Assembly (NCBI GenBank): GCA_951406725.2
Contig: OX597826.1
Coordinates: 79,112,001-79,176,000 of the forward strand
Origin: Octopus vulgaris
Taxonomy: Eukaryota
Direction: 5' to 3'
Length of the DNA: 64,000 nucleotides
The notes under the pieces were generated by a model. It did no database searches, was not told the DNA's origin, and saw only the letters and a list, made by a program, of their open reading frames with translations. A program made the position numbers and the translations under genes. Below are positions 1 through 64,000 of this stretch, piece after piece (position 1 is the stretch's first letter; every line of letters starts with the position of its first letter).

Positions 1-627
1 TCGGGCCTTGTGCCTAGAGTTGCAAAGAATATTTTGTTTGATTAAGGCAGGGAGCTGACAGAATTGTTAACACACCAGGCAATGTTTAAAGTCCAAATTC
101 TACCTTCTCACCTGTATGTGTGTGTCTGTGTGTGTGTGAAAGTATGTCTCATTGCTTTTTTCCCCCTCTTCTTTCTTCCTCCTTACTCTCTCTATTATTC
201 TTCTTCACCTCTACCTCTTCCTCCTATTTTCTCTTCCTCTTCCTCTCACCCATTCATTCTCTTCCTTCTTACCATCTTTCTCTCTTCCTTTGCTAACTTT
301 CCAGTTATTTCTTATTCTCTTATCCCATTTCTATCCTTTATCCTCCTCCTCCTCCTCTTGCCGTCTCTTCCTATTTTTCTCCTCTCTCTCTCTCTGTTTC
401 TCTCATTCACCCCACACCTCTCCAGACTTCAAAACTTCCTGTCTTGCCCTAATGACTTCCAGATTCAAAAGCTTCAATTCTTCTCCTTTTATCAACTTCA
501 AAACCTTGTGATCCTCCTTATTCATTCATTGCTGCCATTTGGTATCTTCTTCTTTCAAGTTGGAACATCCACTAATTATTACAATTAGTGGAGGTGATGA
601 TGATGATGATGATGATGATGATAATAG

Positions 628-837
628 TTTCAGATTTTGGCACAAGGCCAGCAATTTTTGGGGGTGAGTAAGTTGATTAGATCAACCCCAGTGCTCAACT
701 GGTACTTATTTTATTGACCCCAAAAAGATGAAAGGCTAGGTAGACTTTGGTGGAATTTGAACTCAGAATGTAAAGGCAGACAAAATGTTGCTAAGTGTTT
801 TGCCTGGTGTGCTAACGATTCTGCCAACGAGCTGCCT
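628..837 (-). mobile_element. tRNA-derived SINE, family A (representative copy)
   Basis: Head ggcagctcgttggcagaatcgttagca...gttctgagttcaaattcc (A/B-box-like) and core gcctttcatcct...gggtcgataaa.taagtaccag (resembles the Deu/Nin SINE domain, unverified). Other copies: ~4606-5370 (cluster), 9775-9970, 10545-10725, 12897-13095, 21676-21912, 22268-22485, 31844-32075, 36038-36840 (cluster), 41392-41595. Confidence 0.8.
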
Positions 838-1094
838 TGATGATGATAATAATTATAATACAGAACAAATAATTCAAGAGAAAATATTTGCAAGGATATT
901 ATTGACTCTATCATTATCTAGTGTAACAATTAGTATGCTCTTTGATTAATTTTAATTATAATTACAGTAATGATGATGATGATAATTCTAATAATAATGG
1001 GTCTTCTTAAGCACAACATAATTCCAAAAGTCTCGGTCATTGCCTCTGTGAGGCCCAACACTTGAAAGGAAGTCACCCACTTTGCTAAGTAATA

Positions 1095-1458
1095 TCTCTA
1101 TATATATAAATGGCAAAATGTCTGTGTGTGTGTCCTTTATACAAATCCACAATTTTTCAGTTAGAGGGCTCGCACTTTCTATGGTCATTCAAAACCGTCC
1201 AAGGGTGGTCGTGCACATCTTTACATTTCCACAGTCACCCCGCAAAGCCATTAAAAAATCAATAGAAGTGACATTTTTGTGAATTTTCTATCCAAAACCC
1301 AATCAAAATGCCCGAAACTTGATACGCCAATTGAATGCCAGCTAGCTGTATGTGATTGGTCGGAGATTTGGACAGTACTCGCGTGTATGTGTGCACGCAC
1401 GCAGCTGTATATGCATGCACTAGCACCATGACCCGGCATTGCTGGGTCATAGTGCTAG
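1095..1458 (+). mobile_element. Non-autonomous Helitron
   Basis: Starts TC after A1094 and ends CTAG before T1459 (AT target, no TSD). Strong terminal hairpin ACTAGCACcATGACCCGGCA-t-TGCTGGGTCATaGTGCTAGT at 1419-1459. Confidence 0.7.
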
Positions 1459-2076
1459 TTTAATTATAAAAATATAATTTGGTTCTTTTAAACATCAAAT
1501 GGCTGTGAGTAAAATAGGAATAAAAAGGAGTCCATAGGTGGGAAATGGTTCAGAAACATTGATCTGGTTGCCCGAATCAAGGTACTTGAGTGATACTGGG
1601 CTTCTGTTTGGTTCAAGGTGTATCCAAGTGTTGCTCTGTGAATTGAGCACTACTTCATCTTTCTCTCATGGGTAATTATTAAAGTACCTTCCCTCTTCCC
1701 CTAAAAAGAACAAAACTAACGAGTCAACGAGGAAGTCTGCTATGTGGTCAGTTGATTTGCTAGAAATGGCAACCAAATCTCCTTCAAATGATACCTGGCC
1801 ATTGTAACAAACAAACAAAAAAAAGGAAATGAAATGGAACCTAGATTAATATAATTCCTGATATGCAAACAAATGAGATGGTCATGGTTGAAAAGTCTTT
1901 GATAATGGACTTGCATGATCATTGTTGACTTGAAACTTAAACAACAACAACAATGAACAAAGACTGTTGCACTTTACCTGCAATTTAAGAGGTGGGGAAT
2001 CACCTGTCTCTTGGTTTGTTACACATCATGCATACAGACAGACAGATGCACTCACTCAGACATAGAAGCAGGGCAA

Positions 2077-2081
<5 letters not shown>

Positions 2082-2113
<32 letters not shown>

Positions 2114-3390
2114 TGCGCACATACCCACACACGTACTTCGTACTCATTGAAGTTATTACACCCTCCACTTCTCCTAACCTTCATAGCAGGAACCACAACT
2201 ACGACTGTGGCTGTTGTCATCATCATCACCATCACCATCACTACCATCACCATCACCATCATCATTATCATCACCATCACCATCACCATCATCATTATCA
2301 TCACCATCACCATCATCACCATCTCCTCTCATCACCACCACCACCACCACCACCACCTCTGTTGTTGCTAGTACTATAAACCATCAAGGAGGCTGCTGCC
2401 ACCACAACCATCAACACCACCATTACTACTACTGCTGCTGCTGCTGCTGCAACATCAGAGATACCTACCATTTGGTTGTCAGTCACTGATTGCAGTAACA
2501 AAGCCCTATTGTGTTACGGGTTTTATTCTTAAGCTGTCTGTAATGAAAATAGAAAATTGGCTGACTGGGTGGTGATGGTCATGGTGGGGGTGGTGCTAGT
2601 GATGGTGGTAGTAATACTGGTAGTATAGTGGTCTTTGTAAGGGTGGTGATGATGTGGTGGGTTTGATGGTGTCGATCTTGGTGGTGTTGGCGATGGTGGT
2701 GGTGGTAGTAAGAGTGGTAGTTTTAGTGGTTGTGGTGGTAGTAAAAGTAGTGGTTGTGTTAGTGTAATGTTATGGTTGGTGGTGGTGATCAGGATGGTAT
2801 GGGTCAGGATGATGGCATTAGAGTGGTGGTGGTATTGGTGGTGGTAGTATGATGTTGGTGATGGTGGTGGTGGTGGTGGTGGTTGTGCTGGTTTGGTGGT
2901 AGTAGTGTTGGTTGTGGTCACAGTAGTGGTATTTATGGATCGGTTGTTGTCGGTGGGGTAGTATTGGTGATTGTTGTGGTACTGCTGGTGTGGTAGTGGT
3001 GAAGAGTTGGTCATGGTGAGGTGGTAGTTGCAGTGTCATGGCGAGTGGGTTTCTCTCTGTAAATAAGGTGTATGTATGTAGATATGTGTGTGCGTGTGTG
3101 TGTGTATGCATATGCACACACAAACATAAAAATTTACCCTAGCTCACAGTTATATATATACACACACACACACACACAGAAATGTGTGTGTATGTATATA
3201 TGTGTGTGTATATATATATGTGTGTGTGTATATATATATGTGAATAAATATACACACACATGCACAGAAATGTATGTGTATATATATGTACACACACACA
3301 CATGCATAGAAATGTGTGTGTATATATATATGTATTAGATATATGCATATACACACATACAAATATGTGTATGGATGTGTGTGTGTGTGA
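2082..3390. repeat. Compound microsatellite / low-complexity block: (CA)n, (CAT/CAC)n, (GGT)n, (TA/TG)n
   Basis: Directly visible. It generates the poly-His/Pro/Thr ORFs. Similar blocks at 6930-7440, 11440-11740, 25930-27480, 45250-45470, 61020-61330 and 63590-63960. Confidence 0.95.
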
Positions 3391-3852
3391 ATGAAGGCCC
3401 TTGTTCTTGGATTAAAGAGAATGCCTTTTTTTTTTCACAATAGTTCAGATATTTTGTTACTTGTATGAAAGACTTAATGTTGCACAGATGTTGTTGAAAA
3501 CCTTATTTAAGCTTTTCCTTCACACTTTCTTCTACGTCTCACCTCCCTCCCTCCCACCCACCCCACCCGTGCCAGTGTTCAACCATTATGTAACTTAAGT
3601 TCATTTAAAAGCTCTAAAAATAAAATTCATGTTATTGTTTTAATTCTTCCCTTTTTTTCTTTTTTACTCGTTTCAGTCGTTGGACTGTGGCCATGCTGGG
3701 TTATTTATTGCCTTGAGGGGTTTTTTTAGTCAATTAAATTGTTCCCAGTATTTTGTTTATTAAAGACCTCGTTCTTATTCTGTTGGTGTCTCACCAGTTG
3801 ATGACCACTGGGGTGGTGGGTAGGTGAGATAAACGTAGACATAGTGCATACG

Positions 3853-3883
<31 letters not shown>

Positions 3884-4169
3884 ACTTGATGTTAGGTGCA
3901 TATTTCTTTTGTCTATACATCGTCTTTTAGCATCCATGTTCCATGCTGGTATGGGCTGGATGTGACACATATGTTGTATATATACACTATATATATGTAC
4001 ATATTTCCTTTATATAGTTAAATAAGATTTTGGAAAAAAAAAACTTGTAGAATGCTATGCAAAGCTCATCCACATGTATTGGCTACCTCATGTCATCATA
4101 CAGTGGACGTACTCCTGTTTATACCTCAGGAATTCCTTACTATCCGTAGAGTTTATAGAAATAGATAAA

Positions 4170-4580
4170 TAGCAGAGAATGGAATGAATGACATTTCTGT
4201 ATTTCTTTCTGATGTTATTTCCATGTCTTTTACAAGGCATTTCTTTTCCATGATAACAATGTCTGAATAGTTTTCTACTATTCCCCAGCCTATATCAATA
4301 GGCATACCCCCTAATGGTATAGGAGTGTTCTTGTTTTCTGCGTTGGTTTCCAATTGATGTTCATGTCATTTCTCTGTAGTCTTGGTGTTATATTCTTTGC
4401 AGTCCTTCTGCCTTCTTGAAATGTTGGATGCTTTCTGTCTTAGGTAGTTCTAAATTGCCAGAGACAAAATGGTCAGTGGTTTCTTTGGACTTGCTACGTA
4501 TTCTGCCTTGCATTTTGGTGCCAGTTTTTTTATTCTTTGTTGATAGGACTTTGCTGGAAGGCTCTGGCCATGTGCAGCAA
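4170..4580 (-). pseudogene. Decayed restriction-endonuclease-type (R2/R4-like) LINE C-terminal fragment
   Basis: Minus-strand translations give ETTDHFVSG.LELPKTESIQH (degenerate CCHC knuckle, cf. ET.DH..SGC..LA..EY..RH) followed by NYSDIVIMEKKCLVKDMEI (cf. NRPDIVI..K.C..IDV.I, PD-D/E nuclease). Disrupted. Confidence 0.5.
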
Positions 4581-5151
4581 TGATTATTATTGTTATTGTT
4601 GTTAATTCCACCGAGGTTGACTTTGCCTTTCATCCTTTTGGGGTTGATAAATTAAGTACCAGTTGCGTACTGGGATCGATCTAATCGACTGGCCCCTCCC
4701 CCAAAATTTCAGGCCTTGTGCCTAGAATAGAAAGGATTATTGTTGTTAATTCCACCAAGGTTGATTTTGTGTTTCATCCTTTCGGGATCGATAAAGTAAG
4801 TACCAGTCAAATACTGGGGTCAATGTAACTGACTTATCTCCTCCCTCTAGATTGCTGGCCTTGTGCCAAAATTTGAAATCGTTGTTGCTGTTGCTGTTAT
4901 TATTGTTCAGTTAAAGGCAGCAAGCTGGCAGAATTGTTAACACACTGGGCAAAATGCTTAGAATCCTGTCTTTATGTTCTGAGTTCAAATTCTGCCAAGG
5001 TCAACTTTGCCTTTCATCCTCTCAAGGTCAATAAAGTACCAGTAAAACAATGGGGTCAATGTAATCGACTAGCCCCTTCCCCCAAATTTCAATTCTTGTG
5101 CCTTTAGTAGAAAGGATTATTATTGTTCAGTTGAGTTCAAATTCTGCTGTG

Positions 5152-5318
5152 GTCGACTTTGCCTTTCATCCTTTTAAGGTCGACTTTGCCTTTCATCCTT
5201 TGGGGGTCGACTTTGCCTTTCATCCTTTGGGGGTCGACTTTGCCTTTCATCCTTTGGGGGTCGACTTTGCCTTTCATCCTTTGGGGGTCGACTTTGCCTT
5301 TCATCCTTTGGGGATCGA
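5152..5318 (+). repeat. 27-bp tandem array (6 units) of a SINE core segment gtcgactttgcctttcatcctttgggg
   Basis: Near-identical units with no spacers, embedded in a family A SINE. It produces the VDFAFHPLG repeat ORF. Confidence 0.92.
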
Positions 5319-6198
5319 TAAAATGACCCCCTAAATTTCAGTCCTTATGCCTGCAATAGAAAAGTTGTTATTTTTATTCCTGCTTTCATAGCATGAGTGA
5401 GCATAGTTCTGTACACCTTAAATACACAACATAATTATGACATTTTTTTTTTTTACATATTATTTTCATATTTTTCTATTTTATTACCCCCTCCCCCAGT
5501 TAGTACTGTTTTCTGTTTGTCATTTCCCTGCATATGTCCTGCAAATTTTTTTCTTTTTGCTAAAGTGGATTATTTAAACAGCTGAGAAGCACAACTGGTA
5601 AATTACTGAAATTAAATGCTTTACATCGAAGGTTTTCAACCCATTTTGGCCAAAGGGCCACTTTTGACCCTTGAAGTCACAAATGCCCCTCCCCCTCCCT
5701 CGAAGATGATTTTAGTTTTCAATATACTACTTATTTTGATATCAGCAGATAATGATTAAAAAATAAAGGACGTCGTTTTACATATGCGCTTGTATGCAGT
5801 TGGGGGGTACAGATGTACAAATTGAAATGCAAAAAAAAAAATTAAATAATAAATTGAAAGTTTGGTAATTGCATTTATTTCCACCACGTGGCACTTATGA
5901 GATCAACATGTTGTCTATTGAAAGAGTGCTCTTTGGTACAAGAGAGCTCCTTTGCTCCAAAACGCACCCCCATCGAGCTCCAAATGGCACCCCCCCTGAG
6001 GGGTGGGGGCATATGGTCCCCATTGGGAACCTTTGCTGAGGGTGTATATAAATGTATGAGTGTAGCAGCTACTGGTTTTTGTATGTACTATATATTTGTA
6101 GATGTCTTTGCATTGATGTCAAACCCTAGGTCACTCTTAGGTGAGTTGACCTGTGATCCAGCCATGTCTCATGTTATCCTTGTTTTCCTGGGCTTGTG

Positions 6199-6445
6199 GA
6201 GGCACATGGCTCAGTGGTTAGGGTGTTGGGTTAATGATTGTAAGATCGTAATTTCGATTTCTGGACCGGGCGATGCAGTGTGTTCTTGAGCAAAACACTT
6301 CGTTTCACTTTGCCCCTGTCCACTCAGCTGGCAAAAGTGAGTAACGCTGCGATGGACTGGCATCCCATCCAGGTGGCAAATATATACGCCGTTGAAATCG
6401 GGGAAACTAGCCCTTATGAGCCTGGCATGGCTCGAAAAGGAAATC
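6199..6445 (+). mobile_element. tRNA-derived CORE-like SINE, family B
   Basis: tggctcagtggttaggg (A box) ... ttcgattt (B-box-like), then gtgttcttgagcaaaacactt.tttcac.ttg..cc.gtccactcagctg. Related copies at 12435-12717(-), 16665-17000, 24516-24838, 43760-44068(-) and 45590-45722(-). Confidence 0.7.
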
Positions 6446-7681
6446 TTCATTTTTTTTATTTCCTGGGCTTATATATCCACTGTGTCCTTTTCTTTTATGG
6501 GGAAGATTTGGTTACTATTTCTAGCTGATGGATTGACTCCTATATCTGTGTATGTGTATGTGTGTGTGTATGTCTCTCTGGAGCAGCATAAATACTTGTG
6601 TGTGTGTGTGTGCAAATATGGTATACGTTTGCTTATGTTTGTATCTGCTCATATTGTGTCTGTTGTTTATGTTGTGTGTGTGTTTTGTGGGGGGGAGAAA
6701 GAGAGGGAGAGCAGGGGGTAGGTCTGTTTACTCTTTGTCTCCACCCTGCTACTGCTTGTCTATCAGTTACATCACCCTCACCCTCCCCCCAATCACTATG
6801 TTTCTCCCCCCACCAACCCCCACCCCACCCCCTCCTGCCACCCACAGACCAGCCTTACTTTCCCTGCTGTTCCACTGTTTATACAATTGGCTTCGAGGGA
6901 ATCCCTTCTCTCTCTTTTTCCTTGCAGAGCGATGGTGGCAGCAGCAGTGGTGGTGGTGGTGGGAGTATTGGTATTTGTTGTGGTGGTGGTGGTGTTGGTT
7001 GTGTAGTAGAGATGGTATAGTAAGAGTAGAGGCGGTGGTAGTGGTGGTGTTGGTTACGATGGTGCAGCAAGTGTTGGTGGTAGTGTAGGTGGTGTCGGTA
7101 GTTTTTTTTGTTGTAGAAGGGGTGGAAGAAGAAGAAAGGTGATGGGGGATGATGGTGAGTGACACTTGTGGTGATGGTGTCCAGCAGATAGGAGAGGATG
7201 GCAATAATGATGGGTGATGGTCATGGTGACAATCGCGGTACTAGTGTTGGTCAGTAATAGTTGTAGAAATTATGGGTGGATGATGAGATCTTGTGGCAGT
7301 CAGGATTGTGGAACTGATCTTAATGAGGTGTGATGTGAGTAGTAGTAGTAGCAGCAGCAGCAGTAGTAGTAGTAATAGCAGCAGCAGTAGTAGTGGTAGC
7401 AACACCAGTTGTCATAGTAGTAGTAGTAGTAGATGGATAACATTGATGGTCAGTGGTCCATAGTACTACTCCATCTGTACGCACATATCTACACAGTCAT
7501 TCATTCAAACTCCCTTTCACTCTGTTTATCTCTGTCTCTCTAATCCTACCCCTCCCCCACACACCCACCTTGTCTTTTACATGGTACTTGATCTGATAAT
7601 CTGATATGCAGGCACCATGTGGTTGCCTGCCATGGGAATAAGGTGAGACTGGAGGTCTGGTTGTCACGGCTCTGTTGCAGG

Positions 7682-7719
<38 letters not shown>

Positions 7720-10060
7720 TATATATATCTTAGTCTCTATGGCCCCCACCCCTATCTAAGTCTCTGTGAAGGGCATTAAGAACCAACAAGAGAGCCTCTT
7801 TAGCAGGCATGGGTACCCTTTTTTTTTTTTGAGAAGTGGGCCCTGCATGAGACATGATTTGTCATCAGATAGGGTGCACTACTAACAAAATTTAAGATAA
7901 CTTTTTTTGACGCATTCAGAAAGTCCCTCCCTGGGTCACATGCTGCTCATGACTGCTTTGTAGTTTTGTCTGCTAGAAATAGCAACCAAATCTCTCTTAA
8001 GTTACACCATACTGTCTTGACAAAAGACAGACATGTATACAATGATGAAGTATTGGATAATGTAGTCACAGAGATCTTGTCTTGCCTGGAAATACAGTGA
8101 AATATTGGTGGTTGGAGTGTTTCTGACCAAAGGTCTGCTGAGTCAAGACTGACCACAAGCATGTCAGCTGACCACCTGTGTGTTGCAGCTAGGTTCAAGG
8201 TTGTATTTGGACTGCACACTTAGTGTGGTCCCTCAGCCCTCTAGAAATAGCAGTCTAGTCTCCTTCACTTCACACCATACTATCTTGAAGCAAAGAAAAG
8301 GACACATTGGGTAAATGTAGTCTTAGAGACAAAAGTTCCAACATGGTAATTTCCATTCTAAAGGGAAGATTTTGCAAGGAATTTTTAGGTTATTTTTACG
8401 TACTTCCTTCAACATTGGAACATTTTGTCATCTTTGGGATTCAAACAGAAAAAAAAAACCCATTTCTGTTAGCTGCTGATTTGAATTCTTTATGCCACCA
8501 GTGTTGTCTAAAGGAATGGTAAGGGCCAATACAGTTTGGCTCTGCTGTTGTTACAGATGTTGCTGTCAGAACCTAAACAGCTGGAACTTAGTAAAAGGCA
8601 TTCTATTCAACAAACTTAGAGATCTTCTAATCTGCCATCTTGCATTGATAATTCAAAAACCTTGGAAGGATGAAAGAAAAAGCTGATTTTGGTAAGGATT
8701 TTAACTCAGAGAGCATAGCGAGTTGGATCAAACACCAGAAGGCATTCTAATAACCCTGTTAATATATTGTTTTAGTCTGAGATTAGTAAGGCCAAAATCT
8801 GGAATCTGAGGAAATTGGGAATGGTCTTTGTCAGCAGCACTTAGTTCCAAGAAGAATGTGGTCGGTTGAATTGCTGGATGGGAGTGAAGAATCTGACGTT
8901 TCAGGATCTTGTTCTTTGACTGTGAAGAAGAGAAAGAAAAAGTTGTTGTTTCTGGATTAAAAAAACATGATGGTCATAGTTGAGGCGCTTTTGATCAAAT
9001 TGGGAGATGTTTCTGTGGGAAGAGAATTATGTGCAAAATGGATTAGGGTGTGAAGTGTTTGGCATGGATGGAATCTCGGTCTGGTGATCAGGGAGTAACC
9101 CATTAAAGCTAATGAGGGAGGAAGTACTGTGTACATTGAGTGGGTTTAAATGGGAATGGTATTATAGAGTCTTTCGACTTGGAGGAATATCATCATTTAA
9201 CTTCTGTTTTCCTTGCTGGCATGGGTTGGACGGTTTGATAGGAGCTGGCATGGCTGGATTGCTGCACCAGGCTTCAGTTGTCTGTTTCAGCCTGATTTCT
9301 ATGGCTGGATGCCCTTCCCAACACCAACCACTTTACGGAGTGGACTCAGTGCTCTTAATGTGACGCCAGTATGGGAACTTTTTATGTGACGCCAGCACCA
9401 CTACTTCTTACATGGCAGCACTCTATGTGCTTTTTACCAACATGGGAACATTTTATGTGGCACCAGTGCAGATACTTTTTACATGGCACCAGCATCAGTG
9501 CTTTTCATGTGGCACCAGCACAGGCGCTTACCACATGGTACCAGCACTGGTGTGAGTGAAGACTATTTAACAAAGAATTCTGATGTCTTGGGCTGTATGC
9601 TCGGTTTTTGTTTTAAAGAGCATTCCTACACCTTTCCTTCAACATTGGAACATTTTGTCTTTGGAAATAAAAAAAGAAAGAAAGAAATTACATTTCTGTT
9701 ACATGCTGACCGAATTCTGATTCTGCAAGTTCTTTCCTGACCATATTCCAAATGTAATGTTAGTACAATTGTGTGGTGGTCAGCTGGCAGAATGACCAAC
9801 ACACTGAGCAAAATGCTGCCAAGCATTTCACCCATCTTTATGTTCTGAGATTGACTCTGCCTTTCATTCTTTAGGGGTTGATAAAATAAGGACCAGTTAT
9901 GCACTGGGGTTGATGTAATTGACTTACCCCCTCCTCCCAAAATGCTGGCCTTGTGTCAAAATCTGAAATCAATTTAAGGTTTAAGAGTTTATACAAACTG
10001 AAGATATCATATTTTCAGTATGCAAGGCGACAGAGCATATTGTGCAAACATTAAGACATT

Positions 10061-10509
10061 ATTTACATTATTTACATTATTTACATTTGATGATATTTGT
10101 CCTCATCTTGTTTGTTGTTAACACAATGTTTTGGCTGATATACCATCCAGCCTTCATCAGGTGTCTTGGGGAAATTTTAAACCTGGGTTCTCATTCCTAA
10201 GGTATTTTTCGATGTTATTATTATAATTCACCCCATAACATGCCCACGGGCATATGGCGTAGTGGTTAAGAGTGCGGGCTACTAACCCCAAGATTCCGAG
10301 TTCGATTCCAGGCAGTGACCTGGATAATAATAATAATATTGAAAAATATCTTAGGAATGAGAACCCAGGTTCGAAATTTCTCCAAGACACCTGATGAAGG
10401 CTGGAGGATATATCAGCCGAAACGTTGTTAACAACAAACAAGATGGGGACAAATATCCATCAAATGTAAATAATGTAAATAATTCCTCATCTTTTAAATA
10501 TAGGACTGT
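10061..10509 (+). mobile_element. Fold-back hammerhead/tRNA-module retroelement, copy 1
   Basis: Inverted arms ~10061-10223 and ~10325-10482. Central tRNA-like module at 10248-10320. Hammerhead motif in each arm (10386-10428 +, 10120-10165 -). Right-only tail to 10509. Exact TSD ATTAAGACATT at 10050-10060 and 10510-10520. Confidence 0.85.
10248..10320 (+). pseudogene. tRNA-derived Pol III module (not a functional tRNA)
   Basis: GGGCATATGGCGTAGTGGTTAAGAGTGCGGGCTACTAACCCCAAGATTCCGAGTTCGATTCCAGGCAGTGACC has an A box (TGGCGTAGTGG) and B box (GTTCGATTCC), but the acceptor stem does not pair. Confidence 0.75.
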
Positions 10510-13500
10510 ATTAAGACATTGTCCCTGTCTTTTCTAAATCCCTTCTACTATAGGCACAAGGCCTGAAATTTTGGGGGAAGGGGACTAGTCGATTACATTG
10601 ACCCCAGTCTTTCACTGGTCCTTATTTTACCAACCCTGAAAGGATAGAAAGCAAAGTTGACCTCGGTGGAATTTGAACTCAGAACGTAGTGACAGGCAAA
10701 ATACCACTAAGCATTTCGTCCAACTCGTTGCCATCCTGTCTTTCTAAATCCTGCAGCAGTATTCCACATGGAACTTTTGGTCCTCCAAAGCCAGTGATTT
10801 GAGGTATAAGTGTGACCTACCCCTTTCTCTGCAGTAAATTATGGTCTGAAAAATTCAACCCTACCCCACAAAACAAGGGAGTCACTTGTCAGATTTCTTC
10901 CACCACTATCACCTCTCCCCGCCACCAAACAATCTCCTCTCTTAATGTGTTATCAGTCAAACAAACAAAAAAACAAAAAAATAGTACTAAGCCACGTATG
11001 TCACATTTTTGGTATGTTTACTATTAGTATTTTTTTCTCTTTATTTTGTGGTTTTTGTGTGTGTTTTTCTTTTTAGAGTTTTCAATATTATCAGTCTGTC
11101 AGCTTCATTTAGAACATGTCCAACGCTTCATGTTTAAACTGTAAATTGCGTAGACTGTCTGTGTGTGTAAACATGTGTGTATGCTTGAGTGTGTGTACAT
11201 AGGTATGTATGTGTGTGTGTGTGTGTGTATTAGTAGAGTTGTGGTGTTGGTACCAACTCCAGAAAGGAAGATACGTTGTGCAGCAGAGATGAATTCTTTA
11301 AATTTTCTAAATGTTGCACCAAGACTTCTTCAGGACTGTCTCTCTCTCCTTCATAGAAGTGTGTGTGGGGGTTTATTATGCACAGCCTACATATACACGT
11401 CTTTACATGCACACACACACACACATATACTCTTATCATGTACATTTCTGTCTCTTCTTCACCTTCCTCTTCCTCCTCTTCTTCCTCTATTTTCCTTTCT
11501 CCATCTTCCTCTTCTTTCACCCTCTTCCTCTTCTTGTCTCCTTTTCCGCTTCCCTCTTCCTCCCCTTCTTCATCTACCTCCCTATTCCTCTCCTTCCTCT
11601 TCCTCCTCTCCTTCCTCTTCCTCATCTCCTTCCACTTCCTCATCTCCTTCCTCTTCCACCTCCCTCTTCCTCTTACTCCTCCTCCTCCTCTCTTTCCTTC
11701 TCCTTCTCCTCCCACCACCACTACTACTACTACTACAACATTCCATTTGACCTTTGCAAGCATGGAATAACTGCACATTAAACTAACAGTGACCACACCC
11801 GCACACATGCACACACACACAGTGGCACCATCATGAATTTCCCTTCCTATTTTACTGACCCAACAAATTATTCGACCAATCTTCAATTTTTTTTTTCTCT
11901 CTCTTCCTTTATGTATGTTTTGTCTTATTAAAAAGTTGAAGGAATTATCAATGAAATAGCAAACCCTTCCCCCCCCCATGACCATCCTATGTTTCCTTAT
12001 TTGTTTCCCAAGAGGGCCTTAACCGTTAGGGGTGATGACATAATTTCTCCATTGAACGAATGGCAGGGAATTCTTTATTTTCACCTGGGTTAAGCAACCA
12101 TGTTCATTTTTTTATTACCCACAAGGGGCCAACAAAGAGGGGACAGTACAATCTGATTTTGGGGTCAGATGAGCAAATGATTATACAAAATAATGACATA
12201 AAAATTTTACAAAAATAAGAAAATATAATAAAATCGAATGGTAGGACAGAACGGAAGACATTATGGATGGAATGGGGGGGGGGGGGTTTCGGACCCCACA
12301 AGCCCCGCCTCGCCACTGATACCTGAGTTACATCCTGTGTCGCATTCATGAGGTTCCATCCAAATGCAACATCCTTGCTACATTCTTCCATCGATTTTCA
12401 AACATTTTCACAGTCAGGCATTTTCTCTCTAGCCCTATTTTCCTTTGGGCAAGGTTGTTTATGGAAGACCAGCATTCGCCCATGCATACCAGCCTCCCCT
12501 CTCCATATCACTGATGTTATCCAAAGGGAAAGACAAAGGAGCCAATACAGCTTGGCACCAGTGATGTCGCAACTCATTTCTACAGCTGAGTGAACTGGAG
12601 CAACGTGAAATAAAGTGTCTTGCTCAAGAACACAACACACAGCCCAGTCTAGGAATCGAACTCACTACCTCATGATTGTGAGCCTGATGCTCTAACCACT
12701 GAACCATGCACCTTCACATACTACTACTACTACTACTGCAGTCTAGTGTAACACTGGTCTAGCTGCATTTTTTTCTCTCAATCTTACTCGTGTGTCACCC
12801 AGGTCCCTGGTGATGGTCATGACAAAGATGGAAGCGGACCCACCCTGTTAGTGCATGGATATCATTGATTTGTTGTAATTTTCATAGCAATGTTCAAGGC
12901 ATTGAGCTGGCAGAATCGTTAGCATGCCAGGCAAAATGCTTAGTGGTATTTCGTTTACCTTCATGTTCATCCAGGTTGACTTTACCTTTTGTCCTTTTGG
13001 GGTCAATAAGGTAAGTACCAGTTAAATATTGGGGGTTGATTTAGTTGACTTATTGCTCTCCCTCAAAATTGTCCTTGTGCCAGAATCTAAAATCCATCTC
13101 AATAGCAGTGGTTGGTTGATGGTTGGCTAACCCAGACACAATGCATATGGAATTTGAATTCTTGTGAGAATTGACACAATTCTTGTTGAACAAATGACAA
13201 TTTTTAGCCATAAATTTTCTAACACATCGGCTGACATATAGCTGTTCTTTCTTCATTGGTTTATTTTAAGGATTAGAGCCTACAGCATATGGCCCAAACA
13301 TGTAGTACGGTAGGGATTTGTTTAAAGAAAGCTTTGGATATCGTACCAGAGTGAATAGAATTATATCTTACCATTCTTTGTATATGTTCTTGGAGCAGCT
13401 GTTTCTAAGCTCATTACCCTTTCTTGTGCCTTCTCTTTCTATTTTTTTTCATCAGCGATTCTTTCTTTCTTGCTTCTTCTGCTATTTTTAGTAAAAGTTT

Positions 13501-14594
13501 TCTTAAAACAACTACAAACTTCTGTTCCATCATTCATTAGACATCTAACTTTTCCTTTCTCTCTGTTAGTTTAAGGTTGTGGGATTGTGTGTGTGTGTGT
13601 GTGGTGGGGGTTGTCAAATCATATAAACTCGTTTCAGTTCCTTTTTTTTTTTTTTTTTTAATGCTCTTTTACCTCGCCAACTCAATTATAACTTCATGGT
13701 TTAGACTAAATCTTCTTCTCTCGATCTCTTTTTCTTCCCTGATTTGTTTGTTTATTTTCTAAGAGTATTGTTTGTGGCATAATTTCAACCCCCTCCCAAC
13801 ACTATCTGCACCCCCTCTACTTCGCCCCCAGCCACACTGTCTTGAGAGTTTTGAAGTTAGGTGACTTTTATTTAAGAGAGAGAGTATGGATTGAGAGAGA
13901 GTGTGGATTGAGAGAGAGATAGAGAGAATGGATTGAGAGAGAGAGAGAGAATGGGAGTGAGAGAGAGAATTATTTTTTTTTCTTTAACTTAATTTTAAAT
14001 TCAGTATTCTTATTTTAAAACTTTGTAGCTGTCAGTTATTTTCAAATTAAGCGTTATAAAATTCTAATAAGGCTATATTAAAATTAGTGTACAACACATC
14101 TAACATCGCTTGATACAAACTTACACTCTGGCAGAAGTGTACCTTCCTCATCATTCGTTAAACAACTCCAATCGAGATACACACAACAAGCAAGGTTTTT
14201 ATGCATAAACAAACTACTGAGACTATGGTCCGAGAAAGGGAGTTTGGTTGTGATCTAAGGTTGCTTGAAACAGTTGATACCTCTCACTTGCAAATGTATT
14301 CATGTTCGGGGTAGGGTTTTTTTTTTTATTCTAAGTTCTTGAAGGTTCTAACTTTTGTTATGCAAATAATTTGAGTAGTAGAATGAATTTTATTCCAGAA
14401 GGAAGAAGAAATTTACCGTTTCAAGCAGAATCCTTTGTGCCAAGAATGGCAAATCCCGGGACCCAGTCTGGCAATGTTTCTGTTATTTTGTGTCCTTAAT
14501 ATCTAAATATTGTGCAGGGTGACGGCGCTGAGCAATGGTGTGTATGAATACAAACTTGTTACCAGTTCAAATACACTTGAAGCATATTTGAACC

Positions 14595-14940
14595 TACAGT
14601 TCTATATTTAAAAGATGAGGAATTATGTACTTTATTTACATTATTTACATTTGATGGATATTTGTTCTCATCTTCCTTATTGTTAACACAACGTTTTGGC
14701 TGGTATACCCTCCAGCCTTCATCAGGTGCCTTGGGGAAATTTCAAACCTGGGTTGTCATTCCTAAGGTATTTTTTGATGCTATTATTATTATTCAGGTCA
14801 CTGCCCAGAATCGAACTCGGAATCTTGGGGTTAGTAGCCCATGCTCTTAACCACTACTCGCTCTTACCCATGGACGTATGGCATAGTGGTTAAGAGTGTA
14901 GGCTACTAACCCCAAGATTCCGAGTTCGATTCCAGGCAGT

Positions 14941-14976
<36 letters not shown>

Positions 14977-15120
14977 CAACATCAAAAATACCTTAGGAAT
15001 GAGAACCCAGGTTTGAAATTTCCCCAAGACACCTGATGAAGGCTGGAGAGTATATCAGCTGAAATGTTGTGTTAACAACAAACAAGATGAGGACAAATAT
15101 CTGTTAAATGTAAATAATGT
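14595..15120 (-). mobile_element. Fold-back hammerhead/tRNA-module retroelement, copy 2 (near-complete palindrome, two divergent tRNA modules)
   Basis: Tail on the left (14595-14625). tRNA modules at ~14796-14857(-) and ~14873-14942(+). Hammerheads at 14685-14730(-) and 15028-15073(+). Probable diverged TSD ATATTTGAACCT (14584) / ATATTTAAGCCT (15121). Confidence 0.85.
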
Positions 15121-17433
15121 ATATTTAAGCCTGTAAGAAAATCAGTCACAGTATTCTGTGTTGGAGAAAAGTTCTTGCCGTAGACAAACAAGTGTCCCGT
15201 GATTTATTTCTGGCAGGCCACTGAATAGAACAACCAATTATTGAATGATGATGGGAATATCAGAAGAGGGGCCTGCCTTTCATGTCAGTTTACAGCATCT
15301 GCTTCTCCGGTCACTGGGGCTAAAGAGGAGATAACCCACTCCAAAATGCATGCATCCAACTGTCTGGTTAGGGGGCGCTGCAAACTGACTTGATGTATTT
15401 TCACCTATTTGCTTGCAGTGAGAAATTTTCTCCATAACAGAATATAGCGAATGAATGACTTTCTTTTGGGTTCAAATACGCCTCAAGGATGTGGATTGGA
15501 ATATGTTTGAGTGGTTTCAAATCCGAAAAGGCACATTGTTCACTTGATGCCCCTACACATATTCCTTTTAGTAAATGTTTGAATTTGTAGGACTCTTTAC
15601 TCTTTTACTATCAAAATCCCAACAGTTTTTTTTTTAATGCATTGTTTGTGGGGTGGGGTGAAATGGTTGTTTAAGCTATTCAGGTTTGGGCTTCAATTGG
15701 AGCACTGACACCCCAACCAATAAATAGATAAAACAACAAACTATGCAAAAAAAGTAAAAAAAGGTTGGTTTTTTTTTTACCAAAAAAATAAAAAGAATGT
15801 CAAAAATGTTAAATTAATGGTAGTTTGGTGCTAGACTTAAGAGGTGAATCATTGAATAATTTTTTTTTCTTTCAAAATCAGCCAGTAAAGTTTCTGGTTC
15901 AAACAGAAAAAAAGCTGAGTACAACTTAAAAAGAAAATAAAAAAAGAAAGGAAGAAAGAAAGAAAAGCACTAACAACAACAACAAAATGATTCATTTACA
16001 AAGCAGGTGTTGGTTCTAGTTTCTGAGAGTTTTCTTGATAAATGCCAAGAGTTAGAGACCTAAGGTAGCTTCAGGTAACTCTTAGATCTAAATGGCAATT
16101 AGTCTGCCAAAATTGGAAGATTTGTGTGCTTGTATGTATGAATGCATGTATGTATGTTTATGTGTGTATATTTGTGTGTGCGACTGTTTGTGTATGTGTG
16201 TGAAAAAAAAACCTTCATTTTTGTTTCCTTTTTTTTGTTTTGTTGGTGATTCTGGCTGCAGCAGAAGATTGGACTCGGTAAACTTCATTGAATTATGTGA
16301 GTTTTAGACCTGATGACTATAAATCATAATTTGCAGAATGGCCAGAAATTGAAATCACAACCTTTTGGTTGCCATGATCGATGTGAGGTTACTGACTGAA
16401 CATCGCCCACCTTCCTCTTGTCCTTTCTTTTCCCTCTCCATGTGTTATACGCAATACTATACGTAGTGTCTGTGTCTATGACTACAGAGATGAACTGTCT
16501 GTCTATTTGCATAACTGTTAGCCTTTTACAAGGTGGATGCCCCAGCGTGGCCTTAGCTGTGATAGCAAAGCAAAGAACTCGGTTATTGCTGAAATTCTAT
16601 CTCCCAAGATAACTGGAACCAAAACAAAGATGTTTGTTGAGTTTGATTCTCTCTGGAACTGGTGAAGGTGCATAGTTTAGTGGTTAGGGTATTTGGTTCA
16701 TGAATGTGAGGTCAGGAGTTCAATATCCACCAGTGTATTACGTCCTTGAGCAAGACACTTTATTTCATGTTGTCCACTCCACTCAGCTTGCAAAGATGAG
16801 TGGTCCCTGTATTTCAAAGGGCCAGGCCTTGAAATACAGGGACCACTCAATCCGTGTTGTGCTGAATCTCCCTGAGAACTACGTTAAGGGCATGCATGTC
16901 TCTAGAGTGCTCAACCACTTGCATGTTAATTTAATGAGCAAGCTGTTCCCTTGATTGGATCAGCTGGAACCCTCATTGTTGTAACCAACAGAGTGCCAGT
17001 GTTTCTCTCTAGAACCATAAGACCCTTAAGCCAAAGCTGGAGGGGAGAGTTCTGAAGGCATTTTTAACAATAGTCTGTATGATCCTTAAACGATGAACAC
17101 AAGGACCTTTCAACAGGGAGTAGGGAGTAGAACTGATAGTCTTCATCTTCATCGGTAATTTCCCCTAAGGGTCACTAATCCATGCAAATTCCTAAAAGAG
17201 ATACATACTAAGAATAAACCATTGTCAAAATATGGGGACAAGAGGCATTGTTAAATGCCGTTTTCTTGAAGGGAATCCTGAGCTACAAGTGGTGGAGGAA
17301 TGCTGCTGTATGCAGATAGAACATAGACTCTATTCTTTTTATGTATCATATAGCTTTTTTATGTTCCCTGCCCCTCAAAAAAATGAACAAACCAATCATC
17401 ATCATCATCATTTAGCGTCCGTTTTCCATGCTA

Positions 17434-17471
<38 letters not shown>

Positions 17472-17475
<4 letters not shown>

Positions 17476-17696
17476 GTTAAAGAGGACAACAAACATTAAG
17501 GCAAGGCAAACATCTAAAGTCATATACATTATTATTATTGGGAAAAATTCAAAGTCTTACAGCTGTTTCTGGGACATTCCATCATCAGAGACAGATAGGG
17601 AAAATGAGAAGGGTATAGATTAATGAAATGATGACATAATGTATATGACTTGAGATGTTTGCCTTGCCTTAACGTTTGTTCTCCTCTTTAACAATT
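17472..17696. mobile_element. Fold-back element with ~60-bp inverted arms enclosing a hammerhead, next to (TA)n
   Basis: 17472-17531 is the reverse complement of 17637-17696 with few mismatches. Confidence 0.75.
17554..17592 (-). ncRNA. Minimal type I hammerhead ribozyme motif (intact core)
   Basis: Minus strand GTCT-CTGATGA-TGGAATGTCCCA-GAAAC-AGCT-GTA^AGAC. Stem I GTCT/AGAC, stem II TGG/CCA, palindromic stem III ACAGCTGT, GUA cleavage triplet. Confidence 0.8.
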
Positions 17697-19142
17697 ACAT
17701 GTCCACTATATCAGAAATCTGCAAGGGCTCCATAAATACCATCTCGGCTATAACCTTGGAGCCCTAGTAATCTGTTACACCTATTACCTAGCTTACCTAA
17801 TCATTTAGACCACCTGTGAACTAAACCCCCATATTGTGTGTGTGTGGGTGTGTGTGTATTAAACAAACAACTCAATGGATGGTGACTTTGGAGTTTTGGC
17901 CAGCTAAGTCATTGTCACACTGCAGTCCGATGATGGTTTAGCTGGGTGAAACTCCGAAGTCACTGTCAATAGTATTCATGTTTAAGAATAATAAATCCGT
18001 ACTCTACAGAAGCAGAGTGTAACTCATCACATTGAGGTAAAATTGTTTCTATTATAACTGGACATAAGACTAAACAGTTATGTGTGTGTTTATATATGTT
18101 TGTATATGTGTAAATATATGTCTTACATTAGATGCGCGCGCGTGTGTGTGTGTATATATATATATATAGTAACAGTACCTGACCTTGTCTGGGTTTATTA
18201 ATACCCAAAATAAATATAATCCCATGTATTCACTATATTTTGGGTAAATTGCTTTAAATAGATGCTGACAATCTTCATCTGGTCTGAGAATGTTGATTCT
18301 CTCTGAATTGTTGCGTTCAGCCTCTCCTATCAAAAGATGGTTCAAGTTGAGATGCACAAAATAGCACAAATGCTTAAATATAGAACCTAAAATAAAATGT
18401 TAATTTTTACATCGTTATTCAAAATTAATTAGTTTTCAAATCAGTAATTATATTTTTGTTAATAGATGCAGACGTGGCTGTATGGTTAAGAAGCTTGCTT
18501 CTCAACCATGTGGTCTTAGGTTCAGTCCCACTGTGCGGAACCTTGGGCAAATGACTTCCACTATTGACCAAAGCCTTGTGAATGGATTTAACAGAGAGAA
18601 ACTGAAAGAAATCCATCATTTGTCTGTCTGTCTGTCTGTATATATGGTGCCATGTTGAAAGCACTCAAGCTGGTGCCATGTAAGAGTTCCCATGTGGTGC
18701 CATGTTAAAAGCTCCCATCTCACACACTGTAAAGTGGTTGGTGTTAGGAAGGGCATCCAGCCATGGCGACCATGCCAAATCAGACTGGAATCTGGTGCAG
18801 CTCTCTGGCTTGCCAGCTCTGGTCAAACCGTCCAACCAATGCCAGCATGCCCAACATGTGGGAAATGCAAGCGCAAGACGGCCCTTCCTGGCAAAGATGC
18901 TCCAACAGAGGTGCCACATGCTGGGAATAGAACAGAAGATCAAGGGAATGAAGAAAACATGAACTACACAAGTTCTGAGCCTATACCTTCCCTTCAGTCC
19001 CAGCAGACTGCCCGTGTCTGACCTATGCCAGAGCCTTCCATGTGATGTCCTTGGTCAGTGTCAACAATGAGGGATGAAATATTACTACTGCTGCTCTCTC
19101 CCTCTCTCTCTTTCATATATATATATATATATATAGCAAAAA

Positions 19143-19180
19143 CTGTCTGATGAACGGCAACGAGAAACTCAGAGTAACAG
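19143..19180 (+). ncRNA. Minimal type I hammerhead motif in a 149-bp insert (19136-19284) within (TA)n
   Basis: CTGT-CTGATGA-aCG-GCAA-CGa-GAAAC-TCAGA-GTA^ACAG. Stem I CTGT/ACAG, short stem II with GCAA loop (A:A mismatch at its base), stem III ACTC/GAGT. Confidence 0.7.
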
Positions 19181-19474
19181 GTTTTGTTGAATTTTCTGCT
19201 GCTTAAAATAAAGCATATTACTCTACCACTGGTATTTGAGTACTCTTTTTTCCACCTTGTTTCACATTTATGTGTTTACTCCGGTATATATATATATATA
19301 GTGGAAAGAAATTCGGGGAGAATGTAAGAGCAGGTGGTCCTCAGAGGTGAAACCTTCTTTAGGCAAGTGTTTCGGCCCTTAACTCCTGACACTCTAGCAG
19401 TTGAATGAATCGACCCAGTACTTATTTTTAAGCCATGTGCTTATTCTGTTGGTCTCAAAATATGAGTGTGTGAG

Positions 19475-19500
<26 letters not shown>

Positions 19501-19505
<5 letters not shown>

Positions 19506-19853
19506 ATAAGATCGTTATTTAAAATACCGATCATATCAAGTGGCTAGCATGGGAATAAAAACCTCATCGGTAATAATTATTATTAAAATTATAATTAAGG
19601 GTATTTAAAAGATACCATCATGCTAGAGATATCAGTCAAAACTTAACTCTAAAACCACATCAAATATTCATACAACACCAGAAGAGAAGCCAGAAATCCG
19701 GGATCTGGAATTATCCAATAATTTTTTTGCTAGTTTATTTTGTCTCTTTGTATTCTCTCCTGGTGATGTATGAACATTTAATGTAGTTTTAGAATCAAGT
19801 TTTGACTGCTGTCTTTAGCATGAAGGTATATTTTAGATACCCTTAATCATAAT
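19501..19853. mobile_element. Unclassified fold-back repeat next to (TA)n; related partial copy at ~25093-25348
   Basis: Arms 19591-19688 and 19753-19850 are reverse complements. The sequence aaatccgggatct.gaattatcca.taatttttt.ctagttt is shared with 25093-25140. Confidence 0.7.
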
Positions 19854-19924
19854 ATGTATACATGGTGGTTGTCTACTCTTGATGCAGAGTTTGACCACCT
19901 CTTGTACTTAAACCTTAAATCCAA

Positions 19925-20078
19925 CATGGCGTCAGATGCACCCACATAGATTGCATATCCAATTTGGACCACCAAGAGCTGCAGTTAAGTTCTGACCTTT
20001 GTGGATCTTGAAATGTCTTTTGAGCCCTCCGTTAGATTTGCAGACCTTCTGGCATACATGGCATTGAAAGGTGTGCAC
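19925..20078 (-). pseudogene. RTE-type LINE 3' zinc-finger fragment
   Basis: HTFQCHVCQKVCKSNGGLKRHFKIH...WICNLCGCI* is an isolated C2H2 finger plus a broken second finger, abutting a SINE and lacking splice context. Confidence 0.5.
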
Positions 20079-20517
20079 AGATATTGGTACTTGGAAACTG
20101 TGTGGAAGCCCATCATATGTATATATTTGTGTGTCTCTGCATTTGCACCCCCCATCTCCATTGCTTGACAACTGGTGCTGGTTTGTTTACATTCCTGTAT
20201 CGTAGTTTCTCTAGAAGTCTGCTGTTTATTCTATCAGTCTCTTTTTTTCAAACCATTAAATACTGCGGTTGACTAAAGCCCTTCTCAGTAGTGCTCCAGC
20301 ATGGCCTCAATCCAACAAGTGAAACAATTAAAAAAATAAAAGGTAATATATATCATTTTATATTTTACTTGTTTCAATCATTGGATTGCAGCCATGCTGG
20401 TGCTGGGGGGGCACCTTCAAGGATTTTAGCAAATCAACCCCAGTACTTATTTTCCTTTAAGCTTGGTACTTTGTCAGCTTCTTTTGTTGTATATATATAT
20501 TGCAGTTCATATTTGAA

Positions 20518-20596
20518 GCTCTGATGATGCTACAGGGGGATACAGAAGCACTCAGCTGTGAGTGCATTGTATCTTATAGCAGAAACAGCTGTGAGC
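20518..20596 (+). ncRNA. Type I hammerhead motif with long stem II (cleavage triplet GUG, probably inactive)
   Basis: GCT-CTGATGA-[TGCTA...GATACA..GCACTCA-gctg-TGAGTGC..TGTATC..TAGCA]-GAAAC-AGCT-GTG-AGC. Confidence 0.65.
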
Positions 20597-21173
20597 CAAT
20601 GGAGTACATGGCATAATTTTTTTATTCCCTTGTCAATTCAATGTCTTATTACTGTTCTGCACTCGACTGGCACTTTGTCCTGGAACATGTATATTGTGTT
20701 CTAACACCAGATTATTAATATGACTATGTCTTAGCAATACACACACACACGATTATATTTCCAATGGCTGTGTAACTATCACCGACGCTCTCTCACTACG
20801 AACATTGATGTTTAAAGACACCAGGAGTTATTTAATATATTTACTTGTATTTATTTATCTTTCTATCTATCTATATATCAGTGCAGTGATGGATCACTCT
20901 ATCTGATTGTGAAAGCCAATATAGTTGGCTGGAAACTCTAGTCCTTTCTTTAATTATCTGTTATCTTGGAGGAAGCATTCTTGGAATCACTTAGCTAAAG
21001 TTACAGTAGAGATGCTACAAGGTGGAGTTAGAGTTCTTTTTTGGTTTGTAGCTTTTGTTCACTGCCATTATCTTTTTTTTTATTTGTGTTTTTTTCTTCT
21101 TTCTTTCTCATGGTTTTGTTCTGTTAAATGCAATGTATTTACTGTCTGATTCTCTGAGTGCTTATATATATTT

Positions 21174-21220
<47 letters not shown>

Positions 21221-24200
21221 GAGCATACACACGCGAGAATGTGATATATAACATACATACACTTGCCTATGGTGCCACACAGTGGGACTGAACCCCAAAC
21301 CATGTGGTTGTGAAGCCATGTCTGTACCTTAGCATATTCAAAGCATTGGCCAGGAACTGAACCCAGGTTGTCCACATAGCAGGCGATTATTCTACCACTG
21401 AGTCTCTCTCTCTCTTTCATATTTATTCCTTTATTGGTAGAATCCATAAAGATAAGTACTTATAGGAACAGCAGCTCTTAGTAGTTCTATGACCAACAGA
21501 TATGGTGTCCTAACAATGCAAAGACTTGTTTTACAGTCTGATGATGTTGTAAATGTCCCAGAAGAGAAATTCTCCTAAAAGACAGACTGAGTGAAAACAC
21601 TGAGCTGGGTGTTGAACGATGTCATGTCATCAAACTGTAGGACATATTATACATGTCCTGTCTCAACAATACCTGTTTCTTATTTCTTTATTGCCCACAA
21701 GGGGCTAAACATAGAGGGGACAAACAAGGACAGGCAAAGGGATTAAGTCGATTACATCGACCCGAGTGCATAACTGGTACTTATTTAATTGACCCCGAAG
21801 GGATGAAATGCAAAGTCGACCTTGGCAGAATTTGAACTCAAAATGTAACGGCCAACAAAATACCGCTAAGCATTTCGTCTGGCGTGCTAATGTTTCTGCT
21901 AGCTCGCCGCCTTTACAATACCCCAATAATACCTGTTTCTGTATTGTTATACCTCAACAGCTGAAGACATCAAAGCTATCATAGCTGATGAAAAGTAACA
22001 ATACAAAAACATGTGTTCTACACTCCAATGATGCCCTTTATAACCCAGCTTGGTGTTGGTAAGCAAGATACCTACCACACAGCCACTCCTGCGCCTATTT
22101 TATCCAGACAAAGTTGTTTTTTTTTTAATTATTTCAAGCAGTGTTTTTGTTCTTCCTTTTCTAAGTCAGTAGTGTGTAAGTTGTGGGAGATTTTGTTTCT
22201 ATTTCCTGGAAAAATGAGATTACATCGAAGATACTTCTATGACATTTGCACAATATATCATAAATATCGTTTTCAAATTTTAGTACAAGACCTGCAATTT
22301 TGAGGTGGGAGTTTAAGCTGGTTACATCAAACCCCAGTGCTCAACTGGTACTTAGTTTATCGACCCTGAAACGATGAAAGGCAAAGTCGACCTCAGTGGA
22401 ATTTGAACTCACAATCTAAAGTTGGACGAAATGCTGCTTAGCATTTTGCCTGGCATGCTAATGATTCTGCCAGTTCCGCTGCCTTGTAATATGTCAGGAA
22501 TATTGATGTGTGAAATAATGTCACTCATTTGTAGAGAATTTGTTGCAGATGTTTGGATTAATATCCCAATATTAGAGTGTTGCTTATTTTATTAGCACCA
22601 CTTCCACCAATTCCACAACAGAAGTAATAAAAGACTAAGTCAGCCCCTCCCCACCACCACCACCCTTGCCTCTAAGTACAGCTGCTCTAACATCAGATGT
22701 AGTTACCTCACCTAGCAATACTACTATTCTGTCCAACTCCACTTTGCCCATTGCCACTGTGGCCTCTACATCTGTATAGAGCCAACAGGGGAGCTTATTA
22801 TATGGTCAGTCAGGTGATCTGTTAGAGATAGCAGCTAAATCTCCCTCAGGTCGTCTTGTAGTGTTTTCAAGAGGTGAAGAACACTTTAGGCAGTAGCAGT
22901 GAACGTGTCTTGTCTCTTCTCGTGATGTGAGATCGAAGATTATGATAACCTTAGTCAAGACTGATTTAAACCACCTTGGTTGGTCCTCTCACTTCTTATG
23001 GGGCTTCTTTCATTTGGGTTTTTTTAGGTCAAGAGAGAAACGAGGCCAGTACATCTGAGAAACAAGTGACTTCAGGGGTTGCCTAGAGTGCCAAAAGCCT
23101 TACTGGAGCCCAGCTCCATTTGTAGGTTGGATGAATGGCCATTGACCCCTTGTTGAGCTCATCTCCTCTTACTGTACAGCTATTGATTTTTGTCCTGTCA
23201 TACTGTCCATCTACCTGAATACCTTAGGGTGAGAACAGTGTGGTTTTCTTGATTTAGTCACTGATGGCCTGAGACCATGAGACAGGTGGTGCTAATTTAC
23301 ATAACCAGTTGCAGAGCATTATTGATTTGACTCATATAAAGGACACTTTGTAGAATGTATCAGAATAATGTCTTTTATATGTCATAGGAGAGTTACAGTG
23401 GGAATACATTAATCCTAGGGCTGTTCAATCAGGGTTGAATAACAACAGGTGTACCTGTCCATACTGTCACACTCAACTATCTCATAGGATTCACCATTGC
23501 ATACTGGAATCTGCAGTTGAGTTCTCAGGTTGGAGAATGCAGAAGAACGTAAGACAAGTGGGTCACACCTGCTCATTTGGTTGACTGTTTGCACACCATA
23601 AGATTTTGCTCCAATAGAACTCACCTGTGGTTATACATCAGCAACATCTTTGATTCTTCAGTTTGGTAGAATTTAAAAAAGGATTTGAGGTGTTTTCTTA
23701 CCTTATTCTCCATAAATGCACATATAACGCTAACCCACCCATCAACATATATACCAACGCATCCACACACAACCTACCTCTACTCAAAAGGCTGTCTGAC
23801 TGATCAACAAAACCCCTTGTCAATCACTAATACACTACAACCATGAGCAAATGGTAAAGCGTCTGTGTAACCATTTGACCTTCTAGAAATAGCTGCTAAA
23901 TCTCTCTGAAATAACACTCTATCATAATAATAATGATAATAATGAAATTATTGTATACAGTGCTCAGGTGCACCACAACTTGTCAAAAGTGCGGATAAAG
24001 AATATGCAGAAAGTGAACAGTGTATGAGTCAGATACATGCTTGCATGTGTATGGAGGAGAGAAAATCAGGTGTAGTGTTGGCGAATCTCAGGAAGCATGG
24101 AAGTTTTGAAAGATGCAGTGCTCCGACAACTAACAACTGATGCCGGCAGTTTGTTCCATACTTCAGCAACTCTTAGCGTGAAAAAATGCAAGAACTTTGC

Positions 24201-25351
24201 TAAGATGCAATATGGTAGGAGATAAATGATATTTGAATGACAGGGTGGTCGTGGCTGGCATGTCTTTTATTAAAGGTATGCTGTAACAGGTCTGGTCTGG
24301 ACCTAACTGCCAACCAACCGTGTCCATGTTCATATGTGTTTGTGTGTCCATATATGTGTGTGCGTCATGATGGTACACACACACACACATACACATATAT
24401 ATATATTAAAAATTACCTGTTAAAGGGTAGTTTTCTCTTGAGTTTATATGTACACTATTTTATAATAAGTATATATATAGATAGATATGTGTATATATAT
24501 ATATATATCTAAATGGAGGCATGTGGCCAAGTGGTTAGTGTATTTGACTCAAGATCTTATGGTCATGAGTTCAATCCCCAGTGGTTCATTGTGTCCTTGA
24601 ACAAGACCCTTTATTCCACATTGCTCCATTCCACTCAGCTGGCAAAAACGAGTTGTACCTGTAATTCAGAGGGGCCAGCTTTGTCATACCCTCTTTGATG
24701 GTGAATCTCTCTGAAAACTACACAAGGGGTACATGTGTCTGTGATGCACTCAACCACTTGCACATAAATTTTATGATCGGGCTGTTCCGTTGATTGGATC
24801 AACTGGAACCCTCATCATCACAACTGATGGAATGTCAGTTTACACACACACACACACACACATTCTTTTATTTGTTTTATTCATTTGACTGCGGCCATGC
24901 TGGAGTACCACCTTAAAGGGTTTTAGTCAAACAAATCGACCCCAGGACTTATTCTTTGTAAGCCTAGTACTTATTCTATCAGTTTTTTTTTTTACCGAAC
25001 CACTAAGTTATGGGACATAAACACACCAACATTAGTTGTCAAGCACAAAGCACAAATACATAAATATATACACATGCATCTATCTCTCTCTCAAATCCGG
25101 GATCTAGAATTATCCAGTAATTTTTTACTAGTTTCATCTTGTCTCCTTGTTTTCTCTCCGTGTTGCTATATGGACAATTAAGGTGGTTTTAGAGTCAGAT
25201 CATGGCTGCTATTTTCAGCATGGTGGTATCTCGTAGATACCCTAATTTATAATTTTAATAATTATTACCTTTGAAGGGTTTTTTTTTTCCATGCTGACCA
25301 CTTGATTAAATCGTTATTTTATTTTTAAATTAACGATCTTATCCTTATTTA

Positions 25352-25392
<41 letters not shown>

Positions 25393-27210
25393 GACAGGCT
25401 TCTTTCTGTTTCCATCTGCCAAATCCACACACAAGGCTTTGGCTGGCCCAAGGATATAGTAGAAGACATTTGGCCAAGGTGCCATGCAGTGGGACTGAAC
25501 TCAGAACGATGTGGTTGGGAAACAATCCTCTTGCTACACTACTACACAGCCATATATATATATATATATATATCGGTGGCACATAAAAAACACCATCCGA
25601 GCGTGGCCGTCTGCCAGCCTCGTCTGGCACCTGTGTCGGTGGCACATAAAATCACCCACTACACTCTCGGAGTGGTTGGCGTTAGGAAGGGCATCCAGCT
25701 GTAGAAACACTGCCACATCTGACTGGCCTGGTGCAGCCTTCGGGCTTCCCAGACCCCAGTTGAACCGTCCAACCCATGCTAGCATGGAAAGCGGACGTTA
25801 AACGATGATGATGATGATACACACACACACATACACACACACACACATATGTACATTTATAGATATATATCGTGTGTGTGTGTTAACAATAACTTTGGTA
25901 GCTTATATTATCTTATAGTATTCTGTACGTAATAATGAAGTGGATGTTGTGGGAGGAGGTAAATGAGAGGGGAGAGGCTCTCAGTGGTGGGGGGTGGAGG
26001 CCTTAGAGAAGGTGGAGAAGGATGAGTAGTAGGATAGATAAGGTTGGAGTGGTGGGAGTGGGCGGAGGAGGTGGAACAGTGTAATATAAGTGTGGTGATG
26101 ATGATGATGATGATGATGATAGAGAAATGAAGGAGGGGGGGCGGGCGAGAGATGAGGAGTGGTAGTATGAATGAGGCAGTCATGATAGCCTTGGAGGCGG
26201 AGGAAGGAGGAGTAGGAGGAGTAGTAACGTGAATATGACAGTGATGATGATGATGATGTTGGAAATGGTGAAGAGAGAAAAAGAAATAGCGTCAATGATG
26301 ATGGTGATGATGATGATGATGATGTTTGGATTGGTAAAGTTGTAATAGTATCAGTATGATGGTGATGGTGATGATGGTTTTGGGGGTAGAAAAGAAGTGA
26401 AGAAGCAGTATAGTAGTGATGATGATGATGATGGTGTTGGGAGTGGTGAGAAGGAGTGAGGAAACGGTATAGGCATCAGTGTAGCTGTGATGATGATGAT
26501 GACGATGATAGTGATTGTGGTGATGATGACGATGATAATGATGATGATGATGATGGTGTTGGGATAGAGAGAGAGAATGTGGCACAGTTCCAAGTTGTTG
26601 AATCTTCTGGAGATGTTGTCCTTTCTTTCCTCTCTCTCTCTCTCTCTCTTTCTCTCTCTTTCTCCCCCCTCCCCGTTTAATCTCTTGAATAAGGTTAAAG
26701 CTGTTGAAAATAACCCAGTCGTGGTAGCAGTGGTGGTGGGACTGGAGCGGGGGGTGGGGGAGGTTACTTTGTGTGTGTGTGTGTGTGTGTGTGTCTGTAT
26801 GAATGTGCTTGTGTTTCCTAGTCAAACGTGTTTGTTTTGTGTGGAGTTTAAGTATGGATGTGTGCGTGTGTGTGTGTGTTCAGTGATGTTGCAGTGAGTT
26901 TGTGTGTGTGTGTGTATATATATGTGTGTGTGTGTATATATGTGTGTGTGTATATATATATATGTGTGTGTGTATATATATATATGTGTGTGTGTGTGTG
27001 TGCGTGTGTGCAGAGATTGCAGTGAGTATATATATATGGGGGGGTGGGTGCTGTGTGTGTGTGTGTGGTGGGTTCCAATGATGTTGCAGTGAGTTTGCGT
27101 GTGTATATATGCAGGTGAGTGTGTATGTATGTGTGTGTGTGTGTTTCAGAGTTTGCGTTGTTTTTTGTCTGGAGTTTGAGTGTGTTTATTGCATATGGGT
27201 TGGTGTAAGT

Positions 27211-27268
<58 letters not shown>

Positions 27269-27967
27269 TCTACATTGGAGTCTGAAATTTTGTTGGTATA
27301 TACAATGCGTATGTATGTGTACATTGGATCGTATATTAACTTCTGTGTGTGTGTGTGTGTGTGTTTGAGTTGGAGGTGTTTGTGATCATTATAGGTGTGT
27401 GTGTACTTAATATGTATTTGTGCGTGGGTGTATATATATATATTTATATATGTCTATTTATATTCACATGTATATATGTGTAAACATATCTCTTTTATTA
27501 TTTTAATGGTTTCAGTCAGTCACTGTATTGCAGCGACCATGCTGGAGCATAGTTGTCTAGCTTTTATTTGGTCCCAAGTACTTACGTTTTTAACTGTGGA
27601 AATTATTATATTGAATGCTCTTTGTTGAGCTGCTAAGTTTCAGAACATCAACACACACACACACACACACATGCAACAGGCTTCTACACAGTTTCCATAC
27701 CTCATATTTTACCCACAATGCATTGGTGAACTCAAGGATGGAGTCTCAGGCACTTGTCCAATCTAGGATTGAACCCCAAGCCACAGGGTTGGTTGTGAAT
27801 TAAATTTTGTGCTCTTACACCAAAATGGCAACCCAGCCTTTGAGAGTATTGAAAATGGTAAAGCAAAGATTAAGCTGTTGACGTGGAGAGGAATATACAC
27901 AGTTGACCCCAGTTTATAACTGGTTGAGTTGGACAACTGCTGATAAGAGTAAATAGTTTCAGCCATT

Positions 27968-28405
27968 ATCATCATCAGCATCATCATCGTTTAACGTCCG
28001 CTTTCCCTGCTGGCATGGGTTGGACGGTTTGATTGAGGACTGGCAAGCCAGGAGGTTGCACCAGGCTACAATCTCATCTGGCAAAGTTTCTACAGCTGGA
28101 TGCCCTTCTTAACACCAACCACTCCGAGAGTGTAGTGGGTGCTTTTTACGTGTCACTGGCACGGGAGCCAGTCGGGGCACTGGCATCGACCATGTTTGGA
28201 TGGCGCTTTTTATGTACCATCAGGATGGGAGCCAATCAGGGGGCACTGGCATCGACTACATTCAGATGGTGCTTTTTATGTGCCACCAGCACAGGAACCA
28301 GTCAGGTGGTTCTGGCACCGACCATGCTCAGTTGGTGCTTTTTATGTGCCACCAGCATGCGAGCCAGTCAGGTGGCACTGGCATTGACCACGTTAAGATG
28401 GTGCT
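27968..28405 (-). mobile_element. SINE-like family C with internal 66-bp tandem units and (GAT)n tail
   Basis: Conserved ggttggcgttaggaagggcatccagctgtagaaac core (resembles the MetaSINE domain, unverified) and 3' end ggacgttaaacgatgatgat. Other copies: 9190-9555(-), 18650-18860(+), 25574-25817(+), 29966-30165(-), 30166-30342(+), 33097-33492(+), 39323-39598(-), 48400-48593(+), 51975-52135(+), 52545-52873(+), 53606-53940(-). Confidence 0.8.
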
Positions 28406-28752
28406 TTTTAATGTCACTGGCACTATGAGGAGCATCGGAAAATTAAATAAGTGGCGCCTTAATAGTGTTTTTGGTTTTTTTGTAAAAACTAAAGGGAAAA
28501 CTATACAGACAGTTTTGAATTGACCTCAGTATATCACTGGTTGACATTACATGCTTTTGTTAGAAATGTACTTGTATGTACATAAACTGCTTCACTGCCC
28601 TGAATGGCTTATTAAGTCCAAAGACCAAAGGAGTAAAATAAAGACTGGACATCTGGTCAGGACTTCGGAATTGTCTTCTTTCTTTTTCAAATGGAAGTTG
28701 GGGAGAGAGAGAGAGAGAGAGAGAGAGTGTGTGTGTGTGTTTATCTATGGAT

Positions 28753-28789
<37 letters not shown>

Positions 28790-29011
28790 GCAACATTTTA
28801 ATGTTCATTTTTCCCATGCTTGCATGGATTGGTCAGAGTTTTTCGAGGCAGATTTCCTACATCCAGATGTCCTTCTTATTGCCTTCCTTTACCTGTTTCC
28901 AAGCAAGATGAGGTTTCCTGATGGCCAGAGACATTCTCACAGAATATTGGAAACGAATGATACACATTGACAATTATGCATTGTCAAGACAAACCAACAG
29001 AATCATACACT

Positions 29012-29051
<40 letters not shown>

Positions 29052-30702
29052 TCCATGCATGCATTCTTTGAATATTTACTGTTAGGGAAAAGAGTACTCA
29101 ATACCATATTAGACATTAATGATGTCTTATTTTGATTGAGTCAGCCTCTTGGTTCTTTGAATTTCACCTGTTGGCACACAGAATCTTCAGACAAATAGTG
29201 CCTACAGGTGAAACTCAGAGTAGCAAAAGGCTGGCTTGATCATGTGTGTGTGTGTGTGCTTGTGTGCTTATGCTGGGCTTCTTTCAGTTTCTGTCTACCA
29301 AATTCCCTCAGAAGGCTTTGCTCAGCCTGGGGCTATAATAGAAGATACTTGCCAAAGACGTTGTGCAATGGGACTGAATCCAGGGCCACATGGTTGGGAA
29401 GCAAACTTCTTAACCGCACAACCAAACCAACACATAAAAAAAAACATGATATCAAAAACAAAACAAAAAAACTCTTCATTTTATTATTGATTTTCAAACC
29501 TTAAAAGGACAATAGAAAGCAGAATCAATAGGACACTCAACAAGATGCCTCTCGTTATTTCACTACACATTTTTGGTTCCATTCTGCTACAGGAAATCTC
29601 AGCTAAGAGTTGTCCTTTAGAATTTGGAAAATATCATTTTTTAATTTTTAAAAAAACATTTTTCTCTTCTAGTATCAAAAAACAAACTTTGCTTTCTGTT
29701 TTTCTCTCTTAATCTTCCCTCGAGCTCCTGTTTTTCTTCATATTTTTTAACAACATGACATTTGAAATGTTATTTCCTGAGTTTATATTTCGCTTTCATA
29801 AATTTCCCCTCTTTGTATTTCCTACATCTGCCTGCATTCGTCTTCAACCCTGTCATGCAAGTCTTCATGAGAGTTCTTCCTACATTCATGTTAACTTCCC
29901 AAAGATTTTTGTTATCTTTTCATTTATTCATTCCTCTTTTTCCCCCTCTCCCTTCCCTATACATATCATCATCACCATCATCATCATCATTTAATGTCTG
30001 TTTTCCATAATGGCTTGGATCGGATGGTTTGAGACGAGGTGGCAAGCTCGAGAACTGCACCAGGCTCCTGTTGTCTGTTTTGGCATGGTTTCTATGGCTG
30101 GATGCCCTTCCGAATGCCTGACACTTTATGTACTGGATACTTTTTATGTGGCACCAGCACAGGGAGTGTTGGCACGTAAAAAGCACCCACTACACTCGCG
30201 GAGTGGTTGGCGTTAGGAAGGGCATCCAGCTGTAGAAACACTGCCAGATCAGACTGGAGCCTGGTGCAGCCCTGGCTTCCCAGACTCCGGTCGAACCGTC
30301 CAACTTGTGTTAGCGCGGAAAACGGACGTTAAACGATGATGGTGTTTACACACACACACCTTTCTTTCAAGACATCTACTGTATTTTTCTTTCCCTTACT
30401 CTCTTTCAGTCACTTGTTCAAAATTCTTTCATCTGCCTCACTCATTCTCTTCCATTTTCTCTCTCTCACCTTTTTCTCTTGATATCTTTCTTCATCTCTT
30501 TCCTCATATTTTCTCTTCGTCTTTTCTTATTCTTTCATCTCATCTTCCCATCTTCACGCTTACCTCTTCCTTTCACTTCACTCCTCTCATTCTTATTTCT
30601 TTCACTTTCATCTCCATCACAAATGCAGTTCTTATTCTCCATTTTCCCTCACCACCACCACCACAAATGACTCATTCTATCTCTACTCTCTTGTTATTAC
30701 AG

Positions 30703-30780
30703 GACAAACGCTACCATGTTGCCCAAGAACTCTACAGAAACGAACAGGAATACGTGGAAGCTCTCAGAACTTTAAAAGAG
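30703..30780 (+). CDS. ARHGEF17: RhoGEF DH-domain exon A (DKRYHVAQELYRNEQEYVEALRTLKE), ARHGEF17-like
   Basis: Polypyrimidine tract plus tacAG acceptor at 30701-30702 and GTtggt donor at 30781. 78 nt, phase 0/0. Matches the DH helix-1 motif R.HVA.EL...E..YVE.LRTL. Orthology is from recalled similarity, not a search. Confidence 0.88.
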
Positions 30781-31170
30781 GTTGGTATCTCTCTGTGTTT
30801 ATTAAGAATACTACCATTATGTCTTAGGGATGTGGCTATAGCTGACATTCTTCTCTGCTCCAAGTCCAATTCATACTGGGGTCATTTTCACCTTTTCACC
30901 CCTCTGGGCTCAATAAATTAATTATCATAAACCAATAAAGAAACCTCTAAGTAGTTGTTCAATTTGCTAGAAAAAGCAGTTAAATTCAAATCACATTCTT
31001 TTTTTTTTTTGTTTTCAAAAAAAAAAAGAGTGGACACATCAGAGTATTGGATGGTCAGGATGATGGTCAGGGTTAGAATTTCTTTGATCCTAGGTTTGCT
31101 TAGTCAAAGATGATAACACCAACAACAACAATTAAGTACCAGTAATATGCTGGAACAGATTTTGAGCTAC

Positions 31171-31701
31171 TGTATCTGTGAAGTCTGATCAATAAGTATT
31201 GGGATTGTTGCTATGGTAACTGAGCTAAAGTATGCAGAATGAAGCCCCTTGGCTCAGATTGACCTTCAACTCTGTCGCATATGCACTCTAAGTTATAACG
31301 TTGATGGTCACTCCCATTGCTTATAGCAGTGCTTGGAAGTAAAGTGTGGTCATCTCACCACACCACAGATGTTCCATCAGTGCCCATGACTGAGAATGTG
31401 TGTGTGTGGAAACAGACATGACTTGAAGGTTGTTATGGCCAGGAATCTTTCCTAAGATCAAGTCCCACTTGAAAGAAGCAGGAATTCTAGCTGTTGAGGA
31501 AATCCAGGAGAATGCAAACAAGGCAACTGCTCTCTATCCCCAAAACAGAGTTCCAGGAATGCTTCCATCAACAGAAACAACTCTGGGATAAAGTGTGTGG
31601 CTTCAAGAAGGGGACCGTTTCAAAGGGGATTCAATGTCTCATAGGTGTTGTGGTTTTCTTTTTATAGCAGCAGTCCTGGTACTTTCTGATTAGACCTTGT
31701 A
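31171..31701 (+). mobile_element. Internally deleted mariner element
   Basis: Degenerate TIRs gaagtctgatcaataagtattggga...tcctggtactttctgattagaccttgta. Internal IFPKIKSHLK and FQECFHQQKQLWDK.V pieces resemble the mariner C-terminus (FPKLK..LKG...WEKCI..GEYFE). Confidence 0.6.
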
Positions 31702-32593
31702 TAACTCCCTTATAAATGTGTAGCTTTGTGGCTATGTGATAATTATTATCATTGTTTAGCCCTGGGTCAGACTTGACTGACCTGACCTGACCCGTGATCA
31801 AAGCCTTCCAGCCTAGACCATCCAATATATCCTCTCTGCTTCAAGGTGGTGAGCTGGCAGAAACGTTAGCATGACAGCGAAATGCTTAGTGGTATTTCGT
31901 CTGTTGCTACATTCTGAGTTCAAATTCCGCTGAGGTCAACTTTGCCTTCTATCCTTTTGGGGTCGATTAAATAAGTACCAGTTACGAACTAGGGTCGATG
32001 TAATCGACTTAATCTGTTTGTCTGTCCTTGTTTGTCCCCTCTATGTTTAGCCTCTTGTGGGTAGTAAAGAAACAAGAAGTTTGTTCCCCAGTTGCTTGCT
32101 TTTGAAGTCAGTCCCTTAGCACAACACCATGGGCAAGTGCCTTCTGCTACTATAGCCCTGGGCTGACCAAAGCCTTGTGGGTGGATGGAAACAGAAGGAA
32201 GCCCATTGAAACATGTGTGTGTTTGTGTTTGATTCGTCTCATCTGTAGAATGAATTGCATACATTATATGAATTAGTGATGAACTTACTAATTGGTTCAA
32301 TGCAAAAAATGTAATTGAAGCCTTCCCCTAAAACAATTACAAGCTTCTAAAATGGCCTGCAGTGAAAATGCTGGTTCTATTAACTTGAAGGATGGCATTC
32401 GTGACCTAGATGGATCTCATTGACTTCAATGTAATTAGAAGTTCATTTGTTCGCCATTTACACTGTTAATCTCTCTCTCTCTATCTTATACACACACACA
32501 CACACACACATACACACACATATATATATTAATAGTAATAGTATGACAACAAAAGAATGAAAAAGACCTCGAAATTATGTAAATAGAGGAATT

Positions 32594-32800
32594 TATCTGT
32601 AAATATAATATGTGACAATTATTCGGTAGCCATGATAAAACTTGGAGTTTTGGATGTTGGGGCAGAAACCCACATCGGCATCTCTTCAGCCATCAATGGC
32701 CTGGTAACTGAAGAGGTGTCAGTGTAGGTTTCCGCCCCGACATCTGAAACTCGACGTTTTATCATGGCTACCGAATAATTGTCACATATATTTACAGATA
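32594..32800. mobile_element. ~200-bp palindromic element with a hammerhead motif in each arm, in CA/TA microsatellite context
   Basis: Arms tatctgtaaatata..tgtgacaattattcggtagccatgataaaac / gttttatcatggctaccgaataattgtcacatatatttacagata. The + hammerhead is at 32702-32764. Confidence 0.75.
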
Positions 32801-33789
32801 TATATATATGTATATATAATCAGTAAAGATTCCAATTAGATTATCTGGTGACATAGATTTGGTAATTATCTTTGAGGGAAATTATGCAGCACACCATAAA
32901 GCAAAGGAGCAAATGAATGAATTAAACCAATTTGCTATAATATATCCTCACATTGCTCTACGACAATGACAGGGTTACATCTCATGTGTCCCTTAGATGG
33001 GGTTCACACAGTGGTGGGGTCTAACAACAGAAGGACCCTTAGACATAATTTGTTTAAAATCACAATCGCATGGCTGAAATGAGTAAAATACATATATGGC
33101 TCCTGTGCTGGTGGCACGTAAAAAGCACCAACTGATCATGACTGATGCCAGTATGCCCTGACTGGCTCTTGTACCAGTGGCACATAAAAAGCACCATCTG
33201 AATGTGACTGATGTCAGTAGCCTCGGACTGGCTCCTGTGCCAGTGGCACATAAAAAGCGCCAACCAATCATGACTGATGCTACTACCCCCTAACTGGCTT
33301 CTGTTCTGGTGGCACATAAAAAGCACCCACTACACTCTCAGAGTGGTTGTCGTTAGGAAGAACATCCAGCTGTAGAAACATTGCCAGATCAAGATTGGAG
33401 CCTGGTGCAGCCTTCTGGCTTTCCAGACCTCAGTCAAATCATCCAACCCATGCCAGCAGGGAAAGCAGATGTTAATCGATGATGATGATGATATACTAGT
33501 TTGAAAACCCAATGAAATACCCAGGCAATTACTTGATTTTCAACTACAACTAATTAAAAGTAAAATTGAGCCATCCTGAATAAATGTTTTATTAGCAAAT
33601 TAATTCCAATAATTTAATAACTTTCCTATTAATTAGCTTCGTTACTAATGCAGAAATGCATTAATACAATAAAGCCTTTTGTTGGACCACATTTCTTGTT
33701 TGGTTTTTTGGGGCCCTCATAATGAATTTCTCAGCATTCTTCCAAGGCCCCATGAGAGAAGTATAGGATTGAGAGATTCAGATTGATTA

Positions 33790-34900
33790 TTTTAAAGGTC
33801 TGTCCTTGTGCCTTGGTTTATAACCATAGCAAAACATGACTTTCTTAGTAGGAGGACAGTGTCACTTTTGTAGGGACTGCTGGAAATAATAACTTCAATG
33901 ACATTTGTATGAAACCAGGAGATGATGCATTGAGTTCACTCATTACTTTTGAGGGGTTCATATTCCATAGGATCATGACGGGGTCTCCAACTTTAAGTTT
34001 CAGGATGTGAGAGGGAATTCTTGGAACCTCAATTGAGTTTAATGCCCCTACTTGTTAGGTTACAGAATTTTAATCCTTGACAATACAACCCACAGACTTG
34101 TAGTTTCTCTCTTTACCTGGGAATTTCTCTCAAATGCCATTTGTTGAGCTGATTGAGGTGTTCAAAGGAGACAGTATTACTCTTTCTACCGATCACTGAG
34201 ACCTGGTTCCTTTGCTGAGGAAGACTTCAGCTTTGAGCTGCTCCAGAGTTGAAACTGTTTTCCCCTATCCCCAAGGGATATTAATGATAACCAGGTTTTG
34301 GCACCTCCTGCAATCAAGCTGGTGCCAAATGATGTTACCGTTATTGTAGTTATCATACAAGAACATTTCTTTAACTGCATTGTAGATGTCACCTTTGTTT
34401 TCTGTTAAATTCTTCTGGAGGATTTTGGTATCAATGTGGAGTTGTTCTTGGCTATAATCAGGCTCTCTTGCATGTATTCTCGTGTATGATTCATGCTCAC
34501 TGCCCATCCCCTTCTAACACAATGTTCTTCATATGTGGTAAGCTTCTTTCCTCAATCATCAAAAGTTTATCTTCAAAAGAGAGTGGGGTGGGGGTGGGGG
34601 CACAATTCGGTCCCTGTGGTTTGCAAAGTGGAATAGTTCTTAAGCTTATGATGCTGCATCAGACAATCTTCTGATGGGAGGTCATGGAACTGTTGGGTCA
34701 CAAAATATAATGCCAGGAAGTTTCTCGAGATTGAAGCTGGTTGGCCTCATCTCTTTCATTGCATGGAAGAGATACTGGTCATCTTCCAAAAGCCCCCTTA
34801 CCAGACATGCCTCACAGAAGGGCAACATCTGTTCATCCACTGTTCTCAGATAAGCCGGGCAGTCAAGTCCACAGACATTCAAGAGACGTTGAACAACGTA
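33790..34900 (-). pseudogene. Helitron Rep/PIF1-helicase remnant
   Basis: Minus-strand LRTVDEQMLPFCEACLVRGLLEDDQ (cf. Helitron LRTV.G....F.EAC...GLLEDD) and IPSHILKLKVGDPVMIL (PIF1 P.H.L.LKVG.PVMLLRN). Many stops and deletions. Confidence 0.8.
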
Positions 34901-35149
34901 AACGCTGCCTTGTTAGCAGGTCTGACAAAATTCCTTGCAGGATTTATTTGTGGTGCTTTGTGTTCTGAGTTCAGATCTTACCAAAGTCAGCTTTACTTTT
35001 TCCGTCTTTCCTGACTCAATGAAGCAAAATTTGAGTCAAGCACCACAGGGAAAGGGTTCAATAGAACTAACTGCAATCCAATGTTTGCCACTTGCATGCA
35101 CTGATGCAGCTGCCTGTTCAAATAATGGGCATTTTACTCTTACTCTCTC

Positions 35150-35361
35150 TCTTTCACTCTTTTAGTCGTTTCAGTCATTTGACTGTGGCCATGCTGGAGA
35201 ACCGCCGTTAGTCGAGCAAATCGGCCCCAGGACTTATTCTTTGTAATCCTAGTACTTATTCTATCGGTTTTCTTTTGCCGAACTGCTAAGTTGCAGGGAA
35301 GTAAACACACCAGCATCGGTTGTCAAGCAATGCTAGGGGGTACACAGACTCACAAACATAT

Positions 35362-35406
<45 letters not shown>

Positions 35407-35538
35407 GGGCTTCTTTCAGTTTCTGTCTACCAAATCCACTCACAAGGCTTTGGTCGGCCCAAGGCACCACGTAGTGGGACTGAACCTGGGACCATGTAGT
35501 TGGTAAGCAAACTACTTACCACACAGCCACTCCTATGC
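35150..35538 (-). mobile_element. tRNA/CORE-like SINE family D (head + internal CA/TA microsatellite + tail ending ...gactgaaac..gtaaaag)
   Basis: Head gtggctgtgtggtaag.agtttgctt.ccaac.acatgg...ggttcagtcccact and tail cagcatggccacagtcaaatgactgaaac. Copies or parts at 18470-18620, 20085-20340, 24863-25545, 29270-29420, 42105-42245, 47595-47910, 48598-49005, 59310-59530 and 59875-60255. Confidence 0.75.
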
Positions 35539-37598
35539 CTATGGGTTTTTTGTTTTTTTTGCCAAACTACATATATTTACACCTACAGAAGGCAATGAGG
35601 GCCCCCCCCCCCATTTATGCATTCCAACACACTTCTGGCCATTCTAGTTTTTTTTTTCTTTTACAAATATTGCTTAACACCATCCAGAGAATAAAAGGAC
35701 AGCATTTGTTGTTGTTGTCGTTGTTTCCTGTCACCCTATTATCAATGCCCCACCCCAGTCCTACCCATTAATTTCCTCCCTCTCTCTTTATCCCCCCCCC
35801 ACCTCACCCATTCTACCTCCAATATTGTTTAACTGCTTCATTTTTCAGGTTATTATTGTGGCTAATGATGTTGACGTTGCTCCCGCTATTACGCACACTG
35901 TCGTTCTTCATTGTTGTTGCTGTTGTTGTTGTGATGATGATATTGCAATTTATGTTTTTGTTGTTGCTGTAATTATGATGATGATGATGATGATGTTATT
36001 GTAGCTTCTATTTCTTGTTGTCGTTGTTGTTGTTATTCGGTGAGCTGGCAGAATTGTTAGCATGCTGGACAAAATGCTTAGCAACGTTTCTGAGTTCAAA
36101 TTCTGGCCGAGGTCAACTTGGCCTTTCATCGTTTCAGGGTTGATGAAATAAGTACCAGTAAACTACTAGGGAGGAGGGGGGGTCGATGTAATTGACTTAC
36201 CCCCTCCTCTGGAATTGCTGGCCTTGTTCCAAAGTTCGAAATCCTCCTCCTCCTTCTCATCATCATCATCATCATGGCAGGGGCAGCTGTAAGCTTTACA
36301 GAATTGTTAGCATGCTGGACCTGTCTTATGTTCTGAGTTCAAATTCTGTTGACTTTGTCTCTCATCCTTTCAGGGGTGATAAAGCTAGTTCCAGTCGAGT
36401 GCTGGGGTCACTAGAAATTAGAAATTATTATTATTATTTTTAAAGGATGGTGTTTTGGCAAATTTGTTTAGAATGTTGGACAAAAGGCTTTGCAGGGTTG
36501 CTTCTGGTTTCTTTACATTTTGTGTTTCAATCTTGACAAAGTCAAACTTTGCCTTTTATCTCTCTGGGGTTCAAAATAAAGTACCAGTCAAGTACTGGGG
36601 TTGAAGGAATTGACTAAGCCCCTTCCTTTAAAATTGTTTGCTGCCTTGTGCCTTAATCAGAAACCATCAGAATGGTTAGCAGGCTGAGCAAAACGCTAAG
36701 CGTCATTTCGTTTGTCTTTACATTCTGATCTAGGATTCCACTGCGGTTAATTTTTCTTAATGAGCACTGGGGTGCATATAGTCAACCCCACCCCCAACAA
36801 AAAAACAAAAAATGCTGGCCTTGTGCCAAAATTTGAAATCATCTTCATTATTATTAATATTTTTGATTTTCCTCAGGTTTGGTCTTATTCCTGGATGGAT
36901 TTATATGGGTTGCTCAGGTTACCACTTGTAACCTTAGTTATCCACAAGTTTTCAATATTCTTCAAATGCTCAGAACTCCCTTGATAATCTTTCCTGTCTC
37001 TGAGAAGCAAACTTTCTGTAAAAGATCCACAGGACATTCCATTCCAATCTCCTTCAAGCATTTGTCTATGTCTTTGCTTAATTATTACCATCATCATCAT
37101 CATCATCATCATTATTTCAACCCCTGTCATTTTGTAATTTGTATTTGTAATTTTCCTTTGTCCCTTGTAACATTAAAAGAAGCTATCATCATCATCATTA
37201 TGTTATCAAAGACAATCTTTTTCCTTGACCGATATCATTTGTAGAGAGAACTTGAACATAAACGAAACAGAAGCCATTTTGCTAGGCATGTCTCGTCCCA
37301 CCCACCTCATTGTTGTGACACTATTGTTGCAGGATGTCAGCCTCAGGCTCGAAATAGGTTTGTTGCTGTTATAGAGACTAGAAAGAAGTTTGTTGTGGCG
37401 GCAGATTTGGAAAGGAATTCACATGACTGACACACACTCCATTGCTTGTTTATCCAATTAGACTTTTAATTCCCTAAGTATCTAGCAGTTGATTAACACG
37501 TGGCCAATTATGTTTTAGCAGACCTGTGATTAAAGGTATTCTCTTTCAGCCATAATCATTCCATCTTTTAATTTTACTAGGACTGCCTTTTCATTTAA

Positions 37599-37814
37599 CC
37601 CTTTCGTTACTGAATTTATTTTGAGATGCTCTGGGTTTCTTTCAGTTACTTTTAAATACAACAAAGAATTTAGTAAAATAACTTAGTTATCATTCAGGTA
37701 GTGTTAGGAACATAAATTGTGACTAAAGTTTGGTGGAAGATTTTAATTCAAAACTTATGAAAACAAGACATTTGTACTACTGAGACAGTTTCAGCCACAT
37801 TGGTATTAAAAGGG
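37599..37814. mobile_element. piggyBac-type MITE, copy 1
   Basis: TTAA|CCCTTTCGTTAC ... GTATTAAAAGGG|TTAA, i.e. TTAA TSD and CCC/GGG termini. Confidence 0.75.
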
Positions 37815-37845
37815 TTAAGTATGGTTTCTCTATTATATATTTTAA

Positions 37846-38067
37846 CCCTTTTGTTACCATATTTCTGTTGAGATGCTCTGCATTTTTTGCAGTTAATTTA
37901 AAATATAACAAAGAATTTAGTAAAATATCTTAGTTGTCATTAAGCTCGTGTTAAGGACATAAATTGCGACTAAGGTTTGCTGAAAGATTTTAATTCAGAA
38001 CTTACGAAAACCAGACATTTCTACTACAGAACCAGAGCTGGTTTCAGCCAGGTTGGTAACGAAAGGA
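37846..38067. mobile_element. piggyBac-type MITE, copy 2 (same family and orientation)
   Basis: TTAA|CCCTTTTGTTACC ... GGTAACGAAAGGA|TTAA. The interior aligns with copy 1. Confidence 0.75.
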
Positions 38068-38379
38068 TTAAAGACAGTAAAGTGTGATTTGAGGGAGTTT
38101 CAGCTGTTGTTTGTTGTGATGGGAGAACAACAGGTTAGCATCTACCAAGGGGAGATAAGTCCCTTTATTCTTTTATTCCTTAATTCCTTTATTCTTTTAT
38201 TATTCCATTTGTTTCTCTCTCATTAGACTGCGGCCATGCAAAATTTTAGTCAAATGAATCGACCACAGTACTCAGTTTTTTTTTTCTTTTTTTGAAAGCC
38301 TGGTGCTTATTCTATCAGTCTCTTTTGCTGAACTGCTAAGTTATGAGAATGTAAACCTACCAACACCATTTGTCAAGAG

Positions 38380-39161
38380 TCCTCTCTGCAATATGGACAC
38401 ATATTTATCTGAGTTTATGTTTCCCTCATACACCACCAGCTCTGATCGACCATTGCTCCAAATTGCTCCCCAGACCATCACAGAATTAGCTGCCGTGTTT
38501 CATTGTTGGCTTCAATCTTTTCACATCAAATTCTTGGTCACAGAGTCTCCAGACCCACATTTGACCACTGTCTGGAAATACAGCAAATCTGGACTCCTCA
38601 GAGAATATGACAGTGTCCCAAAATGCTAGTGGCCTCTCCACCATCTCACTGGTCCAATCTTTTCTCTGCTTATGTTGGCTGGTTGAAGAAATGGCTTCTT
38701 TCTTGCTGCTCTGCCATAGTAACCAAGTTTATGGAGGCACCCGACAGCTGTTCTGCGACTGACATCAACTTATTATGCTATGACAGAGGCCTTGCCACAT
38801 GGATCATCCTCCACACTTCTCTTAGCAAAGAGAAGGGTCCTGTCAGAGGGCCCAGGTTGATCTGGGTGAGATGATGTGGACTCCTTCCCCTCTCTAGTGA
38901 ATTGCACAATCATTCTGCTAACTGTAGAAAGGTTTTCTGCGATTTTACGCTATATCCACCATCACAATGACCCACAATCAGGCCTCTTTGAAATTCAGAC
39001 AGTTCCAAGGCTTCTTTTGTACGTGGCATGATTAAAAAGCCACAAATAGAATCTGAAACATAAAAATGCCAATCAATAAAGAAAAAGTATAAACCTTTAC
39101 AAGTTAGAATAAACATAGAAACAATGTTTTATGGGGTGTCTATTTACTTCTGTCATGTCTG
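38380..39161 (-). mobile_element. Tc1-family transposon remnant (5' half)
   Basis: Minus strand MPRTKEALELSEFQRGLIVG (Tc1 HTH start) and FWDTVIFSEESRF (first catalytic D motif W..VIFSDESKF). TA|CAG terminus at 39161. Frameshifted. Confidence 0.75.
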
Positions 39162-40076
39162 TATACACACACACACACACTACATAGATATGCGTTTACT
39201 CTTTTTGTATTTGGTTTGCAAGATTCCTGATGCAAACTCATGTAACTGGTTGACGAATTATTATCAAGAAGTGAAATTGAACCAGTGTGTGTTTATCACT
39301 GGCATAATGACCCTCCTGAGTATCATCATCATCATCGTTTAACGTCCGTCTTCCGCGCTAGCATGGGTTGGACGGTTCGACCGGGGTCTGGGAAGCCAAG
39401 GGCTGCACCAGGCTCCAGTCTGATCTGGCAGAGTTTCTACAGCTGGATGCCCTTCATAACGCCAACCACTCCGCGAGTGTAGTGGGTGCTTTTTACGTGC
39501 CATCTGCACAGGTGCCAGGGGAGTCCGGCATCGACCATGATCAGTTGGTGCTTTTTACGTGCCACCGGCACGGAAGCCAGCCAAGGCGGCGCTGGCACAC
39601 TATTTAATTAAGATTTAATATTTTACAGTAGCTTGACCTGTTGATTCTGCTTTTTAAAAGATTTGGTTTCTAATTAAAATATATTATTTTCAATATTTAT
39701 TTTTAATTATTTTCAGTATTTACTTAATGTTTGTTTTCTTTTTATGGCAGCTGAAGGTACTTTTTATTTTTAATCACTAGAGTGGAAACTTGTTGTCAGC
39801 TAAGCAAACTGAGGCAAACAGAATTATGTGCCTTCATTATTGGCACAATGCAACCACTGTGTCTCTTTGTCTCCTTCCCTTATATACATATATATATATA
39901 GTTGAAAATGGATACCATGCATTCTTACATTCAACACATACGTATCTATACACAGTACATGCATAGGTTCTTCTACACATAAACACATACATACATACAT
40001 GCACACATTCGCATGTATTTTCTTGTGCTCTGATGCTAACAGTGTATGTATAAATAAATGTGTGTGTGTGTACATT

Positions 40077-40109
<33 letters not shown>

Positions 40110-40423
40110 AAACCTTCACACATGCACAAACACAATATGTGACATACATCTACTACTTCTCCATAAACACATACATACAATCCCACACAAGCACAGATAC
40201 ATAAACGTACACATCTACACCTATTTGAAGAAACCATTACCAAAATGAAGATAACAGTTATCTTTGTCCCAAACTTCTCTACTGATGCCTCTCTGTGCTA
40301 CGACTTATCTTTTCATTTTCTCCCCACATCTCTCTCTGTCTCTATCTCTGTCTGTCTGTCTCTGTCTCTCTAATGTTTGTACTTGCTTACTCTTTCACTC
40401 TCTCTGTTACTTTTCTCTTGCAG

Positions 40424-40600
40424 AAATACATGATTCCACTGAAAACCCAGAAGAACTTGGACGAGAATACAGTTGCCACTATATTTCACATGGTTCCAGA
40501 GATTCTGACACACCACTCCATCTATTTAGACTTTCTCAACAATGTTTGGGAGAACTGGGACTCCAAGTCAAGTACACTCGGTGATATAATCATCTACTTT
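40424..40600 (+). CDS. ARHGEF17: RhoGEF DH-domain exon B (KYMIPLKTQKNLDENTVATIFHMVPEILTHHSIYLDFLNNVWENWDSKSSTLGDIIIYF)
   Basis: ttgcAG acceptor at 40422-40423 and GTAAGT donor at 40601. 177 nt open, phase 0/0. YM.PLK...IF..PEIL.HH..FL...W...GD is typical of the ARHGEF17/10 DH domain. Confidence 0.92.
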
Positions 40601-40779
40601 GTAAGTAGTTCTCATCATTCACTTGATGAAAGCTTTCTCAGCCTCTACAATTAATTCTTCAGTTTATTGGGATGTGTGTGTGTGTGTGTGTATGAATGAG
40701 TAAGAGAAACATATACACCAGTGTTTATTCTTGTGTGTATATTCTGATCTATGTTATATGAACATGTGAATGTACAATA

Positions 40780-41355
40780 CAGGGTGGGCCAAAAGTAGGT
40801 TTACAGTTATTCAATTATCTCTTTCGCATTTATGTATTAAGAGTTTAGATCTTAATTAGAAGAAAAATATGAAATCGTTATTCAGCAAGATGGAGCACCT
40901 CCACATTATGCGTTAACAGCAAGAGACTACCTTGACCAAGCCTTTCCACAGCGTTGGTTTGGAAGGCAGGGCAGCATCGAATGGTCTCCACGGTCACCTG
41001 ACCTGACACCAATGGATTTCTGTTTTTGGGGGTGGGGTGTTGTAAAGAGCAAGGTTTATGAGAAGAATCCCAAAACAGTAAATGAATTAAAAGATTACAT
41101 TTCTGACGCATTTCACTGAAATTGATGGAGATCGGAATTTGTGCCGCACTGTGCGTCAGAATGTTCTGAAGAGGGTTGAAGAATGTTGCAATGTTGAAGG
41201 AGGACATTTGGAGCATCTGAGAGATTAAACATTGTCTGTTTAAGATGTGCATAAACAATGTGATTGTAAGGTAGAAATTTAAATGTAATAAAATGTTCTA
41301 AAAGAAATTTAAGGTGCCTACGTGATAACTGTAAACCTACTTTTGGGCCGCCCTG
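40780..41355 (+). mobile_element. Internally deleted Tc1/mariner-superfamily element with intact TIRs
   Basis: TA|CAGGGTGGGCCAAAAGTAGGTTTACAGTTAT ... ATAACTGTAAACCTACTTTTGGGCCGCCCTG|TA. Interior carries QQDGAPPHYA, WSPRSPDLTPMDF, KSKVY and GGHLEHL transposase C-terminal motifs with frameshifts. Confidence 0.9.
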
Positions 41356-42267
41356 TATATACTTTCATCAGTCAGTATTGCCCTCATGTAAGGCGCTGAG
41401 CCAGCAGATCTATTAGCATGCTGGGCAAAAAGCTTAGTGGCATTTCATCTGTTATCAGTTCAAATTCTACCAGAATCAACTTTGCCTTTCATCCTTTTGG
41501 GGTTGATAGAATAAATACCAGTTGAACACTGGGGTCAATGCTATCAATTTAGCCCCTCTTAAAATTGATGGCTTTGTGCCAAATGGGAAACCAATATTGC
41601 TTGCATCTGTGTTTGTGGGTGTTGCTACATGTGATATTTTGTCCTAAATCCATGATGATTTGTGCATTCATTTCCACTTAACATGTTTATGTTTCTGAAG
41701 GTATACATGAATGTGTGCATGTGAGTACACACATGCACACACAGTGCATGCTTGGTTTTTTTGAGACTCAGAGTAACAACAAAGTGAAGCCTTAGTTTCA
41801 GATGAAGGATGTATATATATATGATAAATATTAAAGAATGGAGTTGGTAAATCATTTTAATACATCGTTTACAATTGTTTCATCATTCTCCAACAAATCA
41901 GTATATCATCATCACTGTTTAATGCCCGCTTTCCCATGGGTCAGATGGAATTCGTCAAGATAGAATTTCTATAGCCCTCACCTGTTTCCAAGAACATTAA
42001 TATTTTCCCTTGGCCAGACATGTTTCTTTACAGAAGGCTGGAATGAACATCACTTGTATAGTGGAGATACTTGTTTAAAACTAAGATGTTAAAATACCAA
42101 TATAAGTTTCTTCCAGTCTCTGTCTACCAAATTCACTCACAAGGCTTTGTTTGGCCTGGGGCTATAGTAGGGGACACTTGACCACGATGGGACTAAACTT
42201 AAGACCATGTGGTTAGGAAGCAAGCTTTTTTTAACCACAGAACCACTTTATATATATATTTATTATA

Positions 42268-42673
42268 TATTATTTATATTTGACGGATAGTTGTCCCCAT
42301 CTTGTTTGTTGTTAACACCCTTTCAGCTCCACCCTTCATCAGGTCTTTCAAACCTGGGTTCTTTGATGTTATTATTATTATTGTTCACTGCCTGAAATCG
42401 AACTCGGAATCTTGGGGTTAGTAGCACACGCTCTTAACCACTACACCATATGCCCGTGGGCAGTTATGGGGTGAATTTTAAGGCTTATAAATCTAATATT
42501 TTCCTATCCTTCCTTAGGAATGAGAACCCAGGTTCGAAATTTCCCTAAGACACCTGATGAAAGCTGGAGGGTATATCAGCCGAAATGTTGTGTTAACAAT
42601 AAGCAAGATGAGAACAAATATCCATCAAATGTAAATAATGTACATAATTCCTCATCTCTTAAATACAGAACTG
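42268..42673 (+). mobile_element. Fold-back hammerhead/tRNA-module retroelement, copy 3, inserted in (TA)n
   Basis: Deleted left arm, tRNA module ~42383-42455(-), extra upstream sequence 42456-42510, right arm with hammerhead at 42549-42594(+), and tail aattcctcatctcttaaatacagaactgt. Confidence 0.8.
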
Positions 42674-44325
42674 TAATACATATATATATATATATGCATG
42701 GTCACATTCCAAATTGGTTTTTATTTGAAATTTCTATCCTCCTAGACAGATCAGGAACAATGTTATGGTTGAGCAATTCATTTTTGGTGTGGTTTCTATT
42801 GTTGCATGTCCTTCTTATTACCATCCACCTTACTGACACTGAGTGCATTGTATCATGGCACCAGCAGGAAAGAATTGTCTTGACCCTTGCAAGACTAAAC
42901 AGTCTTCTCTTTTTCTGCTCTTCATTAATTCATCAGCATCAGACATTCATATCCTGATGAAGACTAGAGAGAATCCTGTCTTTGTCTGTTTTCTCTGTTT
43001 ATTCATTTCCTCGTTTCCCATAGAAGAGAAGCAGGGTAAGAAGGTGACAGAAGAATAAAAGAAGAACCAAAGTAATAGGGGCAAGAGGGTGATAGGGGAG
43101 AGAAAAAGGGAGAGAGGTGAAGAAAGATAGCTGTGTTGTGGTTTTTGGTAAGGAGATAGGATAGAAATAACATGACTGATAAAAGAGAGAGAGAGAGAGA
43201 GAGAGTAATAGGATCAATAGGGTGATAGAGAAAATGGACAAGGGTGGGGAGGAGAAAATGAAAACAGCTACATAAGGATTGTTAGTATGGAGATGGAATA
43301 CAGACAGTATGAGCAGTTTTATGAAGGAAGAAAGTGGAAGGAGTGAGATAGAGTGATAGAAGATGGTGGGTGTTAAAATGAGTAACAGGGATGAAATAAT
43401 GGGAGAGAGAGAGAAAGATGGTAGCATTAAAAATGCAAAATTGTTAGGGTGAGTTTAATATGGAGAAATCTAATGAAATACCATTCCTTGTTGTACAGGC
43501 AGCAAGCTAAGACAAAAGAGACAGGTAACTGGAAGTCCGATTGATGGTAGAGTTGAGTAGAGTGCTGGATGTGAGAGTAACAGAGAAATAGAGAGAAGAG
43601 CAGGATAAGGAGAGTTGATATGAGCATAATGGTTAAGAGACCCAAATATAGATGTAATACATCCCAGTCTCCACCCCCATTATCATTTTTATGTCCCTTT
43701 TCCCATGCTGGTATGGGTTTTGCTCTTGGTCTCCTCTAGCACCACTCTTTACCACAAACTTCTTTTTTTTTCTGCCCTTCTCAAACCTAGCCAGGCTCAT
43801 GGGCCCGGTTTCTGTGGCGTATGTGTTCCCCCCAGCTGGACAGGACGCCAGTCCATCGCAGTATTACTCAAGAAACAGGAAAAGAGAGTGAGAGAAAGTT
43901 GTGGCAAAAGAGTACAACAGGGGTCGCCACCACCCCCTGCCAGAGCCTCATGGAGCTTTTTAGTTGTTTTCGCTCAATAAACACACACAACACCCAGTCT
44001 GGAAATCGAAACTGCGATCCTCTGACTGTGAGTCCGCTGCCCTAACCACTGGGCCATTGCGCCTCCACCTGCCACAAACTGCTGTCCCTTATTGGTGAGA
44101 GGTTCAGACTGCCATGACACTTCACTACTTCATTCCATGTCTTTCGACCTTTCTTGGTCTCCTGCTTCCACTTGAAATGCTCAACCATTTTTTGTATACA
44201 ATCAACATCCTTTTTATTAGTGGTTCCCAAAGTGGGTCATAATAGCATGGAAGGCGAACGTTAAACGATGATGATGATGATGATATATAATTTTCTAGGT
44301 TTCTTCAAACCATCTCCCCTTCATT

Positions 44326-44367
<42 letters not shown>

Positions 44368-46496
44368 CTTTCTATAATCATTATTTTCATTGTCACTGTG
44401 TTTGTGTCCCTACACCCCTCACACACACTTGACTGCCAACATTGGTTTGTTTACATCCCTGTAACTTAATGGTGTTCAGCAAAAGCAACTGATGGAGTAA
44501 GTACCAAACTTTACAGTGGTGCCCCAGCATGGCCTCGGTCATATGACTGAGCAAGTAAAAGATAAAAGATTATGATTTGTTATTTAACTCTACATCAGTC
44601 TTAATTGAGCCAACTTATCATCAAAAGCATTCCATCTTTGGAATGCTTTCTGGCACAATGTATCCTAGAAGTACATCATCCAATGAGTTCCTCCTTTTTC
44701 AAGATGGTAACATGTGATTTAAGTGAGATTTGGCTTCTATTTTTAGCCTGTCACATGAGTATATATGAGACCTTCTCATTGGGTTGTCTTTGCATGCAGG
44801 AATGGATACAAGAGGAACACCGAATGGGGAAAGATGCGAAGAAATTAACAGAACTTGAATAAGACTTGAACACAGAAACACTTTTTTAATATCTCTCTCT
44901 CTCCATCTCTCTCTCTGTCTCTCTCCATCTCTCTCTCTCTCTCTCTCCATCTCTCTCATCATCATCATCATCATTGTTATCACTATCGTCATCATCATCA
45001 CAATTTAGCATGTGTTTCCATGGTGGCATGAGATAGATGATAATGTAATCTTGAGGTTGTTGCTTTCCTCACATCTATGAAGAGGGGGTCAAGTTTTATC
45101 CCCCGACCCCCGCCGTCCTAAACTTAAATCCCAACCTCTGCCATCAAACACATGTGATGTTTACATATTTCTAGTTTCAAAACAATGTCATCAATCTTCA
45201 TATATTTCAGATAATGTTTTTGCATATATTTGTACACTGTTCTTTGAAAAACACACACACACACGCGCACAGACACACACACACACACACATGCCTGCTC
45301 ACAAGCACACACGTGTGCACACTCACATGCACACTCATGCACTACCCTCACACACTCAACACACACACTCACACACACTCACATACTCACTCACACACAC
45401 TCACTCACTCACTCACTCACTCATATTCACACTCACTCATACATACACATTCACACACACACGCACACGTTATACATTGCTGGTCACAATGTGCTTTTCA
45501 TTGTTTTAGCTTTCGAATGACCCCCACCCCAGTGACCAGGCAAGCTGGTCAACGTATCCCCTGATTGGAAGGTGATTCCATCATAGTGCCACCCATTTAC
45601 AGCTGGAGCAGCATAAAATGCAGTGTTTTGCTCAAGAACACAACACTCTACTTGGTCGAAGAATTGAACCCATGGTCTAGTGATTGAGAGTGCTGTTACC
45701 TAACCACTAGCTCATGCACCTTCATACAAACACACACACACACCCATATATATTAGACAGAAATAATGGGTTATGTACATTTGTTTATTTAATATAGGCT
45801 TACAACTGTTTCAGATATGCATTTGGGTGTGTTCAAGGTTGAATTTTATATAAATAAATGTATATATCCCATAATTCCTTTCTATTTTATGAATGACTGT
45901 AAAAAGATACCATCTTAAAATGGGCAAAACTACCATGGATTTACAAATTTGACTGGTGATCGACTTTGACCTTTGACTTCAGTTCTCCTGGAGTACAATA
46001 CTGATCATAAGACGTTTTTCTTAGCCCAGTGTATCTTTATCTATAAAGAGTGTAACAAGTATTTTGCCTGGATTAATATCTCTTATTCACCCCTCTTTGT
46101 TTTGGTAAATATTATTATTATGGGGTTTATGCAGAATATTGAGAATCTGTATATCTATTCATAACAAATTCTATTCATTCTTAATGTGTTCTGGCACATT
46201 TGAATGTAAATATTTGACTGCTGTTGTTTTTCCTCCTCAGAGAACATCTCCCTTTAGATGTTGTCTGATCATAACACACGTGATTCATTGATGTGTGGCG
46301 ACTCTGAGACACCAGTGTAATTCATCTTTGTCTCCTCAGTAAGAGGAATCAAAGAAGAATACTGGCAAACAAATTCTTTGCAGATGCTTACTGAGGTCTG
46401 CCAAACTGATAATTCATGAGGTGCCCACAGAACATCAAGAATCCAAACCATAATGAGGAGATGCATTTGTGATGGTGGTGGCAGTGGCAACCATTG

Positions 46497-46688
46497 TTCA
46501 TTATTTACATTATTTACATTTGACGGATATTTGTCCTCATCTTGTTTGTTGTTAACACAACGTTTCGGCTGATACACCCTCCAGCCTTCATCAGGTCTCT
46601 TGAGGAAATTTCAAACATGGATTCTCATTCCTAAGGTATTTTTCGATAATATTATCATTATTATTCAGGTCACTACTTGGAATCTTGC
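46497..46688 (-). mobile_element. Half copy (copy 4) of the same family, with an intact-core hammerhead at 46554-46599(-)
   Basis: Minus strand GAGAC-CTGATGA-A-GGCTG-gagggtgtat-CAGCC-GAAAC-GTT^GTGTT. Truncated within the tRNA module. Confidence 0.8.
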
Positions 46689-46778
46689 CTTACAGGAACT
46701 CAGCATTTCTGTGATTGTTAGACCTACTATAAGAAGCAGTCAGATCTTTGAGATTCAAAGGTAGGCTATGTATAGTCT

Positions 46779-47254
46779 CATTACAGGCTGACCAGGCCAT
46801 ACCCTTTCTAGTTTGAAAATCTTTTTCAGATGATGATATGTATGACCCAAGATATTTGTAATCAGAAACCATATTTAAGAGCATATTGTTGAGAGTATGG
46901 ATGATGAAATCTCTGTTGGACAGGCACTTGTTTACGTATTCAGTCTTGGACTCATTGAGGTAAAGACCTACACAATTTGAGGCTTGTTCAAGAGATTGTA
47001 AAAGAGACTGGGCATTGGAGAGAGAATCACTAAGTGCGACATTGTTGTAGAGCTGAAAATAAGGTAAATTCTACTCTTCTCCTCTGGAAGCCATCTACTC
47101 GCGATACCAGAGGGCGCACACTCTTCTACCCTGATGTAATCTCCAGGGATACAGGCATCCAGCAACAGGACCTCCGTAATGCTATGATGGACCGTGAAGT
47201 CTGGCGTAACATAGTAAATTCCATTGTCTCGACCACGATCGAACAATGATGATG
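46779..47254 (+). mobile_element. 5'-truncated, 5'-inverted RTE-type LINE insertion
   Basis: 46779-~46968 reads on - as GLYLNESKTEY...YKYLGSYISSSEKDFQTRKGMAWSA (RT thumb). ~46969-47249 reads on + as ...WKP...RGR...DLRNAMMDREVWRNIV...* followed by a (GAT)n tail. TSD ATGTATAGTCT at 46768-46778 and 47255-47265. Confidence 0.85.
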
Positions 47255-48815
47255 ATGTATAGTCTAGATAAAGGATGGACGGTCATGACTAGAATGTCTT
47301 TGATCATGGGTTTACTCTATCAAGATCACCCAGGGAATAAGCCACAATAACATGAATGTGAGAAAACATCAGATAACTTTTTTTGCTGCGAAGTTCTTTT
47401 TTCTTTTTTGCGCATATTTATTAATTACAAGTCGTTAAATACTTCCTACCACTCCTTTCAGGCCTCGTTTATCAGTTATTGACTTTGTGAGATTCAAAAT
47501 GATCACGAGGTGCAGTGGGGGTGGGGTCATTGGCCTAAACAGTTTGGATACAGCTTATACATTGAGGTGCCAGCCTGGCTAGATATGGGCTTGGCTATTG
47601 CGGTTAACAAGCTCACATAGCAACCACATGGCTTCAGGGTGTCAGTCCCACTGAGGTACCGTGGGCAAGTGTTTTCATCTCTTGCCCCAAGCAAATTAAT
47701 GCCTTATGAATTAATTTGGTTGACAGAAACTTTGTGGAAGCCAGGTGTGTGTGTGTTTTCCTTTCACTCAGCCACTTGACAACTGGTGTTGGTTTGTTTA
47801 CATCCCTGTAACAGTTTGGCAAAAGAGACGGATAGAATAAGTACAGATTTAAAAACAAAAGCAGTGCCACAGCATGGCTACAGTCCAACGTCTGAAAGAA
47901 TTAATAGATAACAGATAATTCTTAAGCAAGCATCTTGTTTGTAGTTATCTACTAAGTAGATGTTTTCATTTTTTCTTTCTTGGAAACAAGATTTGTCCGT
48001 GGTTTAGTTATTTTGCCATCCATAACTTTTTTTTTTCTTTTCAATATCTGAGTGGTTTTCTGTAGAACATCGACATATTGTACAACAATCTGAGGCTATG
48101 GTCAGAGACACTCATGCCAAGTGCCTTTTAGTGGAGTTGAACCTGAAGACATTTCATTGCAAAATGAGCTTTCTTAATCACGCAGCCATGTCAACACCCT
48201 TATGCCAACTGGATTGCATATGCTTCACTAAAAAGATCTAATAAGATTGGAACATGTCTTTGATTTAATCAGTTGGCTTTAAAGACAACATCCACTTCTA
48301 TCTGCATTATCCATATTTTTCCCAAACCTTCTCTTTGATAATTATTATTGGATTATAGGCTTTTCTCTTTACTTGTTGTTCTTTTCAGTCATGCAAATTA
48401 CATGGCAACCCCACTAGTGTTGGTGCCATGAAAAAAATAAAGCACCCAGTACATATTGTGAAGTGTTTGGTGTTGGGAAGGGCATCCAGCTGCAGGAACT
48501 GTACCGAAGCAGACCTAGTGTACAATGCTTCACTGTGGCTCACCAGATGCTGTCAAACGGATCAACCCATGCCAGCATGGAAAATGGATGCTAAATTCTT
48601 TTATTCTTTCACTTGTTTCAGTCATTTGACTGTGGCCATACTGGAGCACTGCCTTTAGTTGAACAAATTAACCCCAGGACTTATCCTTTGTAAGCCTAGT
48701 ACTTATTCTACCGATCTCTGCCAAGCTACTATGTTATAGGGATGTAAACACACCCAAAAAATCGGTTGTCAAGCAATAGAGGGGGGAACAAACACAGACA
48801 TACAAACATACATAC

Positions 48816-48846
<31 letters not shown>

Positions 48847-49584
48847 TACAATGGGCTTCTTTCAGTTTCCGTCTACCAAATCCACTCACGAGGCTTTAGT
48901 CAGCTCGAGGCTATAGTAGAAGACACTTGTCCATGGTGCCACGCAGTGGGACTGAACCCGAAACCATGTAATGAGGAACCAAGCTTCTTACCACACAGCC
49001 ACGCCTGCAACCTATGGCAACAGTGCTAATAATTATTTCCCTTTGTTGGGTTTTTCTCCCCCTCCCCTCAATTTTAATAATGGTACAATTTCCTTTCCTT
49101 ATATCCAAGTGTAAAACGTAGTTGAACTCTAATTTTATTTATTCCATATTTTCAATGAAAAAAAAAAAGTAATGTTTGAGGCTTATTTGTGAGGAAGGGG
49201 GTATTTGTTGTTCTTGCAATGGTGTTTCCTCCGATTCTTGGCTTTATACACCATCCAGCTCGGAGATAAACTTACAGCTTGTTAATACGGCTTTTGTTGA
49301 TTCTTGCTGGCTTTTTGGTAACAGTGATTCTTCACTCAAGGTCTTCGGTTCACATTTCTGGGTTATAAATTTATTTTCAAGAAGAGTTGGCTACATATAT
49401 ACACGTGTGTGTGTGTGTGTGAGCATGCATGCGTGTGCATATGTTTCTTTATATGTGTATTAGCATGTGTGTGCACATGCATGCATGTATGTATGCGTGT
49501 GCATATCACTATATGTACTGTATGTTTGTATGTATGTTTTTGTATGTATATATGTATGTATAAATATGTGTATGTATGTATGTG

Positions 49585-49615
<31 letters not shown>

Positions 49616-51286
49616 AGAAAGTAATTAACAGCCTATCTTGTTTTTCATTTGAAATCTGAGAGAGGGGTGGGGTGGGGGGCGAAAGTAGATCAGGGTTGGA
49701 CTTAACTGAATACTGCAGATTTATTTCTAGTTTAACAGATTTATTACTTTCAACATTGAATATGTTAACACTAAGTTATTTACTAACAGACACTGGCTGG
49801 AACAATAGATTCATTATTGGTGCTGGTACCGAAGGCCCTCCCCCCTCCACACACACACACACTCCAAATCCATGTCTTCTTTGACTACATCCCACTTTCT
49901 TGTTACCTCTACTTGCATTATATATCTGTGTATGTATGTGTGTGTGTATGTATGTGTGAGTGTGTATGTATATATATGTGTGTGTGCATGTGTATTTTAC
50001 ATTCCTTCTTTTTCTCTATATAAAGTGATAAAGTCTTGCAATCTGGGTTGAATATGGTTTGCTGAGGAGATCTGATAAAGCTGAAACAAGTCTATTGATT
50101 TCATTTGTTGGCTTTAAATACAACATTCACTCCCATCTGCATCATCTTTATTTCTCCAAAAATTTCAGTTAGATGATTTTTTTTACCAGGTTTCTTCCCT
50201 TTCCTGTACCTTAAGCCTTTTGCTCCCTATCAAACATAATCCATTGATGACTTTTCTCCATGGTTCCACCCACAAGGTTTTGGTCAGCCCATGTCTATAG
50301 TAAAAGACACTAACCTGAACCTGGAACCGTGTGGTTGGGAGGCAAACTTTCTTACCCAACAGCCATGCTTGGGCCATAATTCTAGGTTTTACTCTTCCTC
50401 CTTTCCCATTCATTTTATCTTCTATTAGCAATCCTTGGAATTCAGTTTTTCCTAATTGAGGGTCCAGAATATTTTTTCTTTCTTTGATGTTTTCCTGTAA
50501 AATATTCTTAGTTTTTACGTTCTTCATAACTTGTCATTGGTTTTCAAGTTCCGTCCAGTTTTGTGAAAAGTCTTCTTTTGCCCTCATCTCAAACGCTTGT
50601 AACCTATTTGGTAAAACTTTGATTTGAGACCCATATAGCAGAGTGGACCATACATAACAATTAGTTCACAATGCATAACATTAATAGTAATTATATGTAT
50701 TTTGATATTTATATGTAAACATAACTCTGTGGTTAAGAAGTTGGTTTGGGTTACCAAGGGTTCAGAGTTTGATCCCACTACAAAGTATTGGGAGCAAATA
50801 TTTACTGAAGCTTTTGTTTGATCTTCATCTTCAGAGTGAGATTTGATAAATTGAAACTTTGTGAGAAAGAGGCCTGTTATCCAACCATCTGTCCATCTGC
50901 CCGCCTGTCCGTCTGCCCATCTGTCGATCTGTCTGTCCACCTGTCCGTTCCCCCATCAACATGTGTGTGTGGGGGTTAATATCTTGCTTGGAAACAGATA
51001 AGGACTGACACCAGACCGGACATCTGGCCCTAGTAAATTTTGTTCCAGTATAGACTCATCTGACCCATGCAAACATAGAAAAGTAGATGTTAAAATGATG
51101 ATAACGAGGATATGCCTCCAGTTTTCCAAAACGGCTGAAGCCATCCATGATCCACCTTTATATATTAATATCCCATTCTATATCTCTCCACAGTTCTCCA
51201 AACACACAGGGCCATGACCTATATGTATGTATGTATGTATATATATATATAAATATATAAATTTATTTTTCTTTATCTCTCCACAG

Positions 51287-51403
51287 TTTTCCAAACAGAC
51301 AGTATTAGACAGCTATCTCTCATTTGTTGATAATTACAAGAAATCTGGCAATGCTCTTGAAAATGACTTGCTGACAAAATCTTCTGTGTCAAAATTTATT
51401 GAG
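51287..51403 (+). CDS. ARHGEF17: RhoGEF DH-domain exon C (FSKQTVLDSYLSFVDNYKKSGNALENDLLTKSSVSKFIE)
   Basis: ccacAG acceptor and GTAAGT donor at 51404. 117 nt, phase 0/0. FSK..VLD.Y..FVDNY motif as in ARHGEF10/17. Confidence 0.92.
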
Positions 51404-51695
51404 GTAAGTGGCTTACGAGGCATGGCATGGCGGCATGCACACAAACGCATACCTTATTGACTGTCTCTTTCTGTCTATTACTCTCTCTCTCTGTCCTTGT
51501 GTGTGTCTACTAGCTGACTTTTTCTCTCCCCCCACCCCCTATTGTCTTTTTCATTCATCAACTAAGAGTGCACATGGCTTGTTAGGCTGAAGATTTTGTC
51601 TGTCTTTTAGTATTCCACCTGTTCTTGCTCTTGCTTCCCTCACCTGAAAAGACAATGTTATTGCAGTATGTGTATATGAAGGTAACTATTTATAT

Positions 51696-51747
<52 letters not shown>

Positions 51748-51936
51748 CTAATGGTAAGTCTGCATGTCTATTGTTGTATTATGCTCACCTAAACTAACTA
51801 ATTGCTTGTGTGTACCTAGTACCGAGCTTACAGTATTTTAAAGCAACTCTTAGTTGTCATATGTTGGTAGTTTACTATCAGTATGTATATATACACGCAC
51901 GTATCTCTCTTTCTTTCTCTCTCTCTCTCTCTCTCC

Positions 51937-51972
<36 letters not shown>

Positions 51973-52132
51973 CACGGATGGTTGGCATTAGGAAGGGCAT
52001 CCAGCTGTAGAAACACTGCCCAATCAGACTGGAGCCTGGTACAGCCTCCCGGCTTCCCAGACCCCTGTCGAACCGTCCAACCCATGCTAGCATGGAAAAC
52101 GGATGTTAAACGATGATGATGATGGTGATTGA

Positions 52133-52183
<51 letters not shown>

Positions 52184-54124
52184 TATGCACACATAGACAT
52201 CTACATAGGCACCAAATCCAATATAGATCCTAGATTGCACCCAAGGTTGGTTCCAAGTATACTGTACGTGTAAAAGAACATGATAAGCAAGTTCCCCTCT
52301 GTTTTATTTATAAATCAAGTCTAGAACTGTACTTGGATCATTCTTCAGGCCATTAACAGCTGACGGTTCACTCGGTCACCAGAGTGTATTGTCACATAGG
52401 ATCACTCAGGCAATTAAAAAAAATGGTAAGAATTTAGCTTAGGATTCACAGAATAAAGGCACAGCAGAAGCTGAATCCAATCGCATTTCCATTTGTTGGC
52501 TTCATTCGTGTGTTTGTGGACATATTATAAATATGTTTATGTGTTTCATGCTAGTAGGGTGCCAAGAGCACCATCCGAGTGTGATCGTTGCCAGAGCAGC
52601 CAACTGGCTCTGTGCCGGTGGCATGTGTAAAAAGATTCGAACGAGGTCATTGCCAGTACCACCTGACTGGCCCCCATGCCGGTGGCACATTAAAAGCACC
52701 CACTACACTCTCAGAGTGGTTGGTGTTAGGAAGGGCATCCAGCTGTAGAAACTCTGCCAAATCAAGACTGGAGCCTGGTGCAGCCATCTGGTTCGCCAGC
52801 CCTCAGTCAAAATCATCCAACCCATGCTAGCATGGAAAGCAGACGTTAAACGATGATGATGATGATGATGATGATTTAATAAATACGATTAAGTTGCTCT
52901 TTCATCTATTTTGCATAGAAAATAGAAAATGTTTTGCTTAGCAACAAGGCTAAATGTGTTTTTATTAAGCATACACGTTTAAATTCATTTAAATGAGAAG
53001 ACATTTATTCCTTCTCCGGGTGGAAGGGTGGATCTGATGTTGAATGACTCGAAATCCCCTGAGTACCAGAAATACCATTAAACGGTGCATCTCAGAACAT
53101 CCACAGAATGTATCTTGGAATCGAAAATAATTGTAAGCTGTAAAAATAGTTTTGTCTGCTTTAGTGTAGAAGAACCATCAGCAGGGTGTTCGTCTTCAAA
53201 GGGTTAATAGTAATATAGGCAGAGAGAAAGAGAAAGGGGGGTGTGTGTGTGGGTGGGTGGGTGAGAGAGGGAGAGATAGAGATTGAGGGTATGGTTATCT
53301 AATCTAACTGGAAGTTCTTTATCTCACTGGGGCACTGGGGTCATCATTGAAGCTTTCTGTTAGTTAAATTCTGTATCCAATGGCAACAGGAGCATGATGG
53401 GATTCAGAACTCAGAATCGGTAAAATTACTGAACTTGAAACTGTAAAAATATCCATTTGTGTTCACTCTATTTAATGATAATAGGTAAAAAAAAACAAAA
53501 AAACCCAAAACTAGAATTCAATTAAGGTAGCTTGTATGCGGTTGGTTGAAATGCTAGATATAGCAGTTGGGAAAGATACTTCAGATAATGTGGTCAGGGA
53601 TACATTATCATCATCATCATCATCATTGTTTAACGTCCGTTCTCCATGCTAGCATGGGTTGGACGGTTCGACTGGGGATCTGGGATGCCCGAAGGCTGCA
53701 CCAGGCTCCAGTCTGATCTGGCAGTGTTTCTACAGCTGGATGCCCTTCCTAACGCCAACCACTCCGTGAGTGTAGTGGGTGCTTTTTACGTGCCACCTGC
53801 ACAGGTGCCGGGTGAGGCTGGCAACGGCCACGATCGGATTAGTGCATTTTACGTGCCACCGGCACGGAAGCCAGTCGAGGCAGCACTGGCATCGGCCACG
53901 ATTCGGACGGTGCTTTTTACGTGCCACCGGCACGGAAGCCAAAAGTTAATAAGATGGGATGGTTATGGTTGGAGCACCCTGATCATAGGTCTGTTTGATG
54001 AAAGCTAATTTGCTATGAATAAGATAAGAGACGGAGGGGGGGGGCTAAAATGGTGAAGCACCAGACTAGTTATTATTTGTCTTTATGTTCTGAGTTAAGA
54101 TCTCAATGCTTTCCTCAGTAAACT

Positions 54125-54560
54125 CCTGATGTTGTGGAGTGGACATGTAGAGCACATGCCTGGCTCCAGACTTCCTGGGCAGATTTAGTTTGGTGAAGTA
54201 GCTGTTGTTTCTTGGTCATGTGGTAGATCAAAGAAGAGATAGAAAGTCACTCTCAAGACAACCTGAGTGAAACTTAGAACGGTCTACATGGGAAGAGCAT
54301 CTTGCTCAAGATCATTCACTCTGGCATGGGACTGTGTACTCTGAAGTACAGCACTCGAAATCAGAAATGATCAGAGAAACTTAGGAGAAGGGAACTGGAT
54401 GAAAAGCAAAGGTCCCACTTGGGCCTGACCCTGCTATAACATGTCCCCGCTCCAACCATAGGTTTTATGCCAATGTTGGGTTAATAAGCCACCTCAGGAC
54501 TCTCAAAGAGTAAAGCTGGTGACCTGGTCGTCTTCAGTGACATGGAGGACGAATGTCAGG
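54125..54560 (+). pseudogene. Decayed RTE/BovB-like LINE 3' fragment
   Basis: WSGHVEHMPGSRLPGQI*FGE...GRSKKR*K.TLK (cf. W.GHV.RM...RLPK..LFGEL...GR.KKR.KD.LK) and a terminal CP...RFYANVGLISHLR. Confidence 0.65.
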
Positions 54561-54669
54561 ATCTCAGTATAGTTGATTTTTTTTTTTTTTGCCTTTTACA
54601 ACCCTCTCAGATTAATAAGTCAAATTAACTTAACTCTGAACCCTACAAACTCTCACTGCATAGATTTCT

Positions 54670-54959
54670 TATTTACATTTGACGGATACTTGTCCTCATC
54701 TTGTTTGTTGTTAACACAAATACAACTGACATACCCTCCAGCCTTCATCAGGTGTCTTGGGGGAAATTTCGAATCTGGGTTCTCATTCCTAAGGTATTTT
54801 TCAATATTATTATTATTATTCAGGTCACTACCTGGAATTGAACTCAGAATCTTGGGGTTAGTAGCCCAAGCTCTTAACCACTATGCCATATGCCTGTGCT
54901 TAGTGGTTAAGAGTGCAGGCTACTAACTCCAAGATTCCAAGTTCGATTCCAGGCAGTGA

Positions 54960-54998
<39 letters not shown>

Positions 54999-55170
54999 CA
55001 TTGAAAAATACCTTAGGAATGAGAACCCAGGTTCGAAATTTCCCCAAGACACCTGATGAAGGCTGGAGAGTATATCAGCTGAAACGTTGTGTTAACAACA
55101 AACAAGAGGAGGACAAATATCAGTCAAATGTAAATAATGTAAATAATTAATCTCTTAAATATAGAACTGC
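54670..55170 (+). mobile_element. Fold-back hammerhead/tRNA-module retroelement, copy 5 (near-complete palindrome)
   Basis: Two divergent tRNA modules meet near 54895. Hammerhead at 55048-55093(+), degenerate one at 54713-54756(-). Right tail present. TSD ACTGCATAGATTTCT at 54655-54669 and 55166-55180 (partly overlapping the element end). Confidence 0.87.
55048..55093 (+). ncRNA. Minimal type I hammerhead ribozyme motif
   Basis: GACAC-CTGATGA-A-GGCTG-gagagtatat-CAGCT-GAAAC-GTT^GTGTT. Stem I GACAC/GTGTT, stem II GGCTG/CAGCT, loop-less palindromic stem III (AACGTT). Predicted cleavage after 55088. Confidence 0.75.
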
Positions 55171-55699
55171 ATAGATTTCTGTTATACACATCCAATCCTT
55201 CTTGTTGAACTTGCTTCCCACTGCAACTTCAATCTTGACTTAGATTGTCCTTGAATCCCAACGCATTTGGTGCCTGTTTGGAAAGGCTGTGGGCATTGCT
55301 CGACCTTTTCAAGCTAATAGACTCAAAAATTAAAACAAAAAGAAACAAAAAAGAAGAAATTTTTCCTTCTGTATGAAGCTCTACTGTTTGGATGATTTGA
55401 ACTTACAACTGCAAGCTAACAAGACAACATAGATGGGTTTGCCAAGGTCATGACCTCTGCCGACCCTCTGCATTGAATGTGTTTTATGTTCGTTCATAAA
55501 ATGTCCAATAAGTTCAGTTTGCAGTGGAAAAGGGGAAAGTCTGTTGCATCATCTGCATTCACTGCTGACCTCCACTTTCCCCAGCGACCCCTTTGTCTTT
55601 TTCTAATCCCTATCGAAAGGGAAGATCATGAAAGGTTAAACTCACCCTCATTCCTGGCATCAGCTGAACTATTCCATGATGTTCCACAAACAACCCTTT

Positions 55700-56420
55700 T
55701 GACTAATTTCTGCAGAAGTAGACCCTTGGCAGCTTTTCCAGATCTCAACTTCTGTTCTAGCATAACACTGCCTTGCCCTTACCTCCCAGACGCCATGGGG
55801 TAAGCATAGGTAGGTAAGGAGGGAGGTGCTTCCGGGTGGCTGCAATTCTGGTGAGAAAGGATTGAGTTAGTGTTTAGTGCAAGAATAGAATGATAGTGAA
55901 ATGAAGAAGAGATGATGGCGATGATGATGATGATGACAGGAGAGATGGTTGCATCAGGGTGGGCATGGGTGGCAGTCATACAAAGTTTGTTGGTTGGGAG
56001 GATCTAAAGTCCTTATAGTCTGTATTAGAATAACCAGAAAGAGTGAAAGATGAGATGAGGAAGCCGGCGATCTATGGGTTAGTCATTGTAGCAAGTTACT
56101 AAGTGTGTGTGAATCTTTGTCAATCAACCGGATGGCCTATTTTGGCAGGCAGTCTCGGATGTTTGTGTGTTTGTAACAGCAGCACTGTCCCAGATATGCA
56201 AACATGATAAAACAGTTATTTACAGCTATTTACACATTGATAACCATTTGAAAAAAAAAAAAAATGTCTGGGTTTTTTGAGAGTTAAGAGTTTTGACCCA
56301 GGACTCCAGTGCACCACAGGTGACCAGATGCAAACAGTGAACTATTTGGTTGGTAAACCAAGACAACCATTTTGCTTACTGTGAGTACCATTGCATCTCT
56401 CATCTTTCTTGCGACTTGGC
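55700..56420 (-). pseudogene. Highly decayed LINE (CR1/L2/Jockey-like) 3' fragment
   Basis: Minus-strand AIRLID...L..LTHR..ASS..SLF resembles post-RT motifs (KAIRLI...L.HRR...SLSLFY). Weak. Confidence 0.35.
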
Positions 56421-59037
56421 ATTTATTTCACTTTGCATGATTATTTACTAACACTCACCATCACTATTTTCTTTGAATTCTACTGTTTTATTGTAGCAGT
56501 GCGTGTGTGTGTGTGTGCAATTTCTTTTATTAGCTATGAGTATAATTTATTAAAGTATTGGTTGTTTAAATTTACCTTCCACTACATCTACATAGTGTTT
56601 ATACTCAAGGTCATGGTTTGAGTTGGTACAATAGCTCCATATAAAATCACTTGAGCATTGCCTGGTTTATATAGGAAGCATATATTTGCGATTGTCTATG
56701 TGCAGTAAACCCCAGTTGATTGAGTTGATTTGAGGTTTATTTATTAGCATTGCAGCTACAGATTTGTTTAGGGTTGCTTCTATTAAATAATTTTCTGTAA
56801 TGGTGGTTAATTGAGAAATGCTTATTTATGAAAGCTATAAAAATTTTGGCAATATTAATCTTAAACTTCAAAGAAGCAGAAGGTGTAAACCAGATGATGT
56901 TACAGACTCTATTTCTTTGAATTGGACAGTAAGGTGTGAAGGATATATGTAATGTAAGTCTTTGAATCTGTTCGCTTTTAACACTTTATTATAATATTAC
57001 TTTATTTGATGACAAGTTGGAGATTCTTCTACTGATATTACTACTGAGACTTTTGAAAATTATGAGTGAATGTCAGGAGTTAATAATTAATATCTGTGAG
57101 ATTGCTGTAAGATATGTGCTTGTCTGTGTTTAATTTGAGGATAACAGCTAAGAAATTTACAATGGTGATAGTGTTCTTAGGCTGAAATATATGAAAGATG
57201 TTTATAAGGTAATTTAAAAAAATATATCTGATATATATTCATTGTCATGTTGAAATATAGTCAACCCATCATCTCTGTAGAAGCTCACTTTTATTGTGAT
57301 AAATTTCTTGGTGTATCTAAACTGTATTGGCCACCCACATTGGCACTCTGCACTGCCAAAGTACTCTCTGCTATGTCAAATAAACTTGTGGGATCTTAAT
57401 TTTGTTTTTTAACCCCCAGACAGAATCATCATCATCATTTAATGTCCGTGTTCTGTGCTGGCAATGTATTCAAAGAGTTTTCCTTGTGTGCATAATATAT
57501 CATTATCGTCTGTATTATCTTTTATCCTAGTAAATTCTAGGGTACTGAAGAGTAGAGGTTTAGCAATAAGACGATTAAAATTGAACAACCACAACATAAT
57601 GCCAAAGGTCTTGGTCATTGCCTCCGTGAGGCCCAACACACGAAGAGGGCTCAGCCACCTTGCCTCCGTGAAGCCCATTCAAAAGAAACTCAGCCACTTT
57701 GCCTCCATAAGGACCAACGCTCCTTATTAATTAATTAATCCAATCTCTGTTTTTCCAGGATTCTTTTGATTAATTTGCATTTGAGATGGGAAGCAAAATT
57801 AGGTTTATGGGCCTTAAATGTGATGTAACTTTCGTTCTGGCCAAACATTCTATTCTGCTATTTAATTGTATAGTCTTTGCCTCAATATTTTCGTTTCTAG
57901 TGCAGTACTCATCAGAAAATGACAGGTTTATTTGAGTACGGAATAAATTATGTAAACATGGTTGAAGGAAAATTTATAAATAAAATATTTTATATTACAT
58001 TTGGATATTTTCACGTGAAGAATGTTATTGTATCTTTGTCAGTCATTTGTCACTATAGATTCTTAATCTGTCCATCTGTCTGTCTTTTTGCCTGTCTGCC
58101 TGTCTCTCTCTCTCCTCACCCTCTTCCTCACAGTAAATTCATTTTATCAGTTTGTATCTTCTTTTGCTTTTATCCCCCCCCCCAAATGCTTTGATTTGTA
58201 AATATTAATTTTTCACATTTCTTCCTTATTGTAAAGTTATCTCTCTTCTTTTCACCTCCTCCCTCATGTGTTATTACTTACTCATGTATACCTGTCCCTT
58301 TCTCATGTTTTTATCCTTGTCCTTCCTATATTTCACTGTATTGTTAGCATGTTTTCTATGGACTTTCTCTCTCTCTCTCTTTATCTAATACACTTTTCCA
58401 CTTCTCTCAGCACAGCCACTGCTTTCTCATTCCATATTCCTAAAACATGACAGAACAAAAATGTGACACACTTTTAGATATTATAGATTTGCACTCACTC
58501 TAGCATTATAGTTTTAGTTAACATCCTTGTTTAGGACTTACTTATGGGTTCCACTTTCTACTTGTATCAGGATATATGCAAGTTTTTTTTGTTTTTTTTA
58601 TATAGATATATTTTCTTTAATAGTCTTAATATCAAAGTTTTAACTTTGTTCTTGTACAACTTTAACTGTTGGATATCTTACTTGAGAGATCATATTCAAA
58701 TGTTCTTAGTCTCTCATACACACACACACAGACATGCACATTGTGTGCATTGACACACACAGACATGCACATGTGTGCACATTGACACATCCACACACAT
58801 TTCTGCATGTACGTTTCTAACTGCAAATTGTCATTTGTTTTGGTGATGTCATTGTGATCTTTGTTGTTGTTGTTTTTTCTTTCTGGTGTTTTTTATTGTA
58901 TTGGTCACAGTAAAAGCAGTTGTTTTTGTTTTGTTTATGTCATCACACACCTACAATGGTTGTTGTAGATGTGTTGTGTCAGTTATTTACCAATTCCTAA
59001 CTCTCCATGACAAACGTTTTCCCATCTCTTGTTTCAG

Positions 59038-59130
59038 CAATGTCAAAGAGAAAGTGGCAGTAAACTTTCTCTGAAAGATTTGATTGCAAGACCTATCCAG
59101 CGGATACCCAGATATGAACTGCTAATACAG
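59038..59130 (+). CDS. ARHGEF17: RhoGEF DH-domain exon D (QCQRESGSKLSLKDLIARPIQRIPRYELLIQ)
   Basis: tttcAG acceptor and GTTAGT donor at 59131. 93 nt, phase 0/0. Contains the DH hallmark L.DL...P.QRIPRYELL; QRIPRYELL favours ARHGEF17 over ARHGEF10 (QRFPQFILL). Not present in the ORF track. Confidence 0.93.
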
Positions 59131-62100
59131 GTTAGTGATCTCTCTCTCGATCTCTCTCTCTCTCTCTCTCTCTCATGATCAAATTCACATTTCCTTGTAA
59201 TACTTTTTTTTCCCCCCACTTTTCTCAGCACAGCCACTGCTTTCTCATTCCATATTCCTAAAAACATATTATTGATTTTTTCAAGTTTATCTTTTATCTT
59301 TTCTTTCACCTTTTACTTGTTTCAGTCATTTGATTGTGGCCATGCTGGGGCACTACCTTGTAGTCAAACAAATCAACCACAATACATATTTTGAAGCATG
59401 GTATTTATTCTATTGATCTCTTTAGCAAAACTGCTAAGTTATAGGAACGTAAACAAACCAAACCAGTTGTCAAAGAAACACACACATACACACATATATG
59501 TGACGGGCTTTCACACAGTTTCTGTCTTCCAAAGTGTCACATTTGCTTTGATCATAAGTCCAAAGCCAAGAATTCAATAGGAGAGGTTAGTTGATTAGAC
59601 TGAGCATGGTACCTGATTGTGAATAAAATGTCTGCTTGGAGGAGACATGGAATCTGGAAGCTGCAGTGAAGGTGACTCGTCTAGGAGAACCGTAACATTG
59701 GATTAAAACTGACAGTTCTGAGAAGATCCCTTAGTCTTGACAATTAACTGTTTGAGTGATGATAGCATCATAAAATGTCCCCTAGTTCATGCTGTAAAAT
59801 GGTTAAATGATAAGTAATTCCAACTTGTAAAACCACACAAAAATCATGGCTGTTGTAAACATAATCATAGTCAAAGGTGTAGCTGTGTAGAAAGAAGTTT
59901 GCTTCACAATCACATGGATCCGGGTTCAGTCCCACTGCAGACAAAATGATTGGGACCTTGGGCAAATATCATCTACTAAAGCTCAAGTTGACTTTGGGCC
60001 TGTGAGTGGATTTGGTAGATGAAAACTAAATGAAGCATGTCGTGTGTCTGTGTTTGTCTTCCACCATCACCACTTGAAACTGATGTTGGTGTGTTTATGT
60101 CCTTGTAACTTAGCAGTTGTGCAAAAGAGTCTAATAGAAAAAGTATTGGGCTTCAAAAAAAAAAAAAGCATTAGGTTTGATTCATTCAACTAAAAATTCT
60201 CAGAGGCAGTGCCCCAGCATGGCTGCAGTCTAATGACTGGAACAAGTAAAAAGTAAGAGGGATAATGAAAAACCCTAATTGTGTTTAAAGCTGCAGTTCC
60301 TGACCGTTTTATACCACAGATCAGTTTCATTCAAGCCAATTTTCCAACTGATGGGATCATGTGCATAACAAAATCCATGGGTGCCACAGAGGGGGACTGA
60401 ACCCAAGAACATGTAGTTGTGAAGCTAGCTTCTTAACCACATAGCTACACCTTGTTACATGCTTTTTAAATTTTGAGTTCAAATCTTACTAAGATCTCTT
60501 TTACCTTTCATCATTCTGAGGTTTATTTTTAAAAAAAAGACAGAAAGCCCATAATTACTAGGGTCGATGTAACTTGACCATTATCGTTGAAGGCAGTGCT
60601 CTAGCATGGCCACAATCCGGTGACTGAAACCAGTGGAAAGGCACACATGGATGCACACACACACACACACACACACACAATGTTTATCATTGTGCTATAG
60701 TTATTCACCCAGGAAAAAGAAAAATCATTAATGAAAAGAAAATAGAAAAAAATACAAGCATGATCACACAACCCCACCACCACCATCGCCACTCTAATAA
60801 AACACTGAAAGGGGTTTCGCCCCCCCCCCCCCTTTACCTCTGTTGATAACATGGTTATTTTGCTCTTAGCAATGGGTCCCGCCCTAATTTCTGCAGACAC
60901 ACCCTGCCTTTTCCTTCATTTCATCTCTTACTTACTTACTCTCTGCTGTTGGCACCAGGCTCACCACCTCCTCCATTACATAGCCTCATCACTGGCAATC
61001 TCTCTATCACAATCATCCACCACCACCAACACCACCAGCAATACCTTTGCTATACCACTTCCATACTTCTATTGTAGTCACCATCATCACCACCACCACC
61101 ATCGTGGTTCTGGCTGTTGGTATTGGTGGTGTGAAAAGAGATGTTAGTGGTGGTTAGTGGAGTTTACAGAGATGCTAGTTGTAGAAGTTTGGTGGTGGTG
61201 GTGCTGGTGGTGGTAGAAATGCTGTGATGCAACCAATACTGAGTATTGGTGGTGGTGGTGGTATTGATGGTAGCAGTTGTAGTAATAGTGGTTGTAGTAG
61301 TAATTTTTGTTTGTATCGGTGGTAGTATTTGGTACTGTTTGAGATGCTGGGTTCAGGTGTAATGTCTTTGGGGAACTTGGGTTCCTTGTTGCAGATGTTG
61401 ATGTTTTCAGAGAGAGAGAAAGCGAGGGACACTGCTAATACAATGCACATATTCAAACACGTGTACAGATGTTGAAATATACAGTTAAATAGAATTCAGG
61501 TGAAAAGTTTGTAGAATGCTATGTAAAGCTCATCCACAGTTATTGGCTACCTGATGTCATTATACAGTGGAAATGCTCCTGCTACATCAGAATGTACATC
61601 AGGAATTCCATAATATCCATAAACTGCTGAAAACGACTCATCATGTTGGGTACGCATTCTCACACTGAGTGAAACGATGGTAGGATCTAAGGAAGAACTT
61701 ACTCACCTGAGAAGGTGCATTGGTGGGATGACAGTGATTACATGAAATTTCACCTGTGTACTTGGGTGTAGAAATGTGTTGAAATAAATGTAATGATTTT
61801 AAATATAGAATATCATTCGTTCCATTTTCTGTCTGTCTCGTGAAAGTTTAAAAAAACGGTGGGTGAATGTAGCAAAGACGGTGCGTGTGAGCAACGAAAC
61901 CACTTTGAGCATGATCCTGTAACTCATAAAAAGAGAGAGAGAGCACTTTGCTCTCATGTGTTTATTCCCTCTTTGCCTGAGGTTACTGTGGTCTTTTCCA
62001 TAGGCTTTTCTTTCCACAGATAAACCTAATCTTGCTTTTTACATTTTCAAAATTTCTTCTGTGATACACAATCCCCTTTGATTGCCTTTTTTTTTTCCCC

Positions 62101-62342
62101 GATCCCTTTTGATCGGAATTTTACTTCTTTTTCTCTTTTTTTTTCCTTTTTCTTTTCCACCCTCGAAAAGAAAAGCTCTACATTTGTATTTGTCCCCTCT
62201 GTGTTCAGCCCTGTGTGGCCAATAAAGAAAGTTATCTATCTATCTCCCTCTCTCCCTCCCTCCTCCTTGATTGTTGGTCTGACCCTGGGGAATGAATTCT
62301 CAATGCAAAATACCACATTTCCAGGGGAGACACATCTAGCAG

Positions 62343-62770
62343 GTCTTCCAGGGATGCTCTTCTGCTTTTGAAGTGCCTGTGCCATTTCAAAAATTGTGTA
62401 TGAACCATTACCTCTTCACCGTAAGCTCATCGAAGCATGCTCAATCTTTCTTTCATAGACTTTCCAAGTTTAACACAAAATTTCTCATTGCCGCTTTGTT
62501 TCCTGTCCATGACAAAATCGCAGACTACAGCATACACGTGATCACGAAAACAAAACAAACATATTTCACAACTTGTGAAGTAAACACAGCAAAGTCACTC
62601 AGCACACTGCTTCATGTAGGTCACTGCTAGCTCTCACTGTGTAAGCAACTGTGTGCTGCCATTTGTTGGCATGCTACAGAACTAGCCCAGGAAGTTTTTG
62701 ATAGCATTTCGTATGCACAGCTATTCATGAAACAGCTGTAAAGAGACTCCTTTATTTCTATGATACCCTT
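62343..62770 (-). mobile_element. Mariner transposon 5' remnant
   Basis: 62510->62343 reads MDRKQSGNEKFCVKLGKSMKERLSMLR*AYGEEVMVHTQFLKWHRHFKSRRASLED, the classic mariner HTH N-terminus, with one internal stop. Confidence 0.85.
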
Positions 62771-63919
62771 TACTCCAACAACTCCATTGTAACAACTCTA
62801 CAATTATGTTTGAATAATGAACTCCATGCTCTAAAGTGATACCACATGTTTTCCCTGTTCATTCTTTCTTTCTAATATATATTTTCCTCCCACTCAAAGA
62901 TGAACCACTTATAGCCATTTGTTGCTAGGCAGCTACAACACCACGTTTCGGTTTAGTTGCAGTTCAAGTCAGAGTGTTAAGTGGTAAACCAAACCCGAGC
63001 ACTTATTGTATATACCTATTACATTACGTCATTAATGCAATTTTATCTGCACTTATACCTATGTATACATACACATATGCGCACACACACACACACACAC
63101 GCGCACGCACAAAACCACACGCACTATTCTACTAAATTTGCTTCAGTACTATTTCTGAAGAATCTGAAAAATGAAACTGTCAGTAAAATAGTTTTCTTGA
63201 ATTTGTTCAGCTTTTTTACTCTCTTTCCAGTATTGAGTACTTCGTAATCATTGATGTTTGTACATCTGTGCAATTACTTAGATTTAATAATATATTTTGT
63301 ATTTTTATTACATAAACGTGTGTGTGTGTATGTGTGTGTGTGTGTGTGATAAAAAGAAAAGCCTAATGAAGAAGATTAAATCCACTCTTTTGAAAAAGAA
63401 ATGTTTGTTAAAAGTTGGCACCTAAACCTCTCTGGTGTCTTATTTCTTCGGTTCCAATCAGATTCCACTGATAATGGTAATTGTTTTTTGGTACGACCTG
63501 GTGGCAGGGGTCAGCTGAAATCTTGCCCCACCCTAGAGAGTACTTCTCATTCTAACCAGCCAGCCTCCTCCTTTACCACACTCATCATGTCTTGTGAGTG
63601 TGTGTATGTGTGTGTGTGTATACACATACCTATATACATGCATATATACACACACACACACATATATATATACATACATACACACACACATGTATATATA
63701 CATACACACACATGTATATATACATACACACACACATATATATACACACATATATATATGCATACACACATATATATATATACACACACACTTTTATATA
63801 TATATATATACACTATTATATATATATGTATATATATTTTATATATATATACACATATATCTACACATACATACACACACATTTATATATATATGTATAT
63901 ACACACACACATAAATAAA

Positions 63920-63966
<47 letters not shown>

Positions 63967-64000
63967 GTGGTGCATACATACATGTATTCCTCCACATACT

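Follow-up and report, generated by a model that had tools for sequence, protein, structure and literature searches.

Five related repeats lie in a 64,000-nucleotide stretch of the Octopus vulgaris genome (contig OX597826.1, positions 79,112,001 to 79,176,000), below called the window, and the question is what kind of element they belong to. An initial annotation described a non-coding fold-back family, coupling a tRNA-derived Pol III module with paired hammerhead ribozymes and mobilised in trans by a Penelope-like reverse transcriptase (RT). We consider it fairly probable that the repeats are 5'-truncated pseudo-LTR (pLTR) copies of a decayed Penelope/Poseidon-type element, a Penelope-like element (PLE), that the tRNA-like module is likely an internal Pol III-type promoter and that the short copies are likely products of the RT-endonuclease that the element itself encoded.

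All five loci are present at the positions first reported, and no sixth copy of the family was found anywhere else in the window. The order of the unit, the hammerhead motif, the one-sided tail and the variable target site duplications (TSDs) are all real on re-examination. The pLTR positions follow the numbering of a 274-nt unit, where negative numbers lie upstream, on the ORF side. The features are:

10050..10060, no strand: copy 1, left TSD (11 bp)
10067..10228, minus strand: copy 1, tail-less arm, pLTR 85-247, with a mutated G in the hammerhead core
10242..10510, plus strand: copy 1, tailed arm, complete pLTR 1-274, with ~15 nt more of ORF-side spacer upstream
10248..10321, plus strand: copy 1, tRNA-like head; A box 10255-10265, B box 10298-10309
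10357..10510, plus strand: copy 1, decayed start of the Penelope ORF (~52 codons), the frame having its first ATG at 10357
10386..10429, plus strand: copy 1, minimal type I hammerhead (motif as defined in PMC4209133); the core begins at 10391, cleavage is predicted after 10426, and stem I lacks 2 nt in its 3' strand
10481..10510, plus strand: copy 1, one-sided tail, pLTR 245-274, read as the interval between two RT start sites (PMC11167929)
10510..10520, no strand: copy 1, right TSD
14595..14857, minus strand: copy 2, tailed arm, pLTR 18-274
14867..15124, plus strand: copy 2, tail-less arm, pLTR 2-244
42266..42516, minus strand: copy 3, tail-less arm, -54 to 241, with internal deletions
42485..42516, minus strand: copy 3, end of the Penelope ORF, with its last ten codons and the stop (RKDRKILDL*), lying just upstream of the tRNA-like head
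42512..42675, plus strand: copy 3, tailed arm, pLTR 111-274, without head
46500..46684, minus strand: copy 4, single tail-less arm, pLTR 63-247; partner arm not found
54659..54669, no strand: copy 5, left TSD
54669..54898, minus strand: copy 5, tail-less arm, pLTR 4-237; hammerhead destroyed
54898..55169, plus strand: copy 5, tailed arm, pLTR 16-272; from 55019 it reads MRTQVRNFPKTPDEGWRVYQLKRCVNN
55170..55180, no strand: copy 5, right TSD

An inverted duplication had been described for every copy. This stands for copies 1, 2, 3 and 5, but copy 4 is a single arm without palindrome, tail or A box. Since copy 1 combines 85-247 on the minus strand with about -15 to 274 on the plus strand, only one of its arms bears the head. 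The left arm of copy 3 extends into the final codons of a reverse-transcriptase ORF. The TSDs of 11-15 bp said to bracket the whole palindrome are clear in two copies, with 11 bp in copy 1 and 10-15 bp in copy 5, but that of copy 3 is low-complexity; the scoring covered three of the four paired copies (1, 3 and 5), and copy 2 was judged by eye (10/13). No known protein family of note was found in the 35 frames scanned of the window's 108 long ones.

The unit consists of the tRNA-like head, an AAT run, a minimal hammerhead and the tail, in this order. The octopus genome also holds the element whose pLTR it is, a Penelope/Poseidon-type retrotransposon of ~2.6 kb with the layout pLTR-ORF-pLTR. 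Among 30 loci chosen by ORF-end DNA alone the head adjoins the ORF stop in 27; among 30 chosen by a foreign protein it follows the stop in 21 of the 23 that reach the ORF end. The distance from stop codon to head is 20-25 nt. The pLTR flanks the ORF on both sides in L304, L306, L308 and L309, and also in L354, L370 and L376. The ORF begins within the unit: its first ~52 codons cover hammerhead and tail and take up ~156 of the 274 nt, and in one real genomic copy the reading frame is open from the pLTR through into the ORF. The parent family is decayed, with an intact ORF in none of 20 long loci. Matches at ORF offset -1475 to -1445 were discarded, as the reference copy has a simple repeat there.

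No diagnostic sites were found that separate 69 short from 93 ORF-attached arms, and divergence is 6.2% and 6.7%, respectively. Derived sites common to the arms of one insertion (0.7% versus 0.4% for random arms, p 0.0009) are in slight excess, and source sublineages may therefore exist. The whole unit, head included, is thus the pLTR of an ORF-bearing Penelope, and the view of a non-coding element mobilised in trans does not hold. A tRNA-derived SINE would be non-autonomous and have only its 3' end in common with its partner; here the whole unit is the partner's pLTR. A young GIY-YIG family with a 781-aa ORF was rejected as partner, having no common end, no hammerhead in the scan and 31% RT identity. 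An ORF on both sides of one pLTR was not found among 303 arms, and a tandem master is for this reason only inferred. In 40 random 10-kb stretches, ORF sequence occurred in none and short loci numbered 8-10, and we estimate 25,000-110,000 loci genome-wide. Internally deleted forms were seen as well (L213, L317).

The ORF carries the RT motifs GLAMGS and RYVDD, and two copies match RVT_1 above the cut-off (E 2.4e-10 and 4.3e-9). It has 39 long relatives at E<=1e-30, of 660-1040 aa, among them an Anolis protein at 35%. The foreign homologue P0002 (45% over 260 aa) also has the hammerhead-coded peptide (TPDDG...PKRCVNN). The C-terminus aligns with the relatives (VYSIPCSCG.LYKGET...); Pfam PF01541 (GIY-YIG) scores on none of the ORF, P0002 and the Anolis protein. 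The CxxC-type linker between RT and endonuclease (Zn-finger) is absent in P0002, in P0015 and, by eye, in P0067, and present in the other family P0001. In a quick tree without curated Repbase references, P0067 is sister to P0002 (SH-aLRT 99) among Anolis-like proteins, apart from P0001. By its linker and tree position, the element groups with the Penelope/Poseidon clade. A search with P0002 only gave no metagenome relatives, and an alignment search gave none in viral contigs.

Of 65 head-to-head pairs, 54 have one tailed and one tail-less arm; one has two tails, none has two tail-less ends and 10 have one unclassed end. There are two fixed 3' ends, at about 247 and at 272-274, and each paired insertion has one of each. 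TSDs of 8-18 bp were found in 41 of the 54 pairs, compared to 1.1% in shuffled pairings. The proposed Penelope-type insertion is borne out by these counts, and the inverted 5'-truncated copy with a one-sided ~30-nt tail is that of an EN+ PLE as defined in PMC8557442. Fold-back, with its fixed order, does not fit: the arm reaching further 5' is the tail-less one in 30 of the 54 pairs and the tailed one in 21. At the junctions of the 65 pairs, raw counts give 31 overlaps of 1-13 nt, 4 flush joins and 30 gaps. Direct tandems of the short unit were absent among the loci examined, where arms are inverted or single.

The closest known system is PAc of Anolis, a Poseidon element (Frangieh et al. 2024, PMC11167929). 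As in PAc, a single ORF with RT and, putatively, a C-terminal endonuclease lies in a partial tandem with pLTRs, the hammerhead overlaps the ORF start, both strands would be cut, and two RT start sites are placed inside the ORF at a spacing equal to the tail. The outer start site lies about 86 nt past the hammerhead cut in the octopus element and 85-92 nt in the PAc numbers. Unlike PAc as described there, the octopus element has a tRNA-like A/B-box module that makes up most of the non-coding part of its pLTR, its sense strand is TTTT-free, ~83% of its head-reaching arms end there, and its family is decayed. The PAc template needs ORF sequence beyond the tail (PMC11167929).

By analogy with PAc, the RNA would start at the head and read through the tandem unit. 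The protein would bind the pLTR-ORF junction and cut both DNA strands about 11-13 bp apart, each nick would prime cDNA at one of the two internal start sites, and the two cDNAs would be joined head to head. A start at the first junction, near the 5' end of the RNA, could yield only copies of at most 274 nt, the SINE-like majority, and a start at a later junction the ORF-bearing copies. Solo short copies are probably dead ends, since they do not include the stretch of ORF past the tail that a PAc template must contain. One element would then likely be the source of both the full-length copies and an estimated tens of thousands of SINE-like ones.

The hammerhead is of the minimal PLE type, as the initial annotation had it: the core, the extra nucleotide, stems I and II, the palindromic stem III and covariation across families are present. 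To call the hammerheads paired is misleading: with one motif on each strand, a single transcript would hold one ribozyme and its antisense. Both motifs are also decayed. None of the nine window arms retains unchanged core and stems. The suggested Rfam hammerhead search gave no match at E<=1 in the window or at E<=10 in copy 1, nor for a perfect 71-nt copy. A minimal hammerhead of the same type with changed stems occurs in 12 of 36 foreign relatives, and the triplet GUU of the octopus motif is also that of five of eight distinct foreign motifs. A variant motif from the loose ends of the RNA run has no exact match in the genome. In genomic copies, CpG sites are changed at 22% inside the hammerhead versus 24% overall, and non-CpG sites at 31/1026 in the core versus 754/13967 elsewhere. 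Copies decay after insertion, so conservation across them is not a fair test of the hammerhead. The predicted cut (after position 188) coincides with neither end of the copies. The parent element's hammerhead is probably a genuine ribozyme that needs a protein or a dimer and has no part in setting the copy ends.

That the head is tRNA-derived stands: in a comparison with 38 tRNA sequences of the genome it scores 63, where 300 shuffles reach 46.5 at best, and it has A and B boxes. The nearest sampled isotype is Arg(TCG), with 47/75, and Ala, Val and Arg(TCT) are close, so the tRNA donor is not fixed. ARAGORN found no tRNA, and against a tRNA model the head reaches 14.9 bits (E 0.7). Of 76 arms that reach the head, 63 (~83%) end at its start; the other 13 extend past it on the ORF side, their ends forming a smooth ladder that reaches about -780. 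The rate of 5' ends per nt (177 arms) is 6.6% at -2 to 14, 2.5% at 15-24 and 0.3-0.4% in flanking intervals. This wall of 5' ends lies 7-15 nt upstream of a near-perfect A box, a spacing at which a tRNA-type transcription start is expected. An extra excess at 82-99 (1.5% per nt) lies within the AAT run. A hairpin across the head start (-13.4 kcal/mol), with 17 arms ending at 15-24 near its 3' base, could itself stop the RT or invite fold-back.

In none of the 36 foreign relatives does a tRNA-like window follow the ORF; their best score is 41, compared with 54.5 and 65 in the octopus family. On the sense strand, ancestral TTTT is absent over 2.6 kb, versus 2.8 per kb in relatives. Aligned copies hold 30 TTTT in 94.6 kb, each site in at most 4 of 17-58 copies; 56 composition-matched relatives hold 218 in 77 kb, and four other RT/GIY-YIG families of the same genome 9, 8, 4 and 3. 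Zero was reached by 7 of 300 dinucleotide shuffles of L313. The deficit is moderate: single open stretches are mostly not significant, and no deficit is seen in L308. Four of 77 relatives (1.0-1.6 kb) lack TTTT and some others have only about 0.5 per kb; among 20 relatives of at least 1.7 kb none is TTTT-free. Taken together, the wall, the head absent in the 36 relatives and the TTTT deficit indirectly suggest that the whole element had a Pol III-type promoter. Without a cap, a Pol III RNA would serve poorly as mRNA, and the protein may therefore have needed another transcript. A more specific version, which we put forward only tentatively, is a coding Penelope with a captured tRNA-type promoter, transcribed by Pol III end to end and its 2.6-kb unit purged of terminators. 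Since a PLE RT starts inside the ORF near the RNA 5' end, such an element could spawn its own 'SINE' in cis, with both RT start sites used once per insertion, as by an asymmetric dimer.

The same element could also carry the head as a passenger, derived from an old tRNA or SINE that inserted into the pLTR. Its RNA would then be made by Pol II, as in Drosophila Penelope, and the wall would be due to a Pol II start near the head or to the hairpin. The Penelope pLTR has an internal LINE-like promoter (PMC2377424), the 17 arms end near the base of the hairpin, some head-less relatives are also TTTT-poor, and the ORF must be translated. However, the position of the wall is that expected of a tRNA-type start, a fold of about equal strength in the hammerhead region (-13.6 kcal/mol) comes without a comparable wall, and the longer relatives all contain TTTT; we regard a passenger head as rather unlikely. 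Still less probable is an independent Pol III SINE with tRNA head and Penelope end, as first proposed, having short masters of its own and Penelope protein in trans, and with the ORF-attached heads as earlier or later fusions. Most copies are indeed short head-to-tail units, as the random stretches illustrate, a wall at the head is the pattern a SINE gives, L213 and L317 could serve as non-autonomous masters, and non-autonomous PLE derivatives are on record (10.64898/2026.07.22.740005). Yet the ORF-bearing element has the head as a constant component, short and ORF-attached arms are of equal age without diagnostic differences, 13 head-reaching arms extend into the ORF side, and solo copies stop at the tail, without the downstream ORF stretch required by PAc (PMC11167929).

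Long inverted arms and TSDs would be expected of a MITE or fold-back DNA element that a transposase mobilises via its inverted ends. We give this reading almost no credence, in agreement with the initial annotation: the arms are unequal and their outer ends differ by the tail, where a MITE has equal terminal inverted repeats; TSD length is variable (8-18 bp) and not fixed; many copies are one-armed; and, being the terminal repeat of an RT element, the sequence has a link to an ORF, which refutes this explanation.

With the reading as Penelope pLTR copies, several known families can be compared. The hammerhead resembles the minimal ones of metazoan PLEs (Cervera and de la Pena 2014, PMC4209133) in the extra nucleotide between core position 9 and stem II, the G-C closing pair, the palindromic 15.2-16.2 pair and the short stem I; opposite-strand pairs 100-700 bp apart in Schistosoma are taken there as truncated PLEs. 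The tRNA-like neighbour is a difference, none being reported in the available part of that paper. Like TRIMp3 elements (Helenus, Ajax, Cassandra; Kojima 2024, PMC10886601), the octopus element has a small-RNA-derived sequence, here a putative Pol III promoter, inside a terminal repeat; these are non-autonomous LTR elements, whereas ours is the repeat of an ORF-bearing PLE. Kojima argues that the autonomous partners of TRIMp3 must use Pol II (PMC10886601). tRNA-derived SINEs of octopus are known (Ohshima and Okada 1994, cited in PMC4758252). With such SINEs the repeat shares a head with A and B boxes, short length and very high copy number, but it lacks a LINE-type tail or simple-repeat end, inserts as an inverted double arm, and its head belongs to a protein-coding parent. 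Schistosoma SM-alpha is a short hammerhead-bearing repeat related to PLE pLTRs. The same relation holds for metazoan non-LTR retrozymes, which differ from the inverted octopus arms in being direct tandem repeats, each unit with a hammerhead, that yield circular RNAs (PMC7761336; 10.64898/2026.07.22.740005).

New here are the 5' stop at the tRNA head, the absence of the head in 36 relatives and the absence of ancestral TTTT from the sense strand. No report of an ORF-bearing PLE on a Pol III promoter was found in the literature searched. If the whole unit was driven by Pol III, a retrotransposon with an ORF would have relied on a Pol III promoter, an arrangement judged unlikely for LTR elements (Kojima 2024, PMC10886601). 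A tRNA promoter in a PLE terminal repeat would be a route to a SINE-like family without a separate SINE, and an estimated 25,000-110,000 Penelope-end loci are likely to be filed by annotators as SINEs. Furthermore, the genome bears on the later steps of PLE integration through the strict pairing of tailed and tail-less arms, which can be tested in the PAc in vitro system.

All five loci of the repeat that had been reported in the window were found in place, and BLAST returned none further within it. A 274-nt unit was defined by the majority base across the 30 best matches in the genome (2.8 Gb, 227 contigs). This unit is the pseudo-LTR (pLTR) of a decayed Penelope-like element (PLE), and its parts are as follows.

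Features of the 274-nt pLTR (unit coordinates)
7-80, tRNA-like head, with A box at 14-24 and B box at 57-68
82-99, AAT run
Between AAT run and hammerhead, spacer
148-193, hammerhead, with predicted cut after 188
About 228-247, short A-rich repeats
3' end, ending at 272-274, tail

The initial annotation described the unit as duplicated in inverted orientation. This holds for copies 1, 2, 3 and 5, head-to-head pairs in which one arm is tailed, whereas copy 4 consists of one arm only. Within the window, most of the head is kept on both arms in copies 2 and 5 only, and none of the nine arms has an unchanged hammerhead. The AAT run is expanded in some copies, up to hundreds of bases, and takes 32 of 128 5' ends. 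Inverted-repeat elements of unrelated families are also present in the window (17468-17700, 19581-19860, 32608-32789, 52669-53809 and 59292-60270). Odd architectures at other genomic loci are a tail-to-tail pair within AAT arrays (L097 1430-1953), an insertion of three arms (L093 1077-1790) and a tail-less arm paired with no more than a tail stub of ~15 nt (L088 1441-1590).

Several copies extend 5' of the head into a common sequence, the translation of which in locus L025 is an endonuclease-type C-terminus. When 30 loci were picked by the upstream DNA alone, 27 entered the head 20-25 nt past the stop codon, one entered later pLTR sequence and two entered none. Window copy 3 retains the stop and the last ten codons of the Penelope ORF. 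PLE reverse transcriptase (RT) motifs were met on walking upstream from the ORF end, and the pLTR is found at the ORF 5' end too, in direct tandem. It lies on both sides of the ~2.3-kb ORF region in L304, L306, L308 and L309, among 20 long loci of which none has an intact ORF. All 30 loci picked by a foreign protein belong to the Penelope family with the head; 23 extend as far as the ORF end, and 21 of these carry the head. First-look candidates, whose numbers do not equal copy numbers, fall from 5775 (pLTR) to 2083 (ORF end), 745 (RT) and 219 (N-terminus), which is a truncation ladder.

L306 shows an open frame running from the pLTR into the ORF, and the hammerhead and tail are therefore coding sequence. 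At the hammerhead-coded region the same peptide is present in the foreign homologue P0002 (55% in the RT), and window copy 5 matches this peptide at 11 of 17 residues. The earlier description of the element as non-coding is not supported. No linker Zn-finger is present in the family, and a quick tree places it with P0002 and Anolis-like proteins. The first residues of the Anolis protein P0015 are consistent with the published hammerhead overlap of PAc, the Anolis Poseidon element, which we infer P0015 to be. Internally deleted forms were seen in L317 (790-1900) and L213 (1445-2094; both oriented), where the first 330-680 nt of the ORF are joined straight to the pLTR, with pLTRs flanking both sides in L317. 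These forms retain the junction and could be non-autonomous masters.

The hammerhead matches the minimal PLE type described in PMC4209133. From 80 loci of foreign relatives fetched (3 near-duplicates dropped), 36 had enough flank, and 12 of these carry a minimal hammerhead 30-470 nt after the ORF. Covariation across families is present: the stems are changed and still paired, with palindromic stem III variants, so that the predicted hammerhead most likely represents a genuine ribozyme of the PLE lineage. In the octopus family it has decayed: of 99 unselected arms, 33 keep an intact core and one keeps core plus stems. Arm ends were studied in 177 arms, drawn from 90 hammerhead-anchored loci, the random stretches and the window. 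Since two of these arms start at 190 and few end near 188, the ends of copies are not set by the cut. The 'paired hammerheads' of an inverted pair lie on opposite strands and would form a long hairpin RNA (computed at -264 to -337 kcal/mol for read-through RNA), not a ribozyme dimer.

A tail at one end only, as claimed, was found in 54 of 65 head-to-head pairs, where one arm ends at 268-274 and the other at 233-256; of the other 11, 10 have one unclassed end and one is tailed on both arms, and no pair ends short on both sides. Target-site duplications bracket the palindrome in 41 of 54 pairs (against 1.1% of shuffled pairings), measuring 8-18 bp, mostly 11-13. Since arms differ by 9.2% within a locus and 9.4% between loci, and either arm may be the longer (30 and 21 pairs, 3 equal), neither can be read as a fixed fold-back duplicate of its partner. 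An inverted truncated copy and a one-sided tail of 30-40 bp are PLE features according to PMC8557442. As shown in PMC11167929, PAc cuts both strands, is a predicted dimer, and its RT starts at two internal sites, the tail being the interval between them; the template must carry the ORF's first 172 nt, and insertion is independent of hammerhead cleavage. The strict one-of-each pairing of arms suggests that each nick uses a different RT start site.

The majority base was identical at all compared positions between 69 short head-starting arms and 93 ORF-attached arms. Seven flagged sites were hammerhead positions, repeat-count ambiguity and one gap-richer site; short loci had been chosen by hammerhead pattern, which bears on the first of these. 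In this small sample, whose short set is mostly from one chromosome, the shared bases argue against a separate SINE lineage.

Most likely, the RNA would start at the head and read through the whole unit. RT would start at two sites within the ORF start, the first junction giving copies no longer than the pLTR and a later one ORF-bearing copies.

Compared with 38 tRNA sequences from the fetched loci, a sample spanning only some isotypes that does not fix the donor tRNA, the head has a best score of 63; 300 shuffles reach at most 46.5 and other unit parts 13-27. No comparable segment was found in the 36 foreign relatives. Position 24 is reached by 76 of the 177 arms, of which 63 stop between -2 and 24 and 13 continue, and the stop rate at -2 to 14 is ~15-20 times background. 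On the sense strand TTTT is absent from the pLTR majority and none is shared in the ORF, although runs of TTT are frequent (21 in L313). TTTT occurs at 2.8 per kb in relatives of similar composition and at 2.4-4.6 per kb in other PLE families of the octopus genome, and none of 20 relatives of at least 1.7 kb is free of it. Some results weigh against this: the TTTT deficit is modest (p ~0.02 by shuffling for the best full copy), is lacking in one copy and is nearly matched by a few relatives, and a hairpin lies across the head start where the arms stop. Pol III is the polymerase we prefer, with a slight leaning, for the short RNA and, more doubtfully, for the whole unit. Just upstream of the head, at window 42445-42468 and in all ORF-attached copies, the spacer repeats the first 11 nt of the head imperfectly and in inverted orientation, and may be what is left of a PLE-type inverted junction that captured the head.

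PLE structure, minimal hammerheads and opposite-strand hammerhead pairs are already known. Searches of published papers turned up no PLE with a tRNA-derived pLTR; the closest systems among those papers are TRIMp3 LTR elements and PLE-derived retrozymes. As to how protein might be made from such an RNA, PMC13725137 reports cleavage-linked cap-independent translation for viral ribozymes, but the predicted cut in the octopus unit falls 70 nt after the first ATG.

A young, Neptune-like RT and GIY-YIG family with a linker Zn-finger was seen in L061-L066 (e.g. L064 568-2004 and 1926-4268). Its 781-aa frame is open in 16 of 150 matches, an overlapping upstream 479-aa frame is open in 2 of 6 copies, and a motif scan found no canonical hammerhead. 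A second ORF is unusual for PLEs.

The exact 35-nt hammerhead pattern occurs 1709 times in the genome (reversed control 0). Forty random 10-kb stretches held 8 loci (10 at a looser cut-off), which extrapolates to ~56,000 in the genome, with a Poisson range of about 25,000-110,000; density in the window is ~4 times higher. Copies diverge by ~6% from the majority sequence, an age of ~17-18 Myr if the octopus rate quoted in PMC13282606 applies; that paper reports a SINE/LINE burst for the same period. The sequence was found in sequencing runs labelled as six organisms (10 studies), and among the matches listed, the ORF end and the head are joined on contigs from organisms D and F. Inverted pairs of 200-250 bp (e.g. 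window 14595-15124) number tens of thousands and would result in long double-stranded RNA in host transcripts, which is a possible substrate for editing.
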